From contig NW_002060946.1 of the NCBI RefSeq assembly GCF_000150275.1, forward strand, positions 7,297,855 to 7,361,854: 64,000 nt of DNA, given 5' to 3'. This DNA is from Trichoplax adhaerens (Eukaryota > Animalia > Placozoa). Under the pieces are notes generated by a model. That model saw nothing but the letters and a program-made list of their open reading frames with translations, made no database searches and was not told the DNA's origin. This document shows positions 1-64,000 of this stretch, piece by piece (position 1 is the stretch's first letter; each line of letters begins with the position of its first letter). A program made the position numbers and the translations under genes.

Positions 1-85
1 ATGAAAGTACCACGTAACTGCAATTTATGGACGCTTGATCTGATTGCAATTACTCATTCAAAATATATACGCATATGTTACTTAC

Positions 86-3000
86 TATGAGGAAGACGGC
101 GCCCAAGAGTGTTGCTTTGATCTTCACATCTAAGTCCATTGGGACTAAAGTACATAAATAGATTTAGTATTACTTTCATAATTCCATTGTCATGATTAGC
201 TATATAACTTTAACCACTACAAATTACATGTTATTCCGAAATTATCGGCATCTGTGTATGCTTCTTTTAAAAAGCCAGACCACTGTTTCGTTATCTTGCC
301 AACGGGTGTTTCACCTTCAAGAGGTAAAACCTAGTTCGAGGTAAACAAATGCATTACGTATGCAGACTATTACATATAATACTTCAATTATATCAATGTA
401 TTAGTAATCAAGTTAAGGGGTCAGACTTTGATGATGAATATGTACCATTTTCAATAGTTTACTTTAAAAACATTACCTCAAAGTTAACATCGCCAAAGCA
501 TGAACAAGGGCAAAATGGTCCTTTAATTCTTAGGACTGGGTTTCTGTTGGCGTCCAAAATTTTAAACTCAGGAAAGATAACAGACCACCTTACCAAATAA
601 TTAATTGACAATAATCCAAAAGCGTTAGCAACATAGCGTATTAGTAAATGGAATGATGAATTTAATTGTATCTTATAAGAACTCAATTAAGTTGAATAAT
701 ATTGAGCTTACTGTTGCTCGATATAACCAATGGGTGTGCCAGGTGGTGATTGCACCTCCAATTCCTGTAAGCAGCAGGGACAACAGCAGCAAGAGCAGCG
801 AAGAGGACGTACCAAATGGATGATTTCTCGGTTATTATTATCGCAAATGCTCATCTCAAATGAACGCAATGGTCCGCAGCATTGTAAAGTTAAACAATCG
901 TTTTCTGCACATATTCATTAAAGTAGGGAAGAAAATTTTGAAATGAAAGCACCGATACCCAGAAAATAAATGCAACGTGAAATGAGAAATCGTCTTGGTC
1001 CTATTCTATCGATCAAGGTATTACTTACGCTCAGCAGCAAAATAGACTTGTTGACCCATGCTGTTCTTAACCATGTATCTGTTGTGCGTTTCCCAGTTTG
1101 TAAATACTATATACAGTGAATAAGAGAAAAGAACTTATTATTCCTTTATCCTTATTCTTCGACTAAATTTGTGTATATGTTACGAATATATACACAGTAT
1201 TCATAAAAATCCATTTCGTTTATATAGGCATAAAATAATATTTACTCAGACGATCGAGTAATCTCATTTGCTATCTGTACATGAATTTCCTGGCTATTTT
1301 GGGGACTGCGAGATGACACGACGTATAAATCCTCTTATAAATGCGTACCATATACTGTAATATTTAAGAGCGTAAATACTGTGAAAGCAAAATCAGTTCA
1401 ATCAATTTTTTAGGGCAATATTTTACAGGACCGTTTCTAATAATCCATTAAAAGTAAACCGGCCAACAGGCACGAGTTCTCTATATAATCTAGGCCAATC
1501 TGGATACATTATAAAAATGCAATCAGAAATACAGCAGTAGTTCATCGTAACCAAATTCAGTAAGGAAGTACTACTACATACAATGTAAGTTTAGTAATCA
1601 GCAAACTTTTTCGAGTTAATTATCTAACGTGGGTAAGATATAAGATTTTTTCAGCGTGCAATCAATATTCTTAGGTGAGCATAACTGACTCTTGGCAGAT
1701 TTAGTAACTGCAAATTAGAGTATAACGGACACTGGATTAATTATTATGGCGCTTTAATTAATCTGTGATTACTACGAGCTTGAGTGAAATGCGTATTAGA
1801 TTATTACCGCAATAGGGAATTTTACGAATAAGGACATGGCGCCCAGATGCAGTGGTGAAAATGCGGAGGGATATAAAAAAGGATTAATTGCATTCATGGG
1901 TGGAACAGTCTTTCTAACAAACACCGACGATGTGAGATAGTTTCTACTCTCGAATGTAATGTATGACATATATATGTTAAAGAACGGTACAAGGATTTCA
2001 TGGTTAATAATATAAAAAGGTATTTAGCATTAACAACGGAGGAAAATTAGTGGAAATAGGCAAGCGTATCAGGCTAACGTCGTAGCCAATCTGTTCTTGT
2101 ATACCGATACTTTATTAATTATGTTATAGGTTTGATCACGGTGGGAATTTGGATATACAGTAAATGTTAAAGTAATGGATTTTCTATCAGTACAGTATAC
2201 TCGTGAGCGCATAACTTCAATTACTGTCTTTGGCAATTGGTACTCAGTAACTGCGGAGCATAGCCGTCCAGTAAAAAAAATAAACAGCTCGGGAATTGAT
2301 ACAAGTCGTCCTGTTGAAAACATCTACTTTAGAGAATATGAAGGAAGAAGATCCCAATAGCAAAATCTGAGTCTATATCCATGATTGGCAGTGAGTTTAG
2401 TTATACGTCCTCCTACGCCTGCTGTCAGGGACTACTTTGCAAGGTGTAATCGGCAAAAAAATGCTGGAAAAAAGGTCAAAGAAAATTTTCAATTGCATCT
2501 ATAGTATTTGTTTTGTGTCGTAGTCCCTGCCTATTACTGCATCAAGTACATACAGTCTAAACGATGTGATCAGGGTTCGTCGAGATCCAATCGACAACGG
2601 CTTCGCTTTAGCTTTTAACCACGCTAATAAACGTTCTGCATCACTTCATTAATTCATATCCTACTCAACATCTCTGAATCTATTTTATCTCCACCAAAGC
2701 GATCAATTTGCATTTTCTAAATTGATCCAATTGTCCAACACCCCAATACCTACTGTACAGTAAAGTCGACTGGAGATTAACGAGAGTCGTACACTTTGCG
2801 GAAAAGGAAAGAAATGGAGTCTAGACGATCGTGGCTGTTGTACCATCAACTACTGTCATGTCTATTGTGCAATGAAGGGAGGGGGAGGTTTGATATTAAA
2901 AAAAAAAATGGCAATTACATTCTAATAATTCGACCAGTTGATGAATCAAAAGTTGATCAATTTGAGTTAGATATTCAAGACCAGGAGGGCAACCAGCTAT

Positions 3001-3324
3001 ACTAGGCGGTGGAGCCATCCACTGAACTTGCTGTTGCTGTGGCGGCATTGCTGGAGGAGCCATTCCAGCCTGTGGGGGAAATTGTTGCGGTTGTTGTTGC
3101 CATTGGCCTGGTTGTTGCATAACGGCTTGGCCAGGTGGAGCCATTCCATATTGGGCTTGAGCAACGGGAGGATATTGCTGGCCTGGTGGAGGATATTGCT
3201 GGCCTGGTGGAGGATATTGCTGCGCTGGTGGAGGATATTGTTGCCCTGGTGGTGGCTGCTTCTGCTGGTCGGGTCCGGCAAAAGTGACATTGACTTGTTG
3301 AGGATTTCCTTGCTCTTGACTCAT
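86..3324 (-). CDS. Phospholipid scramblase paralog 1 (PLSCR family), 3'-truncated by window edge
   Basis: Spliced exons: 3324-2919, 1106-1029, 904-712, 588-477, 330-228, 144-86; the last exon lies left of position 1. All junctions are GT-AG with the frame kept. Motifs: Q/P-rich N-term with QQYPPP repeats, [110 protein letters not shown]. Confidence 0.95.
3170..3252 (-). repeat. 21-bp coding tandem repeat ([14 protein letters not shown]) in PLSCR copy 1 exon 1
   Basis: About four copies of ggatattgctggcctggtgga-like units, translating to (G/A)QQYPP(P) x4. Confidence 0.85.
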
Positions 3325-3631
3325 GCTTTGTTTTCACCGAATACAGTAATAGTAGTACAATCGATTCAGCAATAGAGAATAGATTCCAATAAGAAAGTTA
3401 TCCAAGTTTTTTTTCCGTCGACGAAGAAGAAGAAGACTGTTGAGTAAACTGGAAAGAGCCGAAAATGCCTCCAAAAGCTTTTCACCATGCTTTTAAAAAC
3501 GTAGTCCCATAGAGTTTCCTAGTAACGCCCAAAATGATAGTTACTGCTTACCGGCCAGTAGCTTCGTTTCAGCACTCTAGTAGTAGCAAACCGCGCTGTG
3601 GTGCTGTACCGGTACAGTGCATGTCCTCCAA

Positions 3632-3803
3632 TGAATCCGAAATCCGAAATGGTTTGACATCGGTGAATCCGAAATCCGAAATGACGATATTCGCCAATCC
3701 AAATCCGATCCAATAAGAAAATAATATAATGGATCTGAATGAATCCGAATTTTCTACAATCCGAATCCAATCCGATCGGATTGGATTCGAGTCGGATTTC
3801 CTA
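3632..3803. repeat. AATCCG(A)-rich short repeat ending in a perfect 28-bp palindrome; possible non-autonomous DNA/rolling-circle element remnant
   Basis: Many aatccga/atccgaa motifs; cgaatccaatccgatcggattggattcg (3762-3789) is its own reverse complement. Confidence 0.6.
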
Positions 3804-3904
3804 CAGTGTACAGTACAGTACTATACTAGACGATTGCTAAACACTGGACTGTACACTGTACACTGTACAGTACAGAGAGGGAGGCTGGGCGCGGTGCGAA
3901 AAAG

Positions 3905-3931
3905 TGACGTCATGCCCTTGAGTCAGCCAAT
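3905..3931. promoter_or_regulatory. Clustered CRE (TGACGTCA), AP-1 (TGAGTCA) and CCAAT motifs ~600 bp upstream of PLSCR copy 1
   Basis: tgacgtca 3905-3912, tgagtca 3919-3925, ccaat 3927-3931, preceded by a GC-rich patch (gggaggctgggcgcgg). Function not shown. Confidence 0.4.
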
Positions 3932-6375
3932 CAAAATTCTCGTTTTTGATCTTGTACAGTGTACAGTATCACCGTTTTTGAGGCAATGTACTGTACATCG
4001 TGATTATTTTCTTTTCAGATAAATCGACGAATATTTTTTGAGTTATTTCTTCATCAAAATCAATAAAATTTTATACGTGTGAAGAGAGGAAGTTCTGGTA
4101 AAGATTTTTGTATAGTTTATTTTTGTTAAATAATTGTCCTTAACCAATTTTATTTACGATTTATGGTGTACCGTTATTCTTCTAGAAATAGCCATTTTAC
4201 AGTATTTACTGGTAACAACTACAATGTAATTTTGACTTTGATACTGAAGCGATATGTCCGCTACGCATTACGTAAATGTGCTCTGGCATAAACGTTACGC
4301 TAATACCGAATCGCCGAAAAAACATGGCGAGTTTGCATTAAAATGATGTTTGATACATTCATTTCAGTCATTTTATAAGCAAGAAATAGGGGTTTTGATT
4401 GTAAAATGATCAGTAAATACTGTACTGTACGATACTGTACTGTACTGTACTGTACACTTGTGTTCTTGATGTAGCCAAAATCAACAATTGAAGCAAAATA
4501 GCTGCGGCCATTTATGGTATACGCTTACACTTCCAAGTATAGATATGTTTATGTCTGTACATCAAGCTCTATCATCATCTCAAGGCATGAGAATCGATTT
4601 TAGCACAGTTCTAATACAGAATGAAGCTCGTATAGTCATGAAATACTTCCCAGGAGTATTTCATAGTCCATAGTACAGGACAGTAATTGAATTCATTTTT
4701 ATCCTTGTTCTACTGTCTAATGTTGGTTCACGCCCTCTACCCGACAACGCTTTGACTACAGTACACCACTGCAGTGCTACTATGGATACGTACATCATTT
4801 CACTGATACTAACTCAATTTATATGCAATGTCTAAAATATGGGAAGAGTGGACTTTCTGCATTCTTATAGTGGCGTCCAGTAGCTTGGAAATGGTTTCAT
4901 TTTATTGGATACCACCTAGAATAGAATAGAGAATATAGTAGCGTCCAGCAGCTTCCAAATGGTTGCATTTTTGATGCAACCATGAATAGAATACTATATT
5001 CAATATCAATTCAGTTTTACGCATCCACTCCTTAAATGCCCAACCTAGCAACCGACCCAAACCAATAGCGATCATAACCTATCAATTATTTCTGCGTATT
5101 TGAATTTATTGAATGGATAGAGATTGAATAACTTTCTTGTTTCTATTTCTAGTCATGATTTAATGATAGGAGTACTGTCATGTATAGAGCATATAATAAT
5201 AAAATACAACTATCGCTGCTTTGTATTCTTGCCCAACTTATTACTAAACTCTTACGAGTCTGGCATACTTTTCAATATCGAAACATGTCACAGGACATGC
5301 CAACACCATCATCTATCACACAAGCTAGAGGGGAAAATTGAAAATGGAAATCTATGAGTAGACCGTATATTGTTTGAATATAGTCCAATAAAGTTCTTGG
5401 TGATATGTTAACACTGCAGTTATCCTATATGGGCACGAGTTCGTAATACAGCATCTGTAAGGTTAAGAGATAAATGTAATTCCAGCTAAAATTTTACCGG
5501 ATCGCGCGTTTGCATTAAAGTATCTCATACATACGAGTCGTCCTAGGTATTATCCAAAACTAACCTTAACTACAGATTTTATTAGTATTTGTGCACATCA
5601 AATGACGCTCTATTTGGGCTGAATTTGAATACCCATTTTCATAGCATCGCAATGTCTGCGTGGCTATAGGCCGATCTCAAAATCTTTAGCTTCTCATCAA
5701 AACTTTCTATAGCACAACTAATAGGGGATTGTAGCAGCATAGAATCGATTGTAAGGTAATCTCTACCAGTTTATGGTATAAGTTGATCTTGCTTTCAAAT
5801 TAATATTTATTAACCTATATTCGATACTAGTGCATAGCAACTCTAGGTTAAATATATATCACTAGAGAAAGAAAGCTACCAAACCATTCCTGTCGCGGTT
5901 CTAATCATACTTTTGTTAACAACATCTTGATAGCATTATATAGTGCTTGCTATAATTATTCTATAACTATACTACGGTGCTACAGCAATACATCTCCGTC
6001 AATTCCGACTAGCTTCAGAAAATATTCTATGCCGTCAGTTATCTATTCTAAAAAAAATTTATTTTCTACAAGATTGAATATTAAAACAACAAAACGAAAC
6101 AGATACTGTATAATACCGTGAGATGTGAGGAAATTTAAAATGCCATTGAGAATTGACGAACAAATTAAAAATTACATTGGCTGAATTACCCTTCACATAA
6201 TACCAATCGCTGATATGTACGGTAATTAAGTTATTAGAGCACTAATAATTTAAGGATTTACATTTCTATTATCTTAAATTCAAATAATTGATGGTTTTAT
6301 TCTATTTTAAAAATAACTACGAGATAGTTCAGTTTAAAAATTTCGCATTTGTTACGATGATCTGATAAAAACTTT

Positions 6376-9300
6376 CTAATTACTGCCACCGTAATTATTA
6401 TTATTGCAGCTGTCTTCAAAGAACATGAAATCCTGTTTGCAAAAGAAAATCAGGTTATTAATAAACATATTTGTGTCCAAATTATAAATGTAAATTAACG
6501 GTTTGTATTAAAGCAATGATTTTAGTTCCAAGTATGTTATCGTACTGTAAATTGAGTCAGGAACTACTATACTCCACTAAAATGAATGAGTACTAAAGAT
6601 GGAACTGCATTCATATTTAAAGGTCTTACGGCGCATCAGGGAAGGAAAAGAAAGTTATTTTATAAGAAAAATTTATTTAGCGTGATTAAACGATAATCTT
6701 ACAATAAGAAAGACAGCTCCCAATAAAGTAGCCTTCGCTTTTACGTCCAGGTCCATTGGAACTAACGTAGATAATTGAAATCCAAGATAGCAAAGTCAAA
6801 ATTATGTGATAAATAATCGCTAAAAAGTTACCTATCGTTTCATAAACACGGCATAATATGCGTATATAATTCATAATAATAATTAGGAAACAGCCGCTGT
6901 AAATTCTATTTTTGATGCAGCTTGTAGCATTTGAGTAATCTGACATACGAGTGTATTTCCATTACATACTACTGTGTTATACATGAAAAAATGATCTGCA
7001 TTGATTTTGGACATGCAGAGTAAGAACTGATATCATGAAATAGTGAGAGTATTTGTTCGATGGATATAAGCAATAGCTAAGATAAAATGTAACTGATAGT
7101 ATTTCTTACAACTAATTCCGAAGTTGTCAGCATCCGTAAATACTTCCTTTGCCAATCCAGACCACTGCTTAGTAATTCTACCAACAGATTGACTGCCATC
7201 AGCAGAAGTTACCTTAATACGAACATTAATGAAAGCGACGAACTTCATAAATACGTACGATATACTTGTTTAATGACAACAAGTTACGCTTTCTAGCGAA
7301 ATTGTTAGCGTTCATATAAAACTATGATGGCTTTTAGTAACCTAAAAACGCAGGACCATGAACATGTTCTAAATAGCTGTTTAGGAGTAATTTCATGTTA
7401 CCTACCTCAAAATTAACGTCTTTACAGCAAGAACAAGTCCAGCAAGGTCCCTTGATTTTCAACAGTACGTTTTTGTTAGCATCCATAATATTAAACTCCG
7501 GAAAGATTATGGTCCATCTTGAAATATCAACAATAGATTAACTACTTATGTAACAACTGTATATTAACTTTGAATAATTATCTCCTCCTTACTTTTGCTC
7601 AATATAACCGATGGTAGTGCCAGGCGGAGATTGAACTTCCATTTCTTGCAAACAGCACGGAAAGCAGCACTCATCACATCGTAGAGGACGAACTAAATGA
7701 ATGATTTCCCGGTTACTGTTGTCTGTAATGCTCATTTCAAACGATCGTATAGGCCCACAGCATTGCAGGTTGAGGCAGTCATTTTCTATTGCATTAATAT
7801 GGCAGAAGTAGTTTATTATTTTGAAATTATGAATATAAACTGAAAAATATGATAAATCGAGTCTTTTTTTGTAGCAGATAATTACAGTATTTTTACGAGC
7901 ACAGTTTCGGTCTGTTGAGCATATAATGAGGATCACTTCATCATTCTGCTTTTGCTCGATGCTAAATATACATTACAGTATCATTCTCTATATCAAAGAT
8001 ATACCGTATATCCCTTATTAAATGATACCTACTTTCAGCAGCGAAAAAAACTTGTTGTCCCATGGTATTCTTGACCGTGAATCTATTCAATGTTTCCCAG
8101 TTGGTCATCACTATAAAGATACAGATGCAGTAGTTATTAGTAAAATGTTATTATATTACAGTTATAGTGGATGAATACCATCGCTGCAAACTTATATGAG
8201 TACTATACTGTACGTATATCATATACTACAGTCTAATAGATTGAACTAATGGGCTGAAATGAAAAATGATCAAAGGATAAATGGACCCTATTGAAGGTAC
8301 ATAATAAAAAGTATAATTTCATGTATATGCAATTTTCTCATTAATTAATTAGACTTAATTAGTTGATCAACACGTTTTTTTTAAATTGACAAGCGACACA
8401 CTTTGCGTGAGAATGCGCGTATGCTATTACTAAAATGTATAATAATTATAATTGAATCCATTTTTGGATAAAAATCCTACAACAGGGACTATAATAAAGA
8501 TTGGAATTGTACTAAAAACTCTTAATGGACAATCGATTGTGGATGGATATTGATAAAACAGTAGTAGCGTACAGGAATTGCAGATTAGTAAGGCCACAAT
8601 GAAGATATTCTAGATAAAAGGAAGAAAGAAGTAACATTTCTAGACGGGGATGAGTAGCGATAAAGTAGCAAAAGTTGATTCTATTAGTTCTAAAAGTTAT
8701 TATGACAGTGATATCCTACTAGACGGCAAATAATACAGTATAATTAATGTAGTAGTATATAAAATAAATTAAATAGATACATCATTATTACTTTCTGCCT
8801 GCCAGTAAAATGCCACTAATGATAATACTGTAAAAAGATCGTAAGCGGTTTGCACTTTCAGTAACGTTATAAGGCAACTATTTCCATCCAGATAGCTAAT
8901 TTCCACTAAAACTAAGACTAAAACACAATGCTATTGCACGAAAGAGGAGTAATATTTCTATTCCTTTGGTAATTATTAAGACCAGAAGACTTGCACGTTT
9001 GACAACATGACCCTTTTCATTTTATGAAAAATAGCAATACGCAGCATTGCACACTGTACAGTATGTGATCAATTCATTCACGAGGTGCTATATCTATCTT
9101 GTCAATACTACAGTATTACAAGTTAGCAAGTGGGGGATATTATTAGTTTATTTAACTATAATTGCTCCACTTGCTTTCCCGATCTCAGTTGATATCGTAT
9201 CCCCACATTCAGTAGAAGTAAATGACTTTAGTTCTTGTTATTAATGTCAGTACTGTGCCAAAGATTGTACAACAGTACTTATGCAAACTAACAACTCAGT

Positions 9301-10866
9301 AATAAATGTCAACAGAATCAACAAAATTAGGACAAGGCGGACGTAAATAAATTTCTCTGTGTTTTATATGTACATACAGCACGACTATATCACATGGTAA
9401 CGCATACTGTATATACTCGTCATAATGGTTATATTTATTTAATCAAGCAACAATAATACTAAACAGAAATGTCAATGTCTTTTCTAGTACAGTCGAACAC
9501 AAGAGAGAAAAAATAAAAAATAATTAATACGCCGCATCAACGTCTCTGATTTTTCCATGGGCATGGACTATTCAATACAAGTAGATTTGCCGCTTGTTCT
9601 ACTTGGCTAACTACGGAATACTGATTGTACTGGTACTTTTTTACTTTTGCATCCCATACAGCCCATTTAATTAATATACTGTAGATTAGCATCAAACTTA
9701 TGTATATCTTTGACTTTTCCATGGACAAGAACGATTCAATACGAGTAGATTCGCTGTTGGTTCTACTTGGCCAACTACGGAATACTGATTGTACTTGTAC
9801 TTATTTACTTTTGCATCGCATAAGTACATTTAATATACTGTAGATTAGTATGAAAGTTACGTATATCTCTGACTTTTCCATGGACAGGGACGATTCAATA
9901 CGAGTAGATTCGCTGCTTGCTCTACTTGGCGAACTACAGTATACTGATTATACTTGCACTTTTTTACTTTTGCATCACACACAGTACATTTAATATACTG
10001 TAGATTAGCATGAAAGTTGCGTATATCTCTGACTTTTCCATGGACAAGCAGTATTCAAGACGAGTAGATTCGGTGCTTGTTCTACTTGGCGAACTACGGA
10101 ATACGGAGTATACTTGTATTTTTTTACTTGGCATCATATACCGTACATTTACTATAATGTAGATTAGTATGAAATTTATGTATCATTTGGGATACTTTGG
10201 CACGATCATTCGCATTATGTAGAGTATATTTACTAGACAATTTTCTAAGTTGCGTTGGGTGAGGAGTAGATGATGAGATAGTAGACAAAAAAAGTGTAAA
10301 GAAATGTATTTACTGGTATAATTTAAGAGTAAAGAGAAAAAATAAAAATGCATTGCATCAGCGACATGGACTATTTACTATAAGAAGTCTAGACAATTTT
10401 CGAGGTTGTTTGGGGTGAGGGCAACGTGAGATAGACAGACAAAAAAGTGCAAAGAGATACTTGGAGAATACTATTTTTGTGAGCTCATTAGAAGGACTAT
10501 GTGAAATTTGAAATAGGCGTACGTTAGATAGCCTTAGTGTCTTGTTTTTCACTCTTTACCGTGTACTATTGTAGATATTGAAAATGTGCTTTACTGTGCA
10601 GTTTCAATCTTGTAACTCATTTATTCACGTTTGCCAAGGTTTGGGTTACCTTCAAAAATTTCCACAACTTGATGAATTAATAGTTGATCGATCTGACTTA
10701 GATATTCTAGACCAGGTGGGCAACCAACAGGAATAACAGTCGGTGTTGGCATCCATTGAACTGGTGGCTGGCCTTGGGGTTGGCTTACTACTGCCGAATT
10801 TCCCGGTTGAGCAAATCCAACAGCAACACCTCCTATCGCTTCTGGTTGTCCGCTCTTTTCTTCCAT
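6376..10866 (-). CDS. Phospholipid scramblase paralog 2 (PLSCR family), complete, ~272 aa
   Basis: Exons 10866-10650, 8110-8033, 7785-7593, 7517-7406, 7212-7110, 6761-6703, 6432-6376 (819 nt). [91 protein letters not shown]. Internal exon sizes are identical to copy 1 (78/193/112/103/59). Confidence 0.95.
9545..10180. repeat. ~160-bp tandem repeat, ~4 diverged copies, inside intron 1 of PLSCR copy 2
   Basis: ttttccatgg..agtagatt..tctacttggc..actac motif; ccatgg recurs at 9555, 9719, 9878 and 10038 (periods 164/159/160). Confidence 0.85.
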
Positions 10867-11084
10867 TTTCCCAGCAATAGCACAACGATTGAATGTTGAT
10901 CGAATTTCGAACAATGTTGAATATCACAAGCTACCACTTGATATTGAAAAGACTCTTCTTTAGCAGAATAGAGTAATCAATTCTAGCGCAAGTTGGGTTT
11001 TTCCAAGCTAAATATCAATTTCTGCGATTGTATTGATCTGCAAAATGTCCAAGTACTATCGTATGTAAATCGCTTACCCTGCCT

Positions 11085-11141
11085 ACGGCAATGAGTGTGG
11101 AACAAACCAACAGTGTTGTTGTGGCCTACACTCATTGCCGT
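11085..11141. repeat. Long hairpin: perfect 14-bp inverted repeat with partly paired interior
   Basis: acggcaatgagtgt (11085-11098) / acactcattgccgt (11128-11141); the interior contains caac-agt-gttg. Confidence 0.75.
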
Positions 11142-11297
11142 GCCCAGTGTCGTGTACCTGACTTGACTTTAATGTACACTCTACCGAACCAATGGACTGA
11201 ATAAACAGGGATAATTTATACAGTACAGCAGACTATGCACAAGCAGTCTAGTGTAAACAAGAACAAAGCTACAAACGGAGGAGGGCCATGCCCAACC

Positions 11298-12980
11298 ACG
11301 AAAAGAAACCCTTTGGCCTTTCTTGGCCACCTTTGCCTATGGCTGTAGCGTTGTCAGGATCTTATGTAATGACAAAATTTCCACAGTCGTACTAATAAGA
11401 GCATAGGCATTTACGAAAAGAAACCCATTGGCCTTTCTTGGCCACCCTTGCCTATGGCTGTAGCGTTGTCAGGATCTTATGTAATGACAAAATTTCCACA
11501 GTCGTACTAATAAGAGCATAGGCGTTTTTCGATATTTAAGCTTTTGCTAAGCACGAAAAGAAATCCACTGGCCTTTCTTGGCCACCCTTGCCTATGGCTG
11601 TAGCGTTGTCAGGATCTTATGTAATGACAAAATTTCCACAGTCGTACTAATAAGAGCATAGGCATTTACGAAAAGAAACCCATTGGCCTTTCTTGGCCAC
11701 CCTTGCCTATGGCTGTAGCGTTGTCAGGATCTTATGTAATGACAAAATTTCCACAGTCGTACTAATAAGAGCATAGGCGTTTTTCGATATTTAAGCTTTT
11801 GCTAAGCACGAAAAGAAATCCACTGGCCTTTCTTGGCCACCTTTGCCTATGGCTGTAGCGTTGTCAGGATCTTATGTAATGACAAAATTTCCACAGTCGT
11901 ACTAATAAGAGCATAGGCATTTACGAAAAGAAACCCATTGGCCTTTCTTGGCCACCCTTGCCTATGGCTGTAGCGTTGTCAGGATCTTATGTAATGACAA
12001 AATTTCCACAGTCGTACTAATAAGAGCATAGGCGTTTTTCGATATTTAAGCTTTTGCTAAGCACGAAAAGAAATCCACTGGCCTTTCTTGGCCACCCTTG
12101 CCTATGGCTGTAGCGTTGTCAGGATCTTATGTAATGACAAAATTTCCACAGTCGTACTAATAAGAGCATAGGCGTTTTTCGATATTTAAGCTTTTGCTAA
12201 GCACGAAAAGAAATCCATTGGTCTTTCTTGGCCACCTTGCGTGTAGCCCTGTCAGGTGCTATAACGACGGAATTTCCACTGTCGTACTAATAAGAGCATA
12301 GGCGTTTTTCGATATTTAAAGCTTTTGCTAACCACGGAAAGAAACCCACTGGCCTTTCTTGGCCACCCTTGCCTATGGCTGTAGCGTTGTCAGGATCTTA
12401 TGTAATGACAAAATTTTTACAGTCGTACTAATAAGAGCATAGGCATTTATACAACATTTTCGATATTTAAGCTTTTGCTAAACACGAAAAAGAAACCCAC
12501 TGGCCTTTCTTGGCCACCTTGCGTGTAGCTGCAGCCCTATCAGGTACTATAACGACGGAATTTCCACTGTCGTACTAATAAGAGCGTAGGTGTTTACAAC
12601 ATTTTCGATATTTAAGCTTTTGCTAAACACGAAAAAGAAACCCACTGGCCTTTCTTGGCCACCTTGCGTGTAGCTACAGCCCTATCAGGTACTATAACGA
12701 CGGAATTTCCACTGTCGTACTAATAAGAGCATAGGCGTTTCTGGATATTTAAGCTTCTGCTAAACACGAAAAGAAACCCACTGGCCTTTCTTGGCCACCT
12801 TGCGTGTAGCAGCAGCCCTATCAGGTACTATAACGACGGAATTTCCACTGTCGTACTAATAAAAGCATAGGCGATTATTCAACATTTTAAATATTAAAGA
12901 AGCCTAATGGCCTTTCTTGGCCACCCTTGCGTGTAGCGCTGTCAGGTGCTGTAACGATGGAATTTCCACTCTCGTACTAA
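11298..12980. repeat. Minisatellite array, ~13 units of 115-150 bp, with a 255-bp higher-order dimer
   Basis: Unit starts (acgaaaag-like) at 11298, 11413, 11553, 11668, 11808, 11923, 12063, 12203, 12334, 12484, 12629, 12766 and ~12895. Core ggcctttcttggccacc...gtcgtactaataagagcataggc. Confidence 0.95.
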
Positions 12981-13321
12981 TTTATTTAATTTCCTTTATA
13001 TTTCCCATTCAATTGGCATCAGGAAGCGTACTTGCACATACTTGTATTCTTTTTTTTATAAATAATTTGCTAATAAAGATAGGCCATGCACTTAAAGACT
13101 ATCGAAAGACTACTACTGTAAGATTGAATGGATAAAAATAATACCTTAAACAACCGGTAAAAGTGGACCGTAAAACCATTTGATAACCAGTATAAAAAAG
13201 AATATGGATTATGAACAACTAACTTTACGTGCAATACATTCAAGCATATAAAGTCTGCTTAAATACAGTTTATTCCCTAGATTGCTTTCATCTTGCAATA
13301 TACCAACAGAATAGTTTTGCA

Positions 13322-16265
13322 TTAATTATCGTCGCGTCCGCGCTTTCCAAAGTAGATAAAGTCCTGCGGAATACATTATTTATTATTGTTAATATGAGTT
13401 GAAAACTCTTCAGACATAAGCTGCATGATCATAATTCAATAACCAGATATCAATGGTGACGGTTGAAACAAAATACGTATGATATCAATTCAATCGAAGA
13501 AAGTAACTTACAGTACAGTATATAGCATTACTTTAAATCATGAACGAAAAACTACTTTATCATAGGACACGAATTATCTATTCGTGATATAAAAACTTAC
13601 AATTAAAAAGATCGCTCCTAGTAAGACCGCCTTATTCTTGACTTCAGTACTTTCTGGAACTAACCATACGATTATAACATTTTTGAAGAAGATGATGAGT
13701 ATTACGTTGAATGAAATTAAAAATTATTTCATTGTCTTATAGTCAGTTTAAAATTTATGTTATACATGTTATAGCAAAGTTATCCGCATCGGTTAAAGCT
13801 TCCTTTAATAAGCCCGCCCATTCTTTAGCAATTCTACCAACTTTTTCATCATTTGTATCATGCACCTAAATTACATATTGTAAGATGATTCAGTTTTAAA
13901 TAGATTTTTGCTAAACAGCCCATCAATAATAACGGATAAGCGATATGAAACAGGGTTTAGAATTATCCATTATTTTAAAATTTGAGCCTTAAATATAGGA
14001 TCAAAATTTTTTCTTATTCAATAAGCAGATATCTTCTTCAATCAATATTATCTACATCAGATACAGTATACTATCTTTTAAGCGTTGAAGTAACTGAAAA
14101 ATCTGCTAAATAAATTTAAAATTTTATGCCGTATATTTGTAAGTCTTGATGACAGTCATTTAATAGGTTTCATCATTGCTGATCTAACATATTATAAGCG
14201 CGGTAGCAAATAACTACTGCATTATTGCTGATGCATAATAAAATTAACCAATGACTCATTCATTATTTTGAAAATTCTATCTAGCTATCAGAATAAATCA
14301 GATATATCGTTTGGTCCTCTTACATAGTTATAATGGAAGAGTATTCTTATAAATAGTAGTCGCTTGAGAGATAGTGTTAGACTAGAGTCGTAAACATGAT
14401 GTGTACGTTCTATCCGTGCTAAATTTTACTCAAAATCTTTAGACCTACGTCAAATTCAACATCATTGCCGCATGAACAAGTGATGCATGGTCCTTTCAAG
14501 GTAAAAGTAGTTTCGTCATTTTCATCGGTGACTGTAAAGGAAGGCCAGCATGGCGACCAACTACAAATATAAAATGTAAAATATTTACGTAAATGATTGA
14601 TGTTAATATGGGTTATCATTAGCCATCGGAAATGATTGAGAAAGTTAAGTATACGTAAAGTCGTAAAATATTAGATGCTCTACAGAAATTTCCATCATTC
14701 TACGCTTTATGCCTTAGAATCAAAACACATAAACTAATAGGTTTACGCCGGATATAATATACTGTACTGCAAAATATTTGTGCACGACGTACTCCATGTT
14801 TACTTTGCCAATTCGATTGCCGGGAGGTGCTTCTACTGTTAGTTCTTGTAAACAACAACACCAGCAGCAGCAAGAATTGCATCGTAGTGGTCTTGAAAGG
14901 TGAATAACTTCCTTTTTAGTGTTATCGAATATTCTCATTTCGAAAGGGCGTCCCTCACCGCAACATTGCAAATCACAACAATTGATTTCTAACAACGAAG
15001 CAACTTGACTTTAGGAAATTCCAGAAAGCCAGAAAGCATGAATTCAATATTTTCCATTTGTATTTATGGAATTTGATTCTAAATCAGTATATATGTCAGT
15101 CTTACCTTCGCTGACGTAGTATATTTGCTGTCCTTGTTTATTTCTAACGACGTAGGTATTAGCCGTCTCGATATCGGTCATTACTTTTAATTTGATATAA
15201 TTAAGATATTAGTATTGAAATCTGTTATGATTTTCGAGCTTATGGCTATTATTTTATTTGTTTCAGAATCTTTCATAAACGCCAGTGAAGGGTATTGAAA
15301 GTCGCTAAATAGAGTTAACTTTTTCATTGTATACCTTAAATTAAACAATAAAAATACCAGACTGGATTCTATTGCTATGATTTAAATATGAAAACGTATT
15401 CTTAAGACTGTTTTACAATTTGCTATAACTCGCTCTACAGTACGGTAATAAAAGCCATATATCGCAGCAATTGGATTTACTAATCGATTGATAAGCACAG
15501 CACGTTAAATTGTTACTTTTAAGCTAACGTTAACATATTTGCATTTGAAATAAACTCAAAATTTCATTAATAAAAGCTATTCCTGAACTAGAATAAATTT
15601 ACGCGCATGCTTAAATTTTTTACTGATGCAAAAATAGAAGCGCGATCTATTAATTAAATCTAGTGAAAGGAAGGGTATAACGAATCATTTGTCTCACAGG
15701 CTGCTTTGCTATACTTATTAAGTAAAATAATTAAATCTCAACTCAGAATTTAGGGATACATTATAATTCTTCCCATGTTGCCCACAGATTAACTCTGCAG
15801 ACTACCGTAGATACAAACATGAATAAGTGTATTATATTTAGCATATTCACTACAAATCTGTAAATCAGAAAATATCTAGTACTGAAAAATGATCTAATCA
15901 TCTATTGCTCAAATATTTAAATACTATCATTTTTGTAGCTACGATATCAAAAATATATTAGACATCGTACTCTTACGATTTGGAGGTAAATTTTCAGAAT
16001 GATATAGGGATGATAATGTTAACACTAGGCTAGATGTAAGCTTACACTGAAAGACTCCGACGTCTTCTCGAATCAGTAAAGTATCAATTTGAGCGAGATA
16101 TTCCAATCCAGGTGGACATTCTACAGCACTGTCTGGAGATGGTGCCCAGTTAATGCTTGGCTTATCCTCATTTGGCTGTTGTTGAATTAATTTTGCAGAT
16201 GGATCATCAGATGGAGTTGTTCCGTAAGTAGGCTGAGAAGCTGAATCGACTGGTTGTTGGCTCAT
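13322..16265 (-). CDS. Phospholipid scramblase paralog 3 (PLSCR family), divergent, ~268 aa
   Basis: Exons 16265-16046, 15183-15106, 14988-14793, 14560-14449, 13865-13766, 13659-13601, 13363-13322 (807 nt). [81 protein letters not shown]. Confidence 0.93.
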
Positions 16266-19036
16266 AATCTTAGCAAAGCGTTGGTAATGTCGCGAAAGAA
16301 AAAAAAAAAGAAAAAAATAACGATCAATGATATTTTGGCCAATTATCTGATATTATAATTGATGATGGATTTTATTATATCTACATGAAAATTCATTTCA
16401 TTTGCTCACCTTCTGTAAATATTTTAAATGGCGTCAAAATAAAATGCTTGAGAGTAGAATAATTAGCGATGATATTTTGCTAGGGAAAAATTTTCTAGTG
16501 TATACTAAATGAAAGCTTTACTAACGGTATATTTACTCAATAATATGATTAATTCTTATAAATATCTATGCACCTTCAAGTAAATCTTATATAAGATTGT
16601 GCTTTCGTGTTAAAGCTATGCATTCAAGGAATAAAATTATCAAATCTTCAAGTTGTTAAGTGTGCTACGATACTACACTATAGGCGGCATTGATATCTAG
16701 CGATGAGTCATTATCAAACAATCAATATGCTCTTAAACCAATTATGAAGCAATTGAACGCCTACTGGTTCTATTTTACTGAGATCACTATTTAAAGAAAT
16801 GGTGTTCAATAAAATATGGTTGCATAATAATTGGTAAATTACCGTACTCCATCTTTTAAACTTGTAAAAGTACTAGTATAACATTAAGACAGTTACTTTA
16901 TTGCAGTACGTCAAGACTCCAAACTTGAAAGTTTATTGTCTAACAACAAATTTTGGTAGAGAAGCAAGGTAGCATAAAATAATTAACGAAGCTTAGTCTT
17001 AACTAGTGAGTCCTGAAATATAGGTAGAGATCTAAATCTTGATAACTTTTAACTCCAATGTCTCAAATCAACATGCAGCATTCCTCAATTATAATTAAAC
17101 CTAGAAGTAATATTTTAGAAAATGATTTACAACTAGTGGTATCTACTTGATTCGCAGATAATAAATTATCTTAAAATTGATTTCGCAGTTCTAAACCTAT
17201 CATGGTGATTTAAGATATGGACAAGTGTGTATACTTGAGCTCTTTTACATCATCCAGCATCATTTTAAATACCAATTGATAGCTATATCTAGTAGTACAT
17301 TCTATTAAGCAGTATTTATTAGCGATCTCCTCAAATGACAGTAACAATACAAGCTCTGATGTAATAAGAGTAGCAACTATCTATGATAATACTGCATTTG
17401 ATAACAGATGATATAGAGATATCGTTAATCATTGACCATAATTTTTAAGCTGTATAATTATTAAGTTATCTGTAATAGCTGAAAAGTTCCGATAAGGTTA
17501 TACTGATGTCCTGGGGCGTATTATTTAGTTTATTCGATAAATTTGGTCTAAGAAGGTTTTACTCATTCAGAGTTTACTAGCTTGTTATCTCCAGTAGAGA
17601 AATTATATGGATGATGAAAACTGGTGGTCATGATTTGTTATGGAAGTTTGACGACTTAGCTTTATTTATTGCAAGCTTTCGGTAGCTAATGTTACTTCAA
17701 CTGCGCTCGTATATGCCATTTAGTTTGCCACAAATTGGCGACTTGGATCCTACCTGGATACAGTTTTCGTGAATGGATCACTGCTTGTGTTATTATCTTG
17801 AATGTTTACTTTCTAATGATCTGATCTTATTTTGGGAAAATCGTCTGCACAACTCGGGTAGCTCACAATATCAACGGAGTTTAAATTAGTGCAAAATGTA
17901 ATCCTGTATGGTGCTCCTATGAAGACCTGCCTGGTCGGTTTAACGCAGAGGATGTATCTAAATATAAGGGAATTGGATATAATTATAGTATCGTACTCGT
18001 TGCAAATGTAGTTAGTAGTTTTCTACCCAGTTTAGGCTTCCAATTTTATATGTAAAGTGGGGGTAGCAAAGCAAATACTGTACAGTATTTACAGAACAGT
18101 GCATCATTTATTCTTAAATATTTAAAGAAAAGAAAGACTCGACTCCAATACGCTAACGAGTCCTATTCGAGAGTATATTAGTAGAATGGTTACCGTCCGT
18201 TTATACAGGTTACTTATCAAGAGAATTGTAATTTGAAAGCATATTATTGACATGTAATCACTCCAAATCAGTTCAATGATTGTACACGTACAGTATTAAA
18301 TAGTAGATGCTACCACAACAAGTTTTGTGAGAATAAGCAGAGCATTCAATGCGTTCGGGTGGAACTAAAGAAGTGGGGCAATTATAATCGCTTAATAACG
18401 ACGAGCTTTCAACCGTTGCTTTTAAGATGATTAAGTTCAACAGTCAAATCCAGTTTCAGAAATGAATGAATCTTGGTTCAGACCTTATTACAGGTGCAAT
18501 AATTGTAGAACAAACATGATTATGCATAATTTAGGTATAACTTTAGTTATGGCGTTCAGCATGACAACTTATTTCAACGACCACAGTTAAATGTAACCAG
18601 TATTGATAGAGATACAAACTATTAAAAGATGTTAATGCACATTTCTTCCAATTTTTACGGTACAGTTTACAAGTACTTAGAAGTAATAATAAAGAATTAA
18701 CCAGATTGAGGATTGTACTTCATTTCAAATTTACGGTATTTGCCTGGCGACACAAATAAGGTGTCTGAGCAGCAAATTTTGACTGACGTTGCAATGATAG
18801 CCGTATGAAGATTAATAAGGAAGTAGAGTAATGTTATGGGATTTGTATTTATAGTGTCCATTCACTCCTCAGTATTCCATGATGTTAAAGCAACTATGGA
18901 TTAGAGCTTGGATGCACTGGGGGATAAAGAACACTTTGAAATTATGTTATAGAGATCTCTGTATGATGAACCTTTCGTGTTTTAAGATACTGACATCCTA
19001 CAGAACTTCTTTTACAGGTTGCTTCCATCGTCACGA

Positions 19037-19365
19037 TTATTCATTTGATGATTCAGCATTATAGTGTATCGCCAACCAAACCACAGGTGGTTGCGTTGAA
19101 GTATAAGTAACCCAGTGCAGAGTATGTTTAGGAATGTTAAGGATATCTCCTTTGGTTAAGACAATTTCGTCTTGATCTTTGAGCTTTAATTTAGCTTGGC
19201 CCTGTAGTACCATCACTAATTCATCGCGATCTTGGTCATAGGGTTCATCAACAGGCGTGATTTGTCCGTAAGATTTTCAACCATCGCATCTTTCGCTTGC
19301 ATTATCGTTTGCAAGATTTCTTCCGATGAATTGTCAGGATAGTCGAACAAATTTTGCAGTGCCAT
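19037..19365 (-). pseudogene. Intronless bacterial-type small cupin (Reut_A1446-like cupin_2 family) with one frameshift
   Basis: MALQNLFDYPDNSSEEILQTIMQAKDAMVE [frame break ~19275] KSYGQITPVDEPYDQDRDELVMVLQGQAKLKLKDQDEIVLTKGDILNIPKHTLHWVTYTSTQPPVVWLAIHYNAESSNE*. It matches from memory the family pattern NLF..EE....IERIVS.GQ..P....YDQ..DEWV.LL.G.A.L.....L..GD...IP.H..H.V..T...PP..WLA.H. The span is 329 nt, not a multiple of 3. Confidence 0.8.
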
Positions 19366-19609
19366 CGATTCTCTTCGTAGTTCAGATACGTAACAGAGTT
19401 GACTTAACTTGCCAATAGTGAATATTAAAGCGTCGATTGTGCAGTGTTTCGATTGGAGATTTAACCCAGCAGCAGCCTACTTTGTATGCGTTCACTTTCA
19501 AGTGGCCTAAAGGTTGCCAAGTCAACGTCGGAAGTGAGCTAATTTTTAAGCTGCTGCAGCAAACTTTATCATCAGCTACGACGAGGATGACGGACAGCTA
19601 CCAGACATC

Positions 19610-19720
19610 TGCAGTACTGTACAGTACAGTACTTTACCTGAACTGTACAGTGTACAGTGTACAGTACAGTCAAAACGTAGAGTAATATACTGTAGCGTAT
19701 TGTACTGTACTGTACTGTAC
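19610..19720. repeat. (TACAG)/(TGTAC) simple-repeat tract in both orientations
   Basis: gtactgtacagtacagtac...cagtgtacagtacagt...tgtactgtactgtactgtac; similar tracts at 3803-3875 and 4418-4455. Confidence 0.7.
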
Positions 19721-19762
19721 TCATATGAGAAAGGTTTGGAGCTTGCGCCGTGCCATTGCATC

Positions 19763-20720
19763 GGCTATTGCATTTAGCAAGCAAATACAGTATATTTGTT
19801 CTACTGTCTGCAACAGCATTTGAAGGTAACTTTCATTACAGAGCTTAACAGTACTGTACTGTAATGTTACTGTACTGTACTGTAAATCCCTGGTATTATA
19901 GGGCTATATAACCAAAAAAGCTTACTTGGAATGTTTCTAAGCATGCAATGGTGCAAGGCTATTGCATTTAGCAAGCAAATATATTTGTTCTACTGTCTGC
20001 AACAGTATTTGAAGGTAACTTTCGTTACAGAGCTTAACAGTACTGTAATGTTACTGTACTGTAAATCCCTGGTACTACAAGGCTATATAACCGATAAAGC
20101 TTACGTGGAATGTTTCTAAGCATGCAATGGTGCAAGGCTATTGCATTTAGCAAGCAAATATATTTGTTCTACTGTCTGCAACAGTATTTGAATGTAACTT
20201 TCATTGCAGAGCTTACAGTACTGTAATGTTACTGTACTGTAAATCCCTGGTACTACAAGGCTATATCACCAAAAAAGCTTACGTGGAATGTTTCTAAGCA
20301 TGCAATGGTACAAGGCTATTGCATTTAGCAAGCAAATATATTTGTTCTACTGTCTGCAACAGTATTTGAAGGTAACTTTCATTACAGAGCTTAACAGTAC
20401 TGTATTGTACTGTAAATCCCTGGTACTACAAGGCTATATAACCAATAAAGCTTACTTGGAATGTTTCTAAGCATGCAATGGTGCAAGGCTATTGCATTTA
20501 GCAAGCAAATATATTTGTTCTACTGTCTGCAACAGTATTTGAATGTAACTTTCATTGCAGAGCTTACAGTACTGTAATGTTACTGTACTGTAAATCCCTG
20601 GTACTACAAGGCTATATCACCAAAAAAGCTTACGTGGAATGTTTCTAAGCATGCAATGGTGCAAGGCTATTGCATTTAGCAAGCAAATATATTTGTTCTA
20701 CTGTCTGCAACAGTATTTTA
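19763..20720. repeat. ~178-bp satellite array, ~5.4 copies, alternating A/B monomers
   Basis: gcatgcaatgg recurs at 19941, 20120, 20298, 20471 and 20649 (periods 179/178/173/178). The ORFs at 19931, 20288 and 20639 are repeat artefacts. Confidence 0.95.
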
Positions 20721-21863
20721 AATGCTTATCATACAAACTGTATTGTTTCCATACGGCAACAAGAAGTCTAAGAGCAACTGCGATAGCGGCTGCGCGAATT
20801 AAAGGGTTTATTAAGGTAACTTTCATGACAGAGCTTATTTTGCAGTCTTGCGCACCCATTTCTAGACTTTTCCATACAAAAACATACGCTGCGAAAACAG
20901 AATTTAGTATGAAATTGGCCGTAACGCAGGTAGAGTAAAGCACAGCAACAGCAATTCGTACCGTGGTGAACCTTTAAACGATCCGTGCGCAGAAGCTCAG
21001 ATTTTTGCAGCACAAAATCGCCATTTCTCCTTTTCTCCAACAAGTAATGGCGTTCCTCCACCAAATTGATGCTGTTCGGTAGCCCTCACTGAGCTGTACA
21101 CGTACATACCGAATTCGGTGCATACTAATTGAAGGCTAAAATACAGTGAGGGCAATTTTGCCTAAGCAATATCAATAACAAATATAATGGATGAACCATT
21201 GACGTTGGCCACTTTATGTTAACAAAATTAAATAGTATCATGCGAACTTAACTCTGAAAGTGATTCTTACGGCTATAAAATGCAAGATTACCAATAATTT
21301 ATTATTTTTATCAAGACATTATCGTAATGACTTATTTTAATATCTTCATAATCAGTGATAACGAATTAATTTAGGCTGGGGCATTTGCAACCATGTACAG
21401 TGGGCGGTACTGTATTTTGAGGTATACAAATACAATACATCAATTAATATCGAAAACATGCAAGATTAACCAGCTCTGAGTAATTAATCACCACCAAATT
21501 TCAATATAATTCACGATTCTTCAGTATGGCATATTGCCTGCATAGAAGACATAAACGGGATACATGTATTGTCAATGACAAGTTGTTAAGTGAGCTCTTA
21601 TGTAAAGTAACAACGCAGAGGTCATGCTATTTTGGAGTTACCAATGGATTCAGAATGAATCAGCCTAGTTTGGTATTTATAGGAATTGAATAAGGTTATA
21701 TGCTAACGTAATAGTAGCGCGAATCTATTAGAGCATTACATGGATATACTCGTAGATGTAGCTATCTAAGACTACACTTTTCTTTCCTAGCGAACGTAAC
21801 TCTACTCCAGCAAATGTATTTTTCACCGGTTCTTGAAAAAGATTTCGAAGTGAAATGACGAGG

Positions 21864-22809
21864 CTAACGACTTAAATTTTTAGTCTAAAAACTATAAAAT
21901 TGGATATTCATCAGTTTAATCTTTGCTAATACTTACTTTGATTGCAGCAGGGCCATAAACATGTTTCGTAAGCATATAGATAAAACAACTTCCTGTTATA
22001 AACTGAATTACTCCAATGATAGCCGAAACAACATTGAACCACAGAGTTGATTCTCGGACTTCAGAATTTTTAAGATTCAAGTTTGATGATAGATTAATAC
22101 CAAGTTGGATAGATGATGTGATCAACGTAATAAGGGAGAAAAAGTAGAAGCAGTGTAGCTAAGGTTTACAATATAAACGGAATAAGAGAATTCGAAAATG
22201 TAAGAGCTATGCAATTACTTAATTAAATGTTTTAACGTAATGCAGTATAGTAAAAGTAATTTATACAAAGTAATATCACTACATGAGATTGAATACTACT
22301 ACAACAACGATAATTCAGTCATTGGACTGAAATCTTACCAAATGGGGCTTGGTTTCATTTTTTTGACTAATAATAGAATAATATCCGCTTGGAATATACT
22401 ATAAGAGACAGCGCCCGGAATTAAATAAAGGAAAATATCCTGTAAGATGAATCTACTTTAAATTTATCATTTACATAAGCCTCATAATTTTAACATTTGA
22501 ATTATCCCTGCTACCGGTATCCTGTTATGATTACTTGGTAGCACTTACCAAGATCGCTCCCCAAACATTAACGGCAATAGCCATTGCGGGATTGTATTTA
22601 TGATTAGAATCCACTAGGCCGAAAATACCAATTACAAAGCTTGATATACTAACTAATATACAGTTATAGCCAAGATTCCGTGATGGAAGATGAACACTCT
22701 GTGGTAATGAGTAGATGGAATCTGAAGAGCGATCAGTCTCAGTAGTAACGTCTTCCATGGCAGAAGTGTCTTCTGTAGTCGTCTCTTCACAAGTAAAGTC
22801 GATGGACAT
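21864..22809 (-). CDS. CD20/MS4A-like four-TM protein, copy A (divergent; acidic Thr-rich N-terminus; 3' end uncertain)
   Basis: Exons 22809-22549 (..GIFGL..AVNVWGAIL), 22398-22339 (60 nt, YIPSGYYSIISQKNETKPHL), 22158-21937 (LHCFYFFS..LTKHVYGPAAIK). The last exon is ambiguous: it starts at 21884 (TKNLSR*) or at ~21863 (PRHF..EKV*). Confidence 0.75.
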
Positions 22810-25134
22810 GGCCAATTATAATGTATAACAATTCCTAGTCTCTAATAAAAATGTAACAGAAATTAAACTGTTCAACTATTTTAATATGACAGAAAGTATG
22901 CAGCAAGAAATTCCGATCCATTAGCAGTGATATTAGGTGATACTTCTTTAAAATTGGGGCATTACCGTTAATTCAGGGATGATCTAAGGCGCTGAAAATG
23001 AATTAATCAATTATTATGTCAACTATGGACGTAATAAAATTTTGCAAATCTAATATTTGTGCAGAAAATACAAAATAGTTTTTACAATGCATCAAAATAA
23101 TGTTAGTACGTTAAGCGAACATTAATAGAACATCAAGCGAACATCAATAGAACATCAAGCGAAATCATATCATGTGTAGAGCATAATCACACATACCAAG
23201 ACAGCATCTGCTATGATAATCTGATAGTTTCATAGTATACATATTTCGCAGCGTTTAATCATTTATAAAGTCATCGATCATGTTCAATGAACTCTACAAA
23301 TTTCAATTCTGGTATTTTACTATTAGCAGAGATATTAGATGCACGAATCGTAATTTAGTACCAGGTTGAATTATTAATTCGTAACTAGATTCTTAATTAA
23401 AAATTTTTGTTACCGAGGCATCGGCAAGGAGTTCAAAAAATTAGTTGAGCCATATCTCATTATAACTTTGTCAATCACAAGTTTTTCCTATAGTCTGCCA
23501 TTGGTAAAATTAAAATAAAACTGTATCACACGGGTATACTTAATTACTGTTACAGTGAGTCATTATAAATTGTAGCTGCGCATTATTGCCAGGCTTGTTA
23601 AATTTTTTGAGTTATTTAAACAAATGTCATGATATTCCATATCTAATAATAGCATTCCATTTAAATTTGATCGTTAAACTCAAATCAATTTCGATTGTTT
23701 CCTACGGTGATTTTCAAAATAATTTATTGTGAACGAAAATGTCATACTTTACAGTTTGGCCGATTGAAGGATTAGAAAACTAGTAAGATTTGTTTCTGAA
23801 TTTGTTCATATTATAAAGCTTACAAAAAGAAACGAGTGCCATCCATTATCTACAACTATTATTAACTTCAATGCACGCGTAGATCGGAATCGTCTAATTG
23901 CAAACTTTGATGAAATACCTTACTTTTAATTCATACCGTTTTATCGCATTAAATGCGAGTTGCTGAAGTAAGCGGGATTTACTGTTTAAATTGATTACGA
24001 AAGAACTGATGCAAATTACCTTTCTGCAATTAGTTTCTGTAGTCATAGTTCTATAAAAATAAGTCATATAAAGTAAATGAATCCATACAATTAATGATAT
24101 ACAGGAATCACGCTGGAATCACAGATTTCATCGACATCGTAGAGAATTTGATCAGTGACTGTATCACCTATCGACTGCATTATTTGCATATTATTTATAG
24201 TAGAATATGTCTATATTGAGGTAATGATTCCAAGAAACGAATATTTGCAGTGAATTTACTTATAGAGAATCACTAACATAGCACAGTGAAATATTTTCAA
24301 AGTGTGAATATTCTCACCTTTAAAATAAGACAATAATTTTACCCTACTAGTCTACTATATTTTATATCGTGCAATTTGTAGAGATTTGAATTCACAGTAA
24401 AGATAGTAAATTAAAGGCGTATTGATAGGAGTATCCGTCAGCAAACCAGTTATGCAATATTTTATCTACTTAATCCCATTTTCAGCTTTTTTATCGCTAA
24501 ATATTTTAGAATTTTTCGCCCAGTTACCTTTTATATTGTACACATTAAAGAAACGGTTTTGATTTAAATAGTGATTTAATTTTGACAAAGTATTTCTCCT
24601 ATATGAAGACTTCCATAAAATTTATATCTATTTTATGGGATTAGTTTAGTGTACTCGCAACTTTAAGAACAATGTCGTAGTTAATATCCCTAAATACCAT
24701 TCCCATCGACTCTATTCTGATAATGAATTGAATTTTGATTCAATTTACTTCTAATTCAAACAATTTTATATCGACAGGTATTTGGTTTTAAAATCATTTT
24801 TAAAATTTACCATTACTTCGGTTATTTTAAATCATATTATACAACTATTGAAATTAAGTTTAAATGACTTACTTAAATGTATTATAGCGAAACAAATTAT
24901 GAGCTACTGTAGATCCAATCCTTAATTGCAAATAAGGAATTAAAATGTTTTACGAATACAACTGTTAATGGAATCTTTTGAAGCATATAAATATACGTAA
25001 GGTAAAATATCAAATAGGTAAGCTTAGGAGAGAATTTTTTCGAGGAATAATTGTTGCTGTAAACAGTTAATCAACTATATGATTGGTATCTAGTTGAAAA
25101 ATCAAGCCAATTCGTTTTAAATGCGATTTTATTA

Positions 25135-25627
25135 GTTCACTTGCTGTGTGAATAGCACTTTCTAAATTTATGTTCTTTTCGAGTAGAAGTCGCTTTGAAA
25201 TTGATTGATTTCTGAGTCCTGTAATGAATGCTTATAGTAGGACTGAGGATAGTTCAGATGGCGAGAACTCGCAGGTAGAAGCCAAAAGGTGGAGGTTTGC
25301 TACAAAAGTCTGTAGTGTTTCACCTTCTTTCTGTCTATACGTATATAAGTGACGTCTTTCAGCTTGTACCATTTGTACAGGTTAAAAATATGTTTGTAGA
25401 ATGGAATTAATTTCTTTTACTTTGAGATCCAATGGATTTTTTTGGCTAGCTAGATTAGCTAAGATCTTAAAATATTCAGCGCCCATGCTTACCAATAAAT
25501 AAGAAACGTGCCTAGATAGCGATACATCGACTGCCGGCATTGTTGCGCGAAATCTTCCTGAATAGTTGCACCAATCATTTGATTGCAAATCACATTCTGA
25601 AAGTGGTAGTGGTAGTACAGACCCCAT
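25135..25627 (-). mobile_element. Decayed Ty3/Gypsy LTR-retrotransposon gag fragment
   Basis: One frame with two in-frame TAA stops (25382-84, 25232-34): ..DWCNYSGRF..YLLVSMGAEYFKILANLAS..P....EINSILQTYF*PVQMVQAERRHLYTYRQKEGETLQTFVANLHLLASTCEF..LL*AFITGLRNQSISKRLLLEKNINLESAIHTA. This has the gag-typical ER.....Q..GE....F...L..LA..CEF and F..G......RLL motifs. No pol or LTR recognised. Confidence 0.8.
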
Positions 25628-26765
25628 CCTCGTTGCCAGTTGTGCTGATGTAGGTTATTTGATATCGGCTAACTCTGTAGGCGGATCTACGGCAGCCATG
25701 ATACGTTAATAGTAGTGAAAAGCGTGGAGATAGATAGAATGATCGTAGTTGAGTGTGTGTTTTAAAGGGGTTTTATTTAAGCAATAGTACGCATGTTACA
25801 AGCTTGACCAACATGTAAGAGTTAGTATCAGGACGTAACATGAAATAAAGCGAGGTAAAGTAAATTGAATAATATTCTTAGCATGATCGAGTATTTATAC
25901 CAATGCTTAGTCCTGTGATTACAATAATAAGTTATAATGTATACTGTATGTATTAGTATTTTCTATAAGATATAACATATTACTTGTCCAACATCATACA
26001 AACTGCAGTATAAGTTACATATTACGTATCTAAGATACTACATCCGCTACTGATTATTTGTGTGGAAGCTTTCTGGGTCGTTAGTGTAAAAGACTAGCAA
26101 AGATAAGTTTTGTTTATAAATTAACTTACAACTACTCCTCGTTTGCTTAGTTTAAGCATCCTTATACAGGCATAATAATAACTATGCACTCGTTACTAAA
26201 TTGAGCATTTATGATATTTTGAAGGGAGTTGATTAATATTTGTACTCGAAATTCCATCAAAGTTAAAATTGGAGTTTACAATTACTTTAGATTTCATGCT
26301 GTAGTTCGCTAGCATTTCATTATTCTTAAAATTGTATTTGTGTTAACAGCAGCCTTGCTTTTAGTTGATAAAAGTATTTTCTTTTCACAATAGAAAGAGT
26401 TTGATCGCTGAGTTGAATATTTTTTTACGTTTTAGTGAACTCAGGTAATTCTTTATTCAGAACATAGTAACGAATTAAAAATTTTATCATAAAACTGAAA
26501 GAGAAGTAAATATCGTATTCTCAAATTATTGATCTAGTTAGCTATAAAATGGAGACAAAATTGAGTTACAGGCTATTTCTTGTTAGCGAGGAAAGTAATT
26601 TAAAGCTTTTCCCTAAATACGTCCATAAGTAAATGCATAGAGAGTAAGTAACGTATGAAACGAATTTACTCAAAATGATGGCTTCAGATTAGAAGGTACT
26701 GTAAAAAGATACGTAATTAAAGATACTTTAAGCCCTGAGCTATGACTCTTTGATGCTGTATTAAA

Positions 26766-29370
26766 TTAATATCTTGGTGGCTGGTCAAATGGTACCTTCT
26801 CACTTGTCATAGTTGTTGATTGAGGATTCATAATTGCGGTAGATGGCATAGTAGTTCCTCCTGGATAAATGACAGGACTACCAACTTGCGTTTGCTGAAT
26901 AGGATTAGCTGGTATTTGTTGTGAGGCTACGTAAGGCATCCCTAAATTAACAGTTAATTTAGTATTTAGAAGTACTATGCAAATAATTATGGGCTTTGAA
27001 TATCAGCCTTAATTGAATTTAATTCTAGTTTCAACTAAACGGCAGGATTATGGAGAACCTTTAAAGGCTAGCTGGCTGCCAATAACTAATAACATTGTGC
27101 TAGGCAACGATAGAGAATCTAAGCTTAAGAATTAAAAATTACCATACGAGTAAACTAGAACAGTTCGCTTCTAAGATTTAAGTATTAAGTTAATATAGAA
27201 ATCGTAAAGTATTTGGTTTTATTTCTACTACTATACAATCGTATGAACTTATATTTATACATATTGAAAGGTAATCATAAAATTCAATTTAATGATCTAA
27301 TACCTGCAGGTTGGACTGGATCTGAAGTGAAATTGGTATAAACTCTGCCTGGAACGGTAGCACCCTGTATAGGGGAATCAACGCGATTTAGAATTAGAAT
27401 CTATGTTGCAATAATCTTAGTATGCGAGTAAAGCGAGTAATTAAAGGCGAGTAGGAAATATTAAGTAACTGCTGGTTTAAAGCTTTTAGCAAGTAATTTA
27501 CGGGCAAATAAGCTAAAAGTAATCGATAATCTGAATTATCCTAATTGATTGTCGTACTTTTAATAATAACTTACCGGATTGACGCAATAAATGTACTTTG
27601 AGAGGATAACAATGAAAGCCAATGTAAGGGAGAAACCAGAGATAGACAAGCAAGTGGAAATGATTCCTGATGGAATAAATACGTAGTAGCTATATACTAA
27701 GCTTGCAACGGATATACCAAAGTGAGGTAGGGAGAAGATAAAGGCAATGATGGAGAATGCGTAGAAAGAGTGTAACTGTTGATAAAGAAATATATAAGGT
27801 ACAGCATACTAAATAAATATTAAGACAAAATTTTTCCGGAAAAGGAATAACAGCGAAATAAAAGGGAAATACATCTAAATATATATCATAGTCTATCAAG
27901 AAATATAGTTTTAGAGAACATTTCACTTACCAAGCTAACATTGGTTGGAACTTGGTGATGTGCAATAGCTAAAGAACCAGCGATTGTGTACTAGATGTAA
28001 TCAATTCATTTCGGCGTTATAACATTGAATTATAAGATTTCATATAATGTAGAATGATTATTTTCGATTATTGCATTTTTTAGCAAATCTCTACAGGTTA
28101 ATAATTTCAGTTAGTACTCGCAAGAAGATTCAGGAACAATGTGATTTTATGAAGAGTGAAAGATTGGATGTAGATAGTAATGCAGGAAGGTAGCAGACTT
28201 TGAAAATTCGCTTCGAAATACAGCAATATCGATTTTAATCAGTATCTTTAGGCATATTAGGTGTGCTACTGTGTATTTGCTAGCGCTCATAATTAAATCA
28301 AGTGTGACATTAAGTTTATAGCACTTAAGGTAGATGTGAAAGATTCTGTTATAAAAGATTCCTTTACCTTCAATAATTAATATACGAATCGGGGTATCGT
28401 ATCTAGGCGTGAGTTTAAAATATCGCCAGTGATCGGTTTAGTTAATCTCAGAATTCTATTAATCGAATGTAGAGCAGTATTGTACAGTATATTTATCGTG
28501 CTATGAGTAAAGTTGTATAATATACCCTTCGTATGACAAGGTAAAGTGCTAGTTATAATCAAGAGACAATAGAATAGTAACGCATTGCCGATAGTTTTTC
28601 TATCAAACTGATGAGATTGGGCTCTCAGCTATGTTTACGAGAAACGAATGTTGTAACACCTGCGGAAACGGAGTCTGTCCTAGTTATATAGCTTTTATTT
28701 GCTATGCCATTACACGATACTAACTCCAATTCTGTAAGATCATTAATATACAAAATAGGTCTGAGTAGGATCGTATTGCTAATAGCTTTATTCTAATAAA
28801 CTGATGCCATTGGGCTATTAGCAACGTTTACGGACAACAATGAAATAACATCTACGAAAAGGGAGTCTATTCTAGCCAAATGGCTAGTATTTCACGTCTC
28901 ACTATGCGTAATTATTCTCTCTAACTCTGTAAGGTTACAGATATCTAAAATAGGTCTAAGTAGTATCGTATGTGAATTAATTGTGAAAATTATTTTCTGA
29001 AATTACTGGCTGTGACGATTACAAACGAAAAATAGTCATTTAGGGTAATTCAAATATTGATCGCTGGTCTACAACTTATGGATAAACTTACAATCAGTCC
29101 AACCCAAATATTCGCTCCAATTAAGGTAACAAAGCTACGACTGAATATAAAGCTGATACCTCCAAAGATGATAGAAATGATACCTAAAATCAGTAAAGCA
29201 ATTGCTAAGCCAAATGCTGACCGGCGAACATGCGGTGGTATAGTCATTGCTTGCGTAACATAGTGTTGATCAATTTGGGAATAGACAGAGGTAACAGGCT
29301 GTTGAATAGGTTGCTGATATTGTGGTGGAATTTGCTGTTGTAATTGAACTGGATAATTGACATTGGACAT
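26766..29370 (-). CDS. CD20/MS4A-like four-TM protein, copy B (~258 aa)
   Basis: Exons 29370-29092, 27990-27931, 27775-27575, 27364-27304, 26941-26766 (777 nt). GANIWVGLI|YTIAGSLAIA..|LHSFYAFSII..FSLPH..IVILSKYIYC; ends DQPPRY*. Confidence 0.88.
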
Positions 29371-31702
29371 GGCTTATTTCTTTTGGATAACCGTATCTAA
29401 TTTAAATCCTAATATACAATTGATTAAAATAGCGTTAAAACTATATCGGCAGTGCATTCTCTAGTTGATAAGGACAATCATTGCTTTCCAATACAAATTA
29501 AATTCTTACTAGCTAGCGATGATCACTAGTGACTACAATTTGATAGGCAGTACTTGTATATCGCAATATTAACTATATCGATTAATTAATCAGGATCGAT
29601 AATAATCACCTTGTAGTTGATGCAGTCGATATGGCTGGCCAAGTGGTATTGAAAAAATAACTATTGCTGCGGTACTTAACATGGTATGGTCTAAATTGTT
29701 TTTCTCTATTTCATCATATTGTGTAATCATCATCCAAGCTCTATGGTACCGCCATATTGTAACAGTGTCATGCTATTGTTGATCGTTGAATAAATAAAGT
29801 TGTTCATTATATTGCTCTGTTGTTTCAGATCGACTAGTTAGCTATTCCTGCTGAATAAATTAATATGAAAGTCAATTTAATGAACATTTTGGTTTATTAC
29901 TATTGAGTGTAGAGTTCAGTTTCTACGTTGGATAATAATATTTGAATATTCTTGCTAGTGGAGTTTTCAACCGGTGAATATTTAATAAAGGAGATGAGTT
30001 TGACGCCTTGATCATGTGAAATAATTAAGATCGATAGGAGAAAGCGTTAGGACGTGGCAGTTGTATTGAATGTGGTAGATTTAACTCATTGGGTTGGAAG
30101 GAGATGATGAGCAATTTTACAGGATAGGCTTAAGATAGATGTGGATGGTTTGATAGTTACGATGGATTGAATATTGTGAAGTTTTCTAATCATAAATGGT
30201 TCAATTTTAGTTCTATTTCATTTTCTTAGATGAAATTTTTTTGCATATGATATGACAGATAGATTGCAAACAATTCACATTTAGAAGGCTGCATGAATGC
30301 TTAGAATTTGGATCATGAATGATTTTAATCAAAGAAGATGAAGCTTTTGATAGAAAGTGATAGAAATGTGCTAGATAGATTACTGAGATAGCGATTACTA
30401 AAGAGCAAAGGTTCCTCCTTAATTGTCACTGGCTTAGAGATAGTGGAATTTTTAGGTTATAAAAAACGAGTTTTATTGGATTACTTTAAAGGAGAAAAAA
30501 TTTTTTTGTATGCATTGATTTGATCGAAATCGCTAAGCTATGCGTAATTAAGATGTTGGAATATCGCTTAAACAAGGAAGTATCCGGAATATAAATAATT
30601 CTGATTTAGAATCATGTAAATAAAATAAACGAGTAAGGCTAGGAGATAAACATTATCCTGTGATTTAAATACAATGTACGGGAATGATTAGAGTTTCTAA
30701 TTCATAAATGGTTTAATTTAGCATCTGTACTTTACAGAAGATGCTAAAGTAATTTATAAGACATAGATGAGATTGGTAAAATGCGGAAATCTGTTAAAAT
30801 ATTGCAGAATCTAGATCATGATTGATTTGATTGAAGATAATATCTTCACGCGACGAAATTGAAATGTGTAGGATAGGGGAGGAACTTAGCAGCTTACTTG
30901 AATGTGATAAGTTTCCATAGTTTAAGTTAGTCTAGTTAATTAAGATGATGAATTTTTTATATACGAACTAATTAAAAATGGCAGAATCCATACCGTAAGA
31001 AGTTGGAAAATAGGTTAAATAGATCGTATCTTAGTTTTGAATGATTTTAATTTTGATACATTTGTTCGTGTGACATGATTGAATTACATGACGAAGAAAT
31101 TAGAATCGAAGTTTACTACGATAACTGCTTTCATTACTATAATTTGCAAAGTCGTATAATTACTTGGGCAATTTATTTATAATAAGAGGGAAGGATTAAA
31201 TAAGAAAATAATTTTATCATTTCTTATAGATCTGTTCATTCATCTTAAATTGTCTTATTTAAGAAATTAAGGAAAGAATTAATATTTATATATGTAGTGT
31301 TAGCTAAGCCAACTCAGATATCAGTATTATATTAAGCAGAAACTGATGCTTAATTTAATGCACAAAGTTATAATTGAAGTAGCGTTGATACATTCGCAAA
31401 TTATGAACCAATTACCAGTCTTGATATATAAAGCTTCTACAGGATAATTTAAAGCAGATTGAATCATTATACCGATAAAATATTGCTATATATACAAGTA
31501 TATCGGGAGTATGCTAAGAATACAAGTGACAAGTAAAAACGATTCATTATATTAATCAAAGTTTCGACTGGTTATTATAAATAAATTCTATAACAAATTG
31601 GAGATTAGCTCATATACTTAAAAATATCTTTCTACTATTTCTTTCCGTATACAAACAGTAAAAGTTCTTCACGAAGGCATTTGCTGCACTGTATGTACGT
31701 AT

Positions 31703-34375
31703 TTACGAACTAGTAGTACTATACACAGGAGGCTCGGTAAATAGATGCTTTTCCATTGGGTTTGTAGTGTTGGAAATCTGGGCATTCATGATTACTGTAG
31801 ATGGCATAGAGCTTCCTGGATTGTAGGCCATTTGAGTATCGAATGCTGGTTGTGGATTAGCACTTATTGGTGACTGCTGCATAGCAACATTAGTCTGATA
31901 CATTACCACTGTATTAGAAAATTTTATAAAAATTTGATTAATAGAACATTTTTAACTAAAATAAAATAATACTTTATCTTTATTATAGTAAGATAAAATT
32001 ACATGCAGTATGAAATAGCTATAAAGTAACGTTTTACGATTAATTGAAAAGAATCACTTCATATTTGGATATTGATAAAATATTAGAATAAGTGATTAAT
32101 GATAATGTATAGTTCTTCTAGCTTAGAACAGTATGCCAATGTTTTAACTAGAGCAAGATCTATACCTTAAATTACCAAGAAAAGTAAAATTTAAATTACT
32201 AATAATGATACGTTTATTAGTAATTGTCTTACTGTTCGGCTGGTTAACGTTTACGGAGGCGACTTGACTTTGATTAAAATATCCCTAAAGCAGGTATAAA
32301 TGTGCCTTAATATTACGACTATAACACAATTAATAGCACTTGAAATTAATTAATAGCTTAACGTAGGAGATACAAGGAGGTTTTAATTTCTTTTAAGTAA
32401 CATTAATGTAGTATATCATGGCATTTTACTAGATACTGATTTCAAAAGTGTTTGATATTTTATCACTGCATGTATCGTTGACTTATATTTCTGAACAGGC
32501 GGATTACTTCAGTTTTACAGGCTAGATAACTAGAATATGAGACATTTGATTTTTGCTGCTATTGCTATAGATTACTACTTATATTCGGTGCTGTCGCTAT
32601 AATGTCGTTATAGCGTAAGCAATTCGTTATGATTAATATACTAACATGTTGTCCGCAGTAAAGGTGTAGAGAAAGGATAGTAACATATGCCGTTGAAAGA
32701 GAAAATCCAAGTAAAGCAAAGATGATTGATATCGAACCACTTATTACTGCATAAATTGATACAGCAAGAATTCCAATGATCAGGTGTGGTATTGAGAAGA
32801 TTAATGCAATTATACCAAATGAATAGAATGCATGTATCTATTGACAGTTGAGAAAATAAAGTATAAATATTAGATGAGAGACTAAGAAATAACTGATAAA
32901 AATTCAATCTTTGTTAGCTCACCAATGAAGGATTTATTTGATTATGATATTGGGCAGTGCCAAGCGATCCGGCTATTACGTACTGAAGTGTTCAATTTAC
33001 AACGGAAAGGGAAGAATTAATAAAAAAATACTATATCATGATCAATTGCTGCGGTTTTACCATTATATATTTACACACTATCGGAATCGAAAAATTTTAC
33101 TCTTGCTAATAAGCCTGATCAATCTAGTTGAGATATCACTCGCCTACCGCTTGTCAAAGATAATATTTATAGAAGAGTAATATGCAGTAAAAGTTTTACG
33201 TTATGTCTCGCCTAAATCTGTAATATTACATAGAATTAGCTCCATAACACCAGTATCATTAATGAGTGGAGAGTAAGCGAAAGAGCTCAGCTTTTATTGT
33301 CAGCTATTGATATCTATGGATATGTTTTTAACCCTTGATTTTAAGACATATCAGGAAACATCGGTTTCAGAACAAGATTGAACATTCTGATGAATATGTA
33401 TTACCCCCAAAATTCTCTATTTATAGACGAAATTACATATTTACAGAGTGAGTGTTTGATTTCAAATAACCATGCAATGATTGTGATCAAATATAGTTAG
33501 ACCTTTCCTACATAACGGCTGATATATTCAATGATACGTCATTATCAAGTTTGACTATAAGACTATGAGTTTTAAAAATTGATTTCATAATTAATAATAA
33601 TTCCATGCGTAGCATTATTTTGGCCTTAACTGAATAATTTCTGGTTTAGTTGACCGCTTTTCTTTTACAATTATGATTTCGTAATTTCTTTTTAGAGTGT
33701 ATTTATTCAATAAAAGAAATGTGTTACGGTAACTTTTCTTGATGATACAATAGGTAACGTACTGAATATGCGAGTGCTTCTTACAGCGGTTCTAAACTCT
33801 GTTAAAATAGTCGGAATTTATTAATGGTAGGAGTTTTTCGAAGTTGATAAAGATACTATAAGTAATTTATTGATCCTGATATCCTGACTCTAGCCTTTAA
33901 GACTAGCTTTATGGTTACTTATTACTGTAGAAGTATTTATTGTATATGCATTTTTATAAATATGATAGCGTAAAAACTTTAATGACTCGAATTTGTGATC
34001 GATATTACCGAATGGTATAAAAGTTAAGATCTAGTTTCTGAACGCTATTTATATCTTCCATTTCTTAGTAACGTCCAATCTTAAAGAAAATATAACGACA
34101 TTGTAACTTACTATTAATCCTGCCCAGATGTTAACACCAGTAACAATAGCAATACCATACCGTAGAACTTCAAAGCAAATTCCACCAAAGATGATACAGA
34201 TCAAGCCAAGAACAAGTAATATAAGAGACAAGGAGTATACTGATTGGCGTAGTTTTACTGGCACCGATAATAGCGGTATTGGTTGTCGAATATATTGAGG
34301 ATACAGCTGTACGCCTTGTTGTTGAATTTGAATTGGAACTGGTTGAGATTGCTGTTGGAAAGTGATCGTTGCCAT
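31703..34375 (-). CDS. CD20/MS4A-like four-TM protein, copy C (~257 aa)
   Basis: Exons 34375-34112, 32982-32923, 32837-32646, 32284-32233, 31908-31703 (774 nt). GVNIWAGLI|YVIAGSLG..|IHAFYSF..FSIPH..ILSLHLYC; tail EPPVYSTTSS*. Confidence 0.88.
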
Positions 34376-35390
34376 GTTGATAGATATTATTTATTTCGTC
34401 GATACAATAATAGTGAGATTGCTGTATATAGGCCTGTAATTGTAAAATTTTGATACTACTATCTGCAAAAACTGTATGCCAATATAGCAATTATTGCGAT
34501 AAGGACACGGTATTTGATTAATTTACGTACCGTTAAGAAATAATAAGTGAATAAGGAGAGCACTAATGGTAACCCTCCTTCAGACCCGGTTTTTATCTTG
34601 TACTTTCGATGTCCAAGATGCTGTGTTGACTCTGAAAGAAGTCCAAGTAGAAAGAATGGCCAATACTTCATACAGTATATAGTAAATCTTAATGAGATGG
34701 CCGTTTTGTATTAATTAACTTATTAATGAATTATTCATGATGAAAGATGCGATGGTAACAATGCTACCAGTATGATATTTTTGAAACTGTATCGCTAAGA
34801 GAATAAGCCTCTGCCCTATTGCCTGTATGGTCAAAAGAATTGCAAATCATTCGTTTACTCATGCCGCCGTGATGATTAGAAAGGGATGAAATATTAGCGT
34901 CTCATTGAATATACAATTTAAATACCAGCATCATGGCACATTATTAGATAAACGAAACAACTTTAAATACTATCGTGTAATCTTGACAGTTGTGGTAATT
35001 AATGTAATTTTCTGTAATTGTGGATGGCACTAGCAAGAAGGGAAGGGCAGCAGTCTTTTTCTGTACCTCATTTGTACATTTCCTTAAGTTTACATCTATT
35101 TGGTGAGTTTGGTGTGATAATGTCTAAGTATCTCTTCACGTATAAGTAAAAGTAATAGAGACTAGCATAATGCAGTAGATTCTATGAATCTACTAAATGG
35201 ACTTTAAATGGATAGAAAAATTTAAGGCATTACTCTTGCATCAACTATGTAATATATTGTGCTGTCAGTAAGATTTATTTGCAACATTTTAAAATTACAT
35301 GCGGTTACAAACGAACAATAAGTGACACTTCAAAGCATTTAGAATATAATTCATCACATTTTTTGGTAAAATTTACGAATTTTGAAAATT

Positions 35391-38300
35391 TTAGTTAAAA
35401 TGGTTAGAATCGATTGTATTGTTATAATCCGGAGGTGCTTCCGTTAGAGATCTTGTCGCTATATTCATTGATTGAGGATGTGCTGTTGTAGGAGTCAGTA
35501 TTATTCTTCCTGATGGATATGCCATTGGAATTTCAGAGAGAAGTTGAGAATTAGGGTTAATAGATTGTTGTTGCAAAGGAACTGTACGTTGATACGTTAC
35601 AGCTATTTTGTTTAAGAAGACGTAATGGAGTTAAAATAACTATTTCATACTGATATCATTATTATATATCGTCGTTAAACTATAGTAGAATCGGGAAAGA
35701 ATAGCATAAATTTAAGTTTATAAGCTATTAGTCTAGTATATATAATTGCTGTATGCATAGCCCTTAAGGTAAATCTTTTCCAATCATTTGCTAAATAACA
35801 GTAAGATTAGTTAAATTTTGAACACATGTGAATATCATCTAATGCACTTAGAGGTTCAATTTTGGAGTGCGATCAAAGTTTCTTATGGTCACTCAAACGG
35901 CATTTCTAGCCTTGATTAATGATAAGTAGCGATCAACTTACCCTCTGGTTGAGCCATGGTTAAAGTGTTATATGGATTTTGAATAAGTGCTCTCTATTTA
36001 TAACGCAGAGTCATAAAATGTTTTAAAATTTTACCAGTTGAAGCAATGAAATAAATTATGCGTATTAATTTATGAAATAAACTAGGTATTAAATATGCCG
36101 TATGATGCAAACTGTGCTCCCTATTTACAACACAGAGTCATGAAATAATTTTAAAATTTTACCGGTTCGTAGCAATTTATGAAATAAATTGGGTATTAAA
36201 TATGCCGTCTGATGCAAAGTCTTAACTTAACTTAACTATCATATTTTATGCTTATATAGTCATCACGTAGTACATGGTGAATTAATTCATGATATACGGT
36301 ACTTTCCTATCATAAGTTTGTGAAGAATATTCTATTAAATAATTTTACCAGTCATCATATAAAAAAGAAAGGAAAGATGGTAAAAAAAATTACGTCTACA
36401 TGTATAGAGCAAATAAATCTACGACGACTTACATTTTGTGAACAATAGACGTTGTGAGATAGAATAATGAGTAACGCCAGCGATAGCGAAAGTCCAATGA
36501 GAGATAAAGGGAGTGAAATCGAAGCTGATATTATTGCTCCGTAGATGAAACTTGCAATCGATAAAGCCAGATGTGGTAACGAAAATATAAATGTAATAAT
36601 ACTGAAGGCATAAAAGGCATTTATCTGTGAAGAATTGAGAAGAAAAATAACTGATTTTGAGGAATTAAGTAAAGACGGATATCACACAGTTTTATTAAAA
36701 GTTCTTAGTGTGGTCGCACATTGAACTTACCGTGGAAGGATTACTTGGATTTTGATTTTGGGTGATACCAAGGGCACCGCATATTAAGTACTAAAATTTA
36801 GGAATAACCATTTGCATTCAGTTTTAGTATAAGTAATCCAGATTATCCCAACACTTAACTACATAGTGAAATTTGAAATAACAATTTCAAATATTATGAT
36901 CAGTAATCGTTTTCGTGAGTCATTTTTTATTATGGAACACATGGTCATTTCATTTAAAGTAACGTTTACGAATATAAATGAATATCATGCACTCTATGCT
37001 GCACATATGCAATGTTTGACCTAACTGAAGTAGGTGTAGACTATTTGGCTTCAATTCGAAAGTATTTCAAGGTATGATTCACTAACGTTTTAAATTAAAC
37101 AATCGATCAAGTGCTGGCTGCATAGATATCGCGCTATTTACTAAATATTATTAAATTTGGAGTCATGAGTACTCTAAAGGCACCTTAGACTTTTTTGTAA
37201 TGGTACTAGATTTAAACGCATGTACAAATTTTTAAAAAGGTACGGTACTAATTCAAGAATTATTAGGTCGCAGAAAGTCGAATAAGACGTCATGAGCATT
37301 CCATATTTATGCTTGTCGACTGCTGTATCGATAATTGTAATCTGGGCTATGTCAACACTTTCAAAGCAATTTTATTCGTTTTATTTATTACAAATTTAGC
37401 TTTTACAATAGTGTAGGGTACTGTGTATGATCGATATCCAAGTGAGCTGCAACGATGATTTTGTGCTGTATGGCATGCGATTTAAGAGATAGGGCATAGT
37501 AGAATGAACAAAGAAATGATAAGCTCCGTTATTTTGACTGAGCCATACTTCTCGTCTCCAATAATTTCTAGGGGAAGTATTGAGCTTTTATTATTACCAA
37601 TATCGATTTGTGATACTTATGCATCAAATTGAAATAATTTTATCATAAAATTTACTGTTGCTGTTACCCTAGATTTCTTTTCTGTAAGTCATTATATATT
37701 CGTAGATATGTTTGTAAAAAATTAAAATACTTTGAGTTTTGACTTGAAACCGTCTGTAGAATGGAAATTTCGAGAAACCAGTACCGGTATACAGTAATTC
37801 TTTTCTACAGTATTAATTATCATGGTAAAACCATAAGCATCGAGTTACAAAATAGTACCGTAACCAGGATTATATCGACGAACAATTAATACATGGCTAC
37901 AATTAGGGACTCCTACAGATAATAAAGTTCTAAATTGCAAATTACTTGTGTGAACAGATCAGATTTTCCACTTCAAATTGAAAAAAGCATTTGAAAGATT
38001 TAGTGATACAAGCAGGTGAAGAAAGCTTAAGCTAGCAGGGATATATTAACCTTTTGTCATATATTTATTTATCTGAAGACATTAATATTGACAGTGATAG
38101 AGCAAAAATTTTATCTCTAATGTTATAATGAACGTCTACAGTAAAGTATGGTAGTGCACATACCAGTTTATTGCAGAGGGTATATTGATTGATTAACTAG
38201 TAGAACCCCTGCTCGTTATACATCGCGTACTGCATGTACCTTTATAATATTGCAGTTTGTTCAACACTACTTGAAATTTCTATCATTATGCCTAATAGTG

Positions 38301-38669
38301 ACGACAATTTAGGTAGACTATTTGTCTAAGTCCAAAACGCCAGCTCAAATGCTGGCCGCTATTAATTTACTACCATACTTACAAAAAATCCGCTCCAAAT
38401 ATTACTACCGCTGATTGTCGACGGGCCATAAGGCATGGCTCCCAGCAAATGCCGCCAAAGATCAGACAAAGAATACCGAGAGTGAGTAGAGAAATGGACA
38501 TGTAATATAAAGGTCGACGAAAGTTGGATGGCACCGTGGGAATTTGTACAACTTGCTGTTGAAGGTATTGCGGATAGAAGGGTATATGTACAACTGGCTG
38601 TTGAATTTGTGGATGACATTGAGATACAACTTGTCGTGGATGTTGCTGCTGAGAATTCACTGCTGCCAT
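35391..38669 (-). pseudogene. CD20/MS4A-like copy D; single 1-nt deletion in exon 1 (null allele, young pseudogene or sequence error)
   Basis: Exons 38669-38383 (287 nt = 3n-1), 36790-36731, 36624-36433, 35993-35942, 35602-35391. ..LIFGGIC is in one frame and GAMPYGPSTISGSNIWSGFF in another (break ~38443-38446). The other exons are intact; tail EAPPDY. Confidence 0.82.
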
Positions 38670-40923
38670 TTTTTACATCACTCTTGAAAATCGCTTGAAA
38701 TCGTCTTAATAATTTCTACTAATGCTGAATGGAATCAGTCAAAAAGATTGAAAAATAACTAGGTCGTTATGCAATAATATGGTAGTTTAATTGCGTCACA
38801 CAAACATAAAGATGGTGTTAAAAGTGATGTCTTCTAACTTGTAATTAATACTAAAGAAATTTATCCAACATATCGATTCAAACCGTCAATTTCGAGGCAG
38901 TAAGTTAATAATACTTTGTTATTGCACTTCTATCCGTTAACACCGTCCAAAGTCCTCAACTCTTCTAAGGGATAAAAAGTGTTTATAATAAAAGAAAATC
39001 TGTTTCCGTTTATTTTTATTATTCTATTTGCTAGATAACAATGACTTTAATTATATAAAGTCTTTTTCGCTTGATGGATTTAATTAAAATACTGTAGATA
39101 AAATAATAGTTGACACACAATTAGGACTCTTCTTTGACGATATATAGGTATTTAGAAAGGTTTATTTTTCTTTCCTATATGCTATTTTATATCTTTTGGA
39201 TACAGTACAATGTATGGTAGCAAGGAAATTAGATTTCTTTGTTGGCAACATACGCGTAGGTTTTTCTTTTATCTCTAGGGTTGGTAATTTTACACTTGAT
39301 CCCTTGATTGATTCTGGATATTTAAAATGTCTATCATTATTGTCACAGTTAACATGGCGACTGCCAATAGGAATAGTGCCCAGCAATTTGTTGCTTGTAT
39401 GATGGCGAATACATCTTGCTATGTAGACTTTAGTTTTGCTTACCTTGGTGAATCAGGATGAGTAGCTGATTAATCATCATAATTGTTGTGCATTGATAAT
39501 TTTAACTAATAGATGGTGATGGAATGTCTCCAGAATGACTTTTACATAGCATCTTTTTATCATAAGACGACCTTCTAGGAATGGACTAATAACAATACAT
39601 ACTAGACCTTTTGCATATTTTAAACATAGAATTGCATACTTTATAGTTTTATATATTAGTTGAGATACCCCTTTACAATAAAGGGATAAAAAGCAGAAAC
39701 TTATACCAAGTGGTCATGCTGTGAATTATTGGTAATTATATATATAATTGTATAATTGGCATTGATTTAACTTTGATATTAATTGGCTGGCTTTCAATAA
39801 AATTTCGCATCATAATTTTGTTGAAGAAAGACTAGTAGATGCCAGGGAGATAGTCCATTTTTACAGCCGTGCTGTAGACTTATCCAGTTATAGTGTTTGA
39901 ATTCTTCGTAGTAATGCCATTTCCTGGTCATAATTTTTTATTTGTAGTAGTAATAATCATTTAGAATTAAATTTAATTACAGTATTTACTTAAAGTGATA
40001 ATGTACTGATGACTATCCTTACAAAATATGCTATAGTGTCATTGTTTTGATGAATCATGCGAAGTAACTAATCGCCTATTCTATTAAATGATAGTAAATC
40101 TCTAACTATCTCGTCTACATCATCTGTGACGCTATAATTATACCATAGTATTCGGCCGTTGGAACTGAATTATTTGGTGATATAGCTAATCTCGCCTCTT
40201 TAAGTTAGTAAGTGGCGTTCTCTGCAAGGATTGGCGTGTGTAGACTACTTTGTCACTAGTGGTGTGTGACATCAATATAACTTTAGAAGAATAGTTTTAA
40301 TTTGTGTGCACCAGGAGTTTGTGACAAGACCATAAAAGGCTAGTGCCTGAATACTACTTTTTAGTTAGTTAGTCGGTTAATTAGTCGATTAGTTAGTCAA
40401 ATAATTTGTCAATTGCTATTGAATTGCCAAGACTATAATCTTCATTATCAAGATTTCTACAGCAATAAATAGTAGTAATTCTCTGAATACCTCGTCTATA
40501 CTATCAGTGAGGCCTTTAACTATCCTTTAGTATTTGGTCACTGGAACTGATCTAATAAAAAATAATGAATAATTTCACATAATGTCCGATTCAGATATCA
40601 TTATTGAATCATACTTTAACACTATCCAAGGAATTTAGTAGAGAAACCATTGAATGAATGAAGAGAAATTGCTTGCTTTATTTAATAACATTCTGCATTA
40701 GTATGTTATATTGATGCAGTATACGACTTTACAACTATTTTAAGATATAATAAAATCAATTAGAACTTCAACAGTTACGAGTGCTTATAGCTTTGATAGA
40801 ATATTTTGCTTTCTAGGTAACGAAGATCAGACATGAAGCTGCATTACTGCCTTCATATTATGTCAGTATTAAAAACTAAGGCAGAAACCATCAGCTTTTG
40901 TAGTTTCTAAAAGTATGTAAGTA

Positions 40924-43900
40924 TTAATAAGGAGGAGGTAATCCAGATGGAGATTTTTCGTTACTCGTATCGGTTGGTTGAGGGTTCATCATTGGTGGCG
41001 GCTGCAAAGGGGCTCCAGCTGGCATATTTGGATTAGCTATGATTGGTGGTTGTTGTATGGGTTGATTTACTTGATACGTTACTGTTAAGTAAAGGTTTTT
41101 TCATTAATTAAGTTGAATCTATTGATGCATTAGGAAATTACGTTCGTATAATAATTAATATTCAAATATTTGCCGTTTACTAAGCCATGTATGAATTGAT
41201 CTGACTCTTTTGATTAATTATTTATAGCACGAAGGGATATCATTTTGAATGTTAATATGCATCATGAGAGTTTTATTAGTAGCTACAACATTACATCATG
41301 TATAGATAACATGAAGCACTGTGAAATAATTTAAAGTCTATTAAACTAAATTTGCCTTTATAAATACATCCATACAATATTGAAATTTGTTTCGATTTAA
41401 ATCGATATATTCGTCTGGAAGAAAATAAGATCTTGATAAATCGATATACTGACCTGGTTGAGTTCCGGTAAAGTTGGAGTACTGGCCTTGACTAAATTGA
41501 CCCTAAATAAATTATATTTTTTAGATATAAGTAGCCGAATGAGCTTAGTAGGTTATATCTTGCATAATTAATTTAATGAATTGAAGTCTGAGCTGCAAAT
41601 ATTAGTAGTAGCACTTATCGCTGTTATTTGATTATATAGTCAAACGTCCTGTATCACGCACTGAACAAATTTAAAAATATGTGCCATGAAACCGAAAGAT
41701 TGGCTGGTTCACACGAAATGAATTAGTGATAAACTGAAATTATAGCATTTAAAATATCTCTAGAATAGATTTTCGATGATAATGATTTTGGTAGCACTTT
41801 TATTTATTAGACGGTAAATTTTTATAATAAAATATATAGGTGTCAGACAGTGTCATAATTTGGATGAGTGGATGTTATTAAGAAGTAAAAGCTATGGAAT
41901 TACTTACGCTTGATCTGCAGTAAATATGTTGTGATAAGATGATGATAAATGCTAAAGTCAAAGAAAGCGCAAGTAGTGAAAAGACCAGAGAAATCGCTCC
42001 AAAAAGTGCACCATAGGTAGCTAAACTTGCAATTGCTAAGCCCAAATGCGGAAACGAGAAAATAAATCCAATAATATTGAATGCATAAAAGGCATGCGTC
42101 TGTTGGTATTGATATATCAACGATGAAATATGTTAGATAAAAATGAAACATAAGACAAAAAAAAGTTAGCTAGTAAGTAAATAACAGGTGCAGATATACT
42201 CTGCTTACTATGGAAATATTCGTGGGAGATTTTGTGTGGGATATACCGAGAATTCCAGCAATGAGGTACTAGAAATTATTTGAGGAATAAAAGTAAATAT
42301 AACCCTACTTGAATATTACTTAGTCAAAGCAAACAATAATTTTTAATTATAATGCTGTTAAGACATTGAATGTCTAATCAGACTCACTAGACTATGTTTT
42401 TGAGAAGTGACGTATTCATGCAATATAAATCATAAGTATTGTTACGAAATAGAAATTTAGCGATCCGTTTAATATGCTCAACCATTAGCTCTAATTCATA
42501 AAAGCTTCTGCTTGTTTAATGACTAAATGTAGATATATATTTTTGTTTTAAAATTGTAATTTTGAAGATTAGAGTTAAATAACGCCGCTAATAGAATCCC
42601 TTCTTATTTTATGCTGTTCATCGTTAACCTGATTATCTCTTTCATTGATGTGATAAAATATTTACTAGTATTCGTGGTATTTCGTTATATAATGTTGGAA
42701 GCGTTGTTTACTACTTATAACATTACTAATATCTATGCATACTGATTTCAGTATTCAATCTCTATAGAGCTCTTCCAGCTGTACTACAAGAAAATCATGT
42801 AAGAGAAAATTCTTGGCAGTACTACTTTAATGAGTGTGAGCGCTGTATAGTTACGATGATAAATGTGTTATGTCACCTTTATTTATTATCAAGTGCATAA
42901 TGTAAAATGAAGTGATTGAATTATTATGAACTGAATGAAATTGCAATTTCTAAACTTTATTATAACGGATTAATTAATAAATGGCTCCTTAAATATTGCT
43001 ATCATATACTACTATTTTACGTAAATTACATATGACTTACATTACACTTTATTCGATGGTAGCGGTTTCTCTTCAAATTCATGAAGGTACTACGTTGCCT
43101 AAATTATTGAATTTTTTGAAAGTATTGTTGCTCTCAGTGTTTCAGTATTATAGCTCACTGAATAAAACTGTTTTGCCGATTATAGTCCTGTGTGTCTCTT
43201 GGTCTTGTGCTTTCTAGAAGGTTAGTTCTTAGGCATTATAGTAGCAGAACTATATTCTTGCTAAATCTTACGATAGATTAAAGTAGTAATCTGAAGAAGC
43301 AACTAAAAGAAAGCACTTCATGTCAGACTAGTCAACGTGTCAGGAGGCAGTCGGGGACAACGTGCGATGCGATATATCAATGTCCAGTAAAATAAACTCC
43401 TTTTGTACAATTAAATGCTATAACTTCACGCTAATAAGTTTGATTGTGAATTTATGATAAAGTAAAGTAAAACCCTAGCTAGTAATAGAATTCGCAGGAA
43501 TCCTTTGGACTGCAATTTTAAATAACAAAGATATGTATTGTATTTTTGAAGCAAAGATAGAAGTTTCTTAATTTAATTTTGATAAGTTGCCTGAGCTATT
43601 AAATAATTCCTGATAACGGCATATTGTAATAGTCTCGATATACGATAGTAGTTACAAACTTTGATTTACTCTTTCATCAATAACCGGATACAGATAGAAT
43701 TGTGCCCTATTATACATATCTAGATTGTAATTACGAAAACTTAATAATGAACGTATATAGTATTTATAGAATATGCTGATATTTTATGGTAGCATTCATT
43801 TGCTATAATGAAAGGTAGCAAAATATGCTAGTATGAAAAAACGTTAAAAAAATGTCAAAAAACTAAATCTTTTCTTATATTGGTATGTTGTAATTTAATC

Positions 43901-44537
43901 CAAATTTTGTTATTCAGTTCTATCCAAAGCTATTTTAGATCTTAATTATTTCATCTTCGTGATAGAAAAAGTTTACTTAAGTAGTACACTAAAGTACTAT
44001 AATCAAAAGTATCTTACTTTTAATGCTGGATCGAATTTAGCTTATTTCATCTGCTCATACCGTTTAGATTATTGATCATTCGAATAGATTTTATCGTTTC
44101 TCGATTAATCTTTATATGTAGTAGATATATATGAATATTATAGTATTCTGTAGGCATTTCAAACTATTCACAGGGTAACCTTTTTGAATATTTTTTTAAT
44201 TTAATATTCAATTTCTAGTTTACAGATTAATTAGTTTGGCACCAAGACTTTTAACAAGCTCATTCTCAACATATTAAACAAACGGGTTTATTCTTACAAA
44301 TAATCCGGCCCATATGTTCACTCCAGTGATGGAAATTAGGGGAAAGTTCGAGACAATGATAATAATTATACCAAAGATGAAACAGCACGAGCCAAGAATA
44401 GTTAATGTTACAGATATGCCAAAGGTAGGTCTCTGAAGACTTGGTGGTACAGTTATTGGCATAATTTGCTGTTGTGGTGTATACTGTGGTATACCCTGCA
44501 CTCTGGGTTGTTGCGATGTGTATGGGGTAGCTGCCAT
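40924..44537 (-). CDS. CD20/MS4A-like four-TM protein, copy E (~232 aa)
   Basis: Exons 44537-44298, 42268-42209, 42099-41908, 41502-41454, 41081-40924 (699 nt). GVNIWAGLF|YLIAGILGI..|THAFYAF..FSFPH..ILSQHIYC; ends GLPPPY*. Confidence 0.88.
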
Positions 44538-47500
44538 TTTGATTACAACTTCCAATCAGTTTAATCTATATATAAGAAGCAAATAGAATAGCTAGCATTA
44601 TTCAAAGTAAAGTACTAGAATCTTAAAAGTCGATCTTGAAGTAGTCTAGGTAGCATAAATTCCGCTTGTAGTGTCATTGATATAAAGAAAGAAAGTGACT
44701 GCAAATAACATTTTATTTTTAAATTGGATATTCTTATTCATTTAGATTAGAACTTACTAATGCTACAATAGTTTTTACTTCTTGGTGACTATGTGCTAGA
44801 TGATATGTTGATAATCGTCAGATTTATAGAGTAATAGCAGGATTAGAAAGTTACTTTAAAAACGCTTCATATACGTATTAAGGGCAGCGTGTAATCAGTC
44901 TACGCCTATTTATTCATCGCTATTTAAATATGGTATGGTATAGTACGGAGCTTTACGGTCATTAAGTTCTTTATTCTATTCTACGCAAATTAAGTAATGT
45001 TGACATTCAGCACCGTCCTGCTACTGGTTAGAGATGACAATTGCTAATTGAAGAAACTTGAAAAAACTTTATTAAGAAACATTTTAGAGGCTGTCATTGG
45101 TCAATAATGCATTTAATAATATGGTGATGAACGAAGTAGCTAGTCTTGATAATGAATTATTAGCAATACATAACAAATGATATTCTATCCTTGAAACAGA
45201 CTTTGATATGTACTTCATAGATAGAATATTGTTTGCTTCAAAAAATAAGATAACTTCGCAATCAAAATTGGAGTAAAATTTTTATACTTGCAACCTCATT
45301 TAGACAAGATTATGGTTGATGTATGGAGGTTTGAATTTCGATCGTAGACTGTACTGCTAATGCAAACTACGAATCTGCTATAGATCCATCGTAAACAATT
45401 AGGAAAGGCAGAACATGCATATATTTTTGAAGCCGTAATCTGTTAATTGCTTTGTTTTGGGTATTCTGCATAAGTGAATGGTAGAAAATATAATTGTTGC
45501 TGGATATCCTTTATTGCGATTCTGGCCTACTTTCAGAATCACAGACATGATATGCAGCAGTTATAGTGCTGAATGCTAGGTAAGAGAAAAAGTTGCATTA
45601 CTAGAGTTAAGACTGGAAATTGTAATAAGACTTTAGAACTATCCACGATGAGGAATATTATCCATTGTGATTTTAAAGTGGCAGGTTATGATTATATTGT
45701 CGAAAATATTGTTCTAATCGCCGAATTTTAGTGCTTGAAGATCAATTACTGGATTTTCAACCGTGCTAGAACAGTTGTAATAAGCATCCTTAAGCAGATT
45801 CTGTTTGTACTTTTTCTCTTTAAGGAAATTTTGCTGTGTATGCAGCCTCAGATTTGCAAAAAATACTATTTCGATAACGTGATAGCCTAGATTATTATGG
45901 AATACAATAATTTAATAATGTAATGACAGTTAAGGACATTAGCAGCTCTTTAGTATCTAATAAGGAAAAAAAAGCTCGTAGCATGCCTCGCTGGAGTAGT
46001 AGAAGAAAATTCCGATTTAGGAAGAGCTACTGTATAACTCATGCACCTACGTGTAAAGTGATCCTATTTTAAGTATTGAATTTAGTAATTGAGGATTTTT
46101 GACTTTAGCCATTCTATTGTATTTAATCAGCATAGAAATATGTACGTGAGGATAGGTCTGTATAAAGCATTCGACCCACATTTTTAATGGCTCAGCTGAG
46201 CATGCTTCCACACTTGTAGTTTGCTGATATTCATCGTAGATTCAGAAATTACGCTAACTAGCTTCGTAATACCCATTGTAAATGCATTTAGTCTATGTTT
46301 GTAGCCTATCAGATCTAATTGACAAACATAATTTATATTAGCGATGCCTCATGATCTTGAGCTTGAGCCTGTTTTGCACAAAAGAAGTAACTCATTCATA
46401 CTCAGAGAGCTTTTTTTGCGATATCGTTCTGATTAAGTATTTTTAGCGCTGGTTAAAGATAGTAATGCTACGTTGATAGTTTATCATTCCTTCTGTGGGA
46501 TGTTGACTAATTTATTATGAATTGATCTAGAGGGCATAGATTGGTTTAATACGCTAGCATTCATAATGCAGATTTAGTATAAAAAAGCAAGGACCTAAAT
46601 TCACCAGATTAACAATGGCAATGGAGTTACTCAAAAAAATTTAATTTGAATTGTTTTATCTGATGTAACTTACATAGGTTAACGAAAAAGGAAACCCAAA
46701 TGAAGGTACAAAATTAAATTAAACTGCGTCCAATGAACTTTTTCCTCCTATCTGAAATTTTGCAATTCCTTTCATAGTTAACTTGAAGCGTATTATTAAT
46801 AGTCATTGTAAGGTAATAATAAGGAATATATAAATAATGATGCTCATTATAGACTGAAATTAAATGTTAAAAGCGACCTTGGAGATCAGTTTTATTAGAG
46901 TTTTGTCAACACTAATAATGTAAACTTATATAACTAATTTAGAACTATTTGATGGAAAAAATTATCCATTCCATATATCTCATGTAAAGAGTACAATCTT
47001 TCCCGCCTTGTACGGGTAAACGTACCATTAAAATCGGCTGTTTGATGCTTAAAATACCCCTATATTGCATAGAGAGAAAGGTATTTTGAGAAGGAAGTGC
47101 TAGAGAGATATCCTTATCACGGTCTGTTATTTCACGAAGTAACAATATATGAGATGCATATCCAGTACACATTATGTGTGAAAATAAAATCTACGTTTGG
47201 ATCTTTGATGCTTTGGAGGCAAATTCGAAATTAGGCTAAAATATTAGTAAGATTCTGTTCTGTACTGGCAGCTAAATTGGCAATTTCTAATCTTTATCAT
47301 GCTGAGTAGGCTAGCAGCGTAAAACTTGAAGGAAATGAGAGATTCAAATGTCTGTAATTCGTTTGCCTTGTGTAAATCAATCAATGTTAGAGGACACTAT
47401 TTAAACAGGCTTTTTTACACTGAGAGAGGGCTGCTTTAGAGCCATGAAAGGAAAATAGGCGCAAGCAGATTGCGACTACAGCTGTTCATTTAAGGCAGTT

Positions 47501-48216
47501 CCTGGAATAAGTATAAGATTGGGTTTGATAGTAAATTTACCAGTTCATTTTTTGATACATTTAATAAGTACTTAAAATTTAAAAGTAAACTGAAACGTTG
47601 CATTTTGCTATTACAGTTTTCCAAAGTCGTTGGACTGAATCAGCATGATAGGCTGATGATTTGTACGAAAAGAGCTGCCAAACATAAACAGCTTTTAATA
47701 CTTGCCTAATTAATTATTAGTCTTGTATTATAGGAACATTTTGTGTATTCTCAATTATATACTGTAAAAACATAAATAGCATCAGAATTTTGTTAGTATC
47801 TTTAGCATTATCTTCATGAGCTATTTGAAATTAGCTATGAGCTTAGTTCTTAGGTATAAAACTGTATCTATAGTGACACCAGAATTCTCAAATGCAAACT
47901 AATGCGATTAAACGTTTTACTTACAGATGATGAGCAGTAAACTTTGCTATGTAATAGTCACACTAGTAGTACTTCCTCACGTTACTTCACGACAGCTTAC
48001 ACGGTGATCTTGCATAACTACCGCATTCTACATCTGTTACTATCTAAAATTAAGTTTTCTCTTTATTAAAACCCCTTATACAGTTTCTGTAAATGGCTGC
48101 TAAGTCCGCATCCGCTGACTCTTCGAACTCTCCATCATAATAAGGCAACATGAATAAAGTACAATTTAAATTAAATATAGCTATAAGCTGAGGTATAAAT
48201 TTTGGGGAATATCTTT

Positions 48217-50054
48217 TTATTTTCTTATGTCTGGCAAAGGTTGTAGTTTATGTTTTGGTGGCTCTCCTAGCAGTGATTGCCCTTGCGGTTGCTGTTGTGG
48301 TGGCGGTTGTGGTGGCGGTTGTGGTGGCTGTTGTGGTGGCTGTTGTGGTGGCTGTTGTGGTGGCTGTGGTGCTATTTGTTGTTGCAATATTTGTTGCTGG
48401 GATATCATTTGAATGCCAGGGCTACCAACGCCCGGTGCTACTCCTGTGTTATAATAAACAACTCCAGATACAGGCATATTTATTGGTGTCATCATTACTG
48501 GTTGATGATATCCAGCAGGGTTCATGACTTGTACTAGAAAGCAAAAAACTGAATTAGCTTGAATACTATAGATATAGATAGGTTCACTACATTTATTGTC
48601 CGTAGTTCGGTTTTGTTGGACTTACATCGTGCTCTAATTCGCATATAAACGCAAATGAAATATTTATAATATATTTGCACACTAATCGGTTGTACGCGAT
48701 ATCATTGCAATATGAATTGATTATTACTATTGCAAAGAGTTTAAAGGATTAAAACGCACCATTTTGTTGTTGTGCAGGATGAACAGTTGATTCACTTGTT
48801 AAGCAACACTGAGGGAGAAAAATAAAATCATATTCGTGATAGAGGAAAATTTTGACCAATAATTGTATAGAAGAAAGATTACAATTCGAGATATACGTTT
48901 ACCGTATAAGAAATTATGATTAAATATAGTCTTGAAGTTTGTGAGAAAGCGAAGTATCAGATATGGACTACTTACATCACCATTGCAATATATTTGGTGT
49001 GATAGAATGATAACGCCAGCCAAGGATAGAGGAAGTGCACAAGCTGATAGAACGGTTGAAACGATAACATACCTTAAGCTATTGGAAAAGTAATGTATGT
49101 AGGCATATGAAATGCAACTGAACGTAAGCTGAAAGATTGCTGCCGCAAACGAAAGCAGGGTAAAAGCATAATAAGTATGCATCTGGAGAAGAAATAGTCA
49201 ATAATAGATTATTATCAAATCGAAATTTAATCCCACAGATTTTTTGCATAAAGAAAAAACTATCAATGTAATCTATGACTTCATAAACTAAATACAGTAA
49301 TGATACAGAAAAAATTAGATTTCCTAAAATGATTTGAAGGAGTAAATCATGATGAAGTAGAGAGTTTATCAATATATCTAACCTAGTGTCTGATTAAGCT
49401 GATGGCTAAGAGTTAACTAATATAGCTATACTGTAAATCTTACCAAATGAGGGTTAATGGTGATTTTGTATGTCAGAATCCCAAATGTGCCGGCCATAAC
49501 AAACTATTAGATATAACATGTAAATCTTACTTACAGATCATTTAGAAGCTATGCACTGACTGCAGTGGCAATTGCAGTAATATTGCGTCCATTTACTAGT
49601 CTACTGAATATTTCAGATTCTGAAATCATACTTCAGCCCGATATTGGTATAATTCTATTTTTTTATACTTAACGCAAGTCTGATTGAAAATGTGTATTTT
49701 AATCGCAACTTGAATCGATATCCTAGTATTATATTTATTAAATAACATTATTTTGGACTATTACTTTCATGGATTTGGCTTAAAAATTCTGTTACTTACA
49801 AAGACTCCGCTAACTATGTTTATGCCAGTACTTAGGATGAAGAAACGATAATCAACAAGTGCATAGCCAATACACCCCCAAGCTAAGGAAGTTATGCCGT
49901 AGACAAGCATAATAATACCTAAGTAAAAAGAACCCTTTTTCATTCGTTCGGGTAATTGATATATCTTGGGAGGTGATCTAGGCTGCATTTGACGTGGTAC
50001 TACTTGTTGAGGTGGTTGCTGCATATAAGTGACAACTTGTGTAGTGTTGGCCAT
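48217..50054 (-). CDS. CD20/MS4A-like four-TM protein, copy F (~295 aa, long PPQQ tail)
   Basis: Exons 50054-49800, 49503-49444, 49182-48976, 48808-48760, 48533-48217 (888 nt). GINIVSGVF|FVMAGTFGILTYKITINPHL|MHTYYAF..ILSHQIYC. Confidence 0.88.
48287..48372 (-). repeat. 12-bp coding microsatellite (PPQQ/PPPQ) in the C-terminal tail of copy F
   Basis: (tgttgtggtggc)/(ggttgtggtggc) x ~6-7; explains the spurious Cys/Gly, Val/Ala and Trp/Leu plus-strand ORFs. Confidence 0.9.
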
Positions 50055-51922
50055 TATTATACTTTATTTATTACTTGTGCAACAGATCCTCAAAGGCAAA
50101 AATTTGATCTAATTATTTTCATTACATGAAAGAAAACGTAGAAAGTTTTGTTCAGTATTAACAGAACAGCAGTATTATAAAGCTAAACAGCGTAATTAAT
50201 ACTAATGAAGTAAATAAAATAGCAACAAAAATTGTAAGTTTTGATAGTTATATCGGTAGTTTATAGCGATTGAAGTAAATTTCTTTACACAGTTAACAAT
50301 GCTAAAGTTTGACTTTGAAGATATTGTAAAGTTGCTTATTATAGGAAAAAAATAGTCCTACTACTTATAAATTTAAAAGGAAACATATTATTAAGATTTT
50401 AGTCGTTAAATATGCCAAAATTGATTTAAGATTACCTTTTAGAACGTTTCACGCTAATTTTATTGTTACTGTTTTCTTTCATCAAACCATCAGAAAAATC
50501 TATAAAAAATTTGCAATAGGGAAAAATCACAAATAATAACACTACGCCGGTGTGATTGGCACGGATGCTGCACAAATGCCCAACCTAGTAGGCGTTATAA
50601 GGGAATTCTTATGCTTTGTTTTATTAAATGGGAAAAAGCGATGTTTTAGACTGTAAGTATGCATCAAAGTAATTTATTATAATCATCAATCTCATCTCAA
50701 GTTCTAAATTATTACGTAAAACAATATAGAAGAATAATGTTGTCATAGTAACAGCTACTAATTTGAATCAAAGTAGTAAACTAATTGTAACTTGCAGTGT
50801 TCCTTAATTGAGTTTATTAGAGGGAAAATGGAAATTTTTTAAATGTATGAATGCTGAAGTTGACCAGTTATTCAAAGATATGTCTGAGTTTTATAGCATC
50901 ATTATGCTGGTGAGACGTTTGTTGCATAAGTAGCTAGTACGAATGATACGATAAAAAATCTTGTTGAAAATGGATGCTTCTGAAGCTACCAAATCATTAT
51001 GATTCGAATTTAGGGGGAGTAGTTGAAAATTACGTCTAATCGAAAATTAGTGGATAATTTGTTATGAGTTTCAGCAATCTGTAGATGTAGAAAAATGAAA
51101 ATGATAATTATACATCATAAGCGATTCGCAGATCATCGTTGGATTATATTTTTACGCTTTCTTCGGATTTAGTGCGATTAGTGTATTGAAAATATGGAAA
51201 GTTTTGAATGCTAAATGTAGTCAAAAATTATATTTCTGAGATGATCAAACTACGTCAATAAAAAAATATGACGTAAGAGTTACGCTATTTCTAATGACCA
51301 TGCCTGAAGTAGTTCAATTTAAGTGTCAAAATTTTCAATTACTATAATTGATTCCACAAATGCTAACTGTAAAACTTGTGATGCGGCGTCTTTTTGATTT
51401 TACATTATCAAGGAACTAACTAAGCTTCATTTATTGCAATATTTGTCACACTGAACCTAATTTCCTTTAGGGTGACATTCATTTGGATTTAGTATCTAAT
51501 GCTCAATGTAATAATTATCATAATTCTAGAACAGATTTCATTCTTTATTAATCATCTTTTCTTTTGCAGTAATTAAGAGTTTAGCAAAACTGCTGCAAAA
51601 AATTAAATTCCAAAATTTCAATGTTATTACTGAATTACATGCATAACGGCGTAAATATTCAAGTGTTGATTTCATATTTTCTGTATGCATTTCTAAGTAT
51701 GGCTCACCTTAATGAACTGTCAATAAAAGAGCAACAAGAGTAATAACCTAATTATCATTTGTTTTTAAACCATAGATAGAATTTTTATCACCTCTTTCTT
51801 AGCCAAAATAAGTCATGATACGAGTTCTACAGTGCGAGCTTGGGAAGTAATGACCTAAATATAACGTTAAGTATAGTGCTAGTATTGTTCTATTGCTAAT
51901 TTTATAATTCTAAATTGGCCAT

Positions 51923-53517
51923 TTAGAAGGCCTTTTCGTTTGAATTACCATCAGATTTGGAATTTATTAATGGTTCCTGTTGAGGCCATGATTGATGCAA
52001 TGGTTGAGGTATGCCAATTGGAGCAGGTTGCGGACCCGCTGGTGTATATTGAGCTACTCCATAAGGTGGTAGACTTGAAGATTGAATAAATACTTGGTTT
52101 GGCCTAAGGCTTGTATGGGTGGCTGAAGGACTTGAACTAGTATATGCATATAAATTTATTTAAATAAAAGGTAATGATTTTACTTCGTCATTATACTAGC
52201 TTATATTTTTATCAATATTAGACAGCCTTCTGATCTGATAACTGTAACTAATTTTATCGCAGTTTTTAATATCTCCATAGACTCAGCAATGTCATCTATG
52301 TGAATCTACTAGGTGTATGTAGATTAAATTAAAGTTATGACAAATAATATACTAACCATTTGTTGCTTGTGTGGGACGAGAAGACGATTCACTAGTTATG
52401 TAGCACTACGTGTAGTTGTTTGCGGTATATTCGAAACAGAAATGGTCAAGATAAATATACAAATCTAACGCTGATCATTTAAAGCTGCTATAATCAACTA
52501 AATTGAGGTGACTAATATACCCTGTACAGTTTGGAAATTATCCTCAATTTTATCGTTTCATTATTACGATATAGAGAAGCAGATATGCTAACTAGCAATT
52601 ACTGAAATCGCTAGTTTGTCTATACTGTAGCATCGAAGAACAGATGATAATCATAGACATTATGTTCTCGAATATGAGATAATATCTGACATTACAACCA
52701 TCGAAAAACTGGCGAATGTAAATTATTGATAATTATTTTGATTACATAATTACTTAAATTACGGTACTTACGTAGCCTTACAATATATATTATGAGAGAG
52801 TACGATCATTGCTGCAAAAGATGGAATAAGACCAATTGCCCCCAAAGAAACTGTTACAACAGGAAACCAGAACTAATAACCGCGGTGGGATGCAATACCG
52901 ATAATACCAAATATTACTTGCATAACAGCAGATACGATGGATAAAAATGAAAAGGCGTAATAGTTGTGCATCTGTGATAGTTTAAATGCAAGTATGAATA
53001 ATAAATTTTGCGTTGTTACTTTGGTAGTGTGCTAGTTACTGACGAAAGGATATGCTAAAGATTCATATCAAATTATCCCGGTAGGAATGACATTAGAATT
53101 AATGATATTAGCTATTCGTTTTTTAATGTTAGGTGTACTAAAAATATTTAGTTTTTTCTTACTTAATGAGGATTGATTGGAATCTTGAATGTTAGAATGC
53201 CGAATATTCCTGCTAAAAGATGCTGTAACAAACGGGATAAAAGCAAAATCTTGTCCAAACTAGTCGCATAGTAAATGTATCTTAATGGCAGTAGGGTATA
53301 TGAAGGTGTATCTATAGACCATAATGAGACCAAGGATACCGATGATCATAGTAATCGAGCCATATACAGTTAGTATTTTTCCTAGAACGTAAGATTTAAA
53401 GCGAAGCTGTTTAGGCAGTTTAAATTCCTTGCGACGTTTTGGCGGTACGTTCGTGTTAGAGACATATTGATAAGTGTTTGCTTGAGCATTTGGTCGGACA
53501 GTTGTCGCTGCTAGCAA
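51923..53517 (-). pseudogene. CD20/MS4A-like copy G, disabled recent duplicate of copy H
   Basis: Start ATG->TTG (53515-17); a ~265-bp deletion removes NLWAGLF and the exon-1 donor; exon 2 (53222-53163) ends in TAA; in-frame TAG at 52873-75; 1-nt deletions at the exon 3 end and in exon 5. Introns and flanks align with copy H. Confidence 0.92.
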
Positions 53518-55257
53518 GATACTGGCTTTAGATATACTCTTCTTATATTAATAAGCAACGTATTTAAATTCTCACTGAGAATAGTTAAACTTAGCAGGTA
53601 ACACCTAAGCTATTCGATAACAACTAATTTTGGACAAGTATTACGAAATTAATGTACACGTAAGTGATCTCGGTAATATCTTGCATTTGCGGGGCAGTGA
53701 AATGATGATTATAGAAATCTTGATTGCTATCCTCTCTAGAGGCTGATTGCAATACTGGGCTGGACTATTTTAGCATTAATAATTTATAATTAATTTATAT
53801 AGCTATTTTTGGCATGTGGATGGCAACCTATTTAATGTTTGAAGTATAGCGGGTCTTAGCAACAAATTTTTGTTAAAATTTGTAGCTAAGATACCAATTA
53901 ATGCAAACACTGCTGCAATTTCACTGCAATTTCCTTATTTTAACTGCCTAGTTAATAGAGGCACTCTAGATAATATTCCTTGCTTTATTAGAGACGGCAA
54001 CGCTCGAAGATAGCTTAGATTAGGAGTGCTCCGTTACATTTAACTTCAATCTGTTGAATTTACCTATCTAACTGTCAGCCTTTCAGGACTTATGCCTTTA
54101 GAACTGATTGTATAATGGTTACAATTTGATATCAGTATTATTCTATGCTATAGATCTTGACTACAGTAATAAAGGTATGCATTTTAGTTAAAAACCTATA
54201 ATAAAATCTATAAAATGTAGGCCATGAAGAACATTATTTTGAGAATGGATGCTTCTAAAGCTACCAAGTCAGCATGGCTTAAACTTAGGGGAAATAGTTT
54301 AAAATTATATTTAATCGAATGCTAGGGAACAATAAAAATTTATTATTGAATTACAGCAACATGCGGATATAGAAAAAGTAAGAAATAAAATTAGATCATG
54401 TTCTGTTTGCTAGCCGAAGTCGGAATATACGTTACGTAATCTAAGAATTTAAACGAATGGATCTGTTACAAATACTACAATTTTGAACTGATAAAATGGA
54501 CAAACTGTTAATTACTGAGACAGTCAAATTACGGTAATAAAAGACTGCACCTAAGAATCAAGTTTCCAAATGACTAAGCATGCAATACTTCAGTTTGCCT
54601 GTCAAAACTTTCGGCCTGTTTTGTTATAGATGATTCCACGAGACCTAACTAAATAACTTGCTATACAGCGTATTTTCAAATTTTATAATGTCAAGGAGTT
54701 GGCTAAGCTTCATTAATTAAAGCTATTTCTTCACAGTGATACTGTAAACTTTCGAATTAGATACCAATGGTAAATATAATAATTATCATTAATTCTATAT
54801 CAGAATTTACTCTTTATTAATGATCTTTTCATTTGCGGAGATTTAGAATTTTACAAAACTGCCACGAAAGTTTAGTTACTAAATCCTAATGTTACGAACG
54901 AATTACATGTATACTAGTGTGAATAATAGTCAGCTTTCACGTTTTGATTAAATTAAATACTTTCTATTTTATGTCTATATTCACTGAAATATATGTATTC
55001 TAAAAATGACAATCATTAATGTACCTGTCGACATTAGAAATACAAGAATAATAAACTAATTATAATTTATTTTCGAGCCGAAGCTGAAATTTATAGGAAG
55101 TCTTTCTAAGCCAAGGTAATCAAGATACAAGTCTTACAAAGAAGGCTTGGAAACTGATTGCCTAAATAAATCGTTGAGTAAATTTCTAGTACTGCATTAC
55201 GGTATTCTGTTACAGGCTGTTCTTGTCGCCCACGATGGAAATTTTGAAATCAGTTAT

Positions 55258-57053
55258 TTAGAATGTAGGATTTGGCGATACTTTTACGAACTCCTTGTCA
55301 TTGGGGTAGTTGTTAGGATTAGGTTGGGTTGAAGGCTGCTGTTGTTGAGGCAAAGATTGAACCATACCAATCGTTACAGGTTGTGGCCCTGCTGGTGTAT
55401 ATTGAGCTACTTCATAAGGTGGTAAGTTTGAAGATTGAACTATTACTTGATTTTGGCCCATTGGTTGCACGGATGGCTGAAAGACTTGAACTAGAATATA
55501 AATGATTTAAATAAAAGGCGATGACTTCACTTCGTTATGACACTGGCTTACATGTATACCCATATTAGACTGTCTGTTGAGATGATAGAATTGTATTTAT
55601 GACAGATAATATACTAACCGCTTGCTGGTTGTGCGGGATGAGAAGACGATTCACCAGTTATGTAGCACTATGTGTAGTTGTTTGCAGTATATTGGAAAAA
55701 GAAATATTACAAGATAAAAATAAAAAGACTAAGGATAATCATTTAAAGTTACCATAATCATCTAAATTGAGGTGGCAAATATACACTGTATAGTTTAGAG
55801 ACTATCTTTTACTGTTGTATCGTTTCATAATTGTTATACGGAGAAGCAGATATGCTTGCTAGCAATTACTGAAATATCTAGCTTACAGTAAAGTTGAAGA
55901 ACAGATGATAATCAGAGATATTATGTTTTCGGATATGAGATAATAATATCTGACAACATAGCCATGGAAAAACTGGCGAATGTATTTAATTATCGATATT
56001 TATTTTAATTATATAATTTCTTAAATGACGGTACTCACGCAGCCCTTGCAGTATATATTATGAGAGAGTATAATCATTGCTGCAAATGATGGGATGAGAC
56101 CAATTACTCCAAGAGAAATTGTTACAATAAGATACCATATCGATCTACGAAAGTAGTCGGCTGTAAAGCCAACACCGCCAAATATTACTTGCAGGCCAGT
56201 AGATAAAATGGATAGAAGTGAAAAGGCGTAATAGTTGTGCATCTATGACAGTTAAAGATAAAGTGTAAATAATAAGTTTTGCGTTGTTACTTAGGTAATG
56301 TGATCGCTGCAGATATAAGAATATGCTAGAGATTCTTATCAAGTTATCACGGAAGGAAACGATATCAGTATTAGTAACATTAGCTGTTCGATTTTAGCTG
56401 TTAGATGTACTACTAGACATTTAGTTTTTTCTTACCAAATGAGGATTGACTGGAATCTTGAATGATAGAATGCCGAATATTCCTGCTAAAAGAGGCTGTA
56501 ACAAACGTGATAAAAGCACAATCTTGTTCAAACTAGTCGCATAGTAGATATGCAGACAATCAATAATAGTTACTAAGGAGAAAACTAAACTAGTTGTATG
56601 TAAGCTAAGTACGTTATTTAATAACAGTATTTAGCGAACTATTACGAAGTCGTATAGAATTTAATCGCATGTGAATTTTAATTTCTTAGAGGCTTTTCCG
56701 TCAATTAGCAATATCGATGATAATATCAAAACGAGAAATTTCATAATTGTAAGAGTACGAAAACGTAGTAAATAAATTACAAATTACAAATTACTTACAA
56801 ATAAGCCTGCCCAAAGATTAACAGCAGTAGCGTATATGAAGGTGTATCTATAGACCAAAATAAGACCAAGGATACCGATGATCATAGTAATAGAGCCATA
56901 TACAGTTAGTATTATTCCGAGAACGTAAGACTTATAGCGAAGCTGTTCAGGCAGTTTAAATTCCTTACGACGTTTTTGCGGTACGTTCGTGTTAGAGACA
57001 TATTGTTGAGTGTTTACTTGAACATTTGGTCGGACAGTTGTCGCTGCTAGCAT
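55258..57053 (-). CDS. CD20/MS4A-like four-TM protein, copy H (~266 aa)
   Basis: Exons 57053-56799, 56495-56436, 56242-56039, 55667-55619, 55490-55258 (801 nt). AVNLWAGLF|PLLAGIFGILSFKIPVNPHL|MHNYYAF..ILSHNIYCKGC|CY; tail LPPY. Confidence 0.9.
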
Positions 57054-58867
57054 GATACTCGCTTTAGATATACTCTTTATCTAGTAATGAACAAGGTATT
57101 TAGATTCTCACTGAGAATAGTTAAATTTAGCAGGTAACACTTAATCTATTCGATATCAATTAATTTTGAATTAGTATTCCAGAATTACTGAAAGTGGTCC
57201 CTTTAATTCTATGTAGTCGTGGAGGGATAGAATGATGATTATCGTATAGAAGTCTTGATTGCTATGCTCTCTAGAAGCAGATTGTGATACCAAGCTGGAC
57301 TGTTCAAACATTAATAATCAATTTACATAGCTAATTTCGGCACGTGAATGGTAGCCTATCCTGTATTTAAAGTACACATGGCCTTAGCAACGAAGTATTT
57401 TTAAAACTTATAATCATTATATATGCACATTAATGCTCATAGTGTTGCAAGTTTTATCGGGATTTGCCTGCTGATCATGTTACTTGGTCTCTCACCAATG
57501 GTGACATTAGGAGATGGTTGCAGTCAAGCAGGTTAATTTCACTGAACTTCAATCGCTTAAACTTGCGAATCTAAGTATCTGCCCAGCTTCGAACTTATGT
57601 TTTCCGAAGCAATTCCAATCCACTATGCAACAGCTATAATTGACGTCGGTGACATTCCATATCATGATTTTAACTACCGTTATAACGTTATAACGGTACA
57701 CTATAATACGCATACAGCATACTAAAATTCATATGTAGATATTAGTCAAAAACAGGTGAAGCACGAGTTGTATATATGAACGTGTATATATATATATAAC
57801 ATATATAACAGCAGCGATTGAGTCAGTCTCTATAAAACCTGTACAATACGGACCATGAACGAATTACGTCATTAGAACCGTACAGACAAATTTACTACAT
57901 CTGCGCGTTTGTCTTCACCTAAAAAATTATGTAAATAGTGTACTTATGATGATGCCTAGAGACGCTCTAAGGGTCTCTAAAAATGGTGCCTATTTTTCAA
58001 GCTATCATTCTCATAGTGTTCCTATTATACGTGATAATGCCGTTTAAGATCGAATGATTTCACTAGCTTTCTACAGTAAGCTCAATGACAGCTACATTAT
58101 TAATCATAATGCTACCCAATTTAATTCTATGTAATGTAGGGACTGTACATTGTACAATAGGACACATGTTAAATACCATCAATTGGGCATTACTTTATCA
58201 TATTTTTTTATCCTTTTATTTCATCTAAATAATGCACCCATGATACAAATTAGGCAACATAATGTGACACGTAATTGTATTAACGTGCTAATTGTTTGGA
58301 AAGACAATTTTTTCCCCATTGTAAGACAGTATCGTACTGATCTAATCTTAACGTTAATCTTATTGACTTCTTTTCTAATTTCTCACATTCAGTAGCAGTA
58401 TAGAATGGATTAGCAGATGAGATTAATAAAAGGTTCGAAGTATAGTGATATCCATCATTTTATTTTCGAAATGTACAGGAGAGAACTTGTTGCGGTCATT
58501 TTGCAAAATGATCGACTTCGCATCAGGATATGTTTGTAATTATTATGAAAATATTAATTCTAAAATCTTTCTTGATCAAAGGAACGCAATCATGAAGGAT
58601 TTCATTACATTAATAAGTTTGCACGAAATAATAATATAATTTACGCTGATATTATTCATAATTTCATTAGCCAACTTTTAAATACAATTAGTCCAAGTAG
58701 AATAGTTTGCTTTTATGCCGTCGCAAACTATTATACTGTCTGATCGAATCGACGATCTAGTACGTTACATTAGATTTAAATTGCAATATCATATCTTGTA
58801 AGCCTATTTATAACGGGTATACTAGTACCAAATTTTATTACTTCCGAGTAAATCGTTTGCTGGTAGT

Positions 58868-61052
58868 CTATGACTTGGATGCTGGCAATGTCTTAATGGA
58901 GCTATCATTATTTAAAGCCTCTTCTTCTTTACTAGATGATGGCTGGTATTGTTGTTGGCCCTCTGTACCAGTATTATTATTAGCGATAGCGGGCTGTTGC
59001 ATAATGCCTGCAGTATATTGAATAGCACCATAAGTAGGCAAGCTAGGAGACTGAACGACGGCTTGATTTTGCGTAGCAGGCTGTACGGTCGGTTGTACGA
59101 CGTGAACTAGAAAAGTCAATGAATTAATGGTGAATATCTTTTGCGAATTTAACTTACGGCCGCGTTCTTACTTTATTTTGAGAACTGATCTCAAATCTTA
59201 ACTAATAAGCATCCTGTTTGCACGCGTAAAAATCTACGTTAGGTATTATTCACTATTATCTTTGCTTTGAAGGAAATTATCAATTGCTTTCTTGTCGAAA
59301 TAAACTATTTTTACCATTCATTACATTTTCATAACGAATATCAATTTTAAAATTTTGAAATATAATATACAAGTATTAGTATAAGTATAATGAAGCTAGT
59401 AAGGGTAGAATGAACCAATTTTGACTAAGTCATGAATGATGCAGGTTGTATCGTATTTATACTTTAAAATATAAAATATTAAACTACGATATGGTTACAT
59501 TAAATTTATTAATATGCAGGACTCGAACGATTATATTAATATAATAAACACTTAATTCTACGAGTTATGCTTTTAGATTATGAAAGTTGCATCTATAAAA
59601 GGGTTAGGTTACTTATTTTTAATATTGTCTACGAACCTGTTTGACCCTGTACAGGAAGATGTGAGGTAGAATCGCCGGTTATATAACACTATAAGTTCAA
59701 GTAAGATTTCAAAAATGAGGGTAATGAATTTCATTTGAATCACTATTATTCTATATTAAAGAGGAATTGCATTTATTTATATCCTTCAGGGAATCAATTA
59801 TTTAAATCATATAATCTTTCTAAATGCTTTATGTCTAAATATCAGTTGGAGAATGTGGATATTTGAGTACAGAAAGAAACATATTGAATAACTTTTAAAA
59901 TACATCAAATTGTTGGATAATGTAATTGGTAGCATTTTTGATGATCTTAATTTTTTTATATCTAATTGTAAACAATAATATTTTCTGAGACTGGTTTAAA
60001 ATCTTAAAATTTGTTAGAATAGAAGTTTCTGAAAAAATAACTACGGGAATGTATTTCTCAAGCAAGATTTGATTTAAATATTTCGAAATCATTAATGATG
60101 AAATTTGAAGTAAAATGGTTACTTACACAGCCTTTGCAATAGATGTTATGTGATAGTATGATAATGGCAGCCATTGATAGAGCTATTCCGAGTCCTGACA
60201 AAGAGAATGTGATGATAATCATCCATAAAGAATTACCGTAGTATCCTGTAATGGTAAGAATAGCGAATAGGAGCTGAATAAAGGAGGATAAAAAGGCCAA
60301 AAACGAAAAGGCATAATAATTATGCATCTGTAAAAAATATGAGGAAAGATCATTCTGAGTAACCGATGGGAGAAGATGAAAGGGCAAAAGATATGCCGTA
60401 CATAATATGTATCAAATCAAGTTAAAGTAAATTTAAGTTATGAAATTGGTTACTTTAATATAGGATTGTCTACTAAGTAGAAGCAAACGTTCTTAGTGTG
60501 TTCTTACCAAGTGAGGATTAATTGGAATCTTGTAGGTTAGGATCCCAAACACTCCAGATAGCAAATACTAAAAATGTGCATGCATAAATTGCAAAAGTTA
60601 ATTAGAGAAGCCATTTATTTGAAATTAACATGATGAGTTTCTGGTAATTAATCGAGATGCAACTTTCAATGTGACAATATTGGAATTGCATGAGGTAAAC
60701 TCTGTTATGCAATATACATGTGGTTAACAACGATCATTTGCTTGAGATTATTGGAGTAAGTACTGTATAGAAACAAGGTACATTGTCAATAGCTTCTGTA
60801 AATACTTACAAATAATCCTGTCCATAGATTTACACCGCTAGCGTATAGGATTGTGTATCTGGAGGTAAGAGCGAAACCGAGGATACTGATGATCATTGTT
60901 ACTGAGCCAAAGACGCTTAGAATGACCCCGAGGGAGTAAGATTTGTGGCGCACTTCTTCAGGCAATCTGTATACTTTAGCTGTCGGCTGCAATGCATTTG
61001 GATTACTAACATACTGGGGCGGATCAACTGGCAATTGAGTTGTTGCCTGCAT
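58868..61052 (-). CDS. CD20/MS4A-like four-TM protein, copy I (~264 aa)
   Basis: Exons 61052-60810, 60567-60508, 60327-60127, 59688-59637, 59106-58868 (795 nt). GVNLWTGLF|YLLSGVFGILTYKIPINPHL|MHNYYAF..ILSHNIYCKGC|CY; tail LPTY. Confidence 0.9.
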
Positions 61053-64000
61053 GATTTTAAAACTTGTCTTCTAACTAGATCAAAACTTTTGATTTTAAGA
61101 TAATTCTGAATTAGAAAAAGATCATGAAATCATCTGATCGTGAAATACAAGAAGTTCATTTATTTTCTGCAACAACATAGACTAATAAGAAAATTTTAAG
61201 CTCTTGTACTTAGTAATTTTAAAACCTATTCCTAGTATTTTGATATGTTCAGTTACGATTTACTAAAATTGATAAATTATTTGGCAGCTTCTATATCTTT
61301 CAACTTTAAAACTATCGATCTAATTATATGATCAATGCTAATATAGAGCGTATATTTAAGTGCCGACCAAAGTTACCGTACTTACCAAAGTTGTCTACGT
61401 AAAATGTGCTAGGCTAGAGTAATTTCGTGAACTTGTCAGTTCAAAGGAGAACTATGTTATTAAGAAGCTATTACATTAACTACGCATGTGTATGTAAATT
61501 TAACTATAAGTAATGCACTGAAGATATAGTTTCAAACGGTAGTTATCCTACGTATTACTGTTTATAGTCTCACATAGTCTCACATTTATAATGACGTAAT
61601 GCTTTCCTAATTTAACCTATTAGGATTGTAGGCCTTTGTTATGATGCATGCATAAGCAGCAATGCATTTATTTACTTTATTAGGTAATAATATTGACATA
61701 ATGCTTTGCGAATAGAGCAGCATCTGCTTATCTAAAACTGGATGTAAAATGTATCCATCTACTAAGTTTGATAAAGGAAATAAATTGCAAACAAAAGAAC
61801 AATTCGTGTTGTTTCGTTCATTCGCTACTAATTAGCTACTAATTTAACTGAATTAAAGGAGAAGGAAGAAGCGATTTTGCTAACTCAAGTGAGATCTTGC
61901 ATCCGCTATTGATCTTGTTTTATAATATCTAGCTGTAGATCATTACTATTGGAAATTAATAAAACCGCACTCGTTACCTAGTACTGTACTTTGCGTAGTA
62001 TAGGTACTGTACTTGCACTTTTTACTTTACCTGTGAAATTAGTGTAAATTTTGAAATTTGTTTTGAAAATGTCAACTGCAAAACGATTCAAATAGCTTTT
62101 GTCGCCCGAGTAAAGCTCCTTTATGATAGCATACTATGAGCTTTGCGAGATTTTGTTAGCCATTTCTAAAATACGGAACAAGGTAAACATTAAATTAGAT
62201 ATTGCTCCTTTCATAACATTTAAGATACTTTTTGTTGGACGTCAGTAGTATTTTGGTAATTATAATTAACTATAAGGAGTACAATAAAACCAAATTGTAC
62301 ATTTATTTCGGTGCAGAATTACTTGTGCTCTCTCTGTAATATACGTAATTTCCTAATCTCTGAACTATTAGATTAAAGCGGCCACTTTGGCGATAGTTTA
62401 CAAAATAAGAATGATCGATGCAAGATGAGGTCACGACTAAGCGTCGTATATTTTCTCAGAGAAGCTTCTAATACAAAATTAATTGCACTAACTTCATTAT
62501 TTAACCTTTCTAGCATAAGCAGTGTAACTTTAAAACATTAAGGATGAAAAGAAGGACTTTAAAGTACCATATACATACAGTTTAACGATTAGTTAAAATC
62601 AGGGTTAAAAACTTGCCAACTCATACTATACCAAAAGTCCAGTAATAGATCACACAAAAGCCATGCGAATACGGGTCTGTACAGGAAGATTAATATCGAC
62701 TAATAGCAGTCTTTACGATATCTGTTAGATCATAAAATTGCTGTTTACTAGCAAGAACTTTACTTAAGGTGAATATTTTACTACTAGATAAGATTTATGC
62801 TAGGATTAACTGTTATAGCAACTCATTTTAGATTTGCGATAAGAGATTTCATACTAATAATATTTAGTCATAGTCTTAATGTAATATGCTTAATCTTAAG
62901 AATACTGTTACAGATGCTGTTCTGGCTTCGAAATTTAGATGGACTACCGAATATAGGTACTCTATGACTGTTAATCATAGAAATATATCAAATGAGAACT
63001 GCTATAATACTCTAGTAAAATTCCATTGCTCTACGACTTCATAAAATAAGTTGCAAAACTGCACAAGTGCACAAGCTAATACATGGCGAAGCATTAATTC
63101 AATGTGTGACAGCATGTACATTACACATGCAATTTAATGGCAATTTACTAAATGAGATATTATACAAAATGTCTGATTTAGCAATTGTCGCTAATAATTG
63201 TCTTTTTAAGGAAAAGCATGACTCATATTACGACCACAGAAATTATTACAGTGTTCACTAAACAAGCACTAAGGACAGTAAAAAAATTAGGGATAATGTA
63301 ATATTAAAAGCTAAATTTATTCGAGACGATGGTACAAACTTATAAAAACTGACCTATCAACCAATCCCCTCTGCTATACGAGTCCATTAATCATGAAACT
63401 CTCAGGCTTATAATAGTGAACGTAAAGTAAGTATGTATCTGCATAGATAAACGATATCACGAAATTGATAAAAATTCTTCAAGTATTATTTTAATTTAGA
63501 ATGAAACCAATGATTTCTAATATCAGACTATCATGCTATTTTTCCATATTTGTATCTTAGTTATATATTTCGCTGCACTGCAGAGCTATGCTACATTCGG
63601 GAGCAAATAATTATCTACGCTAACATTTATGTAATTATACACTTGTGATAGTATATCGACAATATCCTTGTTTGAATAGTCTGTATTAAAATGTGATATG
63701 ATATCTGGACACTAATTAACGAACCTAATATCAAAAGAGTCTAGTAAGAATTTCTTCTTACCTAACAAGTCTTACTATATGGTAGTCACTATAATATAGA
63801 AAGGTAATTTGTAACACATTAGCAAAATTTTATCTCATCTTTCTATTACTTAACTGCATTAGCAATACATCTTAAACAAATACGTGTTAACCGCTTTTAT
63901 TTTTACCTTTGGCACAATTAATAAATAAAACTATCGAATTCCTGTAGTTGAGCTTATTGTAATTGGCCTTTTTAAGATTAGCGTTCAAGTACATAATTGA

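What the first reader, a model, noticed from the sequence alone, without database searches (positions are those of the whole stretch)
21864..61052. Nine-gene tandem array of diversified CD20/MS4A-like four-TM proteins: candidate receptor repertoire in an invertebrate
Seen: nine head-to-tail minus-strand paralogs over ~39 kb, each with four hydrophobic segments and a conserved TM2 signature (G/A)xN(I/L/V)WxGxx|xxxxGxxGI. The protein sequences are highly diverged, the predicted extracellular loops differ in every copy, and there is ongoing birth and death (two disabled copies). Established: the WxGxx-(F/Y)xxxG TM2 motif typifies the CD20/MS4A family. Mammalian MS4A genes also form a tandem cluster acting in immune signalling (CD20, FcERI-beta) and as non-GPCR chemosensors in mouse necklace olfactory neurons. 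Inference: this is an independently expanded MS4A-like repertoire that could act as chemosensory or non-self receptors in a simple, possibly neuron-less animal. The ORF track fragments it, so automated annotation probably has it split or unlabelled.
Basis: partly seen in the sequence, partly recalled or inferred. Interest (0 to 1): 0.85.

Follow-up and report, generated by a model that had tools for sequence, protein, structure and literature searches.

The report
Tandem CD20-like tetraspan genes in Trichoplax
Nine neighbouring genes of the placozoan Trichoplax adhaerens encode small four-helix membrane proteins that are distant relatives of the CD20/MS4A family; they have almost no extracellular surface and carry conserved ubiquitin-ligase docking motifs, so they look more like membrane adaptors than ligand receptors.

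Summary
Nine head-to-tail minus-strand paralogues lie at 21.0-61.05 kb and share one exon plan, with phase-0 introns inside TM2 and in the TM2-TM3 loop. Seven are intact. G is a pseudogene with four lesions. D has a 1-nt frameshift, and its Trichoplax sp. H2 orthologue is intact.

The genome is Trichoplax adhaerens. Public models exist (TRIADDRAFT_56019...56024, 63917) and are named "uncharacterized".

Four kinds of evidence place the proteins in the CD20-like superfamily:
- Pfam PF04103 is the best hit in 9 of 10 full-length members, near threshold.
- A family profile ranks FceRI-beta and CD20 as the top eight solved structures.
- AlphaFold models match sarcospan and FceRI-beta best.
- The introns match those of more canonical Trichoplax CD20-like genes.

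The array belongs to a subfamily of at least 32 copies, found only in placozoan-type sequences. It contains three old lineages: A, B-E and F-I.

The chemoreceptor reading is not supported by the anatomy. Modelled loops are 1-5 residues. The long disordered cytosolic tails carry L/PPxY motifs in 7 of 8 genes (0.75 expected). I infer Nedd4-type WW-ligase docking, meaning trafficking or adaptor roles.

No RNA reads or complex prediction could be obtained. This scan has already reported other CD20-like clusters elsewhere in this genome.

The parts
21000..22809 (-). Gene A (TRIADDRAFT_56019), the most divergent copy. It has no Q/P-rich tail.
   Evidence: Model P0024 maps to e1 22549-22809, e2 22339-22398, e3 21937-22158 and e4 21000-21161. 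Pfam CD20 E=1.1e-4 for the H2 orthologue P0004. It is 21-29% identical to the other copies.
26769..29370 (-). Gene B (TRIADDRAFT_56020), intact. Its tail ends in PPRY.
   Evidence: e1 29092-29370, e2 27931-27990, e3 27575-27775, e4 27302-27364, e5 26769-26939. Pfam CD20 28.2 bits against a cut-off of 27.9. AlphaFold model. The T. adhaerens model P0003 splices away the PPRY end, which the H2 model P0022 and the open frame keep.
31706..34375 (-). Gene C, intact. Its tail holds PPVY.
   Evidence: e1 34112-34375, e2 32923-32982, e3 32646-32837, tail exon 31706-31909. The small exon 4 was not located.
35394..38669 (-). Gene D, with a 1-nt frameshift in exon 1 at about 38445. Its tail holds PPDY.
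   Evidence: e1 38383-38669, e2 36731-36790, e3 36433-36624, e4 near 35940-35993, e5 35394-35603. The H2 orthologue P0006 (TrispH2_004389) is an uninterrupted 267 aa with Pfam CD20 at 27.7 bits.
40927..44537 (-). Gene E, intact. Its tail ends in PPPY.
   Evidence: e1 44298-44537, e2 42209-42268, e3 41908-42099, e4 near 41467-41502, e5 40927-41082. Its orthologue on contig L001 has the same exon plan.
48220..50054 (-). Gene F, intact. It has V for W in TM2, a (QPP)n tail and no PY motif.
   Evidence: e1 49800-50054, e2 49444-49503, e3 48976-49182, tail open frame 48220-48525. Exon 4 and the acceptor of the tail exon were not located. A 12-nt repeat lies at 48283-48382.
51926..53517 (-). Copy G, a pseudogene. 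It is a duplicate of H (77% identical).
   Evidence: e1 53278-53517 (TTG for ATG; TM2a and the donor lost), e2 53166-53222 followed by TAA, e3 52777-52971 with an in-frame TAG, tail 51926-52099. The H2 counterpart TrispH2_011075 is a degenerate 150-aa model.
55261..57053 (-). Gene H (TRIADDRAFT_56024), intact. Its tail holds LPPY.
   Evidence: Model P0002 maps exactly to e1 56799-57053, e2 56436-56495, e3 56039-56242, e4 55620-55667 and e5 55261-55491. AlphaFold model.
58871..61052 (-). Gene I (TRIADDRAFT_63917, named 'expressed protein'), intact. Its tail holds LPTY and its N-tail holds PPQY.
   Evidence: e1 60810-61052, e2 60508-60567, e3 60127-60327, e4 59638-59688, e5 58871-59107. The public model P0017 removes a 42-nt stretch (60193-60234) inside TM4, which is probably a mis-called intron.

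Best explanation
This is a tandem array of seven working genes and two disabled copies in Trichoplax adhaerens. They encode tetraspan membrane proteins of about 235-270 residues from the CD20-like superfamily (MS4A, sarcospan, TMEM176).

Each protein is a compact four-helix bundle. By analogy with CD20, both ends are taken to be cytosolic. The external loops are very short. The N-tail (about 35-60 residues) and C-tail (about 80-100 residues; absent in A) are long, disordered and Q/P-rich.

The array is one of two clusters of a subfamily of at least 32 copies that was found only in placozoan-type sequences. It was built from three old lineages (A, B-E, F-I) by local duplication, with occasional gene death.

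Shown: the gene structure, the paralogy, family membership at superfamily level, the predicted fold, and enrichment of L/PPxY motifs in the tails.

Inferred mechanism: like FceRI-beta and sarcospan, these proteins act as small accessory or adaptor subunits inside the membrane rather than as ligand-binding receptors. Their PY motifs dock the WW domains of Nedd4-type HECT ligases, so that the proteins, and perhaps partner proteins, are ubiquitinated and sorted through the endosomal system, as happens for LAPTM4/5.

My confidence is about 0.85 for the family assignment and about 0.35 for the PY/Nedd4 mechanism.
For: Structure and paralogy.

Organism and gene models.

Family membership:
- PF04103 is the best Pfam hit in 9 of 10 full-length members (E 2e-6 to 0.03). 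Three reach the 27.9-bit cut-off: B in the window and two cluster-2 paralogues. D's H2 orthologue scores 27.7.
- PF04103 is precomputed for gene B in the public collection.
- The family profile against all PDB sequences gives FceRI-beta and CD20 as the top 8 hits (E 7e-4 to 0.04). The next hit is claudin-19 at 0.35. TM1 and the W-x-G-x-x-Y/F-x-x-x-G motif of TM2 align in register.
- The AlphaFold cores have pLDDT of about 70-94 in 10-residue blocks.
- Foldseek gives FceRI-beta first (TM 0.69-0.70, rmsd 3.0), then CD20 and sarcospan.
- VIA-align over 48,161 chains gives sarcospan Z 16.9/15.2 and FceRI-beta Z 16.4/14.4.
- The three nearest ESM Atlas clusters carry PF04103.
- Two other, more canonical Trichoplax CD20-like genes (TM1 motif LGAIQ; exon 1 alone scores 20-22 bits to PF04103) end exon 1 at the same WxGxx|Y position. 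One of them has the same 20-codon exon 2.

Size and range of the subfamily: 32 exon-3 matches in the genome, 9 of them here and 20 on C1395:889-1105 kb. Only Trichoplax proteins and unnamed contigs were found in 1.84 billion representatives. A divergent organism keeps the tandem layout and the exon plan. Exon-3 tree.

Loops: the non-helical loops are 4, 4 and 5 residues in the model of B, and 5, 4 and 1 in the model of H.

PY motifs: [PL]PxY occurs in 7 of 8 window tails against 0.75 expected from composition (0 of 5000 shuffles), and in 11 of 16 family tails against 1.4 expected. In B-E it is the only clearly conserved element of otherwise unalignable tails, and it sits at or near the C-terminus.

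The partner class exists: at least three loci in this genome combine WW and HECT domains.

L/PPxY binding to Nedd4 WW domains and the sorting of LAPTM5 and LAPTM4 are described in PMC2064599, PMC3214061 and PMC2824488.
Against: - Most members score below the Pfam cut-off, and the PDB E-values are modest.
- The fold search does not separate CD20-like bundles from the transmembrane bundles of tetraspanins (uroplakin Z 15.0-15.1, PRPH2 13.9-14.2).
- The TM1 glutamine seen in CD20, FceRI-beta and other Trichoplax CD20-like genes is absent here.
- The PY reading rests on motifs alone. F has none. A has no Q/P-rich tail and was not scanned for the motif. The E-like gene of the divergent organism ends in PPLHY, which is not a canonical PPxY.
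- The motif-bearing tails of G, H and I are related, so they are not independent counts.
- Membrane orientation is inferred from CD20 and from N-x-S/T sequons in the first loop of cluster-2 paralogues. It was not measured.
Confidence: 0.6

Rival explanations
1. One reading: a diversified repertoire of surface receptors (non-GPCR chemosensors or non-self sensors). Like the mouse MS4A necklace-neuron receptors, each paralogue would bind different external ligands.
For: The family is tandemly expanded and highly diverged (21-77% identity), with at least 32 copies in the genome. The loop between TM3 and TM4 is the most variable part of the core and carries indels. The proteins are homologous to the MS4A family. 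Necklace olfactory neurons express MS4A receptors that are not G-protein coupled, as summarised in PMC7776563.
Against: In the models the loops taken as external are 1-5 non-helical residues, and there is no ectodomain. Even the longest second loop, in A, adds only about 8 residues. The conserved short motifs lie in the cytosolic tails. No expression or ligand data were obtained. H1 and H2 orthologues are 94-100% identical, and the B-E duplicates are old, so there is no sign of rapid recent turnover.
Confidence: 0.13
2. Subunits that oligomerise into an ion-conducting or ion-regulating complex of endomembranes or the plasma membrane, as has been proposed for TMEM176 and some MS4A proteins. Conserved polar residues inside the bundle would line or gate a pathway.
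For: Polar positions inside predicted helices are conserved across the family: Asn in G-x-N-I/L-W of TM2, His or Gln in mid TM3 (PH(F/L) in B-E and most of cluster 2; Q in A, F-I and a minority of cluster 2), and Ser and His near the end of TM4. That CD20 forms dimers is taken from the literature, not tested here.
Against: No oligomer model could be run. The solved CD20 and FceRI-beta structures that match best are not channels as deposited (one search lists them as an antigen and a receptor subunit). Conserved polar residues are equally expected for helix packing or for binding a partner subunit.
Confidence: 0.12
3. Not true CD20 relatives: a placozoan-specific four-helix membrane family that resembles CD20 only through convergent transmembrane composition.
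For: Zuccolo et al. 2010 (PMC2826416) judged invertebrate 'MS4A-like' matches to be short transmembrane similarities and concluded that invertebrates lack MS4A genes. Most Pfam scores here are below threshold. Four-helix bundles are common, and tetraspanin bundles score nearly as well. UniRef names one paralogue 'MARVEL domain-containing'.
Against: Four independent rankings put CD20-family members first. No other Pfam family recurs as a second hit except BCLP, which appears in 3 of 10 at E 0.011-0.93. The match is in register over TM1-TM3 with the same TM2 motif. Two intron positions, with their phases, are shared with Trichoplax genes that have the canonical LGAIQ TM1. MARVEL scores only E=0.97 in one member.
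Confidence: 0.1

Closest known systems
FceRI-beta (MS4A2)
   Same: It is the best sequence hit of the family profile among solved structures (E 7e-4) and the best Foldseek hit (TM 0.69-0.70, rmsd 3.0). Like these proteins it is a four-helix bundle with short external loops, has the same TM2 motif W-G-x-x-F-x-x-S-G, and has cytosolic tails that carry tyrosine motifs. It works as an accessory subunit rather than a ligand binder.
   Different: Sequence identity is only 14-16%. FceRI-beta has the TM1 glutamine and an ITAM in its C-tail. The Trichoplax proteins lack both and carry L/PPxY motifs instead. No partner receptor is known here.
CD20 (MS4A1) and the vertebrate MS4A cluster
   Same: It shares the Pfam family PF04103, aligns in register over TM1-TM3, and its genes are arranged in a tandem cluster (PMC7271567 for 11q12).
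   Different: CD20 has a long second extracellular loop, which is absent here (helices 111-141 and 147-176 in the model of B). Orthology to MS4A proper is untested. The two expansions are independent.
Sarcospan
   Same: It is the top structural match by VIA-align for both models (Z 16.9 and 15.2). It is a compact tetraspan that serves as a subunit of a larger membrane complex. I recall from Pfam that it is a member of the CD20-like family; this was not tested here.
   Different: There was no sequence hit at E<=10 with the family profile. Sarcospan is a single-copy gene in vertebrates (from memory), not an array.
LAPTM4A/4B/LAPTM5 and NDFIP1/2 (PY-motif membrane adaptors of Nedd4 ligases)
   Same: They are small multi-spanning proteins whose cytosolic tails carry L/PPxY motifs that bind Nedd4 WW domains and direct sorting (PMC2064599, PMC3214061). 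This is the proposed working analogy.
   Different: There is no sequence relationship: no member hit the Mtp/LAPTM or NDFIP Pfam models. Binding to WW domains has not been shown for the Trichoplax proteins.
Other CD20-like genes of Trichoplax
   Same: Exon 1 ends at the same place inside TM2 after WxGxx. The C1409 gene has the same 20-codon second exon.
   Different: Those genes keep the canonical LGAIQ motif in TM1 and score higher on PF04103 per exon. This subfamily has lost that motif and has gained long Q/P-rich tails with PY motifs.

Membership tests
CD20-like family (Pfam PF04103: MS4A, TMEM176, sarcospan) | Match to the family HMM at or above the curated cut-off (27.9 bits) | tested here: met
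   Gene B scores 28.2 bits and two cluster-2 paralogues score 28.2 and 28.3. D's H2 orthologue scores 27.7. A, H and I score 14.6-22.7 bits but still have CD20 as their best hit. The paralogues are linked to each other at E 1e-10 to 1e-29, so membership carries over. Taken gene by gene the result is borderline.
CD20-like family (Pfam PF04103: MS4A, TMEM176, sarcospan) | TM2 motif W-x-G-x-x-[YF]-x-x-x-G aligned in register with solved members | tested here: met
   The HMMER alignments to FceRI-beta and CD20 show it. The motif is present in 8 of 9 copies.
CD20-like family (Pfam PF04103: MS4A, TMEM176, sarcospan) | Four-helix transmembrane bundle with the fold of solved members | tested here: met
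   Two AlphaFold models were made. The top matches are FceRI-beta, sarcospan and CD20. Tetraspanin bundles score within about 1-2 Z units, so this feature alone does not discriminate.
CD20-like family (Pfam PF04103: MS4A, TMEM176, sarcospan) | Intron positions shared with other members | tested here: met
   Shared with two other Trichoplax CD20-like genes. Comparison with vertebrate genes could not be made because no vertebrate genome is within reach of these tools.
CD20-like family (Pfam PF04103: MS4A, TMEM176, sarcospan) | N- and C-termini in the cytosol | not testable with these tools
   Inferred from homology and from N-x-S/T sequons in the first loop of cluster-2 paralogues.
MS4A proper (vertebrate clade) | Phylogenetic placement inside MS4A rather than with TMEM176, sarcospan or other CD20-like lineages | not tested
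   No vertebrate or other invertebrate reference sequences could be brought in by reference. The family profile hits MS4A1 and MS4A2 but not sarcospan by sequence, which is only a hint.
MS4A proper (vertebrate clade) | Conserved glutamine in TM1 (L-G-x-x-Q); that this is characteristic of the family is my recollection plus the two solved members | tested here: not met
   CD20 has LGAVQ and FceRI-beta has LGVTQ, but the family consensus is lgitll. Other Trichoplax CD20-like genes do have LGAIQ.
MS4A proper (vertebrate clade) | Chemosensory or immune-signalling function | not testable with these tools
   No expression or ligand data. An ITAM (two YxxL/I motifs) was not seen in the tails (sequences).
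Tetraspanin (PF00335) | Large second extracellular domain with a CCG motif | tested here: not met
   The second loop is 1-5 non-helical residues in the models. No tetraspanin Pfam hit appeared.
Claudin/PMP22 (PF00822, PF13903) | Match to the HMM and a large first loop with W-GLW-C-C | tested here: not met
   Only the exon-1 open frame of C hit Claudin_2, below cut-off (19.9 against 29.1 bits). No full-length member did. The first loop is 4-5 residues.
LAPTM (Pfam Mtp) and MARVEL (PF01284) | Match to the family HMM | tested here: not met
   No Mtp hit appeared. MARVEL scored E=0.97 in one member only.

The most novel reading that the evidence does not exclude
The family of at least 32 copies is a diversified set of membrane sensors in an animal without neurons. 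It would be the placozoan counterpart of the MS4A non-GPCR chemoreceptors. Ligands would be sensed within or at the edge of the bilayer by the variable helix ends. The conserved PY motifs would couple each sensor to Nedd4-type ubiquitination for signalling or down-regulation.
Probability: 0.12. Interest if true: 0.8.

Novelty: new member of a known kind. Interest (0 to 1): 0.42.

Why it matters
A 2010 survey (PMC2826416) concluded that invertebrates lack MS4A-like genes. This array, together with its sister cluster of about 20 copies and the more canonical CD20-like genes of the same genome, shows that the CD20-like tetraspan fold and its gene structure were already present and independently expanded in Placozoa, a non-bilaterian phylum without neurons. 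That gives a simple system in which to ask what the ancestral job of this poorly understood family was.

The conserved L/PPxY motifs give a concrete, cheap hypothesis to test (WW/Nedd4 docking and sorting). To my knowledge this has not been described for CD20-like proteins.

The genes themselves are already in the public annotation, and some already carry the Pfam label. The gain is therefore classification and a hypothesis, not a new kind of system.

Tried and rejected
I did not send that stretch to a reads tool again.
- Complex prediction. There is no verdict.
- Transcript contigs. Exact look-ups of models H and I found nothing on record.
- Expression from the literature. No paper names these gene ids. 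In the held part of the Najle 2023 supplement only TriadG56019 appears, in the unassigned 'grey' module. The Sebe-Pedros 2018 paper is not held. The Mayorova 2025 supplement holds nothing relevant.
- Intron positions of vertebrate MS4A genes. They were not found in the papers read. My recollection that TM2 of human MS4A2 is split between two exons is only a lead.
- Single exons against Pfam give only E of about 0.1 for CD20. PF04103 against the six-frame genome gives three weak hits and none in the window. Exon fragmentation hides the family.
- Word-indexed protein searches found only Trichoplax proteins.
- Joining the exons. Full-length analyses used public gene models returned by the searches (P0002, P0003, P0004, P0006, P0017, P0024 and others). 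As a result C, E and F were analysed exon by exon only. Identities were summed per exon. The two halves of D's exon 1 were compared with an X at the break.
- Rejected readings: ITAM-type signalling tails (no paired YxxL/I), and tetraspanin, claudin, MARVEL or LAPTM membership (see the membership test).

Full report
**What is there**

The window is G000:C1411:7297855-7361854 of a 105.6-Mb assembly. Gene B translates exactly to TRIADDRAFT_56020 of Trichoplax adhaerens. A, H and I are TRIADDRAFT_56019, 56024 and 63917.

The exons of copy I were read from the sequence. A tblastn of those exons against the whole window, motif scans and exact mapping of public models find nine copies. All are on the minus strand, between 21.0 and 61.05 kb, and there are none elsewhere in the window.

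The shared exon plan is:
- Exon 1: N-tail, TM1 and the first half of TM2, ending right after (G/A)xN(I/L/V)WxGxx.
- Exon 2: 20 codons, Y/F-xxx-G-xx-G-I... ending in ...P(H/S)L.
- Exon 3: TM3 and TM4, ending in ILSxxIYC.
- A small exon 4.
- A Q/P-rich tail exon. A differs here: its last exon is not Q/P-rich.

All junctions that I checked are AG/GT, and the e1/e2/e3 junctions are phase 0.

**The disabled copies**

G has four lesions relative to its closest paralogue H (77% identical):
- TTG in place of the start ATG.
- Loss of the end of exon 1, including the WxG half of TM2 and the splice donor.
- TAA as the last codon of exon 2.
- An in-frame TAG in exon 3.
These are shown. Its counterpart in Trichoplax sp. 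H2 (TrispH2_011075) is an aberrant 150-residue model that reads exon 2 out of frame. The copy was therefore probably already dead before the two lineages split.

D lacks one base at about 38445, between TM1 and TM2. Its H2 orthologue TrispH2_004389 is an uninterrupted 267-residue protein. The lesion is either very recent or an assembly error. Reads would decide, but I could not obtain them.

**Annotation**

The public protein accessions of A (EDV26180) to I (EDV26186) are consecutive. That fits seven models for the seven intact genes. I inferred this from the numbering; only A, B, H and I were seen directly. They are named 'uncharacterized', 'predicted' or 'expressed' protein. The public collection already records PF04103 for gene B. 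So the array is annotated but unnamed. It is not split.

**Which family**

Single exons give only E of about 0.1 for Pfam CD20. Instead I searched 1.84 billion representative proteins with a profile of exon 3 (A1). That search returned the public full-length models and paralogues.

The evidence from those full-length proteins is:
- **Pfam.** PF04103 is the best family in 9 of 10, at E 2e-6 to 0.03. B and two cluster-2 paralogues reach the 27.9-bit cut-off, and D's H2 orthologue scores 27.7.
- **Solved structures by sequence.** A profile of twelve full-length members (A2) was searched against every PDB sequence. The top eight hits are all FceRI-beta (MS4A2) or CD20, at E 7e-4 to 0.04. Claudin-19 follows at 0.35. 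The alignment runs in register through TM1 and the TM2 motif W-G-x-x-Y/F-x-x-S/A-G, and for CD20 into TM3.
- **Predicted fold.** AlphaFold models of B and H have confident four-helix cores (pLDDT about 70-94 in 10-residue blocks) and disordered tails.
- **Fold comparison.** Foldseek ranks FceRI-beta first (TM 0.69-0.70, rmsd 3.0 over 154 columns), then CD20 and sarcospan. An independent all-against-48,161-chain comparison ranks sarcospan (Z 16.9 and 15.2) and FceRI-beta (Z 16.4 and 14.4) at the top. The transmembrane bundles of tetraspanins (uroplakin, PRPH2) score only 1-2 Z units lower. The fold therefore agrees with the family assignment but does not prove it.
- **Language-model features.** The three nearest ESM Atlas clusters carry PF04103, at scores of 0.84-0.87. 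This is a lead only.
- **Gene structure.** Two other Trichoplax genes have the canonical TM1 motif LGAIQ, and their first exons alone score 20-22 bits on PF04103. They end exon 1 at exactly the same place (APIWSGIF|gtaagt and APIWMGLL|gtaagt). One continues with a 20-codon exon, YLMAGIFAIVSRKTRNIHL.

Together these make membership of the CD20-like superfamily about 85% likely in my judgement.

Membership of MS4A proper is untested. The TM1 glutamine of CD20 and FceRI-beta is missing here. I had no vertebrate sequences by reference for a tree.

**How large and how old**

The exon-3 profile matches 32 places in the genome: the nine here, 20 on contig C1395 between 889 and 1105 kb, and singles on C1380, C1390 and C770.

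Every named hit in the 1.84-billion-protein library is from T. adhaerens or Trichoplax sp. H2. The rest are unnamed exon-sized fragments from ENA and Logan assemblies.

Two such contigs (L001 and L003, from runs SRR30664517 and SRR30664516) carry genes with the same exon plan. On L001 the first exon of a second gene follows in tandem. They are about 45% identical to D and B over exon 1, and up to about 88% identical to a cluster-2 gene over exon 3. This fits another placozoan lineage, which is my inference.

In an exon-3 tree of 31 sequences and 65 columns:
- B-E together with the L001 gene form one supported group (98/95), with the L001 gene next to E.
- F-I form another (97/95), nested among three cluster-2 genes.
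- A is a long unplaced branch.

The array therefore holds three old lineages that grew by local duplication. The identity matrix agrees: B-E 45-50%, F-I 43-77%, A 21-29%. H1 and H2 orthologues are 94-100% identical and appear to be one-to-one. This is a lineage-specific expansion, but most of it is not recent.

**How it probably works**

In the models the non-helical loops are 4, 4 and 5 residues in B (helices 46-76, 81-106, 111-141, 147-176) and 5, 4 and 1 residues in H. Even A's longer second loop adds only about 8 residues. There is no ectodomain to bind a ligand. In this respect the proteins resemble FceRI-beta and sarcospan, which are accessory subunits, more than CD20.

What the proteins do have is long disordered cytosolic tails. 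In those tails [PL]PxY occurs in 7 of 8 genes, against 0.75 expected from composition (none of 5000 shuffles reached 7). Across both clusters it occurs in 11 of 16 tails, against 1.4 expected. The motifs are:
- B: ...DQPPRY (C-terminal end)
- C: ...EPPVYSTTSS (C-terminal end)
- D: ...APPDYNNT...
- E: ...LPPPY (C-terminal end)
- G, H, I: LP(P/T)Y
- Cluster-2 members: PPQY, PPLY, PPNY

In B-E this is the only clearly conserved element of tails that otherwise cannot be aligned. An N-terminal (P/Y/I)PQY motif is also conserved, including in the divergent contigs.

L/PPxY is the docking motif for the WW domains of Nedd4-family HECT ligases. It directs the sorting of the multi-spanning LAPTM4/5 proteins (PMC2064599, PMC3214061, PMC2824488). 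The Trichoplax genome has at least three loci that combine WW and HECT domains. One, with four WW matches, lies on the same scaffold at 5.476-5.480 Mb.

I therefore propose that these tetraspans are membrane adaptors or accessory subunits whose abundance and location are set by WW-ligase docking and ubiquitin-dependent sorting. The same may apply to proteins they associate with.

This step is inferred. I put it at about 35%. Against it:
- F has no such motif.
- A has no Q/P-rich tail and was not scanned.
- The E-like gene of the divergent organism ends in PPLHY.
- The G, H and I motifs are not independent of one another.
- The one computational binding test I tried could not be run.

**Rivals**

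- The receptor reading (about 13%) keeps the attraction of a diversified tandem family related to MS4A. Its weaknesses are the minimal external surface and the lack of any expression data.
- A channel or pore reading (about 12%) rests on conserved polar residues inside the helices: Asn in TM2 and His/Gln in TM3.
- Convergence without homology (about 10%) is what Zuccolo et al. argued for invertebrate matches in 2010 (PMC2826416). It is hard to reconcile with the in-register profile matches and the shared introns.

**Limits**

The only hint of transcription is the source name 'expressed protein' for gene I.
- No exon-joined sequence was searched, so C, E and F were analysed exon by exon only.
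- The small exon 4 of C, F and G was not located.
- Membrane orientation is inferred.

**Novelty**

These are new, diverged members of a known family in a phylum where the family has not been discussed in the papers I could search. A testable new feature is the PY-motif tails.

This scan has already reported other CD20-like clusters and fused triple-CD20 genes on other pieces of this same genome. The presence of the family in Trichoplax is therefore not a new result of this window.

Noticed in passing
window 1-16300, minus strand: Three tandem phospholipid scramblase genes. Their first exons, holding the proline-rich N-termini and the CPPGLEYL motif, are at 2896-3324, 10621-10914 and 15939-16265. 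Core exons are at 7589-7936 and 14720-14995, with Pfam Scramblase E of 2e-18 and 5e-18. This is a second tandem gene family next to the tetraspan array.
   Followed up: partly
window 9543-10183, 11297-12981, 19763-20718: Three satellite-like tandem arrays with units of 159 bp, 115/140/255 bp and 178 bp, at 82-97% matches. They lie between and downstream of the genes. The last one sits just beyond the 3' end of gene A.
   Followed up: no
window 26586-26939 (gene B tail): The T. adhaerens model P0003 splices out of the tail exon at 26796 to a 9-codon exon at 26586-26612 and so loses the terminal ...DQPPRY. The open frame and the H2 model P0022 keep it. This is either alternative splicing or a model error. 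It matters for the PY-motif reading.
   Followed up: partly
window 60193-60234 (gene I exon 3): The public model TRIADDRAFT_63917 removes 42 nt inside TM4, as if it were an intron. All paralogues read through this position. It is probably a mis-called intron.
   Followed up: partly
window 57189-57311: The H2 model of gene H (TrispH2_011076, 316 aa) adds about 50 N-terminal residues from sequence upstream of the ATG used in T. adhaerens. A similar stretch lies upstream of pseudogene G (53708-53776). It may be a shared 5' exon or UTR of the H/G duplication unit.
   Followed up: no
window 48283-48382 (gene F tail): A 12-nt repeat encodes (QPP)n in the C-tail of F. F is the only intact Q/P-tailed copy without a PY motif.
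   Followed up: no
G000:C1395:889000-1105000: The sister cluster of the same subfamily has 20 exon-3 matches over about 215 kb on both strands. It includes two copies with identical exon 3 at 915 and 917 kb, which the public model TRIADDRAFT_61155 fuses into one 450-aa protein. Several members have N-x-S/T sequons in a longer first loop.
   Followed up: partly
window 19037-19365: Another first-stage note on this window calls this stretch an intronless bacterial-type cupin. The given range and plus strand contain 8 stop codons in frame 1. I did not look further.
   Followed up: no
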